Positions 1 to 64,000 of a stretch of DNA of 64,000 nucleotides are shown here, piece after piece. The notes under the pieces were generated by a model. The model saw only the letters and a list, made by a program, of their open reading frames with translations. It made no database searches and was not told where the DNA came from. The first letter of the stretch is position 1. The number at the start of each line of letters is the position of its first letter. The position numbers were made by a program, and so were the translations under genes. The stretch is taken from positions 1,689,279 through 1,753,278 of the forward strand of contig OY762937.1 of the NCBI GenBank assembly GCA_963667005.1. The letters are read 5' to 3'. This DNA is from Ignavibacteriaceae bacterium. Lineage in GTDB: Bacteria; Bacteroidota; Ignavibacteria; Ignavibacteriales; Ignavibacteriaceae.

Positions 1-45
1 GCAAAAAATGCCCAAAAAATTGCAAATTAAGAGAAAATTCGGGCT

Positions 46-1068
46 TTAGTGCCCTATGCCATTCCGAATTTCATACAATTCCATGTATTTAGAAACCGGA
101 GTATTGCCGCTCCACTGCCTTGTTATGATGCCGAAAAACATCATTGCGCAAAACAAAAGGACAGCAATGAGTGATATTGTGAGGGTGTTTAGCTTTTTAT
201 GTGCGCCCACCGGATGGATGTTCAATGTGTCGTTGACTGGACAAGCATCTACACATTGCATGCAGGAAGTACATTCATCGGAAATAACATAATGTGCTTT
301 GCTGACCTTAATGGACGAAGGGCAAACTTTGTCACAAAGACTGCAATCAATACAAGTACCGGCAGTTCGTTTAATTTTTAGGATGCTGAGAAGTCCCGTT
401 AATCCGAGCAATGCACCATATGGACAAAGGTATCTGCACCAGAAATTCTTAATTGGAATGGAAAAGAGTACCAGAATGGTTAAAATATTAATTGAGAATG
501 GAGAGAGGAACCGGAAAAAATCAAAGAGTTTGATGTCGGCAATAATGTTATAGTCACTATCTAAGAAAAGTGCGAGCTGTTGAACGCTCATGGAGACAAT
601 TGTAGAAACAAAGAAAAACAAGAGCAGATATTTTAATGCCCTGAGCGGGTAGTCTGCCCAGCGTGGTAATTTCAAATTTTTCTTAAATAGCTTGTGCCCG
701 AATTCACCAATTAAATCCGAGATGAACCCGACAGGACAAACCCATGAGCAGAAGGATTTGCCAAGGACAAATGACATGAGAAGGATGCCAGAAAAAATAA
801 AAAATCCCGCCGGGTGAACCTGATGAACAACACCGGTTTGCAAAAAATATACTAAACTCATAAGAGAAGAAATAGGGAGATAGGCCTCAACACCCGCAGG
901 TCTATAGGTGCTGCCGTGTACGCCATGCGATTCGAGGTAGGTTGTGAATAAATAAAACTCAACACCTATCCAGATACTGATAAGCGTGAAAAGTATTTGA
1001 GAACTTAACCGTAAACGCTGAACATCTTTTTCGTTATTTTTTACAATTGTTGTTTTCCGTGGAGTCAT
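46..1068 (-). CDS. NapH/MauN-like polyferredoxin membrane protein (4Fe-4S binding)
   Basis: 340-aa ORF. It has two ferredoxin-type CxxCxxCxxxCP motifs (CIDCSLCDKVCP, CTSCMQCVDACP) and two CxxxCP motifs (CSWVCPVG, CRYLCPYG) set among hydrophobic helices. This is the NapH/MauN/NosR-type pattern. Confidence 0.7.
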   Translation of the reverse strand: MTPRKTTIVKNNEKDVQRLRLSSQILFTLISIWIGVEFYLFTTYLESHGVHGSTYRPAGVEAYLPISSLMSLVYFLQTGVVHQVHPAGFFIFSGILLMSFVLGKSFCSWVCPVGFISDLIGEFGHKLFKKNLKLPRWADYPLRALKYLLLFFFVSTIVSMSVQQLALFLDSDYNIIADIKLFDFFRFLSPFSINILTILVLFSIPIKNFWCRYLCPYGALLGLTGLLSILKIKRTAGTCIDCSLCDKVCPSSIKVSKAHYVISDECTSCMQCVDACPVNDTLNIHPVGAHKKLNTLTISLIAVLLFCAMMFFGIITRQWSGNTPVSKYMELYEIRNGIGH

Positions 1069-1104
1069 ACAAAGCCATCATATCAAATTGAATAATCATC
1101 TAAT

Positions 1105-1917
1105 CTAAATCCTGAAAAATGCAGCAAAGTAAAGTGCGTATACCGCGAAGGCATATCCCAAATGTTTAAAGTAAACTTTTTCGCGAACCACAAACACGCC
1201 GAGCATACAATGGGCAATCATAGGGATGAATGCCAGAGCGCCCATAGCCGACAATTTGTTAAATATCTGAAGGGCAAATATGAGCGTAAGCAGTAGAAGC
1301 TGATACATGTGGTTCGCACTGCGGAAACGGTAATACTTTATTGATTTTTCGCTATGTGTGTCTTTGCTAGGCTGAAGCATCTTCGTGTGAATATATAATG
1401 CGGACGAAATAAAATATAATGCGTTATACAGCCAGAGTAAAAGCATAGTATAAAGCGATGAACCACCCAGGAAATAATATACTGCGGGCGAAACAATAGC
1501 CAGTCCTATTATGGCGCTTATGTCACGGATGAGCGGCGCTTTGAAATTCCTATCTGCGAGTAATCCGAAAGCAAAACAGAAAGCGGCAATTAGTCCAAAC
1601 AGAAGCAGCGCATACATTTGATAATATATAACGGCAACAGTACCAGCGGACAATCCGATTACTGTGTATATAATAAACCAGAGAAGGGCTGCGCGGTATT
1701 TTACCGAATTCCGTTTCTGATTTTTGATTTCGGAGAATAAAATTTCTGCCGGAGTATAAGCGAAGAATAGAAAAAATAGTGCGACTAGGAACGGTGCCAG
1801 TGCAACAGATGCTTTTGGAGCATGGATTATACCTGTGACAGCCGGAACGATGAGCATTGCCCATGTGCCGTGCTCTTTTACGAAGACCGGCTTTTTCAAA
1901 AGTGAAAGATCAATCAT
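1105..1917 (-). CDS. Polytopic integral membrane protein (possibly YwiC-like)
   Basis: 270-aa ORF made almost entirely of hydrophobic helices. Its start overlaps the stop of the upstream Rrf2 gene by 8 nt (1910-1917), implying one operon. The family label is from memory of gene context and is unverified. Confidence 0.55.
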   Translation of the reverse strand: MIDLSLLKKPVFVKEHGTWAMLIVPAVTGIIHAPKASVALAPFLVALFFLFFAYTPAEILFSEIKNQKRNSVKYRAALLWFIIYTVIGLSAGTVAVIYYQMYALLLFGLIAAFCFAFGLLADRNFKAPLIRDISAIIGLAIVSPAVYYFLGGSSLYTMLLLWLYNALYFISSALYIHTKMLQPSKDTHSEKSIKYYRFRSANHMYQLLLLTLIFALQIFNKLSAMGALAFIPMIAHCMLGVFVVREKVYFKHLGYAFAVYALYFAAFFRI

Positions 1918-2350
1918 GCCTGATACTGTTTATCTTATTCTTTGTGAGCAGCAAAAAACTATCTATCGTTTCTTTACTGAGCATGGCGTACGTTTCATGG
2001 TTGATTTTTGACCATGTTGCGTGAACAGGGCAGGGAGTATCATTAGAGCAATTCGGGAAACCAAGTACACATTGAGAAAATATACTGTTACCGTCTATGG
2101 CATTTACAATATCTATCAGTTTTAACTCCGCCGGATTGCGATTCAGCAAAAATCCGCCGTTCTTTCCTTTTTTGGATTCAACGATTCCGGACGGGGTCAA
2201 CTCCTGAAGGATTTTTGAAACAAATTCTTTCGGGATTTGCAATTCCCTTGCAATTTCTTCGGCGTTTGATGCGGTTCCGTGCGGCAACGAGGATAGGAAA
2301 AGTACCGCTTGGATGCCATATTCGCACTTTTTTGAGAATATTATTGACAT
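1910..2350 (-). CDS. Rrf2-family transcriptional regulator with Fe-S ligand motif
   Basis: 146 aa. The N-terminal winged-helix region is typical of Rrf2 (SKKCEYGIQAVLFLSS...). The C-terminal CVLGFPNCSNDTPCPVH gives C-x6-C-x5-C-x2-H, close to the IscR/NsrR cluster-ligand spacing. Confidence 0.85.
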   Translation of the reverse strand: MSIIFSKKCEYGIQAVLFLSSLPHGTASNAEEIARELQIPKEFVSKILQELTPSGIVESKKGKNGGFLLNRNPAELKLIDIVNAIDGNSIFSQCVLGFPNCSNDTPCPVHATWSKINHETYAMLSKETIDSFLLLTKNKINSIRHD

Positions 2351-2370
2351 ATCGGACTATTTTGTCTGAT
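2351..2370 (-). promoter_or_regulatory. Candidate Rrf2 autoregulatory operator (imperfect palindrome ATCGGAC-tatttt-GTCTGAT)
   Basis: Inverted repeat with a GAC...GTC core directly abutting the Rrf2 start codon, loosely like IscR type-1 half-sites. Single occurrence, so weak. Confidence 0.2.
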
Positions 2371-2459
2371 TAAAAATAATTCACATAGTTAATATATAGG
2401 TATTCTTCTCTAAATAGCAAGTGGGAAATTAAGGAAACAAAAATGAGCGAGTGGAGTTG

Positions 2460-3440
2460 TTATTTCGAAGAATTTTTCTGCTCGTCATTATGCAGCCCTG
2501 CTTGGACCCGATCATGGAAGAGCTTCCCCATTTCTGCGCCGATAATGAAAACCATCGAGGAGTAATAAATCCAGAATGCTACAACGATAACCAACGCATA
2601 GGCACCGTAAACTTTGCCGTAAGTGGCAAAATGGTAGAGGTAATAACCGAAGACATGTTTAGCGCCTTCCCAGAGTATTCCGGCCCATATGGCACCGAAG
2701 AACACTGCGCGCCGCCTGATTTTTACTACCGGAACATAACGGTATAAAATGGCAAAAACAGTAGTAATGATAACAAATGAAAATGCCGTCGTGAAGAACT
2801 TCTGAAAAATTGAGTACTGCAAAAATTTCAACTCAACGATGTACTCGGAGAATTTACGCAAGACATCAATCATCGGCAGCAAAACACTCGAGACAAGAAA
2901 AGCAGCAACTGTTATTATGATCAGTGCGAAATCACGCAGCTTACCGAGAAAGAAATTAATATCAATGCGGCGTCCGAATACCGTATTGAGAATAGTCCTG
3001 ATGCTGCTTGAAAATCCGCTTGCGGTAACCATGAGTCCTACCAAGCCGAAAAATCCCGCTACATTTTTGTACTGAATAACTTCGGCAATACGCTTCGTCA
3101 ATATTTCCTTGATGTACTCCGAGTACATTTCATAGGGGATAACTGTATCAATGAGTGTGTTGATCTGCATCTGCACAGAAGTCGAATCAAGTAAAATACC
3201 AAGGAGCCAGAAGAGAATAAGTACGAATGGAATGATGCAGATAAAAATGGAAAACGCGAGTCCGCCTGCGAATATAAAAATATGATGGTCATCAAAATTA
3301 AACCACAGACCTTTTGTATAATAAGCCATTCTATCCCAGAACGTCTTTACCGGTTTGGAAATCCAATAGAGCAATTTCAATCTGTGCATGAGCAGACGGT
3401 ATCGTGCCCGCAGTCTCAAAATACTCTTATTCTGTTTCAA
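2460..3440 (-). CDS. YihY/BrkB-family membrane protein
   Basis: 326 aa with about 6 TM helices. The N-terminal region (FAGGLAFSIFICIIPFVLILF) and overall layout are typical of the YihY (former RNase BN-like) family. Confidence 0.75.
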   Translation of the reverse strand: MKQNKSILRLRARYRLLMHRLKLLYWISKPVKTFWDRMAYYTKGLWFNFDDHHIFIFAGGLAFSIFICIIPFVLILFWLLGILLDSTSVQMQINTLIDTVIPYEMYSEYIKEILTKRIAEVIQYKNVAGFFGLVGLMVTASGFSSSIRTILNTVFGRRIDINFFLGKLRDFALIIITVAAFLVSSVLLPMIDVLRKFSEYIVELKFLQYSIFQKFFTTAFSFVIITTVFAILYRYVPVVKIRRRAVFFGAIWAGILWEGAKHVFGYYLYHFATYGKVYGAYALVIVVAFWIYYSSMVFIIGAEMGKLFHDRVQAGLHNDEQKNSSK

Positions 3441-3447
3441 TAATGGC

Positions 3448-4503
3448 TCAATTCTTTTCTGCCGGCAATTCGTGGGAAAGGCAGTGAAGCGTTCCCAGGC
3501 CCCAGACGAGATCTACTGCATGGATGCCGCACACTTCACGGTCTTTGAATAAGCGGGAAAGTATTTGCAGGGCTATTTTGTCGTTCGGGTCATTGAATGT
3601 CGGGACAAGTACATATGAATTAGTGATATAGAAATTCGCGTAACTTGCCGGTAACCGCATTCCGTCGAAAATAACCGGCTTGGGGAGCGGAAGCGGAACA
3701 ACTTTTAATTTCTTGCCATTATGCAGAGTGACATTTTTCAGGCGGCTGATATTCTCTTCAAGCAGGGCATGATTGCCGTCGCTTTTATCCGGCTCGCGGC
3801 AAATCACAACGGTATCGGAATTGACAAACCGGCACAAGTCATCAACATGTCCATGTGTGTCATCACCGAGAATACCTTTATTGAGCCAGATGGTCTGCTT
3901 AATGCCAAAGTATTTTTCGAAAAACTCTTCGTAATCTCTTTTTGTGAAACCCGGATTGCGCACCTGTGTCACCGGATCAAGCAGGCACTCTTCGGTTGTC
4001 AGCATCGTACCTTCGCCGTTTGTATCAATAGAACCGCCTTCAAGCACAACATGACGGCCGCCATGAATACCGCTGATAACATTGGTTTTTAATTTTTTAC
4101 CGAGGAATGGTTGCAACTTCGCATCCAATTTCCAGTTGTCGTACTTTGCCCAGCCGTTAAAGCGTACATGAACCAGAGTACGTTTACCGCTTTTATCCAA
4201 TACGAAGGGAGGGGCCGAATCGCGCATCCAGCTTCGGTCAGTCGGCAGTGAATAGAACGTAATCTTATTCAAATCAATGCCGACCTTTGTTAAAAGCTTG
4301 ACAACAAAATCTTTTTGCTTTGCATCCTGTACAAGCAAAATAACCTGCTCGCCGCGGGTTATCTTTTTTACAATTTCGCCATAGACCCAGTGAATCGGAA
4401 TGTACTTTCCGGGCCAGTCTGACTTTATGGTCGGCCAGCAAAGAATGGTGGCTTCGTGCTTTTCCCATTCGGCAGGGAGGCGGTATGTTGATTTCAATGC
4501 CAT
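3448..4503 (-). CDS. aguA: Agmatine deiminase
   Basis: 351 aa. N-terminal LPAEWEKHEATILCWP and C-terminal GTLHCLSHE (catalytic Cys context) match the agmatine deiminase/PAD family. It sits adjacent to aguB. Confidence 0.9.
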   Translation of the reverse strand: MALKSTYRLPAEWEKHEATILCWPTIKSDWPGKYIPIHWVYGEIVKKITRGEQVILLVQDAKQKDFVVKLLTKVGIDLNKITFYSLPTDRSWMRDSAPPFVLDKSGKRTLVHVRFNGWAKYDNWKLDAKLQPFLGKKLKTNVISGIHGGRHVVLEGGSIDTNGEGTMLTTEECLLDPVTQVRNPGFTKRDYEEFFEKYFGIKQTIWLNKGILGDDTHGHVDDLCRFVNSDTVVICREPDKSDGNHALLEENISRLKNVTLHNGKKLKVVPLPLPKPVIFDGMRLPASYANFYITNSYVLVPTFNDPNDKIALQILSRLFKDREVCGIHAVDLVWGLGTLHCLSHELPAEKN

Positions 4504-4506
4504 AGG

Positions 4507-5400
4507 TTAATCAATAAACCGTTTTGTAATATCAGAGTAGGAATCAATTCTTCTATCCCGCAGGTACGGCCAGTTTCTTCTGATGTCTTCGAGATGATCA
4601 ATGTCAATGTCCGCAATGATAACTTCTTCCTTATCGGTTGAAGCCTGTGCAAGGATAACACCTTGCGGATCGGCAATAAACGACGAGCCCCAGAACTCAA
4701 TTCCTGCTTGCTCTTTCACGGGCTGTTCGAATCCTGTTCTGTTGACACCCGCGACGTAACAACCGTTGGCTATAGCATGGCCGCGTTGAACGGTCATCCA
4801 CGCGTCGCGTTGTTGAGCACCATACTGTTTTTTCTCATATGGATGCCAGCCGATCGCTGTCGGGTAGCACAATATCGGAGCGCCCTGCAAAGCAGTGAGG
4901 CGTGCGCCTTCGGGGAACCACTGATCCCAGCAAACCAATGTGCCGATTTTACCATGCGCAGTATCAATTGCTTTGAATCCGAGATCTCCCGGAGTGAAAT
5001 AAAATTTTTCGTAGTAAGCCGGATCATCAGGGATGTGCATTTTTCTATATATACCGGCTACCGAACCATCGTTATTTATGACAACGGCGGTATTATGATA
5101 CAATCCTGCTGCGCGTTTTTCGAAAAGCGATGCAATGATAACGACTTTATGCTTTTTTGCAATTGCCTGAAATGCTTTTGTGCTCGGTCCGGGAATCGGT
5201 TCTGCCAGATTAAAAAGTTTAATGTCTTCTTTTTGGCAGAAGTATTGTGTTCTATATAATTCCGGCAGGCAGATAACCTGCGCTCCAGCCTTGGCGGCTT
5301 CTTTAACCATCACTTCCGCTTTTGACTGGTTTTCAGCTGGCGAAGGTGAACAGGCCATTTGAATAAGGCCGAATGCAAAGTTTTTTGAATGCTTTTTCAT
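4507..5400 (-). CDS. aguB: N-carbamoylputrescine amidase (nitrilase superfamily)
   Basis: 297 aa carbon-nitrogen hydrolase fold (ICLPELY..., LVCWDQWFPE with catalytic Cys). It ends 3 nt upstream of the aguA start. Confidence 0.85.
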   Translation of the reverse strand: MKKHSKNFAFGLIQMACSPSPAENQSKAEVMVKEAAKAGAQVICLPELYRTQYFCQKEDIKLFNLAEPIPGPSTKAFQAIAKKHKVVIIASLFEKRAAGLYHNTAVVINNDGSVAGIYRKMHIPDDPAYYEKFYFTPGDLGFKAIDTAHGKIGTLVCWDQWFPEGARLTALQGAPILCYPTAIGWHPYEKKQYGAQQRDAWMTVQRGHAIANGCYVAGVNRTGFEQPVKEQAGIEFWGSSFIADPQGVILAQASTDKEEVIIADIDIDHLEDIRRNWPYLRDRRIDSYSDITKRFID

Positions 5401-5428
5401 TGTGTCTCAATTTCTTTTTTGCAATTTA

Positions 5429-6766
5429 CTAATATTCGATAACATTCTTAATGGTGCCGTCGGTATTAAATTCCTTGCGGTTCATCTGCTTGTTATTGTG
5501 GTAATAGTCCTCGTAACTTATTCTGCCTTCCGCGTCGTACTCGCGGATAAAGCCGTCTAACAGACCATGATAATATTTTTCTCTTCTCCAGATGCCGCCG
5601 TTACGCTGATAAATATAGCGCTCGCCATAGAGCTGACCGTCAACGTAATCTTCGAGTGTCAGCGGCAGGCCGTCTTCACGGTATGTTTTAAACTTGCCGT
5701 CGATTTTCCCTTTTTTGAGTGTCGCGACGGTATCCTGATATCCGTTTTTATAATAGGTCGTGTAATTACCGTTCAGGCCGTCTTTGGTATAAATACACTC
5801 GGAAAGAAGCTCGCCGGTTTCATAAAACTTTTGCATTACTCCAAGCGGTTTGCCGTTGATATAGTCAATCTTTGATGCAATGGTACCGCCTTCATGATAT
5901 GTTGTAACAACACCTTGAGTAGTATCATTGATAAAATAACTCTCTTCCAGCAAATATCCCGACGGATAGTATTTTTTGTACACACCCTGTTTTTTGCCAT
6001 CACGGATCAAATATTCATCCAGTACTGTGCCTGATGTGTGATAATTGTGCACATATTTTTCAACCGACTGCTGTTTACCGAGGTAATCATACCGGATTCT
6101 ATCAAGTAGTACGCCGTGTGAATACGTGTCCTTTACGCGAATGTCACCGGCAGAATCATAGATAAACAAAAATCCGTCAAGCTTATCATTTACATACGTG
6201 GCATCAACAGCTCTGTTGCCGTTATCATGGAACACAAGCGATTTTCCCTGCTGAACATCGTTCACGTAATATTTTTCGACTTCTTTCTTTCCGTTGGTAT
6301 AGTACGTATAAGAAACACCGTTTAACATACCATTCTTATATAACCAATCGCCCTGTAGCTCTCCCGTTTTGTAATAAGTTTTCGTCAGTCCTTCAAGTTT
6401 TCCGTTAGCATATTTTTGAATGGACCACAACTCTCCGGTCTCATAGTACCAGCGTGACTCGCCTTCACGGAGTCCGCCGATATAATTCCACTCGATATTT
6501 ACCTTGCCGTTCTCAAAATACCATGTGGATTTCCCGTTTTCTTTACCATTGCGGTAGGTCCAATTTTTCCACATTTTCCCGTTAGGATAATACTCGATAT
6601 AATTTCCGTTAAGTTTGCCGTTTGTGTAATCGCCAACGGATTTAACCGTGCCGTCAGGGTACAAAGTTTTTTGCTGAACGGTTTCGGTTGATTGAGCAAA
6701 GCTTATCTGAACCGCAATACAAATAAGGAGCAAAGAAATATATTTTTTATGTACAGGCAATATCAT
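5429..6766 (-). CDS. Secreted MORN-variant (YwqK-like) repeat protein
   Basis: 445 aa. A signal peptide (LLLICIAVQISFAQ) is followed by more than 15 tandem ~23-aa repeats of the form YYxNGklxxxxxYxNGkxxG. Confidence 0.75.
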   Translation of the reverse strand: MILPVHKKYISLLLICIAVQISFAQSTETVQQKTLYPDGTVKSVGDYTNGKLNGNYIEYYPNGKMWKNWTYRNGKENGKSTWYFENGKVNIEWNYIGGLREGESRWYYETGELWSIQKYANGKLEGLTKTYYKTGELQGDWLYKNGMLNGVSYTYYTNGKKEVEKYYVNDVQQGKSLVFHDNGNRAVDATYVNDKLDGFLFIYDSAGDIRVKDTYSHGVLLDRIRYDYLGKQQSVEKYVHNYHTSGTVLDEYLIRDGKKQGVYKKYYPSGYLLEESYFINDTTQGVVTTYHEGGTIASKIDYINGKPLGVMQKFYETGELLSECIYTKDGLNGNYTTYYKNGYQDTVATLKKGKIDGKFKTYREDGLPLTLEDYVDGQLYGERYIYQRNGGIWRREKYYHGLLDGFIREYDAEGRISYEDYYHNNKQMNRKEFNTDGTIKNVIEY

Positions 6767-7412
6767 TCGGAAATCATTTTGAGCGGCAAGCTAATGCCGG
6801 TTTATTAGTGTATAAATAACTTCAATTAAGGACAATATGTAAAATAGGAATGTTGCAATTAATGTGAAAGTGCGGAAAGGAAGATATGTTTGATAATGTG
6901 GCAATTAGCGAATAATCACCCTAAAAGCCTTGTATGATGAAAACGTGTTGGGGGTGATAAGCGCAGTTTTTTCATTGACAAGCTCAATATTATCAATGAA
7001 ATCAGAGTCGTATCATACTAATTACCGAAGCAGGCAAACTAACGCATTCAGAAATACAAATAATTATTGCATCGAGAGAATAGATATATTATATTCCACG
7101 TGGATGTTGAACTCAGAATCCAAAAAAGTGGAGACCTTGCCCCAATTATAAATTAGCGATGAAAGAAGATACCGAATGCGGGAGTTCCTTAAATGGAATC
7201 GTTGTATCTAAAATCCTATCCTCTTTTGTTGTGTGTTCTCGAAAAATCAGACTTCTGGAATGTATTCCAATCCATCTGCTGCCGCGAATTACATTCGGCG
7301 CATGTGGACAAAGATCAACCAATTGCAAAACTTTTTATGCATAAGTAGATTCTTGGAATTTGAGTATTCAGGGTTAAAGAGAGTTATTACCTAAACAAAT
7401 AGGAGTATTTAC

Positions 7413-10400
7413 ATGAATTCTATATCTATTAGATATTTTTTAATGTTGTTTTTGGTTCTCCTTATGAGAACGGGGCTTTCTTCTGAAAACATTCAAGGAA
7501 ATAAGAAACTTCCTGCTGACGTTAAGGGTTCACCAACACGAACGTATCTGAATATTAATACTATTTCAACGCAGTTTTCGAACGACGGGACAGCTGATAT
7601 TGATATTTCGGGCAATTCAGGATTTGTTTTTCCAAAAGGAAGTGGAAAAACATGCGTATTTCAATCCGGGCTCATTTGGGGTGCGAAAGTCGAAGGTGAT
7701 AATCAAGTACAAGTTGGTGGTTCGGCTTATGGCACGGGACTGCAGGCGGGCAAAATTGTTTCTGCAGGATTTGCTGAAGATCCTGCTCTCACCAAAAACA
7801 GAATCTATCGTGTTCGTGCCGACGTCTTTCCTGGCGCATCTGTTGATTTGAGTTCCGAAGCTGCCTTAGAAGGAAAAAGCGCTAGTGCATTATATGACCA
7901 ATATATTTTAGATTGGAATGAATGGCCAATTGCAGATGGTGCACCTTATTGGATAGACGTTGATGGGATTATAACCGGTGTTAAAATGGCTGTTATTCCT
8001 GGTGTCAAAGGTGCCAATCAAACAATCTGGTTTGTTGCGAATGATTTAAATGCCAACTTGACGAAGGGGTTATATGGTACTCAACCTTTAGGTATCGAGT
8101 ATCAGGCAACCTATTGGGCTTATAACAAGTCAGGTGCTTTGGGTGATGTAATATTTCGCAAATATAAATTGATAAATAAGTCAAACACACCTTTCACTAA
8201 CATGTACATTTCTATGTGGGCGGATCCCGATGTCGGTACTGCTACTGACGATTTTGTCGGCTGCGATACGTCTTTAAGTCTAGGTTATGCATACAATGCA
8301 AGTAGTGTTGACCTTGTTTATGACCCCCTACCACCACCTGCTGTTGGTTTTCAGCTTCTAGAAGGTCCCATTGTGAACGGAAGCAGTTTAGACACAGCAT
8401 ATTTTGGTGACCGCTTAATCATCGGTAAGAAAAACATTCCCATGACGGCCTTTTATTATTTTACCAATGGTGATGCCTCTGTTACAGATCCTCCAACGGG
8501 TTCTGCGAGTGGGGCGACTCAATTCTATAATTTTTTCCAGGGGAGGGTGGGTTTGACAGGTGAGTTGTTCCAAAATCCACAAAACCAATCAACAACTTTT
8601 GCCCTATCGGGAGATCCGGTAACTAAAACCGGGTGGATTGATGGGCAGTTACGCCCGGAAGGTGATAGGCGATTGGGACTTTCTTGCGGCCCAATTTACA
8701 TGGCAATAGGGGATACTCAGGAAGTTATTTATGCAGAATCCGCTTTTCTTAATAGGGTGGTCACGCCCAATGCAAATTTAAGCAATGTTAATTCCTTAAA
8801 AGATTTGGCAGGCAATCTGATGCATGTTTATAAGAACCGTATGGCGGTTTCAGTACAGGCAGACCAATTAGTAAAGACTAATTCGCCGATGACTCTAAAA
8901 GCAGAAACTCTGTTTTTTGATTTAGGTGAAGTCGTTTCGAATATCTCATGGCATATTATTTCATCGCCGACTGGAAGTAATGCTCTCATAAATTCTGCAT
9001 CACTTGATGCTGATTTTACGCCCGATATTGCCGGTGAATATAAGATAGTGGTTACACTTAAAACAGTAAGCGGCAAAGTTGCGAACGGAATAGTCACTGT
9101 TGAGGCAATAGATTTAAAACCACCCAAAGCTGAGTTTCGCTTTGCATCTTCTGAGATAACCTATGGAGATTCGGTTCTAATCGATGCATCTTCTTCGTCA
9201 GATCCACAAAATCTTTCATTAAATTACAGCTGGAGCACCTCAATTTACGGTGTCTTTAATAAACCTACAGGTAAAACGACCTATTATACTCCATATAATG
9301 CAGGATTGCAAAATTGTATTCTGCATCTCAACAACGGGACATTTTCTGTGGATACCAGCCGACCCCTCATGGTTCATCCGAAATTGTGGAATATTAATGC
9401 CCAATCCTCACTTGCCGTGGATGATCTCGCTGATTCGTCTAACTATCAGTTTATAAAATTCCAGGGTGACACACTGTATTGTACTATTCGTAACCCAACG
9501 GTTAATCAAATAAGAGTCTATTCAGTAAAAAATAATTCATTCGAACTGCTGCACACATTGGATATTCCGGGAATCCAGCAAGTGGTTAAAATGGAGAATA
9601 AATTGCTGTATGGTTTGACAGACGCGACTACCAGTTACACTTTGGGGAATGGTCCACTATCAATTTTTTCAATTGGTGAAGACTGGTCCATCACTCCTTT
9701 GTTGCAAAATTTTACCCCAACAGGAAAAGATATTGTCGGGATTAAATTTATAGATAGTCTTGCATATATTTACGATTATTCTTCGATTAGTTGTGTCAAT
9801 TTCAACAATCCCGCGGCTCCTGTCATCAAATATTCAATTCCATTGTCATATTATAACGCGCGATACTATTGGAAGAATTATCTTACTTGCTTAACCAAAG
9901 ATAATGTTACTGGTACCTGCTCAATTGTGCTTCGTAACTTAACGACCCTTGATAGTGTTACGACATGGCATATACCCAAATTAATCTACAGCTTTTCATT
10001 TGCAGGAAATTATCTACTGACTACATATTATGATACACTTGACGTATATGATGTGAGCAATATAGCAAGCCCGGTGAAAATCAGTTCCGCCTATACTCAA
10101 TCACCTGTCCCCTGGATAAAGTATGATAATTATTATGGCTCTGTTTCAGATATGGGGGCAAATCTAATTGATTTAAGTGGAGAAGCCGGCGATGAAATCT
10201 ATAATATCAGTAACCCATTAACGCCTCAGCTTGTTGCCAGTTATTATGGAGGCGGGCGTAAGCAAATTATTTCGAGCACTGGCGGATTTTTGGCTGTACC
10301 TAAAGACATGCGAATCACGATTACCCCTGGATCTTCGATAGATATAATTCAACTTACAAATCCAAATGATGTTAGTGAGGCAGTAAAAATCAATGCTAAT

Positions 10401-18511: not shown

Positions 18512-19834
18512 ATGAAAATTTTGATTACTTTTCTCTTCGTCATGGTAAGTGCAATTGCATTTGCAGCCCCAAATGATTCAACATTCGCAACAGAAAACTC
18601 TCCGATTGGATTTGCTTCTGTAAATGCCATGGGCGTTAATGGTACAACGGGTGGCGCAGGCGGCGATACGATTTATTTTACCAACGGGACAGACTTGTAC
18701 AATTTTCTGGATGACCGGAAGGATCCGAATTTTAATTTGAATATGCCTCCGAAAGTCTGTGTTATTGTCGGAACTCTGACTTCAACAAAAAAGCAGCTCG
18801 AGATTAAACAGACATATAATCTAACTTTCATCGGCAAAGGAACTGACGCCGCATTTGAAGGAACCGGACTGTTTGTAAAGCAAAGTTACAATATTATTAT
18901 TAGAAATATTCAGTTCAGAAATGCTCCTATTGACGGTGTAGCCATTCAATATCCTGAAGCACATCACGTATGGATTGATCATTGTTCGTTCACCGATTCA
19001 CCTGATATTGATACTGCCGATGCGCGGCATGACGGTGCATTGGATATTACTCACGGCTCGAGTTATGTAACAGTCTCATGGTGCTATTTTACCAATCACA
19101 CGAAAACCTGCTTACTGGGCCATTCTGATAGCAATGACGCTGAAGATCTTGATAAACTAAAAACCACTTATCATCACAACTGGTTTGATAACACCTCACA
19201 ACGCCATCCCAGAGTTCGTTATGCGGATTGCCATGTATACAATAACTACTATACAACAAAGGGCAGGATGTTGTATGGTGTCGCTTCCACTGCAAAAGCA
19301 AAGGTATTGCTTGAAGGGAATTACTTCGATGGCTTGAGTTTTCCTGCATATGTGGGATATGCTGAATCGCCAGCCGGTGATCTGCTTGAAAGAAATAATA
19401 TCTATAATAATAGCGGGATTCCGCAGAGTACCGGTATTGCATTTGAGCCAACTGCGTACTACCAATACAAGCTTACAGATCCGGCAGCCGTGCCATCCGT
19501 AGTTATGAACAATGCCGGAAGCGGCAAGTTGATTTCCGGTGTTGAAAAATCCGCCACTGTCCTAAAACCTGCTTCTTGTTCGCTTGAACAGAATTATCCG
19601 AATCCGTTTAACCCAACCACAAGAATAAACTATACGACTATTAAAACGGGTTTGGTGAAACTATCTATATATAATATGCTCGGGCAGGAGATCGCGGTTT
19701 TAGTCAATAAGATGCAGCCGCAAGGCGAATATTCGGTAGATTTCAATGCTTCAGGACTTCCCAGCGGCATGTATATATATAGATTAGCGATAGGTAATTT
19801 CTTTGAAACACGAAAAATGCTTTTGGTAAAATAA
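18512..19834 (+). CDS. Pectate lyase, family PL1, with T9SS C-terminal domain
   Basis: 440 aa with a signal peptide. Canonical PL1 blocks are present: HHVWIDHCSF, DGALDITHGSSYVTVSWCYF, LLGHSDSN, TYHHNWFDNTSQRHPRVRYADCHVYNNYY. The tail is EQNYPNPFNPTTRINY...GMYIYRL...RKMLLVK. Confidence 0.9.
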   Translation: MKILITFLFVMVSAIAFAAPNDSTFATENSPIGFASVNAMGVNGTTGGAGGDTIYFTNGTDLYNFLDDRKDPNFNLNMPPKVCVIVGTLTSTKKQLEIKQTYNLTFIGKGTDAAFEGTGLFVKQSYNIIIRNIQFRNAPIDGVAIQYPEAHHVWIDHCSFTDSPDIDTADARHDGALDITHGSSYVTVSWCYFTNHTKTCLLGHSDSNDAEDLDKLKTTYHHNWFDNTSQRHPRVRYADCHVYNNYYTTKGRMLYGVASTAKAKVLLEGNYFDGLSFPAYVGYAESPAGDLLERNNIYNNSGIPQSTGIAFEPTAYYQYKLTDPAAVPSVVMNNAGSGKLISGVEKSATVLKPASCSLEQNYPNPFNPTTRINYTTIKTGLVKLSIYNMLGQEIAVLVNKMQPQGEYSVDFNASGLPSGMYIYRLAIGNFFETRKMLLVK

Positions 19835-19871
19835 TCTTCGGCAACACGCAGGTGACTTTTTAGAATGTCTT

Positions 19872-19924
19872 AGAAAATGAGGTTCCATCAGCAGCATTCC
19901 TCATTTTCTTTTGTTACTGCCTGG
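19872..19924 (+). terminator. Rho-independent terminator
   Basis: Stem AGAAAATGAGG...CCTCATTTTCT followed by a T-rich run (TTTGTT), 38 nt after the stop. Confidence 0.65.
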
Positions 19925-20033
19925 TCAGGATTCAATCAATAAGCAGTAAGATTAATAATCTTTAATAATTCGATAAAAAAAGTAAAATTCTCCTTGACTC
20001 TTATGTAATTTATAAAGAATTTTTCATGGAAGT

Positions 20034-20055
20034 TAATCGTTTACTTAAACGGTTA
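20034..20055. promoter_or_regulatory. Candidate operator: TAATCGTTTA-ct-TAAACGGTTA
   Basis: 10-2-10 inverted repeat with one mismatch, 158 nt upstream of the ATG at 20213. It contains CTTAAACGGTTA (20044-20055), identical to the minus-strand core of the 18424-18447 site. Confidence 0.3.
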
Positions 20056-20212
20056 TCTTTTTCCTCTTAAAACCGATATGAAGTAATTTATAAGCAGTGT
20101 TCTGAATAGGTGATTTTTTCCATACCGGCACGAGAGTTTTCTGCAGCTTAGACTTGAACTTGAATTTTAGACTATATAATTACTTATAATAATTCAACAC
20201 GAAGGATGAGAT

Positions 20213-23200
20213 ATGAGAAAATGGTTCACTTTGGTTGCTGTTATTTGTGCTTTTACACTTACAGGAAGTGTTTACGCACAGTTCACAGCTACCTGGCCTC
20301 TTGATGCAAGTGCAGCAAAAGTGCCGACAGTTACTGGTGCACAGTCAACTACAGTTGCCGCACTACAAATGGTTCCCGGAACAAATTTTGCCAGCGGAAC
20401 CCACAATTCAGATGGTTTCCAATGTGCTTACACAACAACCTGGCCTACGACTCCAACCGACGGCCTTAATTTGGACTTTCCACTTTCACCTGATGCAAGT
20501 AGCCACATGACCATTACCGGTTTGACCATGACGGTAAAGATCTCCGGCAGCAGCAACAGCCAAGCTTTGTCGTTGGCTTATCAGGTTGACGGTGCGGGAG
20601 CTTGGACAACAATTGGAAGTGCACAATCCGTTCCGAGCGGTGGAACTTCAAATGTAACGTTCGGATCGCTTTCGCAATATTTTTCTAATGGGCATAGCTA
20701 TGTAGTCCGTTTGTACGTTTATGCAGGTGCCGCATCAATATCTGCAAGCAGAAAAGTATATATAAAGAACGTTGCGTTTACCGGAACAACAACGAATGCC
20801 AATGTTCCTTCAATATTTTTGTCAACTCTTTCTTTGCCGTCATTTGGAACACTAGTTGCCGGTTCAACATCCAGTTCCCAATCTTACACGGTAAGCGGCT
20901 CAAGACTTACAGACAATGTTGTAGTTACTGCACAAACACCGTTTCAGGTAAGTTTGGATAATACAACCTTTACGAGCAGTGTCACTTTAGCCAGAACCGA
21001 TACAACCAACCTTGCATCTACCACAGTATACGTGAGATTCAGCCCGGCAACAGCGGGTGGAAATCTCTCCGGTTCTATTACACATACTAGCGCGGGAGCC
21101 GGTACAAAAACCTTGGCGGTATCCGGTACTGCAATATCAGTTGAGCCGACTTTACAATCATCTCTGACCGTCGGCACCATTACCGGTACATCAGTTCAAC
21201 TTATCATCACTCCCGGTGACGGTAAAAACAGAATAATAACCGCGTGTGAAAACGCTGTTCCGACCTGGACACCGACCGATGGAAAAAGCTTGACCGGAGT
21301 TGATTCAAATTTCTCAGCCGCTACCAACCAAGGTTCGGCAACAAGAGTTGTATTCAACTTACCGGATTCTGTTTCAAGAAGCGTAACGGTTACCGGATTA
21401 CAGGTTGCTACTAAATATAATTTTGCAGTTTTTGAATATAATGGCAATAGCGGAACTGAAAATTATCTGCTTGCTTCACCGGGCTTTGCAGCTGCAACAA
21501 CATTAACCGTTCCGGGATTAAGCGTATCAACCGCTGCACTCTCATTCGGTAATGTTGTAATCGGTTCTGCTCCTGTTGAAAAATCTCTCACCGTTTCAGG
21601 TAAATTCCTTGAACCGGCTGATGGCTCTATCAATCTTACTTCAACTGGCAACTTCCAGATATCCACAACTTCGGGCAGCGGATTCAGCCAGTCATTAAGT
21701 ATTCCATACACCGGGGCAACGCTTACTACCATCCCTGTGTACGTTCAGTTCACGGTTGATTCAATAAAAAATTATTACGGTGCAATAACAGTCAGTGGCG
21801 GAAACGCGACAAATGTTTCTGTCAGCCTGAGTGGTTTTGGACGAGACAGTGCCTCAGTTATAGGAAAAGCAATTTATGTCGCTACCGATGGTAATGATGT
21901 TACCGGAACGGGTTCAATTGACAAACCGTATAAGAGTATTCAGGGTGCAGTTCTGAAACTTCAGGCCGGCATGACGCTAGTTCTTCGTGGAGGAACGTAT
22001 GTTAAAGATTCTATCATTGTCAGAGATAAGACTCTTTCAGACGTAACGATCAGAAGCTATCCTGGCGAAAGAGCCGTTATTGATGCTTCAACGAATGGTA
22101 CGGCAGGTATAGACGTTATAGTCTTTTACGGTAATAACAGCAAATTCTACGGCATTGATGTGAATACAGCACCGCATAACGGTATGTGGTTGCTCGGTAA
22201 CAATAATATTGTCGAATTCTGTCGTTTCTATAATTGCGGTGACTCCGGTTTCAAACTTGGCGCTCACCTTGAATCTATTTTCCCGGCAAATAATCAGATT
22301 ATCAACTGTGATGCATTCTGGAATTACGATACCAGAGGCAATGGCGGCAACGCGGATGGTTTTGCGGCTAAATGGAACATCGGAAGTGGTAACAGATTTG
22401 CGCACTGCCGCTCATGGGAAAACTCTGATGACGGATGGGATTTATGGCAGGCAGATAGTACTGTAGTTATGGATAGTTGCTGGTGCTGGCGTAACGGAAA
22501 TTATCATATTAAAAGTGCAGCAGGAAACGGTAACGGATTTAAGATCGGTGGTAAACCGGTTTGTGTACCTCATATCATGAGAAATTGCATTTCTTTTGAT
22601 AACGTTGGTTCCTCAGGCGGTAAAGGATTCGATCAGAATTCTAACTTAGCCGGACATACTATGTTGAACTGCCTGTCATGGGGCAACTCATATCTGGATT
22701 ATAACTTCTATGTCGCTTCCACAAATGGAACGTTGACATGTAAGAACTCTATTCAATATAAAGGAAAAACTTCCCCATACGTAAAATTTGTTGATGGCGT
22801 AGTTCAAAACAACTCATGGGCTGCTTTGAAATTCCAGTCCGGTTATACTTGGGCAGGTGTTACTGTTACCGATGCTGATTTTGTCAGCGTTGATACTTCG
22901 CTTGCCGGAAAACCGCGCAACGAAGATGGTTCAATACCTGTAACTGATTTATATCGCTTAAAAGCAACAAGTGCACTTATTGACAAAGGACAGGATGTTG
23001 GAATTCCGTTCTATGGCAGCGTTCCTGATATCGGACCGTTCGAATATGGATTAGTAAGTGCTGTAAAAGAGTATGAACCGATTGTCGGACCACGCTCATT
23101 CAAAGTTGAACAAAACTATCCCAACCCGTTCAACCCTTCAACGGTTATCAGCTATCAGATACCGAACAGTAGTTATGTAACTTTGAAAGTTTACAACATA

Positions 23201-23356
23201 CTCGGAAAAGAAGTAGCTACTTTGGTTAACGAAGAGAAAGCTTCCGGAATGTACCATGTAACATTTGATGCTTCGCATTTGCCGAGCGGTCTGTACATTT
23301 ACAGTGTTACAGCAGGTAAGTTCAGCCAGGTCAAAAAAATGATGTTAATCAAGTAA
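20213..23356 (+). CDS. Multidomain PL9-like (Pel9A-type beta-helix) pectate lyase, T9SS cargo [gene A]
   Basis: 1047 aa. Domain order:
- signal peptide
- unassigned ~170-aa N-terminal domain (FTATWPL...RKVYIKNVAFTG)
- Ig-like module (SLPSFGTLVAGSTSSSQSYTVSG...)
- Fn3-like module
- second Ig-like module
- beta-helix with N-cap YVATDGNDVTGTGSIDKPYKSIQGAV...RGGTY and motifs NADGFAAK-x-SDDGWDLW-x-GNGFKIGG
- T9SS tail. Confidence 0.8.
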   Translation: MRKWFTLVAVICAFTLTGSVYAQFTATWPLDASAAKVPTVTGAQSTTVAALQMVPGTNFASGTHNSDGFQCAYTTTWPTTPTDGLNLDFPLSPDASSHMTITGLTMTVKISGSSNSQALSLAYQVDGAGAWTTIGSAQSVPSGGTSNVTFGSLSQYFSNGHSYVVRLYVYAGAASISASRKVYIKNVAFTGTTTNANVPSIFLSTLSLPSFGTLVAGSTSSSQSYTVSGSRLTDNVVVTAQTPFQVSLDNTTFTSSVTLARTDTTNLASTTVYVRFSPATAGGNLSGSITHTSAGAGTKTLAVSGTAISVEPTLQSSLTVGTITGTSVQLIITPGDGKNRIITACENAVPTWTPTDGKSLTGVDSNFSAATNQGSATRVVFNLPDSVSRSVTVTGLQVATKYNFAVFEYNGNSGTENYLLASPGFAAATTLTVPGLSVSTAALSFGNVVIGSAPVEKSLTVSGKFLEPADGSINLTSTGNFQISTTSGSGFSQSLSIPYTGATLTTIPVYVQFTVDSIKNYYGAITVSGGNATNVSVSLSGFGRDSASVIGKAIYVATDGNDVTGTGSIDKPYKSIQGAVLKLQAGMTLVLRGGTYVKDSIIVRDKTLSDVTIRSYPGERAVIDASTNGTAGIDVIVFYGNNSKFYGIDVNTAPHNGMWLLGNNNIVEFCRFYNCGDSGFKLGAHLESIFPANNQIINCDAFWNYDTRGNGGNADGFAAKWNIGSGNRFAHCRSWENSDDGWDLWQADSTVVMDSCWCWRNGNYHIKSAAGNGNGFKIGGKPVCVPHIMRNCISFDNVGSSGGKGFDQNSNLAGHTMLNCLSWGNSYLDYNFYVASTNGTLTCKNSIQYKGKTSPYVKFVDGVVQNNSWAALKFQSGYTWAGVTVTDADFVSVDTSLAGKPRNEDGSIPVTDLYRLKATSALIDKGQDVGIPFYGSVPDIGPFEYGLVSAVKEYEPIVGPRSFKVEQNYPNPFNPSTVISYQIPNSSYVTLKVYNILGKEVATLVNEEKASGMYHVTFDASHLPSGLYIYSVTAGKFSQVKKMMLIK

Positions 23357-23377
23357 TACACATCGTGAAAATTAATA

Positions 23378-23412
23378 ATCCCCCGTGCGAGACGATCAAT
23401 CGGGGGGTTTTT
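23378..23412 (+). terminator. Rho-independent terminator
   Basis: CCCCCG...CGGGGG stem followed by TTTTT, 22 nt after the stop. Confidence 0.7.
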
Positions 23413-23518
23413 ATATTGAGAACAAATTCGATAGGATATGCCATAGACACTGATTGATACTGCTTCAACTTGATATTCGATCATCTGCCTTCAATCATAT
23501 CTGTAGCTTTAAATTTCA

Positions 23519-26500
23519 TTGGAGAAAAACGTGAACAAACTGAAATTATTATGCCTTGTTCTGATTCAGTTAATGCTATTCGGGTCTGCCGCACAGGCTC
23601 AATTAGTTGAGGGATTTGAAACAGGGATGCCTACAAGTGCACCTTCAACATTAACAAGCTATACATTAGGCTCGGGTACCTGGTCAATGTATAAATGCAG
23701 TCAGTCGGGTACTAAACACGCGGGTAGTTACGGATGCGCACTTGCTTCCAGTTCAACCGATGCTTCGTACATAATCTCACCGGCTCTCAATACGGTCGGT
23801 ACGATTACATATTGGGCAAAGTCGGGAAGTTCGTCAATTATTACCGTTTATATATCAATAAACGGGGGAGCCTGGACAACTGCGGGGTCATCTTCAACAA
23901 CATCTTCATTTGCATCAAACACAATCACACTTAATGAAACGAGCAACAGTGTACGGGTGAAATTCCAGAACGGACAAGGTACGTCAATGTATCTGGATGA
24001 TGTTACTATTACTCAGGTTACTGCCCCATATGTACGTATTTCTGCTACCAGCCTTCCATCCTTCGGTATGCTGGTTATGGGAAATTCCTCTTCATCATCC
24101 TCATACACAGTAGATGGAGCCAATTTAACAAGCAATTTATATGTTAATGCCCCAAACGGATTTCAGGTAAGTACCGATAATACTAATTTCTATTCTTCAC
24201 TTTCTTTGGCTCCGGCCAGTGGTGTTGTTGCAAGTACGACTATATACGCCCGCTTCTCACCGATAGCGGCGACAGGCGTAACTGCCGGTGCCATCACGAA
24301 TAAAAGTACAGGCGCTACGACGGTTGAGGTGAATGTTGACGGAAAAGCCATTGGCACAGAACCGGCTAAACAATCATCAATCGCAGTAAGTGAAGTAAGC
24401 GGCAATTCGCTTAAGCTAACACTATCGGGTGGTGATGGCGGTAACAGAATTATCATTGCCCGGGCGGGCAGTGCAGTCAACTGGACACCCGCAGATGGTA
24501 CTGACGGCACGGGTATCAATGCATCATTTGCAGCTGCAACTGATCAAGGCAACGGAAATAAAATAGTTTATTCCGGAACTTCTACGTCTGTAACCGTTAG
24601 TGGATTGACGGTAAACAGTCTTTATCATTTCGCGTCGTATGAGTATAACGGTGATGTGTCAAGTTCAGAGAATTACTTGCTTGCAAATCCGGGTCTGGCT
24701 AACGCCACAACACTTACTGTTCCGGGACTTTCAATTTCACCGGTCAGCATCGGATTCGGCAATGTGCTAAAAGATTCACTGTCGAAAGTTAAGTCATTTA
24801 CCATTTCCGGATTGTATCTAAATCCAGCATCCGGGAACATTAATGTTGCTGCAAACGGCGATTTTGAAGTATCCGCTTCCAGCAATGGAGTTTTTAGTAA
24901 GTCTGTTGATGTAGCCTATACATCTTCTGCTTTAACTGCAACCACTTTATATGCCCGTTTCCGGCCGTCTACCGTTGCCGATAATATTACCGGTACTTTA
25001 GTAGTCACTGGTGGGGGAGCTCCGGCTGATACAATAACCGTATACGGTTCAGGCAAGGATTTCTCGAGCTTTATAACCCGCGGTATTTTTTGCGCACCGG
25101 ACGGTAATGATGTAACTGCTGCAGGCACATACGATGATCCATTTTATTCATTGCACAAAGCAGTTGCAAAAGCTGTCCCGGGTGATACCATCTGGATGCA
25201 TGGCGGAACGTATTATTATAATTCTACGGTTATGCTGACAACAGCAGCCACAGCAGCTAAGCCGATTTCAATCATCGCGTATCCGGATGAGAAGCCGGTG
25301 ATGGATTGGTCAAACTGGAAACCGACAACAGAAGCAGTCCGTGGATCTGCACGTGGTATTAAAGTGGATAAATCGGCAAAATATTGGACGCTGAAAAAAC
25401 TTGAGATCTGTTACGCGCCTGATAACGGAGTAAAATGCGAAGGTTCGCATACGACATTTGACCAGTGCATTTTCCATCATAACGGCGATGGCGGTTTGCA
25501 GATTGGATTGGGCAAAGATTCATTATCGGCTAATCCGGATCCGGAAAATTATGCTTCCTACACACGCGTTCTCAACTGCGACGCTTTCGGTAATGCCGAT
25601 CCCGCAACTGATTATGAAAACGCTGATGGATTCTCCTGCAAACTGTACGCAGGCTATGATAATTATTTCTACGGCTGCCGCGCCTGGGGAAATTGCGATG
25701 ATGGCTGGGATTGTTATCAAACGAATTATCAGATAACAATTGAAAATTGCTGGGCTTTCCATAATGGAGATCCTTCGCAATGGGGATTCACTTCTTTTAA
25801 CGGTGATGGTAATGGTTTTAAACTCGGCGGCAACGGTGCACCGTGTCCTATTACTATTAAGAATTGTGTTGCCTTTAATTGCATCTATGGTGCAGTGTGC
25901 TGCTATAACGATAACAATAACGGTAGCGCTGTGACTGTTCTTAATTGCACAGGCTGGGATGGCGGAAAGATATTCAAGTTTCAATCCGAGCCGCACATCT
26001 TGAAAAACTGTGTGGGTTTTGATCCAAAATCAGGTGCGAAATTTGTAACTGATTTTTCCAGCACAGTAGTGTCTGTTAACAACTCATGGGATTTAGCAAT
26101 TGCCGCAGACTACAGCGACTTTATCAGCACCAGTGAGACTGATGCTCTTGCCCCTCGACAAGCAGACGGAAGTTTGCCCAATAACGGATTCGCAAGATTA
26201 AAACCAGGCAGTGCTCTTATCGACAAAGGTGTTGATGTGGGTATCGCATACTTTGGTTCTGCTCCTGATTTGGGCGCTTATGAATTTAATCCAACTGCGG
26301 TTAAAGATGGTAAAACACTCAAACCCGAGACTGTTTCACTAAGCCAGAATTATCCGAACCCGTTTAATCCGTCAACCGTTATCAAATATCAGGTTCCGGT
26401 TACGGGGAATGTCGTACTTAAAGTATATGACATGCTTGGTAAGGAGGTTGCTACACTTGTAAATGATGTAAAATCTGCGGGTGAGTATGAATACCGATTT

Positions 26501-26590
26501 AATGCGGCAAACCTCGCAAGTGGTTTGTACATCTATACTCTTAAATCAGGCAATACTATTCAAACAAAAAAAATGATGCTTCTTAAGTAA
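23519..26590 (+). CDS. Multidomain PL9-like pectate lyase, T9SS cargo [gene B]
   Basis: The track ORF starts at TTG 23519. The in-frame GTG at 23531, 6 nt after GGAG, is the more likely start. The N-terminal domain differs from gene A and looks choice-of-anchor-J/MAM-like (LVEGFETGMPTS...MYLDDVTITQV). It is followed by Ig-Fn3-Ig modules, a beta-helix (ENADGFSCKLYAG...CDDGWDCYQT...GDGNGFKLGG) and the T9SS tail. Confidence 0.8.
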   Translation: MEKNVNKLKLLCLVLIQLMLFGSAAQAQLVEGFETGMPTSAPSTLTSYTLGSGTWSMYKCSQSGTKHAGSYGCALASSSTDASYIISPALNTVGTITYWAKSGSSSIITVYISINGGAWTTAGSSSTTSSFASNTITLNETSNSVRVKFQNGQGTSMYLDDVTITQVTAPYVRISATSLPSFGMLVMGNSSSSSSYTVDGANLTSNLYVNAPNGFQVSTDNTNFYSSLSLAPASGVVASTTIYARFSPIAATGVTAGAITNKSTGATTVEVNVDGKAIGTEPAKQSSIAVSEVSGNSLKLTLSGGDGGNRIIIARAGSAVNWTPADGTDGTGINASFAAATDQGNGNKIVYSGTSTSVTVSGLTVNSLYHFASYEYNGDVSSSENYLLANPGLANATTLTVPGLSISPVSIGFGNVLKDSLSKVKSFTISGLYLNPASGNINVAANGDFEVSASSNGVFSKSVDVAYTSSALTATTLYARFRPSTVADNITGTLVVTGGGAPADTITVYGSGKDFSSFITRGIFCAPDGNDVTAAGTYDDPFYSLHKAVAKAVPGDTIWMHGGTYYYNSTVMLTTAATAAKPISIIAYPDEKPVMDWSNWKPTTEAVRGSARGIKVDKSAKYWTLKKLEICYAPDNGVKCEGSHTTFDQCIFHHNGDGGLQIGLGKDSLSANPDPENYASYTRVLNCDAFGNADPATDYENADGFSCKLYAGYDNYFYGCRAWGNCDDGWDCYQTNYQITIENCWAFHNGDPSQWGFTSFNGDGNGFKLGGNGAPCPITIKNCVAFNCIYGAVCCYNDNNNGSAVTVLNCTGWDGGKIFKFQSEPHILKNCVGFDPKSGAKFVTDFSSTVVSVNNSWDLAIAADYSDFISTSETDALAPRQADGSLPNNGFARLKPGSALIDKGVDVGIAYFGSAPDLGAYEFNPTAVKDGKTLKPETVSLSQNYPNPFNPSTVIKYQVPVTGNVVLKVYDMLGKEVATLVNDVKSAGEYEYRFNAANLASGLYIYTLKSGNTIQTKKMMLLK

Positions 26591-26611
26591 GCAAAATGAA
26601 ATTATATGCAG

Positions 26612-26646
26612 CCGGAGATCGTTCGTCAAGCGTTCTCCGGTTTGCT
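26612..26646 (+). terminator. Probable terminator hairpin
   Basis: CCGGAGA...TCTCCGG stem followed by TTTGCT. It lies inside the first 21 codons of the track ORF 26606, which argues for the later start. Confidence 0.5.
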
Positions 26647-26668
26647 AAATTCAAGTAAGGAACTCAAG

Positions 26669-29600
26669 ATGAGAAAATTTATACCGGTATTTTGTTTTAT
26701 TAGCCTAACACTCCTTCTTACATCAAATACCTTTGCACAATATACAGCCACATGGGCGCTCACCGCTGATAAATCCGTTGCGGTAACCGGAGCTCAGGCA
26801 TCTAATGTTGTGGCTTCCGCCATGATTCCGGGAACTACATTCAGTTCCGGGGCTCATAGTACTGATGGCTTTGCCTGCACAAGTACGGCAAGCTGGCCAA
26901 CCACTGCAACTGATGGCATGTATCTGGATTTTCCTATTTCACCCGATGCATCGAGTAATATTACTGTTACAGGACTTACATTAACAGCAAAAACTTCCGG
27001 AAGCAGCGGCAGCCAGGTTCTTGCACTCATGTATCAGGTTGACGGTACCGGAAGCTGGAATGTTTTAGGTACAGCTCAAGAAGCTGCAGGAGGCGGAACT
27101 TCAAGTATTAACTTCGGAACCCTCGCCGGTACATTCAACAACGGACATACATATGTTGTTCGTATGTATGTTTACGCAAAGGCATCCGGTACAAGTTCAA
27201 GCAGAAAATTATATATAAGGAATGTTGCATTTACCGGCGCAGCTACCAACGCTAATGTTCCGGTCATTACGGTTTCAGCCGCTTCACTAAGCACGTTCGG
27301 TACTTTGACCTCCGGGACTTCATCAACTGCACAATCATATACGGTGTCGGGCAAACGTCTGACTGCCGATGTGACAGTTACGGCATCAAGTCCTTTTCAG
27401 GTGAGCACGGATAACGTCTCGTTTAATTCAACCGCAACATTAACCCAAAGCGGAGGAACTCTTGCTGAGTCTACCGTATATGTTAAATGTGTTCCTGCAA
27501 CAGCCGACGGAAAGATATCCGGTACGATATCCAATGAAAGCACTGGTGCAGTTAAACAAAGTGTTGGTGTTGACGCAACAGTGATTGCTCAGGAGCCGGC
27601 ACAACAGTCGGTCGTGTCGTTTGGAAGCATTACCGGCAGTTCGATTGTTGTTAAGGCAACAGGCGGAAACGGTGCAAAGAGAATAATTATTGCCAGTGCT
27701 GAGAAAGCCGTCAGCTATTTCCCGGTCGATGCAACTGCTGAAGCGGGTGTAAATAGTAACTTCGCTGCTGCTACCGATAAAGGAAACGGTAATAAAGTTG
27801 TATATGACGGAGCGGATACCGTGGTAACCGTGACGGGACTTATTTCCGGGACGACATACTATTTTGCATCCATTGAATATAATATGGGAACAAATAATTC
27901 TCAGAATTATTTAACAACAAATCCCGGAACCGGAAGCATTGCTACATTAACGACACCGGGACTCTCGGTCAGTTCGGCCACCATCAGTTTTGGCGATGTT
28001 ATCTATAACACCATTTCTTCAGAAAAAACTTTTAGCCTGTCGGGTAAATATTTAACACCTTCAGCCGGGAATATCAATGTTACTGCACCTGCCGGCTTTG
28101 ATATTTCTTTGACAACCGGAAGCGGTTTTGATACATCGGTTACTGTTCCTTACACAGCAGGTACGCTAAGCGCGGTTACCGTTTATGTGCGATTCAAACC
28201 GACCGAAAGCAAAGTGTACAGCGGAGTTATTACTATTTCCGGCGGTGGAGCCGATAATGTAACAGTCTCTTTATCAGGTACAGGTTATGAATATGTACCG
28301 TTTGTACCGGGAACAATTTATTGTTCGCCTACCGGTGATGATGCAACAGGCGATGGCTCGCGTTCAAAACCGTATTTCTCGCTTTCAAAAGCAGTAGCTT
28401 TAGCTGTGCCGGGAGATACAATTTATATGCGCGGCGGGACGTACATGTACGGTGCGACGGTTCATCTTTCGGCCAAAGGAACGGCAGCGAAGAGATTTTT
28501 TATTCTGGCATTCCCCGGAGAAAAACCTGTCTTGAATTGGTCAAACTTTAAACCGGCAAGTGAAGATATTCGTTTCTATGCCCGCGGCATTACGGTTGAT
28601 ACCTCTGCGGCATATTGGTATCTGAAAGGTCTTGATCTCTGCTATTCACCGGATAATGGCGTGAAATGCGAAGGCGAGCATACAACATTTGATCAGTGTG
28701 TCTTTCATCATAACGGAGATGGCGGAATTCAGATCGGTTTGAATAAGGATTTGATTTCAGTCAACGCCAATCCTGAACATTGGGCTGCGTATAATGTTGT
28801 TATTAATTGTGACTCATATATGAATGCCGATCCTGCAACAAATTATGAAAATGCAGATGGATTTGCATGTAAGCTTTATGCCGGTAAAGGAAATTTCTTT
28901 TACGGATGCCGCTCATGGAATAATTGCGATGACGGCTGGGATTGTTATCAGACAGAATATGAAGTGCAGTTTGAAAACTGCTGGTCATGGCATAACGGAG
29001 ATCCGGCGATGTGGGGCTTCAGTTCGTTTAACGGTGATGGAAACGGATTCAAACTTGGTGGTGCGAATACTGCCTGCAAAATGACAGTACGTCGTTGTGT
29101 CGCTCTTAATTGCATGTGGGGCGCAACAGGCGGATTTGCCTATAATGATAATACCGACGCGATCACTTTGCTGAACTGCACTGCAATTCATTGCGGCAGA
29201 AGCTACAACATGCAGCAATCAGCGGTAAATATTATTACCAACTGTGCCGACTGGGGAGCTAATCGTCCGGCGCCGAAAGATATTTCATCTTCATCCATTT
29301 GCACGAATTGTACATGGACGCTTGGTATTACCGTAGACACTACAATGTTTACAACTGTAGCCGAATCTGCAGCCGCAGAGCCCCGTCTTGCTGACGGTTC
29401 ATTGCCTACCAAATTCGCACGCCTTGTTTCCGGAAGTGCATTGTTGGATAAGGGCAAAGATATCGGATTTGCATTTACCGGTTCTGCTCCGGATTTAGGT
29501 GCTTATGAGCAAGGTCAAGCTGTACCGACAGTTCCGGATTCAATCTTCCACATTCCGAATTCTACTACCACCAAAGTTGAAGTTGAAGAAAATCTTTCAC

Positions 29601-29869
29601 CAAAGGCAATGACTATTGTCCGCAATTATCCGAACCCTTTCAACCCGGCGACAAAAATTTCATTTACCGTTGCTGAAAGAGGTAGAACAAGTTTGAAGAT
29701 TTTTGATATGCTCGGTCGCGAAGTAACTGAATTATATAACGATATAGCAGATCCTGCACAAAATTACACGATTGATTTTAATGCGGCACATCTTTCCAGC
29801 GGTATTTATTTCAGTGTCGTGCAGACTGCTAATCAGCGTGCAGTATCAAAAATGATTCTGCTTAAGTAA
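26669..29869 (+). CDS. Multidomain PL9-like pectate lyase, T9SS cargo [gene C]
   Basis: The start is set at ATG 26669 (MRKFIPVFCFISLTLLLTSNTFAQ is a good signal peptide). The track start at 26606 overlaps the upstream terminator. Architecture matches gene A (N-domain QYTATWALTADKS...). The catalytic half is very similar to gene E. Confidence 0.8.
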   Translation: MRKFIPVFCFISLTLLLTSNTFAQYTATWALTADKSVAVTGAQASNVVASAMIPGTTFSSGAHSTDGFACTSTASWPTTATDGMYLDFPISPDASSNITVTGLTLTAKTSGSSGSQVLALMYQVDGTGSWNVLGTAQEAAGGGTSSINFGTLAGTFNNGHTYVVRMYVYAKASGTSSSRKLYIRNVAFTGAATNANVPVITVSAASLSTFGTLTSGTSSTAQSYTVSGKRLTADVTVTASSPFQVSTDNVSFNSTATLTQSGGTLAESTVYVKCVPATADGKISGTISNESTGAVKQSVGVDATVIAQEPAQQSVVSFGSITGSSIVVKATGGNGAKRIIIASAEKAVSYFPVDATAEAGVNSNFAAATDKGNGNKVVYDGADTVVTVTGLISGTTYYFASIEYNMGTNNSQNYLTTNPGTGSIATLTTPGLSVSSATISFGDVIYNTISSEKTFSLSGKYLTPSAGNINVTAPAGFDISLTTGSGFDTSVTVPYTAGTLSAVTVYVRFKPTESKVYSGVITISGGGADNVTVSLSGTGYEYVPFVPGTIYCSPTGDDATGDGSRSKPYFSLSKAVALAVPGDTIYMRGGTYMYGATVHLSAKGTAAKRFFILAFPGEKPVLNWSNFKPASEDIRFYARGITVDTSAAYWYLKGLDLCYSPDNGVKCEGEHTTFDQCVFHHNGDGGIQIGLNKDLISVNANPEHWAAYNVVINCDSYMNADPATNYENADGFACKLYAGKGNFFYGCRSWNNCDDGWDCYQTEYEVQFENCWSWHNGDPAMWGFSSFNGDGNGFKLGGANTACKMTVRRCVALNCMWGATGGFAYNDNTDAITLLNCTAIHCGRSYNMQQSAVNIITNCADWGANRPAPKDISSSSICTNCTWTLGITVDTTMFTTVAESAAAEPRLADGSLPTKFARLVSGSALLDKGKDIGFAFTGSAPDLGAYEQGQAVPTVPDSIFHIPNSTTTKVEVEENLSPKAMTIVRNYPNPFNPATKISFTVAERGRTSLKIFDMLGREVTELYNDIADPAQNYTIDFNAAHLSSGIYFSVVQTANQRAVSKMILLK

Positions 29870-29876
29870 TATTTAT

Positions 29877-29919
29877 ACGTTATCATCCTTTCCGGCAGAG
29901 GATGATAACGTGTTTGTTT
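29877..29919 (+). terminator. Rho-independent terminator
   Basis: 12-bp stem ACGTTATCATCC / GGATGATAACGT followed by GTTTGTTT. Confidence 0.65.
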
Positions 29920-29961
29920 ATGCCGAAAGTATAGACAGTACATATTAATAAGGAAAATTTC

Positions 29962-32900
29962 ATGAAACGTTTTTTATCAATGACCTTTTTTATATGCGTT
30001 GTATTGTTTGCGACAAATACATTTGCACAATACACGGCAACATGGGCATTAACTACAGATAAATCCGTAGCGGTGACCGGAGCACAAGCTGCAAGTGTTG
30101 TGGCCTCCGCTATGGTTCCCGGTAGTACCTTCAGTACCGGGACTCACAATACAGACGGCTTTGCCTGCTCATACACTACCAATTGGCCGACAGCTGCCAC
30201 AGAAGGCATGCATCTTGATTTTCCATTATCACCCGATCCCGCGAGCAACCTGACTATTACAGGATTAACAATGCCTGTTAAAATTTCAGGAAGCAGTGGG
30301 AATCAGATGTTCTCACTTGCATATCAGGTAGATGGTGCCGGAGCATGGATTGCATTGGGAACACCCCAATCAGCAACCAGCGGTGGTAGTTCTACGGTGA
30401 ATTTCGGGACATTGAGTGCTTCGTTTGAAAACGGACACACCTACGTTATCCGTATGTATGTTTATGCTGCCGCAACGGGTACTTCCTCAAGCAGAAAAGC
30501 GTATGTTAAAAACGTTGCCTTCAGCGGTACTGTTACAACAGCCAACACTCCGGCAGTCGCGGTTTCAGCAAGTTCGCTAAGTAGTTTTGGCTCAGTCATA
30601 GCAGGTACACCCTCAACTGTGCAAAGCTACACAGTGTCCGGACTCCGGTTAACTGATAATGTCATTGTAACTCCTCCTTCTCCATTCAAAGTTAGCACAG
30701 ATAATGCAACCTTCGTCGACTCACTCGTGTTGGCTCCAGCCAGCGGTGTGGTTGCCGCAACAACAGTCTATGTAAAATTAATTTCAGCTGATGCTGTTGG
30801 TACTGTTGCCGGTTCGATTTCGAACCGGACTGCCGGTGCAATTGCGAAAACTGTTTCCGTTAACGGCACTGTCCTCGCATCCGAACCAGCAACGCAATCT
30901 GTCATATCATTCGGAGAAACAACGGGCAAATCCATTGTCGTAAATATGTCAGGCGGAAACGGAGCGAAGAGGGTGCTTGTTGCTTGTGCAGACAATGCAG
31001 TAAGCTATGTTCCGACTGACGCTGCTACTGAAACAGCTAACAGTAATTATACGGCAGCTACTGATAAAGGAAATGGCAATAAAGTTGTATTTGCAGGAAG
31101 TGATGCCTCGGTGACTGTTACAGGTTTAATATCGGGAAAAACATATTACTTTAGCTGTTTTGAATACAACGATGGAACAAACAATTCACAGAACTATTTG
31201 ACAACTGCTCCCGGGACGGGAAGCAAAATGACCTTGCAGGTTCCCGTTTTATCATCCAATACAGCTTTGCTTGTCTTCGGAAATATTTTATTTAATACTA
31301 TCTCTGCAGAAAAATCTTTCGCTCTTTCAGGAACGTACCTTTCGCCTGCAGAGGGCTCTGTTAAAATTAGTGCACCGGCTGGATTTGAAATTTCAACCAC
31401 CAGCGGTAGTGGTTATGACTCAGTAGCAACGGTTACATATACCGGTAGTACAATTAGTGCTGTCCCGGTGTATGTACGATTTAAACCGACTGAAGCAATC
31501 GCCTATAATGGCAATATAACCCAATCCGGGGGAGGAGCCGATCCATTAACCGTGGCTGTTTCAGGTAAAGGTGTTACGGAATTACCATTCCAGGCTCACT
31601 ACGATTATATTGTTGCAGCCGATGGTTCAGGGGACTTTACGACAATTCAGGCTGCGGTAGATGCAGTACCTGCAAATAACACCAAGTGGGTTGCGATATT
31701 CGTTAAAAAAGGATATTACAATGCACATGTTGCTATCAGTAAAGCCTATGTCGCAATCGTCGGCGAAAATCGCGATAGCACAAGAATAGAAGTTGATTTC
31801 CCGCGTTCAGCATGGTACAGTCAATACGGAACAAATACAGGTTGCGGTGTTGTTAATGTTGCCGCAAACGATTCAATGGTTGTCCTCGCAAACATGACTA
31901 TTATCAATACCAATGCATCTTCTTCGCAAGAATACACTGAAGTATTCCGCAGCGAACCCGGCAGTACAAAATTATGGTTTGTAAACTGTAACATGTATGC
32001 TAATTGGAGTGATACATTTTCTCCATGGGGCAAAGCAAACGGAAGATATTATGTTGCCGATTGTGATTTCCGCGGCGGCATTGACGCCGTTTGTCCACGC
32101 GGCTGGGCATACATGATCAACTGCGGTTTCACCGAATCAAGAGATAGCAGTCCTATTTGGCACGAAGGTGTCGCCGACCTCGGACAAAAATTTGTTATTC
32201 AAAACGGTTCAGTACACAGTACGAAAAACAAATCAATCAAATTGCAAAATGCGCAAGGCTCCTACTCAATGTTCTTTTATCTGGATACGGAAATGTCAGA
32301 TAGTGTTGGCAGCCTTGGTGTAAGTTCACCAACATATTTCTGGAATTGCCACCGTGTTGGTACAACAGGAGACGCTTCATGGTTTTCAACAAATACTTTA
32401 TCAAATTATACTGGATCGCCAACGCATACGGATATTAATGCAGCATGGGTGTTTGGCGGCGCATGGGATCCCGAAAATGAAATGCCTCCGGTATTACAAT
32501 ATGCTTCTTTGCCTCAGCCATTCTTTAAACAATATGATGTTACGGCTACTCCGGAACTCAAATGGATCGGCGCTTGCGGCGCAACCTCCTATAACGTCTA
32601 TTTCGGACTTTCATCCGATCCTGCGTTTGTTGGAAATCAATCAGGAACCAGTTTTTCGCCTGGCACACTCAAATCCGGCAGAACATATTATTGGCGTGTT
32701 GATGCTGTCAATAGCGATGGTGTTATCAAAGGAAAAGTATGGCAATTTACCGTTAACGGCGTTGCCGATGTAAAAGAAGAATCGGGAATTCCCACTAAGT
32801 ATTCATTAAAACAGAATTATCCAAATCCGTTTAATCCGTCAACCTCTATCAAATATCAGGTTCCGGCAAGCGGACAGGTTGAATTAAAAGTTTATGACGT

Positions 32901-33057
32901 ACTTGGTAAAGAAGTCGCAACCTTAGTTAATGCAGTTAGAACTGCCGGAACTTACGAATGTACATTCAACGCTTCAAATCTTCCGAGCGGATTGTATATC
33001 TACTCGCTCAAGGCAGGAGGCAGCACATTAACAAAGAAAATGCTTCTCCTTAAGTAA
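29962..33057 (+). CDS. Multidomain divergent CE8 pectinesterase, T9SS cargo [gene D]
   Basis: 1031 aa. The N-terminal half (unassigned domain, then Ig-Fn3-Ig) is collinear with gene C. A pectinesterase-type domain follows, opening with YIVAADGSGDFTTIQAAVDAVP. A Fn3-like module (YNVYFGLSSDP...YYWRVDAVN) and the T9SS tail complete it. Confidence 0.8.
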   Translation: MKRFLSMTFFICVVLFATNTFAQYTATWALTTDKSVAVTGAQAASVVASAMVPGSTFSTGTHNTDGFACSYTTNWPTAATEGMHLDFPLSPDPASNLTITGLTMPVKISGSSGNQMFSLAYQVDGAGAWIALGTPQSATSGGSSTVNFGTLSASFENGHTYVIRMYVYAAATGTSSSRKAYVKNVAFSGTVTTANTPAVAVSASSLSSFGSVIAGTPSTVQSYTVSGLRLTDNVIVTPPSPFKVSTDNATFVDSLVLAPASGVVAATTVYVKLISADAVGTVAGSISNRTAGAIAKTVSVNGTVLASEPATQSVISFGETTGKSIVVNMSGGNGAKRVLVACADNAVSYVPTDAATETANSNYTAATDKGNGNKVVFAGSDASVTVTGLISGKTYYFSCFEYNDGTNNSQNYLTTAPGTGSKMTLQVPVLSSNTALLVFGNILFNTISAEKSFALSGTYLSPAEGSVKISAPAGFEISTTSGSGYDSVATVTYTGSTISAVPVYVRFKPTEAIAYNGNITQSGGGADPLTVAVSGKGVTELPFQAHYDYIVAADGSGDFTTIQAAVDAVPANNTKWVAIFVKKGYYNAHVAISKAYVAIVGENRDSTRIEVDFPRSAWYSQYGTNTGCGVVNVAANDSMVVLANMTIINTNASSSQEYTEVFRSEPGSTKLWFVNCNMYANWSDTFSPWGKANGRYYVADCDFRGGIDAVCPRGWAYMINCGFTESRDSSPIWHEGVADLGQKFVIQNGSVHSTKNKSIKLQNAQGSYSMFFYLDTEMSDSVGSLGVSSPTYFWNCHRVGTTGDASWFSTNTLSNYTGSPTHTDINAAWVFGGAWDPENEMPPVLQYASLPQPFFKQYDVTATPELKWIGACGATSYNVYFGLSSDPAFVGNQSGTSFSPGTLKSGRTYYWRVDAVNSDGVIKGKVWQFTVNGVADVKEESGIPTKYSLKQNYPNPFNPSTSIKYQVPASGQVELKVYDVLGKEVATLVNAVRTAGTYECTFNASNLPSGLYIYSLKAGGSTLTKKMLLLK

Positions 33058-33100
33058 GATGATGCAATTAATACAAAATAGTAAATAGGGCACACGAGAG

Positions 33101-35338
33101 ATGAGAAAATATATATTAATAATGGCTATTGCCTTGCTTTGCACACAAGCATGGGCTGAACGCCTTGTTTTTCAGGCCGAGAACGGAAAGCGTTCTTCCG
33201 GGACAGTAGATGTGGAATATGCCGGCTACACCGGAACTGGATACTTGAATACCGCTAATGCAACTGGTGAATATGTTGAATTTGAAGTTGGCGTTGCAAA
33301 TGAAGCAGATGATACACTGATATTTGTTTACGCACATAATAAGACAGATAACCGAACTGCATCCGTTACGGTAAATGGAGCCGTTGTTGTTAGTTCATTG
33401 GGTTTCCCCTCGACTGGTGCATGGACTACATGGTTACCTGTAACTGCTATTGTTCATTTAAAAGCCGGAGCAAACACAATTCGATTGACATCTCTTACTT
33501 CAGGTGGATTGGCGAATCTTGACAGGATGGAAGTCGGCGCGGCGGATGGAAGTTTTCAGTTTAAACTTACTACTTCGGTTAGTGGGCACGGAAATATCAC
33601 GGTAGATCCGGTAGGGCCTTACTATTCATTTGGCACATCGGTTAAACTTACTGCAGTACCGGATGCAAATACTACATTTACCGGATGGTCTGGAGATACT
33701 ACATCAACCGATAATCCGGTAACAATTACTATGTCAAAAGATAAGTCTCTGACAGCAATATTCTTCTCTGTTGTCGGCGGAACGAAGTATTGTTCTCCTG
33801 ACGGTGATGATAATAGCGGAGACGGCTCTTTTGCTAAACCGTATTATTCATTATCCAAAGCAGTAGAACTTGTCAGTCCGGGTGATACAATTTTTATGCG
33901 CGGCGGGACATATTATTATACTGCAACGGTACATCTCGCCGCAAAAGGAACACCCACGCAACGCTTTATTTTAATGGCATATCAGAGTGAGAAACCGGTT
34001 TTAAACTACTCAAAGTGGACTCCGGCAAATGAAACTGAGCGCGGTGCTGCAAGAGCTATGAAGGTAGATACTACAGCCGCATATTGGTATGTTAAGGGAT
34101 TGGAAATATGCTACGCGCCTGATAATGGCGTTAAATGCGAGGGCGACCATACAACATTCGACCAGTGCATATTTCATCATAACGGTGATGGCGGAATCCA
34201 GATCGGCTTGAATAAAGATTCGTTCTCTACAAATCCGAATCCCGATCATTGGGCTGCATACAATACTGTTCTTAACTGTGATTCCTATATGAACGCGGAT
34301 CCGGCTACAGATTATGAAAATGCTGATGGATTTGCATGCAAACTTTATGCAGGCAAGGGAAATTTCTTCTATGGCTGCCGTTCCTGGAATAATTGCGATG
34401 ATGGATGGGATTGTTATCAGACTGAATATGAAGTTCAATTTGAAAACTGCTGGGCATGGCATAACGGTGATCCGGCGTTGTGGGGATTCAGCTCGTTTAA
34501 TGGTGATGGAAATGGATTTAAACTCGGCGGTAATGGCACGTATTCGCCAATGACGCTTCGTCGCTGTGTTGCGTTGAATTGCAACTGGGGTGCTTTAGGT
34601 GGATTCGCTTACAATGACAACATAGCACCTATCACTTTGCTAAACTGCACTGCAATTCATTGCGGCAGAAGTTATAACATGCAGCAGACAGCCGCTAATA
34701 TTATGACCAACTGTGCTGACTGGGGTGCCGACCGGCCTGCTCCTAAAGATATTTCTTCAAGCTCTATTTGTACTAACTGTACATGGACGCTGGGAATAAC
34801 GGTTGATACGACAATGTTTGTGACAGTTGCCGAATCAGCAGCGATTGAGTCGCGTCAGGCTGATGGCGCACTACCGACAAGATTTGCAAAATTGGTTTCC
34901 GGAAGCAAACTAATTGATAAAGGAACTTCTGTTGGAATTCCATTTTTAGGTGCTGCTCCTGACCTTGGTGCATATGAATTCGGTCAGGCAGTTCCAACGG
35001 TGCCGGATTCGATTTTCCATATTCCTAATTCGGGTGTTTCTGGAATTGAGATTCAACAAAATCTAACTCCGAATACATTAACGGTAGTGCGGAACTATCC
35101 GAACCCGTTTAATCCAGCAACAAACATTACTTTTAGTGTTGCACAAAAAGGACACGCGACATTAAAGATCTATGACATGGTTGGCCGTGAAGTAGCAGAA
35201 TTATTCAATAATGAAGCTAATCCCAACAGCAAATACACGGTAAATTTTAACGCAGGCAATCTATCGAGTGGTATCTATTTCAGTGTGGTACACTGCGGAA
35301 ACCAGCATGCGGTTAGCAAAATGATATTAATGAAGTAA
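33101..35338 (+). CDS. CBM6/35-like + PL9-like pectate lyase, T9SS cargo [gene E]
   Basis: 745 aa. Domain order:
- signal peptide
- CBM6/35-like module (LVFQAENGKRSSG...TGAWTTW...NLDRMEV)
- InlB-B-repeat-like module (LTAVPDANTTFTGWSGD)
- beta-helix near-identical in long stretches to gene C
- T9SS tail. Confidence 0.8.
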   Translation: MRKYILIMAIALLCTQAWAERLVFQAENGKRSSGTVDVEYAGYTGTGYLNTANATGEYVEFEVGVANEADDTLIFVYAHNKTDNRTASVTVNGAVVVSSLGFPSTGAWTTWLPVTAIVHLKAGANTIRLTSLTSGGLANLDRMEVGAADGSFQFKLTTSVSGHGNITVDPVGPYYSFGTSVKLTAVPDANTTFTGWSGDTTSTDNPVTITMSKDKSLTAIFFSVVGGTKYCSPDGDDNSGDGSFAKPYYSLSKAVELVSPGDTIFMRGGTYYYTATVHLAAKGTPTQRFILMAYQSEKPVLNYSKWTPANETERGAARAMKVDTTAAYWYVKGLEICYAPDNGVKCEGDHTTFDQCIFHHNGDGGIQIGLNKDSFSTNPNPDHWAAYNTVLNCDSYMNADPATDYENADGFACKLYAGKGNFFYGCRSWNNCDDGWDCYQTEYEVQFENCWAWHNGDPALWGFSSFNGDGNGFKLGGNGTYSPMTLRRCVALNCNWGALGGFAYNDNIAPITLLNCTAIHCGRSYNMQQTAANIMTNCADWGADRPAPKDISSSSICTNCTWTLGITVDTTMFVTVAESAAIESRQADGALPTRFAKLVSGSKLIDKGTSVGIPFLGAAPDLGAYEFGQAVPTVPDSIFHIPNSGVSGIEIQQNLTPNTLTVVRNYPNPFNPATNITFSVAQKGHATLKIYDMVGREVAELFNNEANPNSKYTVNFNAGNLSSGIYFSVVHCGNQHAVSKMILMK

Positions 35339-35347
35339 GGATTTATT

Positions 35348-36859
35348 ATGTATAAATGCTCGTTTCTTGTAGTTGCATTTCTTTCAAGCTTCTTGCTTGG
35401 TCAAGCATTATATGTATCACCGACCGGAAGTGATTCAAACCCCGGTACGATTGATTCAGCGCTTGCAACTCCGCAGGCAGCCATGGCAAAGTTATCATCC
35501 GACGGTTCAGGCGCGATGATATGGATTCGCGGCGGTACGTATAAGCTCAGTTCTCAGTTAAAAACGAGTAAGAATGGCGCTGCTGGTAACCTTAATAAAA
35601 TTTGGGCATATCCCGGAGAGAAACCAATATTTGATTTTACGGGATTAAATGATCGCGGCGTCTATTTTAGTAAAAGCTATTGGCACATGAGGGGAATTGA
35701 AGAATGCAACGCAGGCAGTAACGGAATTTGTTTTTCCGGTTGTGGAAATAATATTTTAGAAGGATGTGTCGCGCATGACAACGGTCTGGAAGGTATTAAG
35801 ATCACCGGGTCAAGCAGTAACCTTACTCACGATAATTTGATCCTTAATTGCGATTCATACCGTAACTATGATGCCGCAGGTAATGGCGAAAATGCAGACG
35901 GTTTTGCGGCGAAAACCGGGACCGGCTCGGGGAATGTTTTTAGAGGATGCCGTGCCTGGTATAACTCGGATGACGGCTGGGATTTTTACGAAAATAGCAC
36001 CGGGGGATTGACATTGGATAGCTGCTGGGCCTTCTGGAATGGCGTTAACTTGTGGGGCAATGGTTCTTGGGCGGGTGACGGCGACGGATTTAAGCTCGGT
36101 GGAGCAAAAACGACTTCCGAACATAAATTAACAAATTGTATAGCATTTGACAATATTTTGAGCGGCTTTGCACAAAATCATGCTTACGCAGGACAAACGA
36201 TGATTAACTGCACCAGTTACCGCAATTCGCAAAACACCTTTTCATTTTATGAGGCCGCAACAGCAGGCACTCTCTTGCATCATGTTTTGAAAAACTGTGT
36301 TTCATATGGCGGTAAAGGTGTTACGCTTTACACTTCAACAGAACAAGTTACGAATAGCTGGCAGACTTTAACTTTGACAGATGCTGATTTCGAGAGCCTT
36401 GATACAGCTGGCGTTACAGGTCCGCGTAATGCCGATTATAGCTTACCTAAACTGAAATTCTTACATCTTGCAAAAGGCAGTCAGGCTATCGACAAAGGTA
36501 CAAATGTCGGAATAGCGTTTACCGGATCTGCTCCTGATATGGGCGCTTATGAATATTCCGGGACTACCGGAATTGGCAATGATCTTGCTCATGCAAAAGG
36601 GTTTGTCTTAGGCCAGAACTATCCGAATCCTTTCAATCCGTCAACCATGATTCGATATCAGGTCCCGGTAAGTGGAAATGTTGAATTGAAAGTGTTTGAT
36701 GTGCTGGGTAAAGAAGTTGCAGAGCTGGTGAACGGAATTCAATCAGCAGGCACATATAGCTGCGTATTCAATGCAGCAGCATTGCCGAGCGGATTATATT
36801 TCTATACTCTTAAATCAGGAAGTAATGTTGAGACTAAAAAAATGCTTCTTCTTAAGTAA
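35348..36859 (+). CDS. Minimal PL9-like pectate lyase + T9SS tail [gene F]
   Basis: 503 aa. N-cap LYVSPTGSDSNPGT...IRGGTY, then ENADGFAAK, SDDGWDFYE, GDGDGFKLGG and the T9SS tail. It starts 9 nt after gene E ends. Confidence 0.8.
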   Translation: MYKCSFLVVAFLSSFLLGQALYVSPTGSDSNPGTIDSALATPQAAMAKLSSDGSGAMIWIRGGTYKLSSQLKTSKNGAAGNLNKIWAYPGEKPIFDFTGLNDRGVYFSKSYWHMRGIEECNAGSNGICFSGCGNNILEGCVAHDNGLEGIKITGSSSNLTHDNLILNCDSYRNYDAAGNGENADGFAAKTGTGSGNVFRGCRAWYNSDDGWDFYENSTGGLTLDSCWAFWNGVNLWGNGSWAGDGDGFKLGGAKTTSEHKLTNCIAFDNILSGFAQNHAYAGQTMINCTSYRNSQNTFSFYEAATAGTLLHHVLKNCVSYGGKGVTLYTSTEQVTNSWQTLTLTDADFESLDTAGVTGPRNADYSLPKLKFLHLAKGSQAIDKGTNVGIAFTGSAPDMGAYEYSGTTGIGNDLAHAKGFVLGQNYPNPFNPSTMIRYQVPVSGNVELKVFDVLGKEVAELVNGIQSAGTYSCVFNAAALPSGLYFYTLKSGSNVETKKMLLLK

Positions 36860-36882
36860 TTTGAGCAGATTCGCATTATAAC

Positions 36883-38529
36883 ATGAAGATATACAAAAAC
36901 ATACTTGCATTTTGCGCTTTGCTTAGTCTGCAAACTCTGCATGCACAACAGCCGGCATTTCCGGGAGCGGAAGGCGCAGGAATGTATACCGTAGGCGGCC
37001 GCTATGGTGATGTTTATCATGTTACCAATTTAAATAATTCAGGCAGCGGGTCACTTCGTGATGGGGTTGAAACCGCGCCTGATAACGGTCGAACAATAAT
37101 TTTTGATGTTTCAGGCAACATTTCACTTTCTTCCTCACTAAAGATTACCAAGTCTCACATTACTATAGCAGGACAAACTGCTCCGGGTAAAGGTATTTGT
37201 CTGAAGGATGGCCGCTTTATAGTCGCGGGAAATGATATTATTATCAGGCATATGCGCTTTCGCCCAAGCCAATCAGGCGGTGATGGCGATGCTCTGAATA
37301 TATCAGGCACGAATCTTATTATTGATCATTGCAGTGCTTCGTGGTCATCGGATGAAGTTATGAGCACTGCCGAGAATGCAAATAACAATATTACACTGCA
37401 GTGGAATTTGATATACGAAGGCCTGAATATTTCTTATCACTATGAAAACGGTGTGCTGCTCGACCACTCAATGGGTTCCCTGCTTTCCACCTCGATTGAC
37501 GGTGGAATGATATCTGTGCATCACAATTTATATGCACACAACAGAACCAGGAATCCCAAACCGACGGTAAGCGCTGAAAACATTGCCTTAAATTTCGATT
37601 TTAGCAATAACATTATATACGATTGGGGAGATAAAGCAGGGTACAGTTCGGATGACTCGCTGCACTTTGTTAATATGAATTACGTAAACAATTATCTTAT
37701 AGCCGGCTCATCAACAAAAGCAAGTAAGTGCACGACTGCATTCAACGGTATTGCATCCAGCACACATATATTCCAGAGCGGCAATAAAATAGACGGTAAC
37801 CGTGATAAAGTTCTTAATGGTACGAATATCGGATGGGGAATGTTTGAGGGTGATTACAAGCCGATGAATACTGCCTATGTATTACCCGGCATCCGGACGG
37901 AATCAGCCGATTCAGCATATAATGATGTATTGCAGTCCGCCGGAGCGTTCTGGTGGAACCGGGATTCGGCAGATACACGGGTGATAGCAGATGTGCAAAA
38001 TGAAACAGGCAGTATTATTAATTTGCAGTCGGACGTCGGTGGATGGGAAAATTTGCCAGTACTATCCCGGCAGGTAACCTGGGATACCGATAAAGACGGT
38101 ATGCCGGATACATGGGAGGTGGATCAAGGACTGAATCCGAATAGTGACGGGGATGCATCATTACTGTGTGCTGACGGATATACGAATCTCGAGCATTATA
38201 TCAACGGGATTATTCCAGCTGTAACGACTGATGTATCTTCTTCAGTAAATAACCGGTTACAAATTTCGAAATTTGTGCTACACAATAATTATCCAAATCC
38301 TTGTAATCCCGGTACTACAATTTCTTATTCCATTCCACAGCAAGGCCGTGTGCGGATTCGTGTCTTCAATACATTGGGTAATGAAGTTTCATCTGTATGT
38401 GATGAAATACAAGATGCCGGTCTGCACAATACATATATCGACGCATCACACTTATCAAGCGGAGTATATTTCTATCAGGTTGAGTACAATAATAACCGGC
38501 AGTCAAAAAAGATGGTGCTGCTGAAATGA
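36883..38529 (+). CDS. PL1-like pectate lyase with acidic Ca-binding-type insert, T9SS cargo [gene G]
   Basis: 548 aa with FPGAEGAGMYTVGGRYGDVYHVTNLNNSGSGSLR, TIAGQTAPGKGI, DGDALNISG...IIDHCSASWSSDE and HNRTRNPKP. A TSP3-like stretch (DTDKDGMPDTWEVDQGLNPNSDGD) and the T9SS tail follow. Confidence 0.75.
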   Translation: MKIYKNILAFCALLSLQTLHAQQPAFPGAEGAGMYTVGGRYGDVYHVTNLNNSGSGSLRDGVETAPDNGRTIIFDVSGNISLSSSLKITKSHITIAGQTAPGKGICLKDGRFIVAGNDIIIRHMRFRPSQSGGDGDALNISGTNLIIDHCSASWSSDEVMSTAENANNNITLQWNLIYEGLNISYHYENGVLLDHSMGSLLSTSIDGGMISVHHNLYAHNRTRNPKPTVSAENIALNFDFSNNIIYDWGDKAGYSSDDSLHFVNMNYVNNYLIAGSSTKASKCTTAFNGIASSTHIFQSGNKIDGNRDKVLNGTNIGWGMFEGDYKPMNTAYVLPGIRTESADSAYNDVLQSAGAFWWNRDSADTRVIADVQNETGSIINLQSDVGGWENLPVLSRQVTWDTDKDGMPDTWEVDQGLNPNSDGDASLLCADGYTNLEHYINGIIPAVTTDVSSSVNNRLQISKFVLHNNYPNPCNPGTTISYSIPQQGRVRIRVFNTLGNEVSSVCDEIQDAGLHNTYIDASHLSSGVYFYQVEYNNNRQSKKMVLLK

Positions 38530-40082
38530 TAAAAAACGGAGTTACAAAATTTTCTCTTTTGTTGTTAGGCTGCATTTTAACAATAACAGTACATGGGCAG
38601 GATGTTAATAATCCGGCTCAGGTTTTACAAAGAGTAGGAAGCTACATCATATCTCAAACTTCCGATCAGGTTATAGACAAATCTACAAGCTCTGTAATTT
38701 CAAATCCTGATACGACAAGCATCAATAAAAACGCGGTATATAAAAGTGCATTCAATGACTGGGTATATCCCAACGGGGTAATGCTTTATGGTATGATGCG
38801 GGCAGGTGAAGTTGATACTACCTATCGAAGCTTTTTAAATTACGGCATCAAAAACTTCAGCGTAATATTTAAAAATTATTCGTATTTCAAAAAATTATAT
38901 GCCGCTTATAAGGTTACTTCGGGGAATAATTGCTATAAACTATATCGTATGAGTTCGTTAGATGATTGCGGAGCAATGGGCGCTGCTTTGATTGAAGCAT
39001 ACGACTTACAGGGAAGAACCAATACTGATTGGCAGCCCACAATAAACGCGATTGCAAATTATATTTCGACAGGACAGATTCGGCTGTCCGATGGAACTCT
39101 TTACCGGGTAGGTCCATCATCACAAACGATTTGGGGTGATGATTTGTACATGAGCGTTCCTTGCATAGTACGCATGGGAAGAATAACCGGACAGCAAAAG
39201 TACTACGATGATGCGGCACGACAGGTTACTCAGTTTTATAAGAGACTTCTACAAACCGATCTGGGCATTACTCACCATGGTTACTATGCTGATTCTGTTA
39301 AACCTTCAAAGGCTTACTGGGGCAGGGCGAACGGATGGATGATGGTTGCAGCTGTTGAAGCTTATAATGCCATTCCTGTGACGCAAGTTAACCGGGACAG
39401 TATTTTGATGTTCATCAAAGCACACATCAACGGAGTATTGAAGTATCAGGATTCAACAACAGGTCTCTGGCACAACCTTCTTGACAAGAGCGACTCATTT
39501 CTTGAGACATCCTGTACGGCAATGTTCACATACTCAATTGCGAGAGCAATAAACGAGGGATGGCTTGATACATCCTATGCACAGTATGCCCGTAAAGGTT
39601 GGGCAGGAGTAGCTTCCAAGGTAACAAGCGACGGTCAGGTCAAAGGAACTTGTCAGGGCACAAGTATGTCGGAAGACCTGACATACTATTACAACCGTAC
39701 CTCGCCGGATAATGACCCCCATGCATTTGGTCCGGTGCTTCTTGCTGCATCTGAGATGGTACGCTTACAGAAAAAATTGAACGTAACGGATATAAAGGAT
39801 TTCAAAAAAGATGAAGGATTCCTGTTGGAACAAAATTTTCCGAATCCTTTTAATCCATCTACAAAACTTACATATCATGTTCATCAATCGGGGCACGTGA
39901 ATATGGTGCTGTATGATTCTATCGGTAACGAAGTATCCAAACTTGTCAACGAGTACAAATCTCCCGGAGATTACACGTATTCGTTGTCAGGTGAGAAATT
40001 ACATCTTTCGAGTGGAGTATACGTAGTACGACTTCAATCGGAAAAGCAGGTTCAGGCAATTAAAATAGCTCTTATTAAGTAA
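38526..40082 (+). CDS. Unsaturated rhamnogalacturonyl hydrolase-like (GH105/GH88 fold), T9SS cargo [gene H]
   Basis: 518 aa. ATGA overlap with gene G. Motifs IWGDDLYMSVP and YWGRANGWMMVA are typical of the YteR/YesR-type (alpha/alpha)6 hydrolases. T9SS tail present. Confidence 0.75.
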   Translation: MIKNGVTKFSLLLLGCILTITVHGQDVNNPAQVLQRVGSYIISQTSDQVIDKSTSSVISNPDTTSINKNAVYKSAFNDWVYPNGVMLYGMMRAGEVDTTYRSFLNYGIKNFSVIFKNYSYFKKLYAAYKVTSGNNCYKLYRMSSLDDCGAMGAALIEAYDLQGRTNTDWQPTINAIANYISTGQIRLSDGTLYRVGPSSQTIWGDDLYMSVPCIVRMGRITGQQKYYDDAARQVTQFYKRLLQTDLGITHHGYYADSVKPSKAYWGRANGWMMVAAVEAYNAIPVTQVNRDSILMFIKAHINGVLKYQDSTTGLWHNLLDKSDSFLETSCTAMFTYSIARAINEGWLDTSYAQYARKGWAGVASKVTSDGQVKGTCQGTSMSEDLTYYYNRTSPDNDPHAFGPVLLAASEMVRLQKKLNVTDIKDFKKDEGFLLEQNFPNPFNPSTKLTYHVHQSGHVNMVLYDSIGNEVSKLVNEYKSPGDYTYSLSGEKLHLSSGVYVVRLQSEKQVQAIKIALIK

Positions 40083-40251
40083 CAAATACTGCCGGTATAC
40101 GGTGGTTGTGCGGTGTTAGGCTCGAAGAGATAGGATGAGATAGAGTATTAACAAGCAACAGTTGCTTTTATTGCAGATGCATCGGTATGATCGTTAATGT
40201 CGGATACCCATGCAATATTAAACAACTAATTTAATTCAATAGGGAATCTCT

Positions 40252-40509
40252 ATGATACAAAACTATCCGAATCCGTTTAACCCATCAACGGTAATCAGCT
40301 ATCGTTTGTCAAATGATAGCCATGTGATGTTGAAAATTTTTGACGCGCTCGGCAGGGAAATTGCTACCTTGTTAAATGAAAACAAGATGAAAGGCGAGCA
40401 TGAATTTCATCTTGACGCAGGAAATTATAACCTGTCAAGCGGCATATATTTCGTGGAAATGACAGCGGGAACAAATGTTTCAACCATCAAATTAGTATTG
40501 GCAAAATAG
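40252..40509 (+). pseudogene. Stand-alone T9SS C-terminal sorting domain (orphan CTD; gene remnant or mini-ORF)
   Basis: The 85-aa ORF is nothing but a CTD (MIQNYPNPFNPSTVISY...SGIYFVEMTAGTNVSTIKLVLAK). An in-frame TAG sits 9 nt upstream of its ATG. There is no signal peptide or passenger domain. Its stop abuts the next ATG (TAGATG). Confidence 0.6.
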
Positions 40510-42051
40510 ATGAACCTGTTCATCCGCATCATAGTGATTAGTGTTCTGCTGTGGAATGTTGTTAATTCAGCTCAGACAGTTGATAGAACAACCCTTAAAG
40601 GGAAGGTTATGTGCGGGTATCAGGGGTGGTTCGCGGTGCCGTCAGATAGTATAAACCGGGGGTGGTACCATTACCAAAAGTCGGGAGTATTTCAACCGGG
40701 GAAATGCTCGGTTGATCTCTGGCCGGATGTCTCCGAATTGGATGCTGACGAACGCTATGCAACTTCTTTCGTCCTTTCTGATAATTCAACTGCGTATGTC
40801 TATAGTTCACAAAACAGAAAGTCCGTTGTTCGTCATTTCAAGTGGATGCGTGACTATGGAATAGATGGTGTATTTATACAACGGTTTGTCACTGAAGTTA
40901 ACGGGGCAGGGTTACAGCAGTTCAACAACGTACTTGCCGCGTGCCGTATCGGGGCAAATCAATATGGACGCTCATTTGCAATCATGTACGATCTCTCGGG
41001 TATGCAGGCAAATCAGATGTCTTTAGTGATGAATGACTGGAAGACACTTGTTGATAAGCAAAAAATCACCAAAGACAGTGCATATATCTATCATAACGGA
41101 AAACCGGTTGTAGCTATATGGGGCATCGGATTTAACGACAGTAGAAAGTATACGCTGCCTGAGTGCCAAACCTTGATAGATTTTTTCAAAAAAGATACGA
41201 CGTACGGCGGATGTACGGTCATGGTCGGAGTGCCTACATACTGGCAGATAATGGATAAAGATGCAGTAAAAGATACTGCGCTTTTAACAACGATAAAGAA
41301 AGCCGACATTGTCAGTCCCTGGTTTGTTGGACGGCCTGCTGTTCCTGATGATGCGACGAACCTTGTAAAGAACGTACTTGCGCCTAATATAACATGGTGC
41401 AAGCAATATAATCTTGAATACATGCCTGTTGTTTTCCCGGGATTCAGCTGGTACAATATGAACGCCGGAACGCTGAACCAAATACCGCGCCTCAAAGGGA
41501 AATTTTTATGGCGGCAGTACTATGAATATATCAAGGCCGGCTCGACAATGCTGTATCAGGCGATGTTTGATGAAATGGATGAAGCAACTGCAATTTTCAA
41601 ATGCACAAATAACACGCCGACGGGTGCAAGTCTTTTTGTAACATATGAAGGATTGCCATCCGACTATTATTTAAAAATGGTAGGTGCCGGTTCTAAGATG
41701 CTGCGCGGTGAAATTGCTTTGAAAGATACCATTCCCGTATCAGTCACTGATATTCATGACGCAAACATGGGAAAAGCAAACGCATTTCAGCTTGGACAGA
41801 ATTTCCCGAATCCATGTAATCCATCAACGGTAATTCGCTATACGGTTCCGCACAGTGAATTTGTAACGATAAAATTATATGATGTAACCGGTAACGAAAT
41901 TGCAACATTGGTTCAGGGCGAGAAACCAGAAGGGATGTATGATCTTACCTTAGATCAGAATATCATGGGGAAACTATCTTCCGGTGTATACTTCTATAGA
42001 ATGACAGCCGGAGATTTTACCGGTACAAAGAAACTGCTTTATCTGAAGTAA
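40510..42051 (+). CDS. Putative glycoside hydrolase (GH71/GH99-like TIM barrel; family unverified), T9SS cargo [gene I]
   Basis: 513 aa with a signal peptide. The N-terminal GKVMCGYQGWFAVPSDSINRGWYHY...DLWPDVSE pattern is recalled from GH99/GH71-like uncharacterised hydrolases. T9SS tail present. Confidence 0.55.
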   Translation: MNLFIRIIVISVLLWNVVNSAQTVDRTTLKGKVMCGYQGWFAVPSDSINRGWYHYQKSGVFQPGKCSVDLWPDVSELDADERYATSFVLSDNSTAYVYSSQNRKSVVRHFKWMRDYGIDGVFIQRFVTEVNGAGLQQFNNVLAACRIGANQYGRSFAIMYDLSGMQANQMSLVMNDWKTLVDKQKITKDSAYIYHNGKPVVAIWGIGFNDSRKYTLPECQTLIDFFKKDTTYGGCTVMVGVPTYWQIMDKDAVKDTALLTTIKKADIVSPWFVGRPAVPDDATNLVKNVLAPNITWCKQYNLEYMPVVFPGFSWYNMNAGTLNQIPRLKGKFLWRQYYEYIKAGSTMLYQAMFDEMDEATAIFKCTNNTPTGASLFVTYEGLPSDYYLKMVGAGSKMLRGEIALKDTIPVSVTDIHDANMGKANAFQLGQNFPNPCNPSTVIRYTVPHSEFVTIKLYDVTGNEIATLVQGEKPEGMYDLTLDQNIMGKLSSGVYFYRMTAGDFTGTKKLLYLK

Positions 42052-42059
42052 ACCTACGT

Positions 42060-43091
42060 TTAACTCTCTTCAGTCGGTGATTCCCTTATAGCTTTATTCA
42101 ACTCGATAATTGCGGTATTTATTGCTGTAGCAATCGGAACCGCTAACAACATTCCCGGTAATCCCAAAAATTGTTCGCCTGCGATAATGAGCAGAATAAT
42201 TATCACGGGATGAATATCCGTACTTTTCGAGAGTACAAACGGCTGTACAAATCCGTTGTCGAGTATGTATATGATAAACAACAAAACAATCAACCAGGGA
42301 GCAGCCGAAAAATCACCACGCTGAATAACCGATATGATTAATGCCGGCAAACCGCCGATGACCGGACCGAAATAGGGAATAAGGTGGCCGCATCCTGCTA
42401 TGATACCCAGCAGCGGGGCATACGGAATACCAATCAGATGAAATCCTACGCCGCACGAAACACCGATAAATGTTGCATCTATAAGCCAACCGCGAACGTA
42501 CCGTTCCATTTTCGCGTTGACTCTATTAATAACTTCTTTAATGATGTCTCTATATGCTTCCGGGAATAATACAACGAATCCCTTAACAAGTACATGCTTG
42601 TCTTTCATAATAAAGAACGCAATGAACGGGAATATGACAATGACGATGATCAAACCGAGGATGTTGGAAACATAAGCGGGGAGATGCCCGCTGAGATTTT
42701 TTACTGCATCGGTGATAAGTGAAGCGATCAAGCCCTTTTCAAAAAACGGGAATGACTTATGCAGACTGTTCTCTGCAAGTTTGATCTGCTGTTGAATCAC
42801 TTTCGGATCAAGGAGTCCCTGGAGGCTCGCTACTTGTTCAACGAGGACGGGAATTACGAATGAAAGTAAAAGATAAATAATGAATCCGACCAGAAGGAAA
42901 ACAAATGTTGTCCCTAATGCCCGGTTGATTTTGTATTTTTCTAAAAATGTAATAAGCGGTTCAAAAATAAAAGCAAATAGAAAGGCAATCGCGCAAAGGA
43001 TTACAGCCTCTGAGAAGAAGTACAGGATGGCAAAAAAGAATACGAAAACTACGCTATAAATGATGGCTAGCTTTTGAGAGGTCTTATTCAT
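42060..43091 (-). CDS. AI-2E family transporter (PerM/UPF0118)
   Basis: 343 aa with about 8 TM helices and the layout typical of the family. It is convergent with gene I, with an 8-nt gap. Confidence 0.8.
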   Translation of the reverse strand: MNKTSQKLAIIYSVVFVFFFAILYFFSEAVILCAIAFLFAFIFEPLITFLEKYKINRALGTTFVFLLVGFIIYLLLSFVIPVLVEQVASLQGLLDPKVIQQQIKLAENSLHKSFPFFEKGLIASLITDAVKNLSGHLPAYVSNILGLIIVIVIFPFIAFFIMKDKHVLVKGFVVLFPEAYRDIIKEVINRVNAKMERYVRGWLIDATFIGVSCGVGFHLIGIPYAPLLGIIAGCGHLIPYFGPVIGGLPALIISVIQRGDFSAAPWLIVLLFIIYILDNGFVQPFVLSKSTDIHPVIIILLIIAGEQFLGLPGMLLAVPIATAINTAIIELNKAIRESPTEES

Positions 43092-43092
43092 A

Positions 43093-43314
43093 TTACACCG
43101 CCTCGACTCTTCTGATGCCGGGAATTTGACGCATCAGTGCGCGTTCTATGCCTGCCCGCAGAGTCATTTGCGACATTGGGCATTCAGTGCAGGCACCCTG
43201 AAGCTTTACCTTCACAATGCCGTCTTCGCTTATTTCGACAAATGAAACATCCCCGCCGTCTGCCTTTAAATACGGACGAAGACCTTCCAACGCCTGCTTT
43301 ATTTGCTCTTCCAT
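43093..43314 (-). CDS. NifU C-terminal-domain (Nfu-type) Fe-S scaffold protein
   Basis: LRPYLKADGGDVSFVEI...LQGACTECPMSQMTL is the Nfu CxxC motif. The start is moved to the internal Met (MEEQIK) because the 14-codon extension in the track ORF is Y/I-rich. Confidence 0.8.
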   Translation of the reverse strand: MEEQIKQALEGLRPYLKADGGDVSFVEISEDGIVKVKLQGACTECPMSQMTLRAGIERALMRQIPGIRRVEAV

Positions 43315-43448
43315 GAAATAAACCGCTTTATTGATATAGTAAATATAATAAAGCATGAAGCAATAAATTCACAAAATGTAGATTTGCGAAAATCATCATG
43401 CTCCGCTCAATGTTAATTCAGTCATTTTGAACTAGGGGAAAGAAACGT

Positions 43449-43578
43449 ACCGCAAAGGCGCAGAGACGCGAAGATTTTTTATTAAATACTAAGGCACCGA
43501 GTGCTTAAATAACTCCAATTTGACCAATACATTTCTCCCGCGGTTCAAAAATACTTTGCGCCTTTGCGTCTCTGCGGT
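43449..43578. repeat. CGCAAAG/CGCAGAG-unit inverted-pair element
   Basis: ACCGCAAAGGCGCAGAGACGCGAAG (43449-43473) can pair over 25 nt (2 mismatches, 3 G:T) with CTTTGCGCCTTTGCGTCTCTGCGGT (43554-43578). The same family occurs at 55805-55892. Confidence 0.5.
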
Positions 43579-43683
43579 TAAATGTGACGAAATTATGCTT
43601 TTCGCGTCCAATTTCCCGGAATTCCGGCCTGAATCTAAAGCGGAAAATCCTTATCTTTACTATTTATATATTAATAATTTGTA

Positions 43684-45378
43684 TTGGATATGCGGCAAAG
43701 TAAAACATTTATACCGACGTTAAAAGAAACACCGAATGACGCGACTGTTCCGAGTCACGTTTTAATGCTTCGTACAGGCATGATCCGCGCTTTAGGCGCC
43801 GGAGTTTATTCATTTCTCCCGCTCGGATTCCGGGTGGTCAAAAAAGTCTGCGAAATTATCCGTGAGGAAATGGATGCGATAGGCGGACAGGAATTTCTCC
43901 TTCCTGCTTTGAATCCTGTTGAAATCTGGCAGGAGACAAACCGCGTTGAGGCTTTCGGTGATACAATGTTTCATGTTAAAAACCGCGATTACGTTTTAGC
44001 GCCAACACATGAAGAAATTATGACCTATCATGTACGCAGAGCGGTAACGTCGTATAAAGATTTCCCGCAGATCTGGTATCAGATACAAACAAAATTCAGA
44101 AATGAACCCCGTCCGAGAAGCGGCGTTTTGCGCGGCAGACAGTTTATTATGAAGGACGCTTACTCATTTGATACATCATGGGAAAATCTTGATGCGTCAT
44201 ATGATTTACACAACACTGCATATCACAAAATATTCGATCGCTGCGGCCTGAAATATTTTGTCGTTGGTGCCTCAAGCGGAGCAATGGGCGGCACTGGTTC
44301 CGAAGAGTTTATGGTGAAAGCTGACGCAGGTGAAGATACCGTTGCACACTGTGAAGCATGCGGTTATGCTGCAAATGTTGAAGTGGCAACTTCAGTCGCA
44401 CCTGTTAAGGACAGAGATGCAGAATCGAAAGCCCTTTATGAAATCTCTACACCGAATGTTAAATCAATTGATGACCTGGTTGCATTCCTAAAAACTGATG
44501 AAACTTCATTCGCTAAGTCGCGTATTTATATCGTTGATAATGAACCGGTCATGGTTCTTATGCTTGGTAATGATGAAGTGAACGAGACAAAACTTGAAAA
44601 AGCACTCGGCACAGCCTTCCGTCCTGCTCATCCGGACGAACTGAAAGAATTATCTGGTGCTGATGCAGGGTCAATTGGACCGGTTGGATTCCCGAAACGC
44701 ATCATTGCCGATCTGCGCTTGAAAGATGCCAACAACATGATCAGCGGTGCGAATAAAAATGATTACCACCTCGGCGGTATTGATTTTATCCGTGATATTC
44801 CGAAAGCTGAGTACTTTGATCTCCGTACCGCAAGAAGCGGGGAGAAGTGCCCGCGTTGTGGTGAAGAACTGCAGGTGTTCACCGCTATCGAACTTGGACA
44901 TATTTTCAAGCTTGGTACAAAATATTCCGCATCCATGGGCGCTCATTATACTGATGAACAGGGCGAAGAGCATCCTATCATCATGGGTAGTTATGGTATC
45001 GGTGTTGAGCGTGTTATCGGCTGCTTCATCGAACAGCATTATGATGAAAGCGGTATTGTTTGGGATAAGAACATTGCCCCGTTCCATGTACATCTTGTCG
45101 GTTTGAATATGCGTAAGGAAAGAACTCAGGAAACCGGCGAAAAGATTTACAACGAATTGCAAAAAGCAGGCATCGAAGTACTTTTCGATGACCGTGTAGA
45201 TATTACAGCAGGATTCAAATTCAATGATGCTGATCTTATCGGTTTACCGGTACAGGTTATCGTCGGAGAAAAGAAACTTGCCGAAAATAAAGTTGAAGTG
45301 AAGCTCAGAAAAACAGGCGAACGATTTGATGTCGCTATTGACGAACTTACTGCTAAGTTGAGAGAATTATTAGGTTAG
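43684..45378 (+). CDS. proS: Proline--tRNA ligase (bacterial type with INS editing domain)
   Basis: 564 aa, opening with SKTFIPTLKETPNDATVPSHVLMLRTGMIR. Class II motifs, an inserted editing domain and a C-terminal anticodon-binding domain are present. Confidence 0.95.
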   Translation: MDMRQSKTFIPTLKETPNDATVPSHVLMLRTGMIRALGAGVYSFLPLGFRVVKKVCEIIREEMDAIGGQEFLLPALNPVEIWQETNRVEAFGDTMFHVKNRDYVLAPTHEEIMTYHVRRAVTSYKDFPQIWYQIQTKFRNEPRPRSGVLRGRQFIMKDAYSFDTSWENLDASYDLHNTAYHKIFDRCGLKYFVVGASSGAMGGTGSEEFMVKADAGEDTVAHCEACGYAANVEVATSVAPVKDRDAESKALYEISTPNVKSIDDLVAFLKTDETSFAKSRIYIVDNEPVMVLMLGNDEVNETKLEKALGTAFRPAHPDELKELSGADAGSIGPVGFPKRIIADLRLKDANNMISGANKNDYHLGGIDFIRDIPKAEYFDLRTARSGEKCPRCGEELQVFTAIELGHIFKLGTKYSASMGAHYTDEQGEEHPIIMGSYGIGVERVIGCFIEQHYDESGIVWDKNIAPFHVHLVGLNMRKERTQETGEKIYNELQKAGIEVLFDDRVDITAGFKFNDADLIGLPVQVIVGEKKLAENKVEVKLRKTGERFDVAIDELTAKLRELLG

Positions 45379-45384
45379 TTACAG

Positions 45385-46332
45385 ATGAAAGATAAAAAAA
45401 TCTACGTTGCCGGTCATACCGGAATGGTCGGTTCAGCAATATGCCGCGGCTTGAAAGCGCACGGCTATTCAAATATTATCGGCAAAGATATATCCGAACT
45501 TGACTTAACGCGTCAGGCAGATGTTGAACAATTTTTTGCCGCTGAAAAACCGGCAATGGTTATTGTCGCTGCTGCAAAAGTCGGCGGTATTCAGGCAAAC
45601 AACACGTATCGCGCACAGTTTATCTATGAAAATCTGATGATAGAATCAAATATCATTCATGCCGCACACGTAAACAACGTTGAAAAATTGATCTTTCTTG
45701 GAAGCTCATGCATATATCCGAAGCTTGCTCCCCAGCCGCTTAAAGAAGAATATCTGTTGAGCGATTTTCTTGAAGCGACGAACGAACCATATGCAATTGC
45801 AAAGATTGCAGGTATTAAAATGTGTGAAAATTATTACCGTCAGTACGGCGATAACTTTTTCTCCGTAATGCCGACGAACATGTACGGCCCGTATGATAAT
45901 TATAATCTTGAGACCTCGCATGTTATGCCTGCGATGATCCGGAAATTTCACGAGGCAAAAGTCAATAAAGCTGAAAAAGTGACGCTGTGGGGTACAGGCA
46001 CTCCGTTCCGCGAATTCCTCTATGTGGAAGATTTAGCTGATGCTCTCGTTCACCTTCTCGAAAGCGTCAACGCTGCTGATTTTTATGGTAACGGTTATAC
46101 TCACGTAAATATCGGGACCGGAAAAGATTTAAGTATCGCCGATCTTGCTCAGTTAGTTGCGAAGGTTGTAGGCTTTGAAGGAAAAATCGAGTATGATTCG
46201 ACCAAGCCGGACGGTACACCGAAGAAACTTCTTGATGTAAGCAGAATGTCGGCGCTCGGTTGGACATATAAGACCGAGCTTGAAGATGGTTTACGGCTCG
46301 CGTATAACTGGTTCAAAGAAAATTATAAATAA
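45385..46332 (+). CDS. fcl: GDP-L-fucose synthase
   Basis: 315 aa SDR-type enzyme with KIYVAGHTGMVGSAI, GSSCIYPK and YAIAKIAG (YxxxK), typical of Fcl/WcaG. Confidence 0.9.
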   Translation: MKDKKIYVAGHTGMVGSAICRGLKAHGYSNIIGKDISELDLTRQADVEQFFAAEKPAMVIVAAAKVGGIQANNTYRAQFIYENLMIESNIIHAAHVNNVEKLIFLGSSCIYPKLAPQPLKEEYLLSDFLEATNEPYAIAKIAGIKMCENYYRQYGDNFFSVMPTNMYGPYDNYNLETSHVMPAMIRKFHEAKVNKAEKVTLWGTGTPFREFLYVEDLADALVHLLESVNAADFYGNGYTHVNIGTGKDLSIADLAQLVAKVVGFEGKIEYDSTKPDGTPKKLLDVSRMSALGWTYKTELEDGLRLAYNWFKENYK

Positions 46333-46337
46333 AATTA

Positions 46338-46362
46338 AAGCCGGCTGTATGCCGGCTTTTTT
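46338..46362 (+). terminator. Rho-independent terminator
   Basis: AAAGCCGGC-tgtat-GCCGGCTTT followed by TTT, 6 nt after the fcl stop. Confidence 0.8.
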
Positions 46363-46369
46363 GTGATAC

Positions 46370-46498
46370 GTAGAGACGCTCTGCGAGCGTCTCACGCAGT
46401 GTGAGGCCAAATGCAAAATCAAGCCGAAGTTTATGTGCTCTTTTGCTCAATATGAATATTTTGTCGTTTAGGAGGAGACGGTCGCAGACCGTCTCTAC
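46370..46498. repeat. MITE-like element bounded by GTAGAGACG...CGTCTCTAC
   Basis: The terminal hairpins are GAGACGC-tctgcga-GCGTCTC (46373-46393) and GAGACGG-tcgcaga-CCGTCTC (46475-46495). The outer 9-nt ends are mutually inverted. Confidence 0.5.
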
Positions 46499-46530
46499 AT
46501 CTGCATAGCTATTGTAGATAATGTCGAACG

Positions 46531-47019
46531 TTATTGGATTACAATATACCTTTTCATCTTTTCGAATTTCTTTTCCCCGATTCCTTTTACGTCCATAATC
46601 TGTTCAAGGCTTTTAAACGAACCTATCTGATTTCTATATGCGATGATTTTTTCAGCAGTCTTTTCGCCAACACCGGGCAGGAGAGTAAGTTCTTTGATTG
46701 ATGCTTTATTAATGTTAATTGATTTTTCAGGTATGCTGCCTTTATGGGGAGATTCCCTTTTTACTGCTTCTAAACCGGAAATTGAATCAGCTGTTTTAAA
46801 TAAGCTGTCATGCTGAACGGGTAATGCCGTTGTATCTCCGAGAATCCGGAAAAACAAACTATCCTGTTTGCTATAGGTCTGGTGTTGATGTGAAGAGTCT
46901 GTTGAGGTTGCTGTTTTGTAAACCGCCCCGGCGGCGATAAGTACCACGAAAAATAAAATCACTTTTATTTCTTCACTCGTAAATCCGTACTTATCCGCCA
47001 GACGATTGATAAATTTCAT
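46531..47019 (-). CDS. comEA: ComEA-family helix-hairpin-helix DNA-binding protein
   Basis: 162 aa with an N-terminal TM helix and a C-terminal tandem HhH (INKASIKELTLLPGVGEKTAEKIIAYR...VKGIGEKKFEKMK). Confidence 0.8.
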   Translation of the reverse strand: MKFINRLADKYGFTSEEIKVILFFVVLIAAGAVYKTATSTDSSHQHQTYSKQDSLFFRILGDTTALPVQHDSLFKTADSISGLEAVKRESPHKGSIPEKSININKASIKELTLLPGVGEKTAEKIIAYRNQIGSFKSLEQIMDVKGIGEKKFEKMKRYIVIQ

Positions 47020-47039
47020 AACTCCCCCGAAAAAATTTT

Positions 47040-48191
47040 TTATTTTGTAAAGCGGTTGAAGAATCCGCTTTCATCCGAATCCCGGTTCGGATTGATATTC
47101 GGCTGATTCAACAATTCTTTCAGTATCTCTTTTTCTTTAGCATTGACCTTTTTAGGTACGATAACGTTAATCCGGACGAGTTCATCACCTGCGCCATGTC
47201 TGTTCAGGTGCTGCACGCCTTTTTCCCGCATACGTAACAATTTACCCGGTTGGGTGCCTGCATCTATCTTTAAGCGGGCTTTACCGGTCAACGTCGGGAC
47301 TTCATATTCCGCACCGAGAACGATGTCGGGGAAGCTTACATACAATTCGTAAAGTATGTCGTCACCCTCACGCTTGAAATATTCGTGCGGTACTTCCTGG
47401 AAAATGACAATAATGTCACCGGGCGCTCCGGTCCTTTGCCCCGCGTTACCTTCGCCGCGGAGAGTCATGTAGCTTCCTTCGCTCACTCCTGCAGGCACAT
47501 TGATTTTAACCGTTGCTTCGTCCTGCACACGACCGCTGCCCTGGCATTTACGGCAAGGCTTATCTACAATTGAACCCTCACCACCACAGGTCGAGCATGG
47601 TTGAATGTTTACAAATTGTCCGAATACCGAGCGCGATACCTGACGCACTTCGCCGCTACCTTTACAGGTAGGACAAGTTTTCAGTGCGGCACCACCTTCG
47701 GAACCGCTGCCGCTGCAGCTATCACACTTAACATGTTTTCTGATTTTAACTTTTTTTGTCGTGCCGGTAGCAATTTCTTCCAGAGTCAATTTAAGCGTAA
47801 CGCGCAAATCAGATCCGGGAGTTCCGGCGCCGCGTCTTCCTCTACCGCGTTGTGTAGAACCGCCGCCGAAGATATCGTCAAAGATTGATCCGCCGCCGCC
47901 GAAGATATCGGAGAACTGGGAGAAAATGTCGTTCATATTTGAGTAACCGTGATAATCCTGTCCTCCGCGTAAGCCGCTATGACCGTAACGGTCGTATTTA
48001 GCGCGCTTTTCGTCATCACTCAAAACTTCATACGCTTCGGACGCTTCTTTGAATCTATCTTCCGCTTCCTTATTGTCAGGGTTGCGGTCGGGATGATTAT
48101 CCATCGCGATTTTTCTATACGCCTTCTTTATTTCGTCCTTGGAAGCAGATTTTGATACGCCAAGTACCTCGTAATAATCACGTTTATCCAT
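47040..48191 (-). CDS. dnaJ: Molecular chaperone DnaJ
   Basis: 383 aa with a J domain (YYEVLGV...HPD), a G/F region and four CxxCxGxG zinc-finger repeats. Confidence 0.95.
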
Positions 48192-48194
48192 AAC

Positions 48195-48824
48195 TTATTC
48201 CTTGCTTCCTTCATTCTGCGTATCAGCCGGTGTTTCTTCAGACTCCGCTGAAACAATTACCTGCGCATGACGCAATACTTTGTCTTTATATAAATATCCC
48301 GGAAGGACCTCCTGCAAAACCGTGTTTGGTGCTGCTTCAGCCGAAGGCATCTGCATGAGAGCATCATGAAATGCTACATTAAAAGCTGTTCCGACAGACT
48401 GCATTTTTGTAATGCCCTGGTTGTTTAGGATTTTTACAAACTTATCATAAATCATCTGAACGCCTTGAACAAACGTTTTTATGTCGGCAGTATCATCTGC
48501 GTGCTGCAATGATCTTTCCAGATCGTCAACAACGGGCAGTATTTTTACCGCGAGCTGTTCACCGGCATAGCGGAATAAATTCTGCTGTTCCTGTTCCGTT
48601 CTTCTCTTATAATTATCAAATTCAGCAACCTTACGGATGAACTTGTCTTTCATTTCATCTCGCTCAGCTTCAAGTTTCTCTATGGTAGCTTTTAATTCTT
48701 TTTTTGTACGTAGCATTTCGTCTTCTTGTTCATTAGCTGCGGGAGCGGTTTCTTCCTGTGCTTCAGTTTTCTGCTCCTCGGGTTGTTGTAGTTCTTCTTT
48801 CATTTCTTCGTTATTTGTTTCCAT
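48195..48824 (-). CDS. grpE: Nucleotide exchange factor GrpE
   Basis: 209 aa with an acidic N-terminus, a coiled coil and the core KFIRKVAEFDNYKRR...VLPGYLYKDKVLRHAQV. Confidence 0.9.
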   Translation of the reverse strand: METNNEEMKEELQQPEEQKTEAQEETAPAANEQEDEMLRTKKELKATIEKLEAERDEMKDKFIRKVAEFDNYKRRTEQEQQNLFRYAGEQLAVKILPVVDDLERSLQHADDTADIKTFVQGVQMIYDKFVKILNNQGITKMQSVGTAFNVAFHDALMQMPSAEAAPNTVLQEVLPGYLYKDKVLRHAQVIVSAESEETPADTQNEGSKE

Positions 48825-48831
48825 ATATCAC

Positions 48832-49875
48832 CTATTTATTCGTTAATATCTGTGTCAGCATCGTCGCTACATAATCAACTATGGCAACAATCTTATCATA
48901 TTCCATTCGCTTGGGACCGACGACTCCCAGAGTTCCCTTAACATCGCCGACTTCATACTCCTTTGTTACGAGACTGAAATCACCCAACTCGGGTATCACA
49001 TTCTCGGAGCCGATAGTGACCGCGACATTATTCTGTGCTGCTGATACGGATTTTTCAAAAACGTGTATTATTATATCTTTATCTTCAATTAACTGAACGA
49101 CACTCTGGAAACGATCAGGATTTTCAAACTCCGGCTGCTTTAAAAGCTGTCCGGCACCTGAAATGATTGCTTTATCGTTTGAGCGTGCGTCTGCAAAAAT
49201 CTTATCTACCGAATCAAAGAAAATAGACAGTATCGGATGCAGTTCATCCGTAAAATCTTTCATCCTGTCATGGAACGTATTCCGGATTTCACTCAACGCC
49301 AGTCCGGAAAGCCGTTCGTTCAAGAGTTCCTGCACTCTGTTTATCTGCGACTCGTTAATCTCAACATTAATTTCGATGGTAATTGTCTTAACCATTCCTG
49401 ACGAAATACTGATAACCACCAGCATTCTTGTCGAACTCAGCCAGACAAGCTGAATCTTTTCTAAAATTCCGCTATCCAATTTTGGATAGAGCACACAAGC
49501 GAGTTGATGCGTAATGCTGCTGAGAATTCTCGAAACCAAGGAAAGCAGCTCATCCGGCTGACTCTGCCGCAAGGCGTCCAGCTGTGATGATATTGCGCGA
49601 GTATCAAACCCAAGCGGGTCAATCTGCATCAGCGAATCAACGTAAAAGCGGTATCCTTTGTCCGTAGGAACGCGGCCCGCTGAAGTATGCGGATGATTGA
49701 TAAAGCCCGAGTCTTCAAGATCGGACATAATATTGCGAACGGTTGCAGGGGAGAAATTCAGGTCATATCTCTTGGCCATATTTCTCGACCCGACCGGAGA
49801 GGCAGTCAGAATGAACTGCTGGACAATGTACCGGAGTACATTCCTTTCCCGTTCTGTCAATTTTTCGTCAAACAT
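48832..49875 (-). CDS. hrcA: Heat-inducible transcription repressor HrcA
   Basis: 347 aa. LTERERNVLRYIVQQFILTASPVGSR...PATVRNIMSDLEDSGFINHPHTSAGRVPTDKGYRFYVD is the canonical HrcA N-terminus. Confidence 0.9.
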   Translation of the reverse strand: MFDEKLTERERNVLRYIVQQFILTASPVGSRNMAKRYDLNFSPATVRNIMSDLEDSGFINHPHTSAGRVPTDKGYRFYVDSLMQIDPLGFDTRAISSQLDALRQSQPDELLSLVSRILSSITHQLACVLYPKLDSGILEKIQLVWLSSTRMLVVISISSGMVKTITIEINVEINESQINRVQELLNERLSGLALSEIRNTFHDRMKDFTDELHPILSIFFDSVDKIFADARSNDKAIISGAGQLLKQPEFENPDRFQSVVQLIEDKDIIIHVFEKSVSAAQNNVAVTIGSENVIPELGDFSLVTKEYEVGDVKGTLGVVGPKRMEYDKIVAIVDYVATMLTQILTNK

Positions 49876-49961
49876 CCAAAAAAATCTTTCTTTAACCTTG
49901 AAATATAAGGAAAAATGGAGACATTTTCCTGTCCATAAACCATGGGGATTAGCATAGAGTT

Positions 49962-50186
49962 CCTAGCCCATGGCTTAAGCCATGGGTTAGGAAGAAGAAA
50001 AATGGAGGATATGGTTCCGGAGAAGTATCGGCATGATGTATAATCATAGAATTAACCACGGTCTTTAGACCGTGGAGAGGCAGCCCCACCTGTGACGGAC
50101 TTTAGTCCAATAGCCTGATCATAATTGGGCTAAAGCCCAGGTTTACTGCCGGCACGGAGTTCACGGCGCTAAAGCACCGTGTTAAT
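49962..50186. repeat. Hairpin-module array (copy B of the family at 15259-15509)
   Basis: CCTAGCCCATGGC-ttaa-GCCATGGGTTAGG lies at 49962-49991. The core 50051-50186, ATTAACCACGGTCTTTAGACCGTGGA...GGACTTTAGTCC...TGGGCTAAAGCCCA...CACGGCGCTAAAGCACCGTGTTAAT, is collinear with 15331-15462. Confidence 0.7.
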
Positions 50187-50214
50187 GAAGTGCACTAATG
50201 CGATTTCTTAGATT

Positions 50215-53200
50215 CTAGAAATCCGTACCTAACGAGAAGTAATAAACCGGCTGTGAAAATCTGTTAAAATCGTATTTCCAGGCAACGTCAAACCGGAGCA
50301 GGAAGTAGAGGAAATACATACGCGCGCCGACACCGGTTCCCATGAGAAGGTCCTTGGTCATCAGCCCTTTTTCAGGGTCCTTCTTAAATAATTGCAGGTT
50401 ACGGTACTCGTTATTTAAACTGTAACCCCAAGCCGACCCGGCATCTACGAAAGCAACACCCAGAATATTCCGGAATTGCAAGGGTAGTCCGGATAGCAGA
50501 TAGCGGATAAGCGGAAATCTGAATTCGAAATTGGTTATGCCGTACATCGAACCGCTTTGTTCAGCATAATTATAACCGCGTAACGGAAGTACAGCGGTCA
50601 TAAATGCAAAATTTGAAGTTGAGTTTACCGGTACGTCAAGTGTGGCAAAACGGCGATTAATCCAGTTTTCAATACCTCCGATAAAAAACTTCTGGCGATT
50701 GATAACACTGCCGCCTGAATATCCGCCGGAGAATTTTATAGCAAACGAGTAATCGTACCAGAAGCGGAGATAGGTGCGGTAATCGCCAAGAACCGAGAAA
50801 AATGTTTGATCGTTATACGGATCTTTGCTGTAATGCAATGGATTCCCCAGGACATCAAAACGGTAACGCGTACCTTCGATTGGTGACGTATAACCGAAAA
50901 TTGTGTTGTCATGTACAAAGGCGGCATTCGGCATCAGATATGTTGCTTTACCAAAACCGTCATCAGGTACATCCAGATTATCAGCAGTAACATTTAGGAA
51001 GCTTAAGCCGAAATCGAATCTGTAAAAACGGTTGATCGGGTAGCTGAAGGATAATACACCGCCGTAATTTCTAAAGCGGAAGAGATTGGAATATCCATCC
51101 CTGTCGAGATATACGAAACGGGCAAGATGAAAAGTCTCAATACCGACATTCAGGCGTCCCGGTAAATAGTAATATGCCAATCCGTAATCACTGTTTTTCA
51201 AATCAATTTGCAGGCTCGTTTGAGCAACGATTCGGTGATTACCAAGAATATCACTGAATGACAAAACCGTTGTTCCTTCAAGTCCGTAGAGCGTACTGAA
51301 TCCAGCATTTGCATACACGATATCTGTAGAGAAATTGACTTTATAACGGTTGACACGATAATTACCTGCCGTATCGAGATTATTGACAGGAGCGAATTTC
51401 ATTGTGTCTTTAGTGACTGTGCTCTTAAAATAATTAGTCTCGCCGAATACATAATTATCAAAATCAACCTTGGCTTTTTCAGAGCCGGTCTTTGTTGAAT
51501 CAACGTACTGTCCGGTAAAGAACGGTGAATCGTTATTCTTCAAGGTATCTGATTTTGTCGAAGCATCGGAGACCGGAGCAACAACTTCCTTTTTTGCGGG
51601 TTGCAATAATTCGCTGGTGTAGAGTGTCGGCTTGAGCGTGTCTTGTTTTAATTTCATCTCAAACGGATTTGTCATGAGAAACACGTCGTAAGCTGACTGA
51701 TACATTGAAGTGAAAACAATTTTCTTGCCATCAGCCGACGTGGACAGTTGATACAATCCATTGAGTGAATTGGTGATGGGAGTATAATTGCTGCTACTGT
51801 CGTTGTACACTGTGCCGTTCAGTGCAATTTTGAAAATATTGTTGATGCCATTCTTATCTGAGATGAACAGCAATTCTTTTCCATCGGGGCTGCAAACAGG
51901 TGATGCCTCATCATTATTGAGTGTTGCAGTAATCCGGCTGATAACCGAGGACTCAACATCAACCGCATAAATATCGTTCTGGTGATAATCATGCTTGGTC
52001 ATCTTAAATGTCTGGTCTTTTGTATCAAGTTTATCGCCTCTGTCGGAAACAAAATAAATTGTTTTACCATCAGGGGACCACGTTGGATCCGAATCAGTAA
52101 AAACATCTTCGGTTAGGTTTTTGATTTTCTTTGTTTGAAAATCATAGATAAAAATATCGGACTGCACGGCGCTTTGCCCGGCAAACGCGAGTCTTTTACC
52201 ATCGGGTGACCAGCGCACCGTACCCATTCCGTAAAACGTATACGGCAGTACTTCAATGTCCTCAGATTCAACATCAATAATATAAATAACTTCTTCGCCG
52301 TTGCTCTTGGCACCTAATGCAATTTTAGTCCCATCGGGCGACCATGTGAGTCCCGGTGTAAGTATGTTTAATTCTTCAAAGTCGGCTGAGCGGTTACCTT
52401 TGATAACACGCTTGATTATTTTACCGTCCTGCGAGCTCATGATATATACATCAAAAAAGACATCACGATTAGAGATAAACGCGACCTTATCGCCTTTAGG
52501 AGAAATAGCAGGACTGGTATTGTAAAATCCGCCATCCTTTTTATGATTAGTCAACCTCTTCGCAAACTCATCCGGGTCCTGATAAAAGCTGACATCCGGC
52601 CAGAACCGTTTCTTTAAAAACTTTTTCCAGCGTTCACTCAATTCCTCAAGCTTTAAACCCAGAGCCGCATCAAGTCCTGCCTCAAAATTTCCTTTGCCTT
52701 TCATTCTGTTGACGAGCTCACCAATTTTTTCATCACCGTATTTTTGAGAGATATAATAGAATACCGATTGGCCGCCGCGGTATGCTGCATATCCGTTAAG
52801 ACCGTCAATATCCGGAAGATTATCATTCCCGATGGCATCACGGATGTACATATCGGTGTTCGAATCCCAACCTAATGAGAGATATTCTGCAAGTCCTTCG
52901 TTAAACCAGAGGGGGATTTGTATCTGTACATTGTTGGTAAGAATGTTTTGAATTGAGCCGCCGTAAAACATATCATTGATAACAGCGTGTACCAGTTCAT
53001 GATGAATAACATGCCGGAACATTTTATAATTACCGGTGAAGGGGAGAACTACACGGTTCTTGAACAACTCTGTAAAACCGCCGATGCCTTCAGATAAATA
53101 CTCATCGGTAACGTTGGTTTCCTGAAACTCGGCCTGCGAATTATAGATGATGAAAATAATGCGGTTGTTTATCGCGTAATTCAATTTACTTTGAATAGAG

Positions 53201-53418
53201 GTAAGAGCTTCCTCTGCTGCCGCTGCCGCAAACTCGGTAATCGGGCTGCCTTCCTGCGAGAAGTAAATATCAAAGTGTTTAGTCTGTATATAATACCACG
53301 TATGGTCTTTGTACTGGACTTTATTTTGTCCGAACTGTCCATACGCCGCCGCATTCATAATTATACATGAAATAAGAATTAAAAACGCGTTGTATAATCT
53401 GCGTGTTTTATGCTTCAT
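50215..53418 (-). CDS. Outer-membrane protein: HExxH metalloprotease-like domain + PD40/TolB-like propellers + C-terminal beta-barrel
   Basis: 1067 aa with a signal peptide. HHELVH (nt 52987-53004) is followed by WFNEGLAEY. There are multiple PD40 repeats (SPDGKRLAF, SPDGKTIYFVSDR, SPDGKELLFISDK). The C-terminal ~350 aa have alternating aromatic beta-strands and end ...YYFSLGTDF. Confidence 0.7.
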   Translation of the reverse strand: MKHKTRRLYNAFLILISCIIMNAAAYGQFGQNKVQYKDHTWYYIQTKHFDIYFSQEGSPITEFAAAAAEEALTSIQSKLNYAINNRIIFIIYNSQAEFQETNVTDEYLSEGIGGFTELFKNRVVLPFTGNYKMFRHVIHHELVHAVINDMFYGGSIQNILTNNVQIQIPLWFNEGLAEYLSLGWDSNTDMYIRDAIGNDNLPDIDGLNGYAAYRGGQSVFYYISQKYGDEKIGELVNRMKGKGNFEAGLDAALGLKLEELSERWKKFLKKRFWPDVSFYQDPDEFAKRLTNHKKDGGFYNTSPAISPKGDKVAFISNRDVFFDVYIMSSQDGKIIKRVIKGNRSADFEELNILTPGLTWSPDGTKIALGAKSNGEEVIYIIDVESEDIEVLPYTFYGMGTVRWSPDGKRLAFAGQSAVQSDIFIYDFQTKKIKNLTEDVFTDSDPTWSPDGKTIYFVSDRGDKLDTKDQTFKMTKHDYHQNDIYAVDVESSVISRITATLNNDEASPVCSPDGKELLFISDKNGINNIFKIALNGTVYNDSSSNYTPITNSLNGLYQLSTSADGKKIVFTSMYQSAYDVFLMTNPFEMKLKQDTLKPTLYTSELLQPAKKEVVAPVSDASTKSDTLKNNDSPFFTGQYVDSTKTGSEKAKVDFDNYVFGETNYFKSTVTKDTMKFAPVNNLDTAGNYRVNRYKVNFSTDIVYANAGFSTLYGLEGTTVLSFSDILGNHRIVAQTSLQIDLKNSDYGLAYYYLPGRLNVGIETFHLARFVYLDRDGYSNLFRFRNYGGVLSFSYPINRFYRFDFGLSFLNVTADNLDVPDDGFGKATYLMPNAAFVHDNTIFGYTSPIEGTRYRFDVLGNPLHYSKDPYNDQTFFSVLGDYRTYLRFWYDYSFAIKFSGGYSGGSVINRQKFFIGGIENWINRRFATLDVPVNSTSNFAFMTAVLPLRGYNYAEQSGSMYGITNFEFRFPLIRYLLSGLPLQFRNILGVAFVDAGSAWGYSLNNEYRNLQLFKKDPEKGLMTKDLLMGTGVGARMYFLYFLLRFDVAWKYDFNRFSQPVYYFSLGTDF

Positions 53419-53443
53419 GAGTCATCTCTATTGAGGTCAAAAA

Positions 53444-55558
53444 CTAATCCTCCTCAATAAGGAGGAAATCCATTTCTAATTTTGTCTCGTCTATCCGGAC
53501 CAATTTAACATTTACCTGATCGCCTAAGCGGTAAACTTTCCCGGTTCGCTTTCCTACTAAAGCGTACTTCTTTTCATCGTAGATGAAGTAGTCGCTCTGC
53601 ATGTCGCGCAACCGGATCAATCCTTCAGATAAATAATCAATAATTTCCACAAATATTCCAAAATTTGCAACACCTGAAATTACCGCTTTAAATTCATCGC
53701 CGATAAATTTACGCATGAATTGAATTTGCTTCATTTTGATTGATTGGCGCTCAGCTTCAACCGCATTCCGCTCGGTAAAGGAAATATGCTCGCAGAGTTC
53801 TTTCAATTCTTTCCATGAATACATTGGCTGCTTTTTACCCGATATAACGGCAAAAATAATACGGTGAACGAGCAGGTCGGAGTAGCGCCGGATAGGTGAA
53901 GTAAAGTGCGTGTAATATTGGAATCCTAAACCGTAATGCCCCAGATTATCAGGGGAGTAGATTGCTTTTGCCATAGTCCGTATGGCTATCTCGTTCACAA
54001 CCACTTCTTCCGGTTTGCCTTTTGTCGATTCAATGACCTCATTCAAAACTTTCGGCTTAATTGACTGAGGAGAAGGCAGATTCTTGTATCCGAGAGATTT
54101 GAGGAATATCATGAAATTCTTCAGTTTTTCCGCGTCCGGCTTGTCATGTATGCGGTATACGAAAGGCATCACTTCATTTTTATACATGACTTTCTGCATG
54201 TGCGTCGCAATAACTTTGTTGGCAAGGAGCATAAACTCTTCAACGAGGTTGTGACTATCGTCGGAAACATTTCTCACTATCTCTACCGGGAAATTATTTT
54301 CATCAAGAATGAATTTAATTTCCTGCGTTTCGAAATTGACGCTTCCCTCACGTGTTCTCTTTTTACGCATGACTAAGGCAAGCTTGTGCAGTTCCAAAAG
54401 TTGTTTTGCGTAATCGCCTTTTTTAGTTGTCAGGATGCCCAGGACTTCTTCGTAGGTAAAACGGCGCTTACTGTTGATAACGCTTTTCGCAATTTTATAG
54501 TCAACGATTTTTCCGCGTGGAGTAAGTTCAGTAAACACAGAAAAGGTCAGACGGTCAACATTCGGATTTAGTGAACAGACATCATTTGATAGAATCTCAG
54601 GAAGCATAGGAATAACTTTTCCGCATAAGTAGACGCTGTTGCCACGGGCAATAGCTTCCTCATCAAGCTTGCCGCCCTTCGGGATATAATGTCCTACATC
54701 CGCAATATGGACTCCGACTTCATAGTTGCCGTTCTCTAGTTTTTTTATTGAAAGGGCATCGTCAAAATCTCTTGCATCAACCGGATCAATGGTAACGACT
54801 ATTTCATTTCGCACATCAACACGGTTCTTCAATTCCTCTTCGGTGATTGTCAAATTCAATTGTCTGACTTCGTTCAGTACCGGTTCAGGGAAGGAGGATG
54901 GCAGGTTATACTCCGTCATAATGGAAATGTATTCCGTTTCGGGAGAATGCTTATCGGAAAATATCTTCGTTATTTTCCCTTCAGGTGCACGGTTCGGAGA
55001 ATCCCACTCGATTTCACTTACTAATACTTTGTCACCTTCTTTTGCACTGCCGACAGAATTTGGATCTATATAGATATCATTCTGAATTTCGCTTATGTCA
55101 GGAATAACATAGAAAGCAGATTTACTTCTTTTGAGTATTCCGGATACTGAAGACCATTTACGTTTTACAATATGGATAACTTCGCCGTCAAGATTTTTTG
55201 CACCCTTTTTCTGCTTGGCAAACAGGGCAACCTCAACGATGTCTCCGTGCATGGCAGTATTCAGATTACGGGAAGCAATGAAAACATCCGGAAGCTTTTT
55301 ATTGGTAGGCACCACAAAACCGAATCCTTGACGAGTAATCTCAAGGCGTCCGGAAATCTTCGCGGTATCATTATGTGTCTGGAGGGAATACCGTTTACCC
55401 AGCTTGGCAAGGACTTCTTCCTTTACCAAAGCGTGAAGCTGAGCCTTCATCTCGGCGATCTCAAAATCGTCAAAAAGTCCTAAAATTGCCGCTAATTGCT
55501 TCGATTTTATATTAGCGTGCGGATTTTTTCGAAAATACGCGATAATCTCTTTTTTCAT
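53444..55558 (-). CDS. rnr: Ribonuclease R
   Basis: 704 aa with N-terminal CSD-like regions, an RNB catalytic domain (DFDDALS...; HYGLGFQYYTHFTSPIRRYSDLLVHR) and a C-terminal S1 domain. Confidence 0.9.
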   Translation of the reverse strand: MKKEIIAYFRKNPHANIKSKQLAAILGLFDDFEIAEMKAQLHALVKEEVLAKLGKRYSLQTHNDTAKISGRLEITRQGFGFVVPTNKKLPDVFIASRNLNTAMHGDIVEVALFAKQKKGAKNLDGEVIHIVKRKWSSVSGILKRSKSAFYVIPDISEIQNDIYIDPNSVGSAKEGDKVLVSEIEWDSPNRAPEGKITKIFSDKHSPETEYISIMTEYNLPSSFPEPVLNEVRQLNLTITEEELKNRVDVRNEIVVTIDPVDARDFDDALSIKKLENGNYEVGVHIADVGHYIPKGGKLDEEAIARGNSVYLCGKVIPMLPEILSNDVCSLNPNVDRLTFSVFTELTPRGKIVDYKIAKSVINSKRRFTYEEVLGILTTKKGDYAKQLLELHKLALVMRKKRTREGSVNFETQEIKFILDENNFPVEIVRNVSDDSHNLVEEFMLLANKVIATHMQKVMYKNEVMPFVYRIHDKPDAEKLKNFMIFLKSLGYKNLPSPQSIKPKVLNEVIESTKGKPEEVVVNEIAIRTMAKAIYSPDNLGHYGLGFQYYTHFTSPIRRYSDLLVHRIIFAVISGKKQPMYSWKELKELCEHISFTERNAVEAERQSIKMKQIQFMRKFIGDEFKAVISGVANFGIFVEIIDYLSEGLIRLRDMQSDYFIYDEKKYALVGKRTGKVYRLGDQVNVKLVRIDETKLEMDFLLIEED

Positions 55559-55690
55559 ACATTTCTCATAATATAAGTTAGACGGTCATACCGCCCGCAA
55601 AGTTTAATTTCTACAGGCTATAAGTTATGAATTATAATCCATAAAGTTTTTATAAAAAATAAATGTTTTGTATATTTGTAGTCCAAATTT

Positions 55691-64000: not shown

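Follow-up and report, generated by a model that had tools for sequence, protein, structure and literature searches.

A probable pectin-degrading gene island with predicted T9SS export signals in an Ignavibacteriaceae genome, and a conserved gene encoding a lone T9SS C-terminal domain

A 22-kb row of predicted pectin-degrading enzyme genes in an Ignavibacteriaceae metagenome-assembled genome (MAG) of soil or sludge type carries type IX secretion (T9SS) tags throughout and is accompanied by no uptake genes of the Bacteroides type. The window analyzed is the whole 64,000-nucleotide (64-kb) stretch in which this row lies. The ORF list confirmed the 10 plus-strand enzyme genes (designated A to J; 18512 to 42051) and the one additional short ORF (gene T) of the original prediction, while every minus-strand ORF of at least 100 aa within the span was antisense inside a long plus-strand gene. 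The island is flanked upstream by leuS, serS, and pta and downstream by proS and a gene for an AI-2E-family transporter. As part of the overall best explanation, to which we give a probability of roughly three in four, genes A to I (18512 to 40082) constitute a pectin-depolymerizing cluster, with T and J (40252 to 42051) as a conserved module that would adjoin the island but be separate from A to I.

Gene A (18512 to 19834, 440 aa) encodes a hydrophobic, signal-peptide-like N terminus, a PL1 pectate lyase domain (PF00544, 147.8 bits), and a type A T9SS C-terminal domain (CTD; PF18962, 38.9 bits; TIGR04183, 45.8 bits). A second PL1 enzyme had been proposed at gene H (36883 to 38529, 548 aa, also with a CTD), and here the assignment stood only in part. 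As gene H had no match to the PL1 model PF00544 and its match to the NCBIfam PelZ model (2.3e-43) fell under that model's equivalog cutoff, while PDB pectate lyase 9buj was matched at 2.9e-29, its product is classed as a putative PL1-like (PelZ-like) lyase, short of proven PL1 membership.

All five of the proposed PL9-like beta-helices were upheld, as PF22842 was above its cutoff in genes B, C, D, F, and G, indicating a Pel9A-type right-handed beta-helix. In gene B (20213 to 23356, 1,047 aa), which begins with a signal peptide and an N-terminal module of approximately 520 aa, PF22842 and a PelN-like model matched at aa 547 to 944, ahead of the CTD. Domain searches and paralogue comparison gave the same order of N-module, PL9, and CTD for gene C (23519 to 26590, 1,023 aa, TTG start), as did domain searches for gene D (1,066 aa). 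The mechanical ORF for D starts at 26606, but its likely true start is the ATG at 26669 (26669 to 29869), from which the N terminus (MRKFIPVFCF...) is signal-peptide-like. Gene F (33101 to 35338, 745 aa) carries a CBM6/35 domain and an InlB-B-repeat-like domain before its PL9 and CTD, and gene G (35348 to 36859, 503 aa) is a minimal PL9 enzyme with a CTD. Against the PDB, gene G matched Pel9A (1ru4) over the full domain (residues 19 to 402, 4.9e-61), with the rhamnogalacturonan (RG) lyase 5olq second best (1.9e-30). All five paralogues retain the four Ca2+-ligand aspartates and the lysine base of Pel9A, which we take to be D209, D233, D234, D237, and Lys273 in the numbering of Jenkins et al. 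2004; the motifs ADGF, DDGWD, and GFK(L/I)GG are likewise invariant among them and align to the same Pel9A motifs, with spacing checked by hand.

The CE8 call for gene E (29962 to 33057, 1,031 aa; N-module, pectinesterase-like beta-helix, and CTD) held with reservations. PF01095 scored 60.6 bits against a cutoff of 27, and alignment to the pectinesterases 3uw0 and 1gq8 showed both catalytic aspartates kept (DT and D-x-x-x-x-G in 3uw0). The domain is nonetheless divergent, with a match limited to the N-terminal half of the profile (positions 2 to 170 of 298), QDT replaced by SDT, and the Arg region outside the 3uw0/1gq8 alignment. Gene I (38526 to 40082, 518 aa), whose start overlaps H by 4 nt, was sustained as a GH105-type unsaturated (rhamno)galacturonyl hydrolase with a CTD; PF07470 scored 245 bits, and the closest solved structures were GH105 enzymes (3k11, 3.4e-67; 3qwt; YteR, 1nc5, 5.4e-26), with GH88 entries far worse. 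From family membership, the CE8 enzyme (E) would de-esterify homogalacturonan, the PL1 (A and H) and PL9 (B, C, D, F, and G) enzymes would cut the backbone by Ca2+-dependent beta-elimination, and the GH105 enzyme (I) would take unsaturated uronate off the products, in this case extracellularly and not at a periplasmic or cytoplasmic site.

Plant pectin need not be the substrate, as PL9 also covers nonpectate activities, including rhamnogalacturonan and other lyases, and the second-best structural relative was 5olq. A nonplant acidic polysaccharide, such as the uronate-rich bacterial or algal exopolymers of sludge and sediment, would suit the divergence of the CE8 domain, the presence of GH99-like gene J (a nonpectin family, found in mannan-type contexts elsewhere), and the origin of the retrieved related contigs, all of which are MAGs or metagenome assemblies. 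We consider this substrate improbable, however, since PL1, PL9, CE8, and GH105 with a nearby CE12 make up the classical toolkit for homogalacturonan and RG-I and the best PL9 match was a pectate lyase, Pel9A.

It had been claimed that every ORF of the island has both a signal peptide and a T9SS tail. The tails were borne out, as Por_Secre_tail (PF18962) was matched by all 11 ORFs and TIGR04183 exceeded its cutoff of 23 in 10 of 10 enzymes (31.2 to 47 bits), with the domain ending 1 to 5 residues before the stop; a type A T9SS CTD forms the C terminus of all 10. The lowest of these scores belongs to the tail of gene I, at 31.2 bits for TIGR04183 and 26.0 bits for PF18962 (cutoff, 27). By a hydrophobicity heuristic, not SignalP, a Sec-type N terminus (a basic start, then a hydrophobic 12-aa stretch with a Kyte-Doolittle value of 1.97 to 2.94) was called in all 10 enzymes, and in 8 of them Q follows the probable cleavage site. 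The 85-aa product of gene T has no such stretch (0.92), and thus the signal-peptide claim fails for this ORF only.

We know of no experimental demonstration of T9SS CTD function in Ignavibacteriota. Genes for the T9SS machinery (PorK/L/M/N, SprA/Sov, and PorU/V) were absent from the 64-kb window, and in another Ignavibacteria contig a PorV gene adjoins CTD cargo. Reviews list Ignavibacteriota among the phyla with T9SS genes (PMC11285876). With T9SS as the predicted export route, it would follow that the island enzymes act outside the cell, whether released or surface-tethered.

As predicted, no SusC or SusD, TonB-dependent receptor, sugar transporter, kdu/uxa gene, or regulator lies inside the island. 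The window and the sequences flanking related loci contained neither an adjacent pair of a SusC-like TonB-dependent transporter and a SusD-like lipoprotein nor any uptake or uronate catabolic gene, and uptake, uronate catabolism, and regulation would be encoded outside the island. These absences also suit a battery that merely strips pectin to expose cellulose and hemicellulose, with galacturonate neither taken up nor catabolized, a role already suggested for Fibrobacter succinogenes and Melioribacter roseus. M. roseus, which has similar enzymes, including pectate lyases and methylesterases, failed to grow on pectin, for which its authors give this explanation (PMC3534657). If the products went unused, it would be difficult to account for an exported GH105 enzyme that takes unsaturated oligomers down to monomers; stripping alone is judged unlikely, though less so than a nonplant substrate.

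The absence of a regulator applies to the island itself, as the window holds a candidate nearby. Two PF06580 histidine kinases and a LytTR response regulator (56087 to 59005, plus strand) were identified by domain search directly upstream of a gene for a giant secreted esterase (59209 to 64000, plus strand; at least 1,597 aa, the gene being cut by the window end). The latter comprises a signal peptide, a CE12-like rhamnogalacturonan acetylesterase domain (PDB 1deo, 8.3e-13; 2o14, 5.7e-27), Ig-like modules in common with the island N-module, and the start of a CE8 domain. Lying 14 to 17 kb downstream of the island, beside this second pectin esterase gene (17 kb on), the LytTR two-component system is a candidate regulator.

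Among characterized systems, the pectin PULs of Bacteroides thetaiotaomicron for homogalacturonan and RG-I share PL1, PL9, CE8, CE12, and GH105 with the locus, and 5olq was matched here. The PULs of Luis et al. 2018 are reportedly organized around SusC/SusD together with regulators of the hybrid two-component type, and lipoproteins or periplasmic proteins are said to account for most of their enzymes, GH105 being periplasmic. Bacteroides, to our knowledge, has no T9SS. Redundant secreted PL1 and PL9 lyases acting with CE8 outside the cell also characterize the Dickeya/Pectobacterium battery (PelL/Pel9A, PelN, PelX, PelZ, and PemA), and the nearest characterized homologues of the island lyases are Pel9A (1ru4), PelN, and PelZ. 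The Dickeya/Pectobacterium pectinases are exported by type II secretion and scattered in the KdgR regulon, with oligomers finished inside the cell.

The contrast drawn with the Bacteroides PUL is sound as to SusC/D but overstated as a novelty, since SusCD-less T9SS CAZyme islands are already known and only part of the interpretation is new, gene T, a CTD tag alone, being the odd piece. Operon-like clusters of this kind have been described in "Ca. Paraporphyromonas polyenzymogenes" and Cytophaga hutchinsonii (PMC5831590), which resemble the island in their runs of multimodular CAZymes with TIGR04183 CTDs and "hypothetical" modules, the lack of SusC/SusD, and an attack on plant polymers outside the cell. 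Their substrates are cellulose and hemicellulose and their hosts are Bacteroidota, whereas the island would target pectin (PL1, PL9, CE8, and GH105) in Ignavibacteriota and, unlike them, has no enzyme with two catalytic domains. Within the same phylum, the 2013 description of M. roseus reported that CBM-bearing CAZymes mostly carry a Por sorting domain, that pectate lyases and pectin methylesterases are among the CTD-tagged CAZymes, and that these enzymes have signal peptides, but described a SusCDE starch operon and no contiguous all-CTD pectin island or leaderless CTD gene (PMC3534657).

The island is collinear in one relative (L001, approximately 80% DNA identity), against which all genes of the island show purifying selection (dN/dS, 0.03 to 0.06, with lower values for T; dS, >1). 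All-CTD pectin clusters without SusCD or a TonB-dependent receptor recur in four further loci (L002 and L003 to L005) and one ENA contig.

An all-versus-all comparison identified the N-terminal module of approximately 520 aa as common to B, C, D, and E. Its AF2 model (pLDDT, 82.7) has four beta-sandwich domains, with MAM-Ig-FN3 ectodomains as the best Foldseek matches, and in other organisms pieces of it occur as fusions with PL1, CE8, and PL9; the N-modules of B to E and the CBM6/35 domain of F are probably noncatalytic spacer or binding modules. Genes D and F share 75% identity over PL9 and CTD, and D and E share 58% over the N-module. The array would have grown via tandem duplication and domain shuffling, yielding mosaic paralogues.

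Gene T (40252 to 40509, plus strand), the original prediction's orphan tail, encodes a leaderless 85-aa protein that consists of a type A T9SS CTD-like domain alone (PF18962, 43.1 bits, profile positions 2 to 74 of 75); a profile built from T together with its orthologues and short CTD proteins resembling it matched the solved CTD 8glj_D. The implicit view of T as a pseudogene fragment, left when a deletion removed the catalytic portion of an earlier enzyme gene, draws on the missing signal peptide and an in-frame stop four codons upstream. Such deletions do occur, as the GH105 gene of L003 has shrunk to a frameshifted 93-aa remnant of N terminus plus tail; moreover, a standalone tail from another genome runs into the 3' end of the gene before it, as if a frameshift had split the two, and a second is equivocal. 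However, substitutions in T are mostly synonymous, with 32 synonymous and 2 nonsynonymous differences from L001 and 39.5 and 7.5 from L003 (neutral probability, approximately 1e-18), and dN/dS is 0.009 to 0.02 across three lineages, indicating strong purifying selection. Third codon positions account for 29 of 35 and 37 of 47 differences, and the ORF is 86% identical compared with 61% for the upstream spacer. Orthologues fall into seven clusters of 85 to 89 aa with the start position kept, and an SD-like motif lies upstream at the usual distance. The leftover interpretation is thus largely overturned and a present-day pseudogene is very improbable, the least likely of the alternatives considered; T is a conserved and, judging from these sequence patterns, apparently translated gene, which probably arose originally as a deletion remnant.

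T is always immediately 5' of the GH99-like gene, and the stop codon of T directly adjoins the ATG start of J. Our tentative proposal, with the odds against it, is that T is a functional leaderless CTD-only protein, kept long (dS, >1) upstream of the CTD-bearing GH99-like enzyme, with which translational coupling is probable. Should T act on secretion from the cytoplasmic side or enter the periplasm by a novel route, it would be a T9SS accessory factor of a new type that arose from a gene remnant; it may serve CTD cargo as decoy, chaperone, or sensor, or be a partner that J needs. The only regulatory precedent found among CTD proteins is PorA of Porphyromonas gingivalis (PMC7712824), likewise a small protein whose CTD matters beyond carriage of enzyme cargo. 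At 246 aa, PorA combines a signal peptide with a FimH-like N-domain and reaches the cell surface, whereas T is leaderless, CTD-only, and 85 aa; PorA-type membership is thus unsupported.

Gene J (40510 to 42051, plus strand, 513 aa) had been called GH71/99-like. As a single sequence it matched no PDB chain, and its PF16317 score of 23.5 bits is under the cutoff of 33. Its AF2 model (pLDDT, 85.7) gave Foldseek TM scores of 0.77 to 0.80 to BtGH99, BxGH99, and MANEA, and its family profile matched BtGH99 (5.7e-6) with the E-x-x-E motif kept and FDE-x-DEGT aligned to FNEWHEGT. The GH99 part of the call is thus retained for fold and motif, making J a predicted GH99-type (beta/alpha)8 hydrolase with a CTD, while membership in PF16317 by sequence fails. 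Homologues of J (approximately 67 to 69% identity) adjoin a GDSL esterase or sit in a PorV/GH99/GH92/ROK/SSF cluster; as these are nonpectin contexts, what links J to pectin is adjacency and nothing further.

The proposed transcription units fit the hairpins and spacing, although hairpins in fact follow each of the first four genes. The hairpin after A (19872 to 19909) has an 11-bp perfect stem and a U-rich tail (-13.3 kcal/mol) but is no better than shuffled sequence (z, -1.0); that after B (23373 to 23413) is GC rich with a U-run and terminator-like (-17.5 kcal/mol; z, -2.0). Those after C (26608 to 26645, ahead of the start codon that D probably uses; -21.1 kcal/mol; z, -5.2) and D (29875 to 29913, 17 bp; -22.2 kcal/mol; z, -5.9) are the most stable. 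The predicted gaps of 43, 9, 23, and -4 nt are correct for the genes starting at 29962, 33101, 35348, 36883, and 38526, and these tightly packed genes, E to I, probably form one operon.

The pectin gene cluster comprises ten long plus-strand ORFs that run from 18512 to 42051, as in the original prediction, whose observation was confirmed and whose interpretation was supported in part. The ten enzyme genes open at 18512 (A), 20213 (B), 23519 (C), 26606 or 26669 (D), 29962 (E), 33101 (F), 35348 (G), 36883 (H), 38526 (I), and 40510 (J, which closes the island at 42051), and an 85-aa ORF, T, lies on the same strand at 40252-40509. The mechanically called ORF of D opens at the ATG at 26606; since a signal-peptide-like N-terminus begins at the ATG at 26669 and a stable hairpin (26608-26645) sits between the two candidates, the start proposed earlier, 26669, is likely to be right. 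The T9SS tails described for all eleven ORFs were recovered, with PF18962, the type A C-terminal sorting domain (CTD), matching every one and all ten enzymes passing the TIGR04183 cut-off. A signal peptide had also been assigned to every ORF; using a heuristic for N-terminal hydrophobicity, not SignalP, this held for the ten enzymes, each with one or two basic residues followed by a strongly hydrophobic 12-mer, and failed for T. In eight enzymes, all but A and F, the residue directly after the likely signal-peptidase site is Gln (for example, VYA|QF, TFA|QY, and LHA|QQ), which fits the "Q-rule" reported as high in Ignavibacterium album (PMC5837995).

The tight packing of E, F, G, H, and I, with intergenic gaps of 43, 9, 23, and -4 nt, was as predicted. 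Each of the genes A to D has a hairpin on its 3' side. For C and D its stability far exceeds that of shuffled sequences (z of -5.2 and -5.9); the hairpin of B combines a GC-rich stem with a U-run, and that of A has a perfect 11-bp stem yet is overall no better than shuffles. A promoter consensus scan gave no excess (45 matches versus 44.8 in shuffles), and the only match in the Rfam and tRNA scan was a tRNA-His at 55691.

Of the enzymes, A is a clear PL1 (PF00544, 147.8 bits). The full Pel9A-type helix (PF22842) is present in B, C, D, F, and G, where a PelN-like model spans approximately 400 residues, and G aligns with Pel9A (1ru4) at 4.9e-61. The motifs ADGF, DDGWD, and GFKLGG are invariant across all five PL9 paralogues; with their spacing checked by hand, we assign to them the lysine base and four Ca2+-ligand aspartates known from Pel9A. 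The array offers enzymology five intact PL9 paralogues. H, for which the Pfam search gave no catalytic domain, is PL1-like: its matches are the PelZ model and, at 2.9e-29, the pectate lyase structure 9buj. E scores above the CE8 Pfam threshold, with the match limited to the first 170 profile positions, and in alignments with solved pectinesterases both catalytic aspartates are retained and QDT is replaced by SDT. I is of the GH105 type (PF07470, 245 bits), its closest solved relatives being GH105 proteins.

Approximately 520 N-terminal residues common to B, C, D, and E are accounted for by no Pfam model or PDB sequence in sequence searches. Their structural model (pLDDT 82.7) has four consecutive beta-sandwich domains, predicted as jelly-roll/MAM-like, Ig-like, FN3-like, and Ig-like in that order, and by structure it most resembles MAM-Ig-FN3 ectodomains along with other beads-on-a-string proteins. 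Because of this fold and these matches the module is predicted to be noncatalytic, and it may act as a spacer or binding module. In other organisms, PL1, CE8, and PL9 domains are joined to pieces of it; the word-indexed search for homologues gave only 26 partial matches and missed obvious orthologues, so its spread is under-sampled. As an uncharacterized four-domain unit that recurs on pectin enzymes, it is a candidate new binding module.

An all-against-all comparison revealed mosaic identities among the paralogues: D shares 75% identity with F over the PL9 domain and CTD and 58% with E over the N-terminal module, and G has the tail most similar to that of E (72%). The array is therefore a product of duplication and domain shuffling. 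At 78 to 80% DNA identity, the island is collinear with a region of an Ignavibacteriaceae MAG (OY759785.1, termed L001), and every island gene is under purifying selection relative to it (dN/dS 0.03 to 0.06, dS above 1). Among further relatives, an ENA contig carries F-, D-, E-, and I-like genes followed by T, J, and an AI-2E transporter gene; contig L003 has two CE8 and three PL9 genes and a decayed GH105 gene, then T and J; and contig L002 has only GH105, E-like, and G-like genes, adjoined by chemoreceptor genes. No Sus or TonB-dependent receptor genes were found in the flanks of these three loci.

The island itself lies between leuS/serS/pta on one side and an AI-2E-family transporter gene and proS on the other, and the reported lack of SusC/D, a TonB-dependent receptor, a sugar transporter, and kdu/uxa genes extends to the whole 64-kb window. 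The original prediction saw in this a difference from the Bacteroides polysaccharide utilization locus (PUL) paradigm; in view of earlier reports, it is no break with a paradigm. Most CBM-bearing CAZymes of Melioribacter roseus have a Por sorting domain (Kadnikov et al. 2013, PMC3534657), and this organism is reported to have secreted pectate lyases and methylesterases but not to have grown on pectin (PMC3534657). PUL-less genomes with CTD-bearing CAZymes, some in operon-like clusters, were described by Naas et al. 2018, who name C. hutchinsonii as a parallel (PMC5831590), and reviews list Ignavibacteriota among the phyla with T9SS genes (PMC11285876). The island therefore adds a case from Ignavibacteriaceae, directed at pectin, to a strategy already described. 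For ecology, it is a clear, conserved example of an all-T9SS, Sus-less pectin strategy in Ignavibacteriota, a phylum often met in sludge, sediments, and hot springs, and it suggests that these organisms, whose GH105 would act extracellularly, release sugars as public goods.

The claim that no dedicated regulator is present stands for the island but not for the wider window. At 56087-59005 (plus strand), a LytTR response regulator is encoded together with two histidine kinases (PF06580), and directly downstream, at 59209-64000 on the same strand, is a gene for a giant secreted protein that runs past the window end and is no shorter than 1,597 aa. Besides a signal peptide, this protein contains a CE12-like rhamnogalacturonan acetylesterase domain (1deo, 8.3e-13), Ig-like modules homologous to pieces of the N-terminal module of B to E, and the first part of a CE8 domain. 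Pectin genes thus reach beyond the island, and the kinase/LytTR system is a possible pectin regulator near it. No k-mer of 9 or more was common to three or more of the regions upstream of island genes A to E and T, the genes at 59209 and 7413, and the kinase operon, so no upstream motif was found to tie the 59209 locus or the regulator to the island. The 7413 gene (7413-10658, plus strand) encodes a 1,081-aa protein whose only recognized features are a T9SS CTD and an N-terminus resembling a signal peptide.

The main misreading concerned T, which had been called an orphan tail, as if a mere leftover. Its reading frame opens right where the CTD begins (MIQNYPNPFNPST), with an in-frame stop four codons before the start codon. 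It differs from its L001 orthologue by 32 synonymous and 2 nonsynonymous changes (dN/dS 0.009) and from that of L003 by 39.5 and 7.5 (dN/dS 0.014), with 29 of 35 and 37 of 47 differences, respectively, at third codon positions; the probability of this pattern under neutrality is approximately 1e-18. Identity is 86% across the ORF versus 61% in the spacer upstream. Orthologues form seven clusters (71 to 96% identity), all of 85 aa except one of 89 aa, and, as for most island genes, an AGGGA, AGGAG, or AAGGAG motif lies 8 to 12 nt upstream. By these measures T is a conserved coding gene. It lies directly 5' of J in the window, L001, the ENA contig, and L003, a pairing that persists despite decay of the GH105 gene. 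The two genes abut with a gap of 0 nt in the window (TAG, ATG) and in L001 (TAA, ATG), whereas 13 nt separate them in the ENA contig and 102 nt do so in L003; in the more distant contig L008, T is absent upstream of J. The T reading frame is the slowest-evolving tail of the island, and the J CTD just downstream (41797-42051) is the fastest (dN/dS 0.15, 81% amino acid identity to L001), with an NFPNPCNP variant.

A true remnant looks different from T. In L003 (JGI Ga0497343_000064, 9385-9666), the decaying GH105 gene has left a 93-aa ORF in which enzyme residues 8 to 72 are joined to the CTD, followed by a frameshift, showing internal deletion as an origin of tail-only fragments. T therefore probably originated as a remnant of this sort that was later kept as a protein. 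Lacking a signal peptide, T is barred from the known T9SS route. That it is a functional CTD-only factor tied to secretion of J, or of CTD cargo generally, is a doubtful reading to which we give about one chance in four. PorA of Porphyromonas gingivalis is the nearest precedent for a CTD protein with a regulatory role but was rejected as a model, because its signal peptide and additional domain have no counterpart in T. An exhaustive search with T matched 233,035 representative proteins, a count that reflects the huge CTD family only and from which the frequency of standalone tails cannot be read. A short CTD ORF overlapping the end of an M23 peptidase gene was rejected as a second T-like gene, being probably a frameshift split, and another lies between intact genes without conservation data, so a general class of standalone tails is not claimed. 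The exhaustive search with T also matched some very large proteins, of 2,194 to 4,622 aa (P0268, P0269, and P0338), with 12 to 13 internal CTD-like copies, so the fold also serves as a generic repeat and not as a terminal signal only. For secretion biology, a conserved CTD-only mini-gene raises the question of sorting domains acting independently.

The GH99-like fold proposed for J was borne out, unlike its pectin role. The Pfam GH99 score is 23.5, under the cut-off of 33; however, the AlphaFold model (pLDDT 85.7) superposes on GH99 endo-alpha-mannosidases with a TM of 0.77 to 0.80, the family profile aligns FDE-x-DEGT with FNEWHEGT of BtGH99, and NCBI labels the homologues "glycoside hydrolase family 71/99-like". 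J belongs to the pectin system by adjacency only, and its relatives occur in nonpectin contexts. A 68%-identical homologue adjoins a CTD-bearing GDSL esterase, far from pectin genes, and the neighbourhood of a 67%-identical one (PorV, a CBM9-CTD protein, GH99, SSF and MFS transporters, a GntR/LacI-type regulator, a ROK kinase, and GH92) points towards mannose-type glycans; on its contig, T9SS components adjoin CTD cargo in Ignavibacteria. A locus of this make-up in the Ignavibacteria contig JGI Ga0393737_000092, where a PorV homologue (2575-3615) adjoins CTD-bearing CBM9 and GH99-like proteins, is a T9SS CAZyme cluster that, still without SusCD, includes inner-membrane uptake and regulator genes (SSF symporter, GntR/LacI-type regulator) as well as the ROK kinase and GH92.

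Follow-up and report, generated by a model that had tools for sequence, protein, structure and literature searches.

The window, a stretch of 64,000 nucleotides from an Ignavibacteriaceae bacterium, contains a pectinase array that carries genes A, C, and D, together with genes B and E and with gene J, which starts at 59209 and extends past the window end (Table 1). Gene A displays the layout in full. Its signal peptide, as read from the sequence, has a basic n-region, a hydrophobic core and a VYA/Q cleavage site, and is followed by a domain referred to here as X. A stalk comes next, for which Pfam gives weak matches to fn3 (aa 351-413) and Cep192_D4 (aa 434-543). The catalytic part matches pectate lyase PelN in NCBIfam (5.4e-37) and Pel9A-like_beta_helix in Pfam (1.3e-13). 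Genes A-E all match PF18962, and A-D also match TIGR04183 (Pfam, NCBIfam); by C-terminal domain and N-terminal signal peptide, the five products are predicted type IX secretion system (T9SS) cargo with a type A C-terminal sorting domain (CTD). For gene C, the start codon given in Table 1 is preferred because the ortholog P0006 begins MRKLIPVF.

Table 1. Features of the locus, in positions of the window.
Feature	Positions	Strand	Assignment or remark
Gene A open reading frame	20213-23356	+	PL9/Pel9A-like beta-helix and T9SS CTD
Gene A signal peptide, aa 1-22 (MRKWFTLVAVICAFTLTGSVYA, then Q)	20213..20278	+	read from sequence
Domain X, gene A copy, aa 23-196	20279..20800	+	predicted beta-jelly roll
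Gene A stalk, Ig-like/Fn3/Ig-like, aa 197-546	20801..21850	+	weak Pfam matches
Gene A PL9-type pectate lyase beta-helix, aa 547-944	21851..23044	+	NCBIfam and Pfam
Gene A T9SS type A C-terminal sorting domain, aa 969-1044	23117..23344	+	Pfam Por_Secre_tail 1.9e-11, TIGR04183 3.6e-12
Gene B head, different from X, on the same stalk	23600..24019	+	stalk 42-52% identical to that of A, head not alignable
Gene C open reading frame, PL9	26606-29869	+	real start codon probably 26666
Domain X, gene C copy (PL9 enzyme)	26738..27253	+	61% identity to A copy; 239 bits, family profile
Gene D open reading frame, CE8 pectinesterase	29962-33057	+	Pfam Pectinesterase 1.3e-16 at aa 549-728
Domain X, gene D copy (CE8 pectinesterase)	30028..30543	+	63% identity to A copy; 255 bits, family profile
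Gene E CBM6/35 head (comparison module), aa 23-145	33167..33535	+	Pfam CBM_6 7.5e-10, CBM_35 4.8e-6
Internal diverged X in gene J, aa 376-572 of the frame from 59209	60334..60924	+	family profile

X is a collinear domain of ~175 aa that lies directly behind an AxA/Q signal-peptide site in genes A, C, and D, with pairwise identities of 61-63%, far above chance. A preliminary description of this DNA had proposed such a shared N-terminal domain, joined to two kinds of catalytic chemistry (PL9 and CE8); both statements hold, and its coordinates for the three copies are correct to within one codon. All three copies align over their full length with the profile of the wider family (239-265 bits), whose recurrent motifs are TATW, WPT, DFPxSP, YQxDGxG, and GHTYxxRxYxY. 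Conserved aromatic and polar residues include W55, D66, Y101, Q102, H139, R144, Y146, Y148, and N164. Among the paralogs X is the best-conserved N-terminal segment, against 40-53% identity for the stalk, which is common to genes A, B, C, and D. The pair A/P0003 repeats this order (X 85%, stalk 73%); in the pairs C/P0006 and D/P0005 the two segments are about equally conserved.

Paralogs can carry other heads of jelly-roll type in the slot of X (for gene B with low confidence), as had been proposed. In gene E, a PL9 enzyme paralogous to the X-bearing PL9 genes, this place is taken by a CBM6/35 module. The module has no profile similarity to X (hhalign probability 0.1%), which rules out X as a member of CBM6/35, and X itself gives no Pfam match to CBM_6 or CBM_35. 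The gene B head had been labelled choice-of-anchor J/MAM-like; this label is still a guess, since the head matches neither model in NCBIfam or Pfam at E<=1. Its kinship to X is only suggestive at the level of profile comparison: hhalign against the X family gives a probability of 18% (E 1.3e-3), and the X profile scores the head at 11.2 bits, against at most 7.5 for 2000 shuffles. A word-indexed protein search with this head returned 1 match. Its structural model, built from a 2-sequence alignment, is of low confidence (pLDDT 61), so that the Foldseek matches to CBM4, CBM29, and gingipain adhesin K2/K3 folds are only indicative.

Gene J holds a fourth, more distant copy. It is not significant by BLASTP against the A copy (E=0.14) and finds no support from a 3-sequence HMM; the broader family profile is required. 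With a profile built without J, the full protein scores 32.9 bits over HMM positions 3-177, and the excised segment scores 48.0 bits, compared with a maximum of 10.8 among 2000 shuffles. This rules out chance or low-complexity similarity and bears out the earlier claim of a copy in J. In a neighbour-joining (NJ) tree the J copy groups with P0045. The start of P0051 resembles the J copy by eye.

An exhaustive search of 1.84 billion representative proteins yields 48 matches to X at E<=0.001. Three of them look spurious: P0044, P0046, and P0049 are repeat proteins that match locally over short stretches and were not recovered by a local jackhmmer search. The A copy matches 35 representative proteins (1.7e-93 to 1e-10). 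Word-indexed protein searches are nearly empty (2 matches for X alone, 4 for the family alignment), probably because the sequences are rich in Ser, Thr, and Gly. By sequence, X is a small but real family without a name in Pfam or NCBIfam. All genomic copies found lie in metagenome-assembled genomes of Ignavibacteriaceae and Chitinophagaceae/Bacteroidota.

The usual hosts of X are giant surface proteins of Chitinophagaceae/Bacteroidota with IgGFc_binding, PKD, and CHU_C domains, in which no enzyme domain is recognised. IgGFc_binding occurs in 15 of the 25 full-length members, most of these also having PKD and/or a T9SS CTD. At one locus (L003) a PorP/SprF gene comes after the IgGFc_binding X gene, an order that surface-anchored type B cargo would lead one to expect. 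Five further full-length members consist only of signal peptide, X, linker, and T9SS tail; X is thus the sole candidate functional part of these proteins. In one TcA-like toxin, adjoining a TcB gene, a copy of X sits between VRP1 and the neuraminidase-like domain. X is nearly always the first domain after the signal peptide, starting straight after signal-peptide-like sites that resemble that of gene A; in gene J, P0031, and P0032 it lies further inside the protein. A CAZyme domain is absent from most members of the family. The X-bearing Ignavibacteriaceae proteins seen are all pectin enzymes: A, C, D, J, the CE8 protein of L002, the PL9 protein of L004, and P0004 (CE8). In the NJ tree the pectinase fusions fall together in a single shallow clade of Ignavibacteriaceae, nested in the wider family. 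The link between X and pectin is lineage-specific.

The AlphaFold2 model of the gene A copy is all-beta, with 11 strands and high confidence (pLDDT 94.9, pTM 0.91). Its best Foldseek matches in the PDB are MiXBM (7ehg), CBM22 (4xup/4xuo), CBM36 (1ux7), CBM16, CBM6 (2cdp), CBM4, and phage fibre tips; matches in BFVD give a similar picture. The similarity goes no further than the fold (TM on query <=0.44, E about 1e-4); IFT25, C1q-like tips, and MAM jelly rolls also appear among the matches. Jelly rolls serve protein-protein and purely structural roles as well.

At sequence level, Pfam and NCBIfam give no match over X at threshold, and the family profile finds only noise among PDB sequences; these searches cover CBM families for which Pfam has a model or the PDB a structure. 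Here the earlier statement that X has no family match is upheld. Below threshold, the best Pfam match of the gene A copy is CBM_4_9 (PF02018; 16.8 bits, E 0.0094, cut-off 25.9). The same model matches 9 of 39 members, always below 25.9 bits (best E 0.0026). On the strength of these sub-threshold matches, X seems to be distantly related to the CBM4/9/22-type galactose-binding-like superfamily and not to represent a new fold. The earlier description of X as a candidate new module thus holds for the sequence family but probably not for the fold.

The comparison with known modules shows both likeness and distance. CBM4, CBM9, and CBM22 (galactose-binding-like clan) match the predicted beta-jelly roll of X at the level of fold class (4xup/4xuo for CBM22, 3k4z/3p6b/1k42/1ulo for CBM4, and CBM16) and, like X, are attached to polysaccharide-degrading enzymes. 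Foldseek probabilities against CBM4/9/22 structures are 0.97-1.0, but TM is just 0.31-0.41 and E 4e-4 to 4e-3; X appears to have an N-terminal elaboration of ~45-60 residues (strands 2-6, 17-19, 26-28, and 46-50), and most of its hosts are not CAZymes. The best match, MiXBM of the Microbacterium sp. XT11 xanthan lyase (E 2.2e-4, TM 0.42 on query and 0.51 on target), comes from an enzyme acting on an anionic polysaccharide, yet X and MiXBM are 16% identical, with an rmsd of 5 A, and no relation between them is detected at sequence level. CBM6, CBM35, and CBM36 are again fold-level matches (1ux7 and 2cdp, TM on target 0.55-0.56), and CBM6/35 shares the position of X in the paralogous gene E. On T9SS-secreted proteins, the gingipain K2/K3 ('cleaved adhesin'), MAM-like, and choice-of-anchor J heads are jelly-roll adhesin modules, non-catalytic and of beta-sandwich build, but X matches none of these families in Pfam or NCBIfam, and choice-of-anchor J/MAM-like models give nothing at E<=1. 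A search of the literature on CBMs of PL9 enzymes or Ignavibacteria pectinases found nothing relevant. TcA shells bear variable glycan-binding receptor domains (PMC7264150), which the X copy of the TcA-like protein resembles by position only.

On balance, X is probably a non-catalytic beta-jelly-roll binding head, with a lectin- or CBM-like glycan binder as its most likely form. Several lines of evidence argue for this reading: the confident CBM-type model together with the sub-threshold CBM_4_9 matches; the modular build, in which one shared stalk is combined with PL9 or CE8 and the head is swapped in B and E; the conservation of X above the stalk and of its aromatic and polar residues; and a wider family that spans IgGFc_binding surface proteins, X-plus-CTD proteins, and a TcA-like toxin. 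The preliminary description had put X forward as a candidate carbohydrate-binding or surface-targeting module. The predicted jelly roll and the conservation relative to the stalk agree with this, while its implied focus on pectin is contradicted by the differing fusion partners.

A CBM specific for pectin (homogalacturonan or RG), at least within the Ignavibacteriaceae clade, is unlikely, although every Ignavibacteriaceae X protein seen is a pectin enzyme and the locus itself is a pectinase array. The near-invariant R144 would fit an anionic ligand, and the xanthan lyase that yields the best structural match also acts on an anionic polymer. However, the conserved residues are family-wide and hence no mark of a pectin-specific site. 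The shallowness of the pectinase clade within the family's diversity, and the IgGFc_binding/PKD/CHU_C, X-plus-CTD, and toxin hosts seen elsewhere, disfavour a pectin-specific role. The fusion partners rule out a pectin-only module; X is probably a general binding head.

A protein-protein or purely structural cap without a glycan ligand (oligomerisation, docking, or protection of the N-terminus of T9SS cargo) is quite unlikely. Such a cap would suit a domain placed so regularly behind the signal peptide, with IFT25, C1q-like tips, and MAM among its structural matches and no CBM family matched at threshold. It does not suit the internal copies of gene J, P0031, and P0032, nor the presence of a genuine CBM6/35 head in exchange for X in paralog E, and it leaves the X-plus-CTD proteins without evident function. 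That X is a small jelly-roll enzyme, e.g. a lyase or esterase on a uronic-acid polymer, is very improbable: Gln102, His139, Arg144, Tyr146, and Tyr148 do resemble the catalytic residues (Arg/Gln/His/Tyr) of PL7-type jelly-roll lyases, and the X-plus-CTD proteins hold no other functional domain, but X (~170 aa) falls below the size of known jelly-roll lyases and hydrolases, the best 50 Foldseek matches include none of these and are CBMs, and X is found on adhesin tips and within a TcA shell as well. An enzymatic X would make the pectinases bifunctional and the X-plus-CTD proteins stand-alone surface enzymes.

If X is a binding head, its placement suggests how it might work. Sec export and signal-peptide cleavage would leave X at the mature N-terminus, and the protein would undergo type IX secretion via its C-terminal sorting domain. 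If the C-terminal end stays tethered at the surface, X would stand farthest from the cell, on the Ig/Fn3 stalk. The analysis shows the existence of the family, where it occurs, its fusion partners, the predicted fold, and how conserved X is relative to the stalk; ligand binding, the glycan nature of the ligand, and surface tethering are what we infer. In Chitinophagaceae the head would tip adhesin-like giant proteins; in Ignavibacteriaceae the head-plus-stalk cassette may have been co-opted by joining to PL9 lyases and CE8 esterases. X on a pectinase would then hold enzyme or cell on plant-wall or other polysaccharide, giving a higher local substrate concentration.

If X binds glycan, a new carbohydrate-binding family would be defined. 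A confident fold model, three in-genome paralogs, and a diverged copy make it ready for binding tests. X, the gene B head, and CBM6/35 on related PL9 enzymes provide a natural domain-swap series, with which the influence of targeting heads on pectin degradation could be studied. Practical use would be modest: X is a candidate polysaccharide probe or fusion tag. More broadly, it is conceivable, at somewhat under an even chance and with far greater likelihood than an enzymatic X, that X founds a new CAZy CBM family, a glycan head of Chitinophagaceae surface proteins, a Tc toxin, and Ignavibacteriaceae pectinases that was possibly exchanged among lineages. Provided that X binds glycan, it would also join two fields that are mostly investigated separately, the targeting modules of CAZymes and the outermost heads of the giant T9SS surface proteins of Chitinophagaceae.

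Secreted pectin enzymes form a head-to-tail array on the + strand of the window, a compact set of ~11 genes for pectin breakdown at 18512-42051 (+). [quoted passage not shown] Except for GH88, the array enzymes end in a C-terminal Por_Secre_tail/TIGR04183 type IX sorting domain, which is found on nearly all of the genes. Housekeeping genes (LeuRS, SerRS, Pta, and ProRS) flank the array, and no SusC/SusD pair was found among the scanned ORFs. T9SS-tailed proteins at 7413-10658, 36883-38529, and 40510-42051 (1081, 548, and 513 aa) have main bodies without a Pfam match above threshold; the sole main-body match of the 513-aa protein is a weak GH99.

Pectin enzyme genes and copies of domain X in the window
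Feature	Coordinates	Strand	Remark
PL1 lyase	18512-19834	+	
Gene A, PL9/Pel9A-like beta-helix enzyme	20213-23356	+	
Gene B, PL9/Pel9A-like beta-helix enzyme	23519-26590	+	
Gene C, PL9/Pel9A-like beta-helix enzyme	26606-29869	+	longest ORF
Gene D, CE8 pectinesterase	29962-33057	+	
Gene E, CBM6/35 + InlB-type repeat + PL9	33101-35338	+	
X, gene A copy	20279-20800	+	
X, gene C copy	26738-27253	+	
X, gene D copy	30028-30543	+	
X, gene J diverged copy	60334-60924 (J aa 376-572)	+	profile match

The signal peptides of A, C, and D end in AxA|Q, and a collinear domain, X, starts directly behind; relative to the A copy, those of C and D show 61-63% identity. The boundaries first read from the sequence are right to within one codon. 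Gene C probably starts at 26666, where both its ortholog (P0006) and the signal peptide begin (MRKFIPVF position); its longest ORF opens 20 codons earlier, at 26606. Gln is the first mature residue (A|Q) in genes A-D (20276-20281, 23597-23602, 26735-26740, and 30025-30030) and in most members of the X family. This fits the Bacteroidetes “Q-rule”, an N-terminal pyroglutamate pattern described as not reaching the whole FCB group (PMC5837995), yet these genes are from Ignavibacteriaceae.

A fourth copy within gene J, also proposed in the preliminary description, proved real by family-profile and shuffle tests. Pairwise BLASTP of the J segment against A was not significant (E 0.14), and a three-sequence HMM missed it. 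A wider-family profile built without J matched J aa 376-572 over profile positions 3-177 (32.9 bits), and the excised segment scored 48.0 bits against at most 10.8 in 2000 composition-matched shuffles. The J copy and the family protein P0045 form a divergent subfamily in a neighbour-joining tree without support values; P0051 begins with a sequence resembling the J copy. The stretch just after X in J is apparently common to P0045. Gene J (59209-64000) exceeds 1597 aa and extends past the window end. Its layout is esterase motifs, Ig-like, diverged X, Fn3-like repeats, ~700 aa without Pfam match, Ig-like, and CE8. The N-terminal SGNH/GDSL-type esterase motif set was recognized by eye, with no Pfam match there, and the CE8 pectinesterase (Pfam) is cut by the window end.

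That X belongs to no assigned family was borne out: Pfam and NCBIfam scans, full-length and domain-only, gave no match over X at threshold. The sole recurrent signal was sub-threshold CBM_4_9, in 9 of 39 aligned members scanned singly (best E 0.0026); the gene A copy reached 16.8 bits against a cut-off of 25.9. NCBIfam scans of the same 39 members one by one returned only noise, and the family profile matched no PDB sequence. An AlphaFold2 model from the 39-sequence alignment is all-beta with 11 strands (pLDDT 94.9, pTM 0.91). Foldseek against the PDB (E 2e-4 to 4e-3) returned MiXBM (7ehg), a module of xanthan lyase (PMC10881899), CBM22 (4xup/4xuo), CBM36 (1ux7), CBM16, CBM6 (2cdp), and CBM4, and in the same E range phage tail-fibre tips, IFT25, and meprin MAM. 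TM-scores were 0.3-0.44 on the query and at most 0.57 on smaller targets; no close solved structure was found. BFVD matches, with similar scores, are mostly uncharacterised phage or giant-virus proteins, several collagen-like or C1q-like by name. These matches therefore place X among jelly rolls in the carbohydrate-binding, galactose-binding-like class; it appears to carry an N-terminal elaboration of ~45-60 residues.

X is an uncommon domain with clear limits and a confident model, and its distribution across contexts is mildly surprising. A word-indexed protein search yielded only fragments; exhaustive phmmer over 1.84 billion representative proteins gave 48 matches at E ≤ 0.001 (35 at ≤ 1e-10). 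Among the 48, three appear to be artefacts from repeat proteins. The 26 loci located by scanning genomes all lie in MAGs (Ignavibacteriaceae, Chitinophagaceae, Ferruginibacter, and unclassified Bacteroidota). Locus L001 (Ignavibacteriaceae MAG OY759785.1) has 93% identity over X and the same LeuRS-PL1-A-B gene order, so it and the window are close relatives. A single genome can hold more than one X-bearing gene, with L011 and L025 on Chitinophagaceae contig JAIYAN010000016.1 and L002 and L004 in Ignavibacteriaceae genome OY761615.1; paralogous expansion therefore extends beyond the window.

The proposed pairing of X with pectin enzymes holds for all X proteins seen in Ignavibacteriaceae (the window genes, CE8 in L002 and P0004, PL9 in L004), but among the 25 full-length members IgGFc_binding is commoner (15 of 25). 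PKD repeats occur in 10-11 of the 25, dockerin in two, pectinesterase outside the window in one, and T9SS domains as CHU_C type B (n = 10) or type A tail (n = 6). At L003 an X-IgGFc_binding-CHU_C gene precedes a PorP/SprF gene, which commonly accompanies type B cargo anchored at the cell surface in SprB/SprF-type systems. Five members of 368-403 aa consist of signal peptide, X, ~100 aa, and a T9SS tail, nothing more. P0031 is a 3632-aa TcA-like toxin in which X (aa 1333-1511) is flanked by the VRP1 region on one side and the ABC_toxin_N/neuraminidase-like domains on the other; at L027 (472-16677, Logan SRR28211907 contig) a TcB gene (SpvB + TcdB_mid domains) follows the X-bearing TcA-like gene. 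Variable, glycan-binding receptor domains decorate TcA shells (PMC7264150). The Ignavibacteriaceae pectinase copies form one shallow clade inside Chitinophagaceae diversity, a nesting that is suggestive only, since the neighbour-joining tree carries no support values. The A copy is 59% identical to X of P0007, an adhesin-like Bacteroidota protein, nearly the paralog level.

An Ig-like/Fn3/Ig-like stalk is common to genes A-D (40-53% identity). The unannotated head of B (23600-24019, ~140 aa) differs from X, on a stalk 42-52% identical to that of A; between these two genes the head is exchanged on a conserved stalk. It scored 11.2 bits against the X profile (shuffles ≤ 7.5) and 18% probability by hhalign, a faint likeness at the profile level. 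Its low-confidence model (pLDDT 61) resembles CBM4, CBM29, the gingipain K2/K3 adhesin, and a “carbohydrate binding domain of a putative pectate lyase”. The gene E head is a true CBM6/35 with no profile-level relation to X. Among paralogs, no other part of the N-terminal half is conserved as well as X. Between the orthologs A and P0003, conservation is 85% over X versus 73% over the stalk; the ortholog pairs of C and D show little difference between these two segments, and in all three pairs the catalytic domain is most conserved. Conserved family-wide are W6, G46, W55-P56, D66-F-P-x-S-P, Y101-Q-x-D-G-x-G, G138-H-T-Y, R144, Y146, Y148, N164, and G169 (domain numbering; +22 for gene A). An Ig-like pattern, L.FG...S..Y.LSG..L....I.V.AP.GF.VS...F..S..L.Y....L....IYV.F.P, adjoins X across lineages (20801-21850 in A, with equivalents in B, C, D, J, and Chitinophagaceae members). 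This domain has only weak Pfam matches (Cep192_D4, E 1e-3), and it and X may travel as a cassette.

On balance, sequence and model favour X as a non-catalytic, putative glycan-binding head that would form the distal N-terminal tip of T9SS cargo, and the Ignavibacteriaceae pectinases probably gained it together with the stalk. A pectin-specific CBM within the Ignavibacteriaceae clade, in keeping with the partners seen there, is unlikely; a structural or protein-protein cap is slightly less likely still, and a small jelly-roll enzyme is very improbable. X falls outside the named families by every sequence and profile test applied, yet fits a well-known fold and functional class. CBM-like heads without a name are common on secreted bacterial enzymes, and X overturns no current understanding: it is a new family within a known class, not a new kind of system.

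Follow-up and report, generated by a model that had tools for sequence, protein, structure and literature searches.

The window, as we call the whole 64,000-nt stretch of DNA that was analysed, lies on the complete 3.92-Mb chromosome of an uncultured Ignavibacteriaceae bacterium and carries an array of tandem genes predicted from sequence to encode T9SS cargo for extracellular pectin breakdown. The array runs from PL1 through five PL9 pectate lyases and one CE8 methylesterase to an uncharacterised CTD protein and GH88. Six plus-strand ORFs, A to F, occupy positions 20213-36859 of the window. Proteins of the array follow one plan (signal peptide, targeting/spacer modules, catalytic beta-helix, C-terminal sorting domain or CTD) in which the modules are autonomous. 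The features are as follows.

20213-23356, plus strand: gene A; signal peptide, X domain, Ig-Fn3-Ig-like spacer, PL9 lyase, T9SS CTD (Pfam)
23519-26590, plus strand: gene B; signal peptide, an N-terminal domain of another kind (EGFETG... type), an Ig-Fn3-Ig-like spacer, a B/C/E-superclade PL9 and a CTD
26606/26669-29869, plus strand: gene C
26669-28303, plus strand: front half of C, of the C/D/D' front family
26669-26737, plus strand: C signal peptide
26738-27250, plus strand: C X domain
27251-28279, plus strand: C Ig-Fn3-Ig-like region
28298-28312, plus strand: chimera junction in C (PFVPG), D-like upstream and E-like downstream
28304-29869, plus strand: back half of C, sister to the back half of E
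28301-29455, plus strand: C PL9 catalytic beta-helix
29456-29617, plus strand: C tail
29618-29866, plus strand: C T9SS CTD
29875-29913, plus strand: terminator-like hairpin with a 17-bp stem, directly 3' of C in the C-D spacer (consensus scan only)
29962-33057, plus strand: gene D; CE8 and CTD (Pfam)
29962-30030, plus strand: 5' end of D, signal peptide, apparently D'-derived
30028-31566, plus strand: front of D, a paralog of the C front, with X domain and Ig-Fn3-Ig-like region
31579-33057, plus strand: back of D; CE8 (31579-32571) followed by an Fn3-like module and a B/D/F-type T9SS CTD
33101-35338, plus strand: gene E; CBM6-InlB-PL9-CTD
33101-33772, plus strand: front of E; signal peptide, CBM6/35 (33158-33550), InlB B-repeat (33551-33766) (Pfam)
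33773-35338, plus strand: back of E; PL9 beta-helix (33773-34924) followed by tail and CTD
35348-36859, plus strand: gene F; signal peptide, PL9 from a distant clade, CTD most like those of B and D

The architectures that a first-pass annotation had read from the translations were in large part recovered by Pfam, which detects the PL9, CTD, CE8 and CBM6-InlB modules. The Pel9A-like beta-helix (PF22842) scores 47.8-85.2 bits in A, B, C, E and F (cut-off 25.2). In a structure-chain comparison made for C only, its back half matches Pel9A (PDB 1RU4_A) at E = 2.3e-41 over query residues 6-385 and chain residues 17-379, with the acidic calcium-site motifs ADGF and DDGWD and the lysine-bearing motif GNGFKLGG aligned. 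We assign these five proteins to PL9 as predicted pectate lyases. D matches Pectinesterase (PF01095) at 60.6 bits over residues 549-728 (cut-off 27) and is a predicted CE8 pectin methylesterase; QDTYY and DFIFG are present in D', a second esterase, of the relative L028. All six proteins carry the Por_Secre_tail CTD (PF18962, 38-45 bits, cut-off 27), ending 3-4 residues before the stop, and the T9SS component that was searched for, the SprA translocon (TIGR04189), is found in the host genome as a 2322-aa open frame with 1030 bits summed. The head of E scores 39.6 bits for CBM_6 (cut-off 28.9) and 27.3 for CBM_35, just under the cut-off of 28. The labels 'Ig' and 'Fn3' denote sub-threshold matches alone (fn3 at 22.7 bits in A; NDNF Fn3), and profile searches assigned no family to the X domain, whose sole match was a weak one to CBM_4_9 (E = 0.09).

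Pairwise alignments of C with D and E, at the nucleotide and protein levels, define a mosaic and its breakpoints. The fronts of C and D are about 58-60% identical in amino acids (C22-613/D1-586) and 64.5% in nucleotides (26724-28285/30014-31572). The match extends, as first described, from the signal peptide to past the second Ig-like module, but it contains two one-residue gaps in all and is not gap-free. In sliding windows, identity drops from ~60% to ~20% at C residues ~555-565 and D residues ~535-540. The backs of C and E align without gaps at 75-76% amino acid identity (C563-1087/E221-745) and 72-73% nucleotide identity (28310-29876/33779-35346). The junction in C reads ...GTGYEYVPF/VPG/TIYCSP...; D departs from C after PF, at nt 31585, and E joins C at GGTKYCSP, nt 33776. 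This join is localised to ~5 residues within the linker that separates the second Ig-like module from the beta-helix cap, and the alignment bears out the breakpoints first given (~28280-28320 in C, ~31560-31600 in D, ~33790 in E). C is a chimera, with a front of the type of its esterase neighbour D and a back of the type of its lyase neighbour E.

It had also been claimed that C and E are nearly identical in long runs and differ mostly at synonymous sites. The three peptide runs quoted occur in C and E alike, and identity in 30-aa windows is as high as 100%, but near identity does not extend to the block as a whole. Its 433 nucleotide differences include 270 at third codon positions, and 188 codons differ synonymously only, versus 125 that alter the residue. 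Synonymous changes thus predominate by count, but with pS = 0.71 (dN = 0.17) synonymous sites are saturated, which indicates long purifying selection and not recency. Exact matches run to at most 29 nt between C and E and 14 nt between C and D. At just 64-73% nucleotide identity, the shared blocks do not constitute the assembly hazard that had been attributed to ~1.5-kb near-identical repeats. Contigs misjoined across repeats might still be invoked for the C/D/E pattern in a genome that consists of a single contig, but we give mis-assembly practically no weight. The reading frame of C is intact and under purifying selection, the 'repeats' share no more than 29 identical bases in a row, and the same junction and architecture occur in G001, L028, the ENA contig, P0007 and P0013, with 72-97% identity by region. 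The C architecture is therefore found in at least five independent assemblies, and a chimeric assembly is excluded as its cause.

A mosaic could in principle be mimicked, with no recombination, by one ancestral architecture whose modules diverged at very unequal rates, and module rates are indeed unequal: between congeners, the C front is 70-80% identical and the C back 94-95%. Domain identities refute this account, to which we attach a negligible probability. The CE8 back of D and the CBM6-InlB front of E belong to Pfam families absent from the corresponding parts of C, and so are not the same modules in diverged form. Moreover, the step in identity at the C/D boundary is abrupt, taking place within roughly 10 residues, and shared topologies are rejected by AU tests.

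The per-domain phylogenies are incongruent. In the PL9 tree, C and E are sisters (100/100), joined by foreign homologs and then by B, while F is distant and the PL9 domain of A falls in a remote clade with G0_1640751, far from C, E and B. In the front tree, C groups with D (98/94) and then with A (91/94). An A+C+E clade is rejected by the PL9 data (AU p = 3.8e-5), B+C+D by the front data (AU p = 0.025), and a single clade for the backs of all Ig-Fn3-Ig-fronted proteins is likewise rejected (AU p = 2.6e-9). On a 31-tip back tree, N-terminal architecture must have changed at least 8 times. The CBM6-InlB tree is in broad agreement with the back tree. The front and back of C thus have different nearest relatives, both of them adjacent genes, and given these rejections the proposal that genes of a tandem family recombined at domain linkers stands. 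Among C orthologs, front and back histories also disagree (AU p = 0.001 and 0.004, for groups named after the trees had been seen). Either D or D' may have donated the C front: D' groups weakly with C (80/77), and C+D is not rejected (AU p = 0.38). The CTDs seem to form two types, C/E and B/D/F, a suggestive grouping that departs from the catalytic-domain tree. Those of B, D and F are 70-74% identical against a background of about 60%, which is suggestive of CTD exchange among these genes; the 84-column CTD tree lacks resolution.

Orthologs of A to F lie in the same order in the congener G001, with 83-92% amino acid identity and dS of 1.3-2.0. C of the host is 76.1% identical in amino acids to E of its own genome and 76.6% to E of the congener; with these values equal, the pair shows no concerted evolution in the host. 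Comparison of within- and between-genome identity and of identical tracts gave no sign of active gene conversion or recent repeats in the host genome. The module swaps are ancient, older than the split from the congener, and are not ongoing among C, D and E here. Purifying selection has since acted on both halves of C (dN/dS about 0.04-0.1), which supports the prediction that C, D and E are distinct, functional enzymes and not recent repeats.

On this evidence we consider it highly probable that the array arose by tandem duplication and recombination in short inter-module linkers, that C is an E-lineage duplicate with a swapped front, and that this ancient event was followed by further rearrangements of the locus. 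Growth by duplication would have come first. A duplicate of the E lineage, an old and widespread CBM6-InlB-PL9-CTD form, would then have exchanged its CBM6-InlB head for the X-Ig-Fn3-Ig front used by the esterases D and D', joined in the linker immediately before the beta-helix cap, before at least six related lineages diverged. Neither the direction of the swap nor the hybrid nature of D, described below, was part of the first reading.

The distribution of the two architectures suggests that the E type is ancestral and C derived. Full-length E-type proteins are found down to 49-60% identity, across the superclade, Verrucomicrobia forms included; those of C type were seen in close relatives only. 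In the opposite direction, a C-like ancestor (X-Ig-Fn3-Ig-PL9-CTD) would have given rise to E through a duplicate that acquired a CBM6-InlB front, with the paralog at genome position 1942585 as one potential source. That CBM6-InlB-PL9 gene elsewhere in the genome is a possible donor, and B, the next PL9 relative in the genome, also bears an Ig-Fn3-Ig front. We nevertheless judge this order of events improbable: every major branch of the B/C/E superclade has E-type members, P0017 and P0019 at the base of the B clade among them, while the C type forms one shallow clade, and the CBM6-InlB tree tracks the back tree, with the E head nearest to other superclade heads and not to the 1942585 paralog. 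Even less credible is the import of C ready-made by horizontal transfer, with its position beside its relatives due to chance. Homologs of the C/E PL9 clade in MAGs of Verrucomicrobiota and 'Bacillota' (55-67% identity) indicate that such genes do move between phyla, and the discordant front and back histories of C orthologs fit an import as well. Yet in every genome with C the closest relatives of both its halves are genes of the same array, and no C-type protein was found outside the clade among 949 hits.

Related genomes carry variants of the locus that appear to record events later than the front swap in the E-lineage duplicate. The order is B-C-D'-D-E-F in L028, B-D'-D-Cshort-E-F in L025 and A-B-D'-E-C-D in the ENA contig, and L027 has a front-less CE8 with two E-type genes. 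No single unequal crossover produces the C-D-E order; a one-step model fits only the E-C-D order of the ENA contig. D' is present in relatives and absent from the host genome. The 5' end of D is 84-90% identical in nucleotides to D' of L028 versus 54-62% to D of L028, a relation that reverses after about +80 nt, and the C-D spacer of G001 matches the C-D' spacer of L028. D is thus itself a hybrid, in which a 5' end of D' type precedes a D body, from which it follows that D' was probably lost by deletion in the host lineage. D' could have been removed from host and congener by homologous recombination with D, in the conserved QYTATWA stretch after the signal peptide, with the D'-derived 5' end on D left as the footprint of this deletion. 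In L025, Cshort, a C-like copy that lacks the front, is sister to E of its own genome (92/90), and may have been made from the E back half. In the ENA contig, the C and E tails are 86% identical versus 62-70% in other genomes; this is a lineage-specific conversion, by which the two tails would have been homogenised.

Since synonymous saturation has erased nucleotide traces of the C join, such as microhomology, we infer the mechanism: illegitimate or unequal recombination at linkers, with homologous deletion for D'. More speculatively, and with the odds against it, QYTATWA at the signal-peptide cleavage site and the linker from the second Ig-like module to the catalytic domain may be recurrent recombination hinges, at which promoter-signal-peptide units, fronts and backs were repeatedly re-paired within and between species of the clade; under such a scheme the C front, which diverges fast, would serve as a diversifying module for surface recognition. 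The functional pay-off of the swaps would be new pairings of targeting and catalytic modules at the cell surface.

For annotation, C, D and E are best treated as three distinct, predicted functional enzymes in a region that is trustworthy as assembled. The X-Ig-Fn3-Ig front occurs on PL9, PL1 and CE8 catalytic domains, and this portability makes it a candidate for biochemical study. The array provides a dated, breakpoint-resolved example of secreted plant-polymer enzymes gaining new targeting and catalytic combinations, in a little-studied lineage, the Ignavibacteriota, and on T9SS cargo. Intermediate states come from five related genomes, and such states are rarer than shuffling itself. General concepts are unchanged: this is ordinary modular CAZyme shuffling, a familiar evolutionary route, with an unusually complete comparative series.

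The closest parallel is the glucan degradation locus (GDL) of Caldicellulosiruptor, with its tandem genes for multimodular cellulases (CelA-CelF, with shared CBM3 and GH modules), for which an origin by 'gene recombination after duplication' was proposed (PMC7142884). In both, neighbouring genes encode secreted plant-cell-wall enzymes that have only part of their modules in common, and related species have new module combinations; shared modules, incongruent trees, linker breakpoints and architectures that vary among related genomes place the present locus among modular CAZyme arrays of the GDL type. The GDL repeats are young enough to be near-identical at the DNA level and to disturb genetic manipulation (PMC7142884), whereas the shared blocks here are 64-73% identical with saturated synonymous sites. 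The enzymes differ too, being T9SS-exported pectinases (PL9, CE8, PL1) of Ignavibacteriota here and Gram-positive cellulases with Pro/Thr linkers in the GDL. Ectopic gene conversion of tandem paralogs is resembled only by the ENA contig; the host genome shows no such homogenisation. Pel9A (PelL) of Dickeya, 1RU4, the founding PL9 structure, is matched end to end by the back half of C and probably by that of E. Pel9A is secreted by the type II system and has a single domain, whereas the array proteins add N-terminal targeting/spacer modules and a T9SS sorting domain. With a CTD on six of six proteins and SprA in the genome, they resemble T9SS type A cargo (TIGR04183) of Bacteroidota, but in a host that belongs to the Ignavibacteriota.

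Genes A to F, which occupy 20213–36859, lie within a + strand gene run spanning 18.5–42 kb of the window in which every product ends in a type IX secretion C-terminal domain (T9SS CTD). The flanks of this pectinase run are the housekeeping genes leuS, serS, proS, dnaJ, hrcA and RNase R, and its members are as follows.

18512–19834, + strand: PL1 pectate lyase
20213–23356, + strand: gene A, Pel9A-like (PL9) beta-helix
23519–26590, + strand: gene B, PL9 beta-helix
26669–29869, + strand: gene C, PL9 beta-helix
29962–33057, + strand: gene D, CE8 pectinesterase domain
33101–35338, + strand: gene E, N-terminal CBM6/35 and InlB B-repeat, PL9 beta-helix
35348–36859, + strand: gene F, PL9 beta-helix
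after F, + strand: unassigned CTD protein, GH88-family hydrolase and a further CTD protein

The fronts of A, C and D are of the form X-Ig-Fn3-Ig, the Ig and Fn3 labels coming from sub-threshold matches. The host genome is a complete single contig of 3.92 Mb (41.4% GC), and its nearest relative among public sequences is the chromosome of an Ignavibacteriaceae MAG. It codes for SprA, the T9SS translocon, and for about 17 PL9 genes spread over several tandem groups. A second tandem pectinase array outside the window (C1:812669–826023), kept in the congener too (L009), uses the same module vocabulary; among its members are PL9 genes with the B-type front, a PL1 gene with the X front and plain PL9-CTD genes. 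At 40243–40509 an 85-aa ORF consists of a T9SS CTD alone; a gene of this size is called at the corresponding place in L025, L028 and an ENA contig, all three related, which makes it a conserved feature and no stump peculiar to this genome. Promoter and terminator scans gave no more matches than shuffled sequence, except for one strong hairpin 3′ of C:

29875–29913, directly 3′ of the C stop codon: terminator-like hairpin with a 17-bp stem and a T-rich tract, the sole strong terminator-like site within the array

The C–D spacer measures 92 nt in the window versus 314 nt in the congener.

Pairwise alignment bore out the first-pass annotation in that the front of C corresponds to that of D and its back to that of E. 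From the signal peptide on, C and D share about 60% amino acid identity with two one-residue gaps, until at C residue ~560 (D residue ~538) the value drops to about 20%. The gapless alignment of C with E extends from C residue 566 (E residue 224) through the stop codons at 76% amino acid identity, certain 30-residue windows reaching 93–100%, and the three peptide runs quoted earlier are present in both proteins. The join in C reads GTGYEYVPF-VPG-TIYCSP; since its left side is common to D (GKGVTELPF-QAHYDY) and its right side to E (SVVGG-TKYCSP), we place the junction at nt 28298–28312, in the linker ahead of the beta-helix cap.

At the nucleotide level the C/D block is 64.5% identical with a longest exact match of 14 nt, and the C/E block 72–73% identical with a longest exact match of 29 nt. 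The statement that C/E nucleotide differences are mostly synonymous holds as a count (270 of 433 lie at third codon positions) but not as a sign of recency: synonymous divergence is saturated (pS 0.71, dN 0.17), and the block is thus old and held by selection. Blocks this diverged would not be collapsed or mis-joined by any assembler, and the concern that these ~1.5-kb repeats are an assembly hazard falls away. A chimeric C/D/E assembly had also been raised as an alternative; it is excluded because the C architecture recurs in the congener G001 and on four further independent metagenomic contigs.

In G001 the gene content, gene order and architectures are all unchanged, with amino acid identities of 91 (A), 88 (B), 83 (C), 90 (D), 92 (E) and 87% (F) and dS of 1.3–2.0. 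C and E are 76.1% identical within the genome and 76.6% between the genome and G001, and C and D are likewise no more similar within than between genomes. Hence C has not evolved in concert with E or D since the split from G001, and post-speciation conversion of C/E or C/D in this genome is ruled out. For the CTDs of D and F, conversion after speciation was rejected as well, since an apparent BLAST difference (72% within versus 59% between) reflects unequal alignment lengths and becomes 59 versus 58% over common columns. The earlier interpretation is supported in part: modules have indeed been shuffled, but long ago, and the repeats pose no hazard to assembly.

Per-domain phylogenies, which had been suggested as a check, are incongruent. 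In the PL9 tree, built on 47 domains, C pairs with E (100/100), followed by homologs from Verrucomicrobiota and 'Bacillota' MAGs and then by B; A and F fall in distant clades. The Ig-Fn3-Ig tree instead groups ((C,D) 98/94, A) 91/94 and places B elsewhere. AU tests support the conflict, the PL9 alignment rejecting an A+C+E clade (p = 3.8e-5) and the front alignment a B+C+D clade (p = 0.025). An enlarged back-half tree, in which back denotes the catalytic domain plus CTD, rejects a single clade for the backs of all Ig-Fn3-Ig-fronted proteins (p = 2.6e-9), and at least 8 changes of N-terminal architecture are needed on this 31-tip tree. Fronts of the same family are also joined to PL1 domains at other sites of the genome.

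The direction of change can be read from the distribution of architectures. A database search with E recovered full-length CBM6-InlB-PL9-CTD proteins down to 49–60% identity and many Verrucomicrobia proteins in which Ig repeats precede CBM6-InlB-PL9, together with C-type proteins (~1065 aa) from the closest relatives only. Every major branch of the back-half tree has E-type proteins, the base of the B clade included, and the CBM6-InlB head tree is broadly congruent with it, which argues that the E architecture is ancestral and vertically co-inherited. C would accordingly appear to have arisen when a duplicated E back half gained an X-Ig-Fn3-Ig front. Further independent front replacements probably gave rise to the B-type front (B and database protein P0039), a LamG-like head in 'Bacillota' MAG proteins, and a headless copy in one relative. 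Homologs of the C/E/B PL9 superclade in Verrucomicrobiota and Bacillota-labelled MAGs (L002–L005; P0015–P0047) are 55–67% identical; they are without the T9SS CTD and bear other heads, either Ig repeats combined with CBM6-InlB or a LamG-like domain that has a Pro/Thr linker. This indicates probable inter-phylum transfer, with export and targeting modules exchanged.

The two halves of C also differ in history among orthologs. The front tree is ((G000,L028),(G001,P0013)) and the back tree (((G000,L028),G001),P0013), where G000 is the present genome, L028 a third species and P0013 a database protein; each alignment rejects the grouping of the other in AU tests (p = 0.001 and 0.004), the groups having been named after the trees were seen. 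Such separate histories would account for the front (26738–28279) being only 67–80% identical between congeners and the back (28301–29869) 91–98%; a further comparison of the two congeners gave 70–80% for the front and 94–95% for the back. The front of the present genome is 89–94% identical to that of L028. The pattern suggests either that sequence was exchanged again later, close to this junction, or that the front has evolved at a strongly accelerated rate.

Gene orders vary among the loci of relatives, some of which carry D', a second CE8 esterase of ~957–979 aa that the present genome is without.

L028: B-C-D'-D-E-F-G-GH88
L025: B-D'-D-Cshort-E-F
ENA contig, sample ERZ1426827, 29,392 bp: A-B-D'-E-C-D-GH88
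L027 (more distant): a front-less CE8-CTD gene and two tandem E-type genes

Cshort of L025 (SP-PL9-CTD, 551 aa) pairs with the E of L025 itself (92/90) and is therefore an independent duplicate. In the ENA relative, C and E tails and CTDs are 86% identical versus 62–70% in other genomes, a lineage-specific conversion of the C/E tail.

Comparison of window 29962–30040 with L028 3871–4311 and 6822–7262 shows that D, both here and in G001, resembles L028 D' over its initial ~70 nt and the adjoining upstream bases, at 84–90% identity versus 54–62% to L028 D. Beyond about +80 nt the preference flips, to 88–92% with L028 D versus 70–80% with L028 D', so that D here is a D'/D hybrid whose signal-peptide region comes from D'; the changeover falls within QYTATWA, a conserved stretch. 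The C–D spacer of G001 matches the C–D' spacer of L028. The hybrid is best explained by a putative ~3-kb deletion in which D' and D recombined homologously within QYTATWA. In relatives, D' shows the canonical CE8 motifs QDTYY and DFIFG (L028 3911–6784), and the counterpart CE8 domain of D lies at window 31579–32571. After D' loss, D is the sole esterase left in the array; other CE8 domains exist outside it, for example in a giant ORF at 59197–63999+.

The best-supported reading is duplication followed by linker recombination. Tandem duplication within the array would come first, then recombination in inter-module linkers, which may be illegitimate between unrelated partners, as at the C junction, or homologous between paralogous ones, as in the D' deletion. 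Either D or D' could have donated the front of C. An origin of C by unequal crossover in one step would match the E-C-D order found in the ENA relative alone and not the C-D-E order here, and it is not adopted. B, D and F, like the relatives' D', end in CTDs of ~85 codons with 70–74% mutual identity over 85 aa; identity is ~60% with the genome's other CTDs and ~37–40% with those of C and E, a grouping that departs from the catalytic-domain tree. This CTD type is a candidate third cassette that was exchanged, the identities being suggestive and a CTD tree having too few columns to resolve the matter. A possible functional consequence is that a different head re-targets the same lyase, and that one head is reused on both lyase and esterase.

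Neighbouring modular CAZyme genes are well known to share and exchange modules. Literature searches on Ignavibacteria pectinases or T9SS yielded nothing specific to this locus; the comparative series across relatives is of moderate documentary value, the phenomenon itself being already known. The classic case of module sharing is the Caldicellulosiruptor glucan degradation locus, where it has been ascribed to recombination after duplication (PMC7142884). The present array differs from that locus in phylum, secretion route and enzyme families, and also in age, its blocks being diverged whereas the repeats of the Caldicellulosiruptor locus are near-identical.
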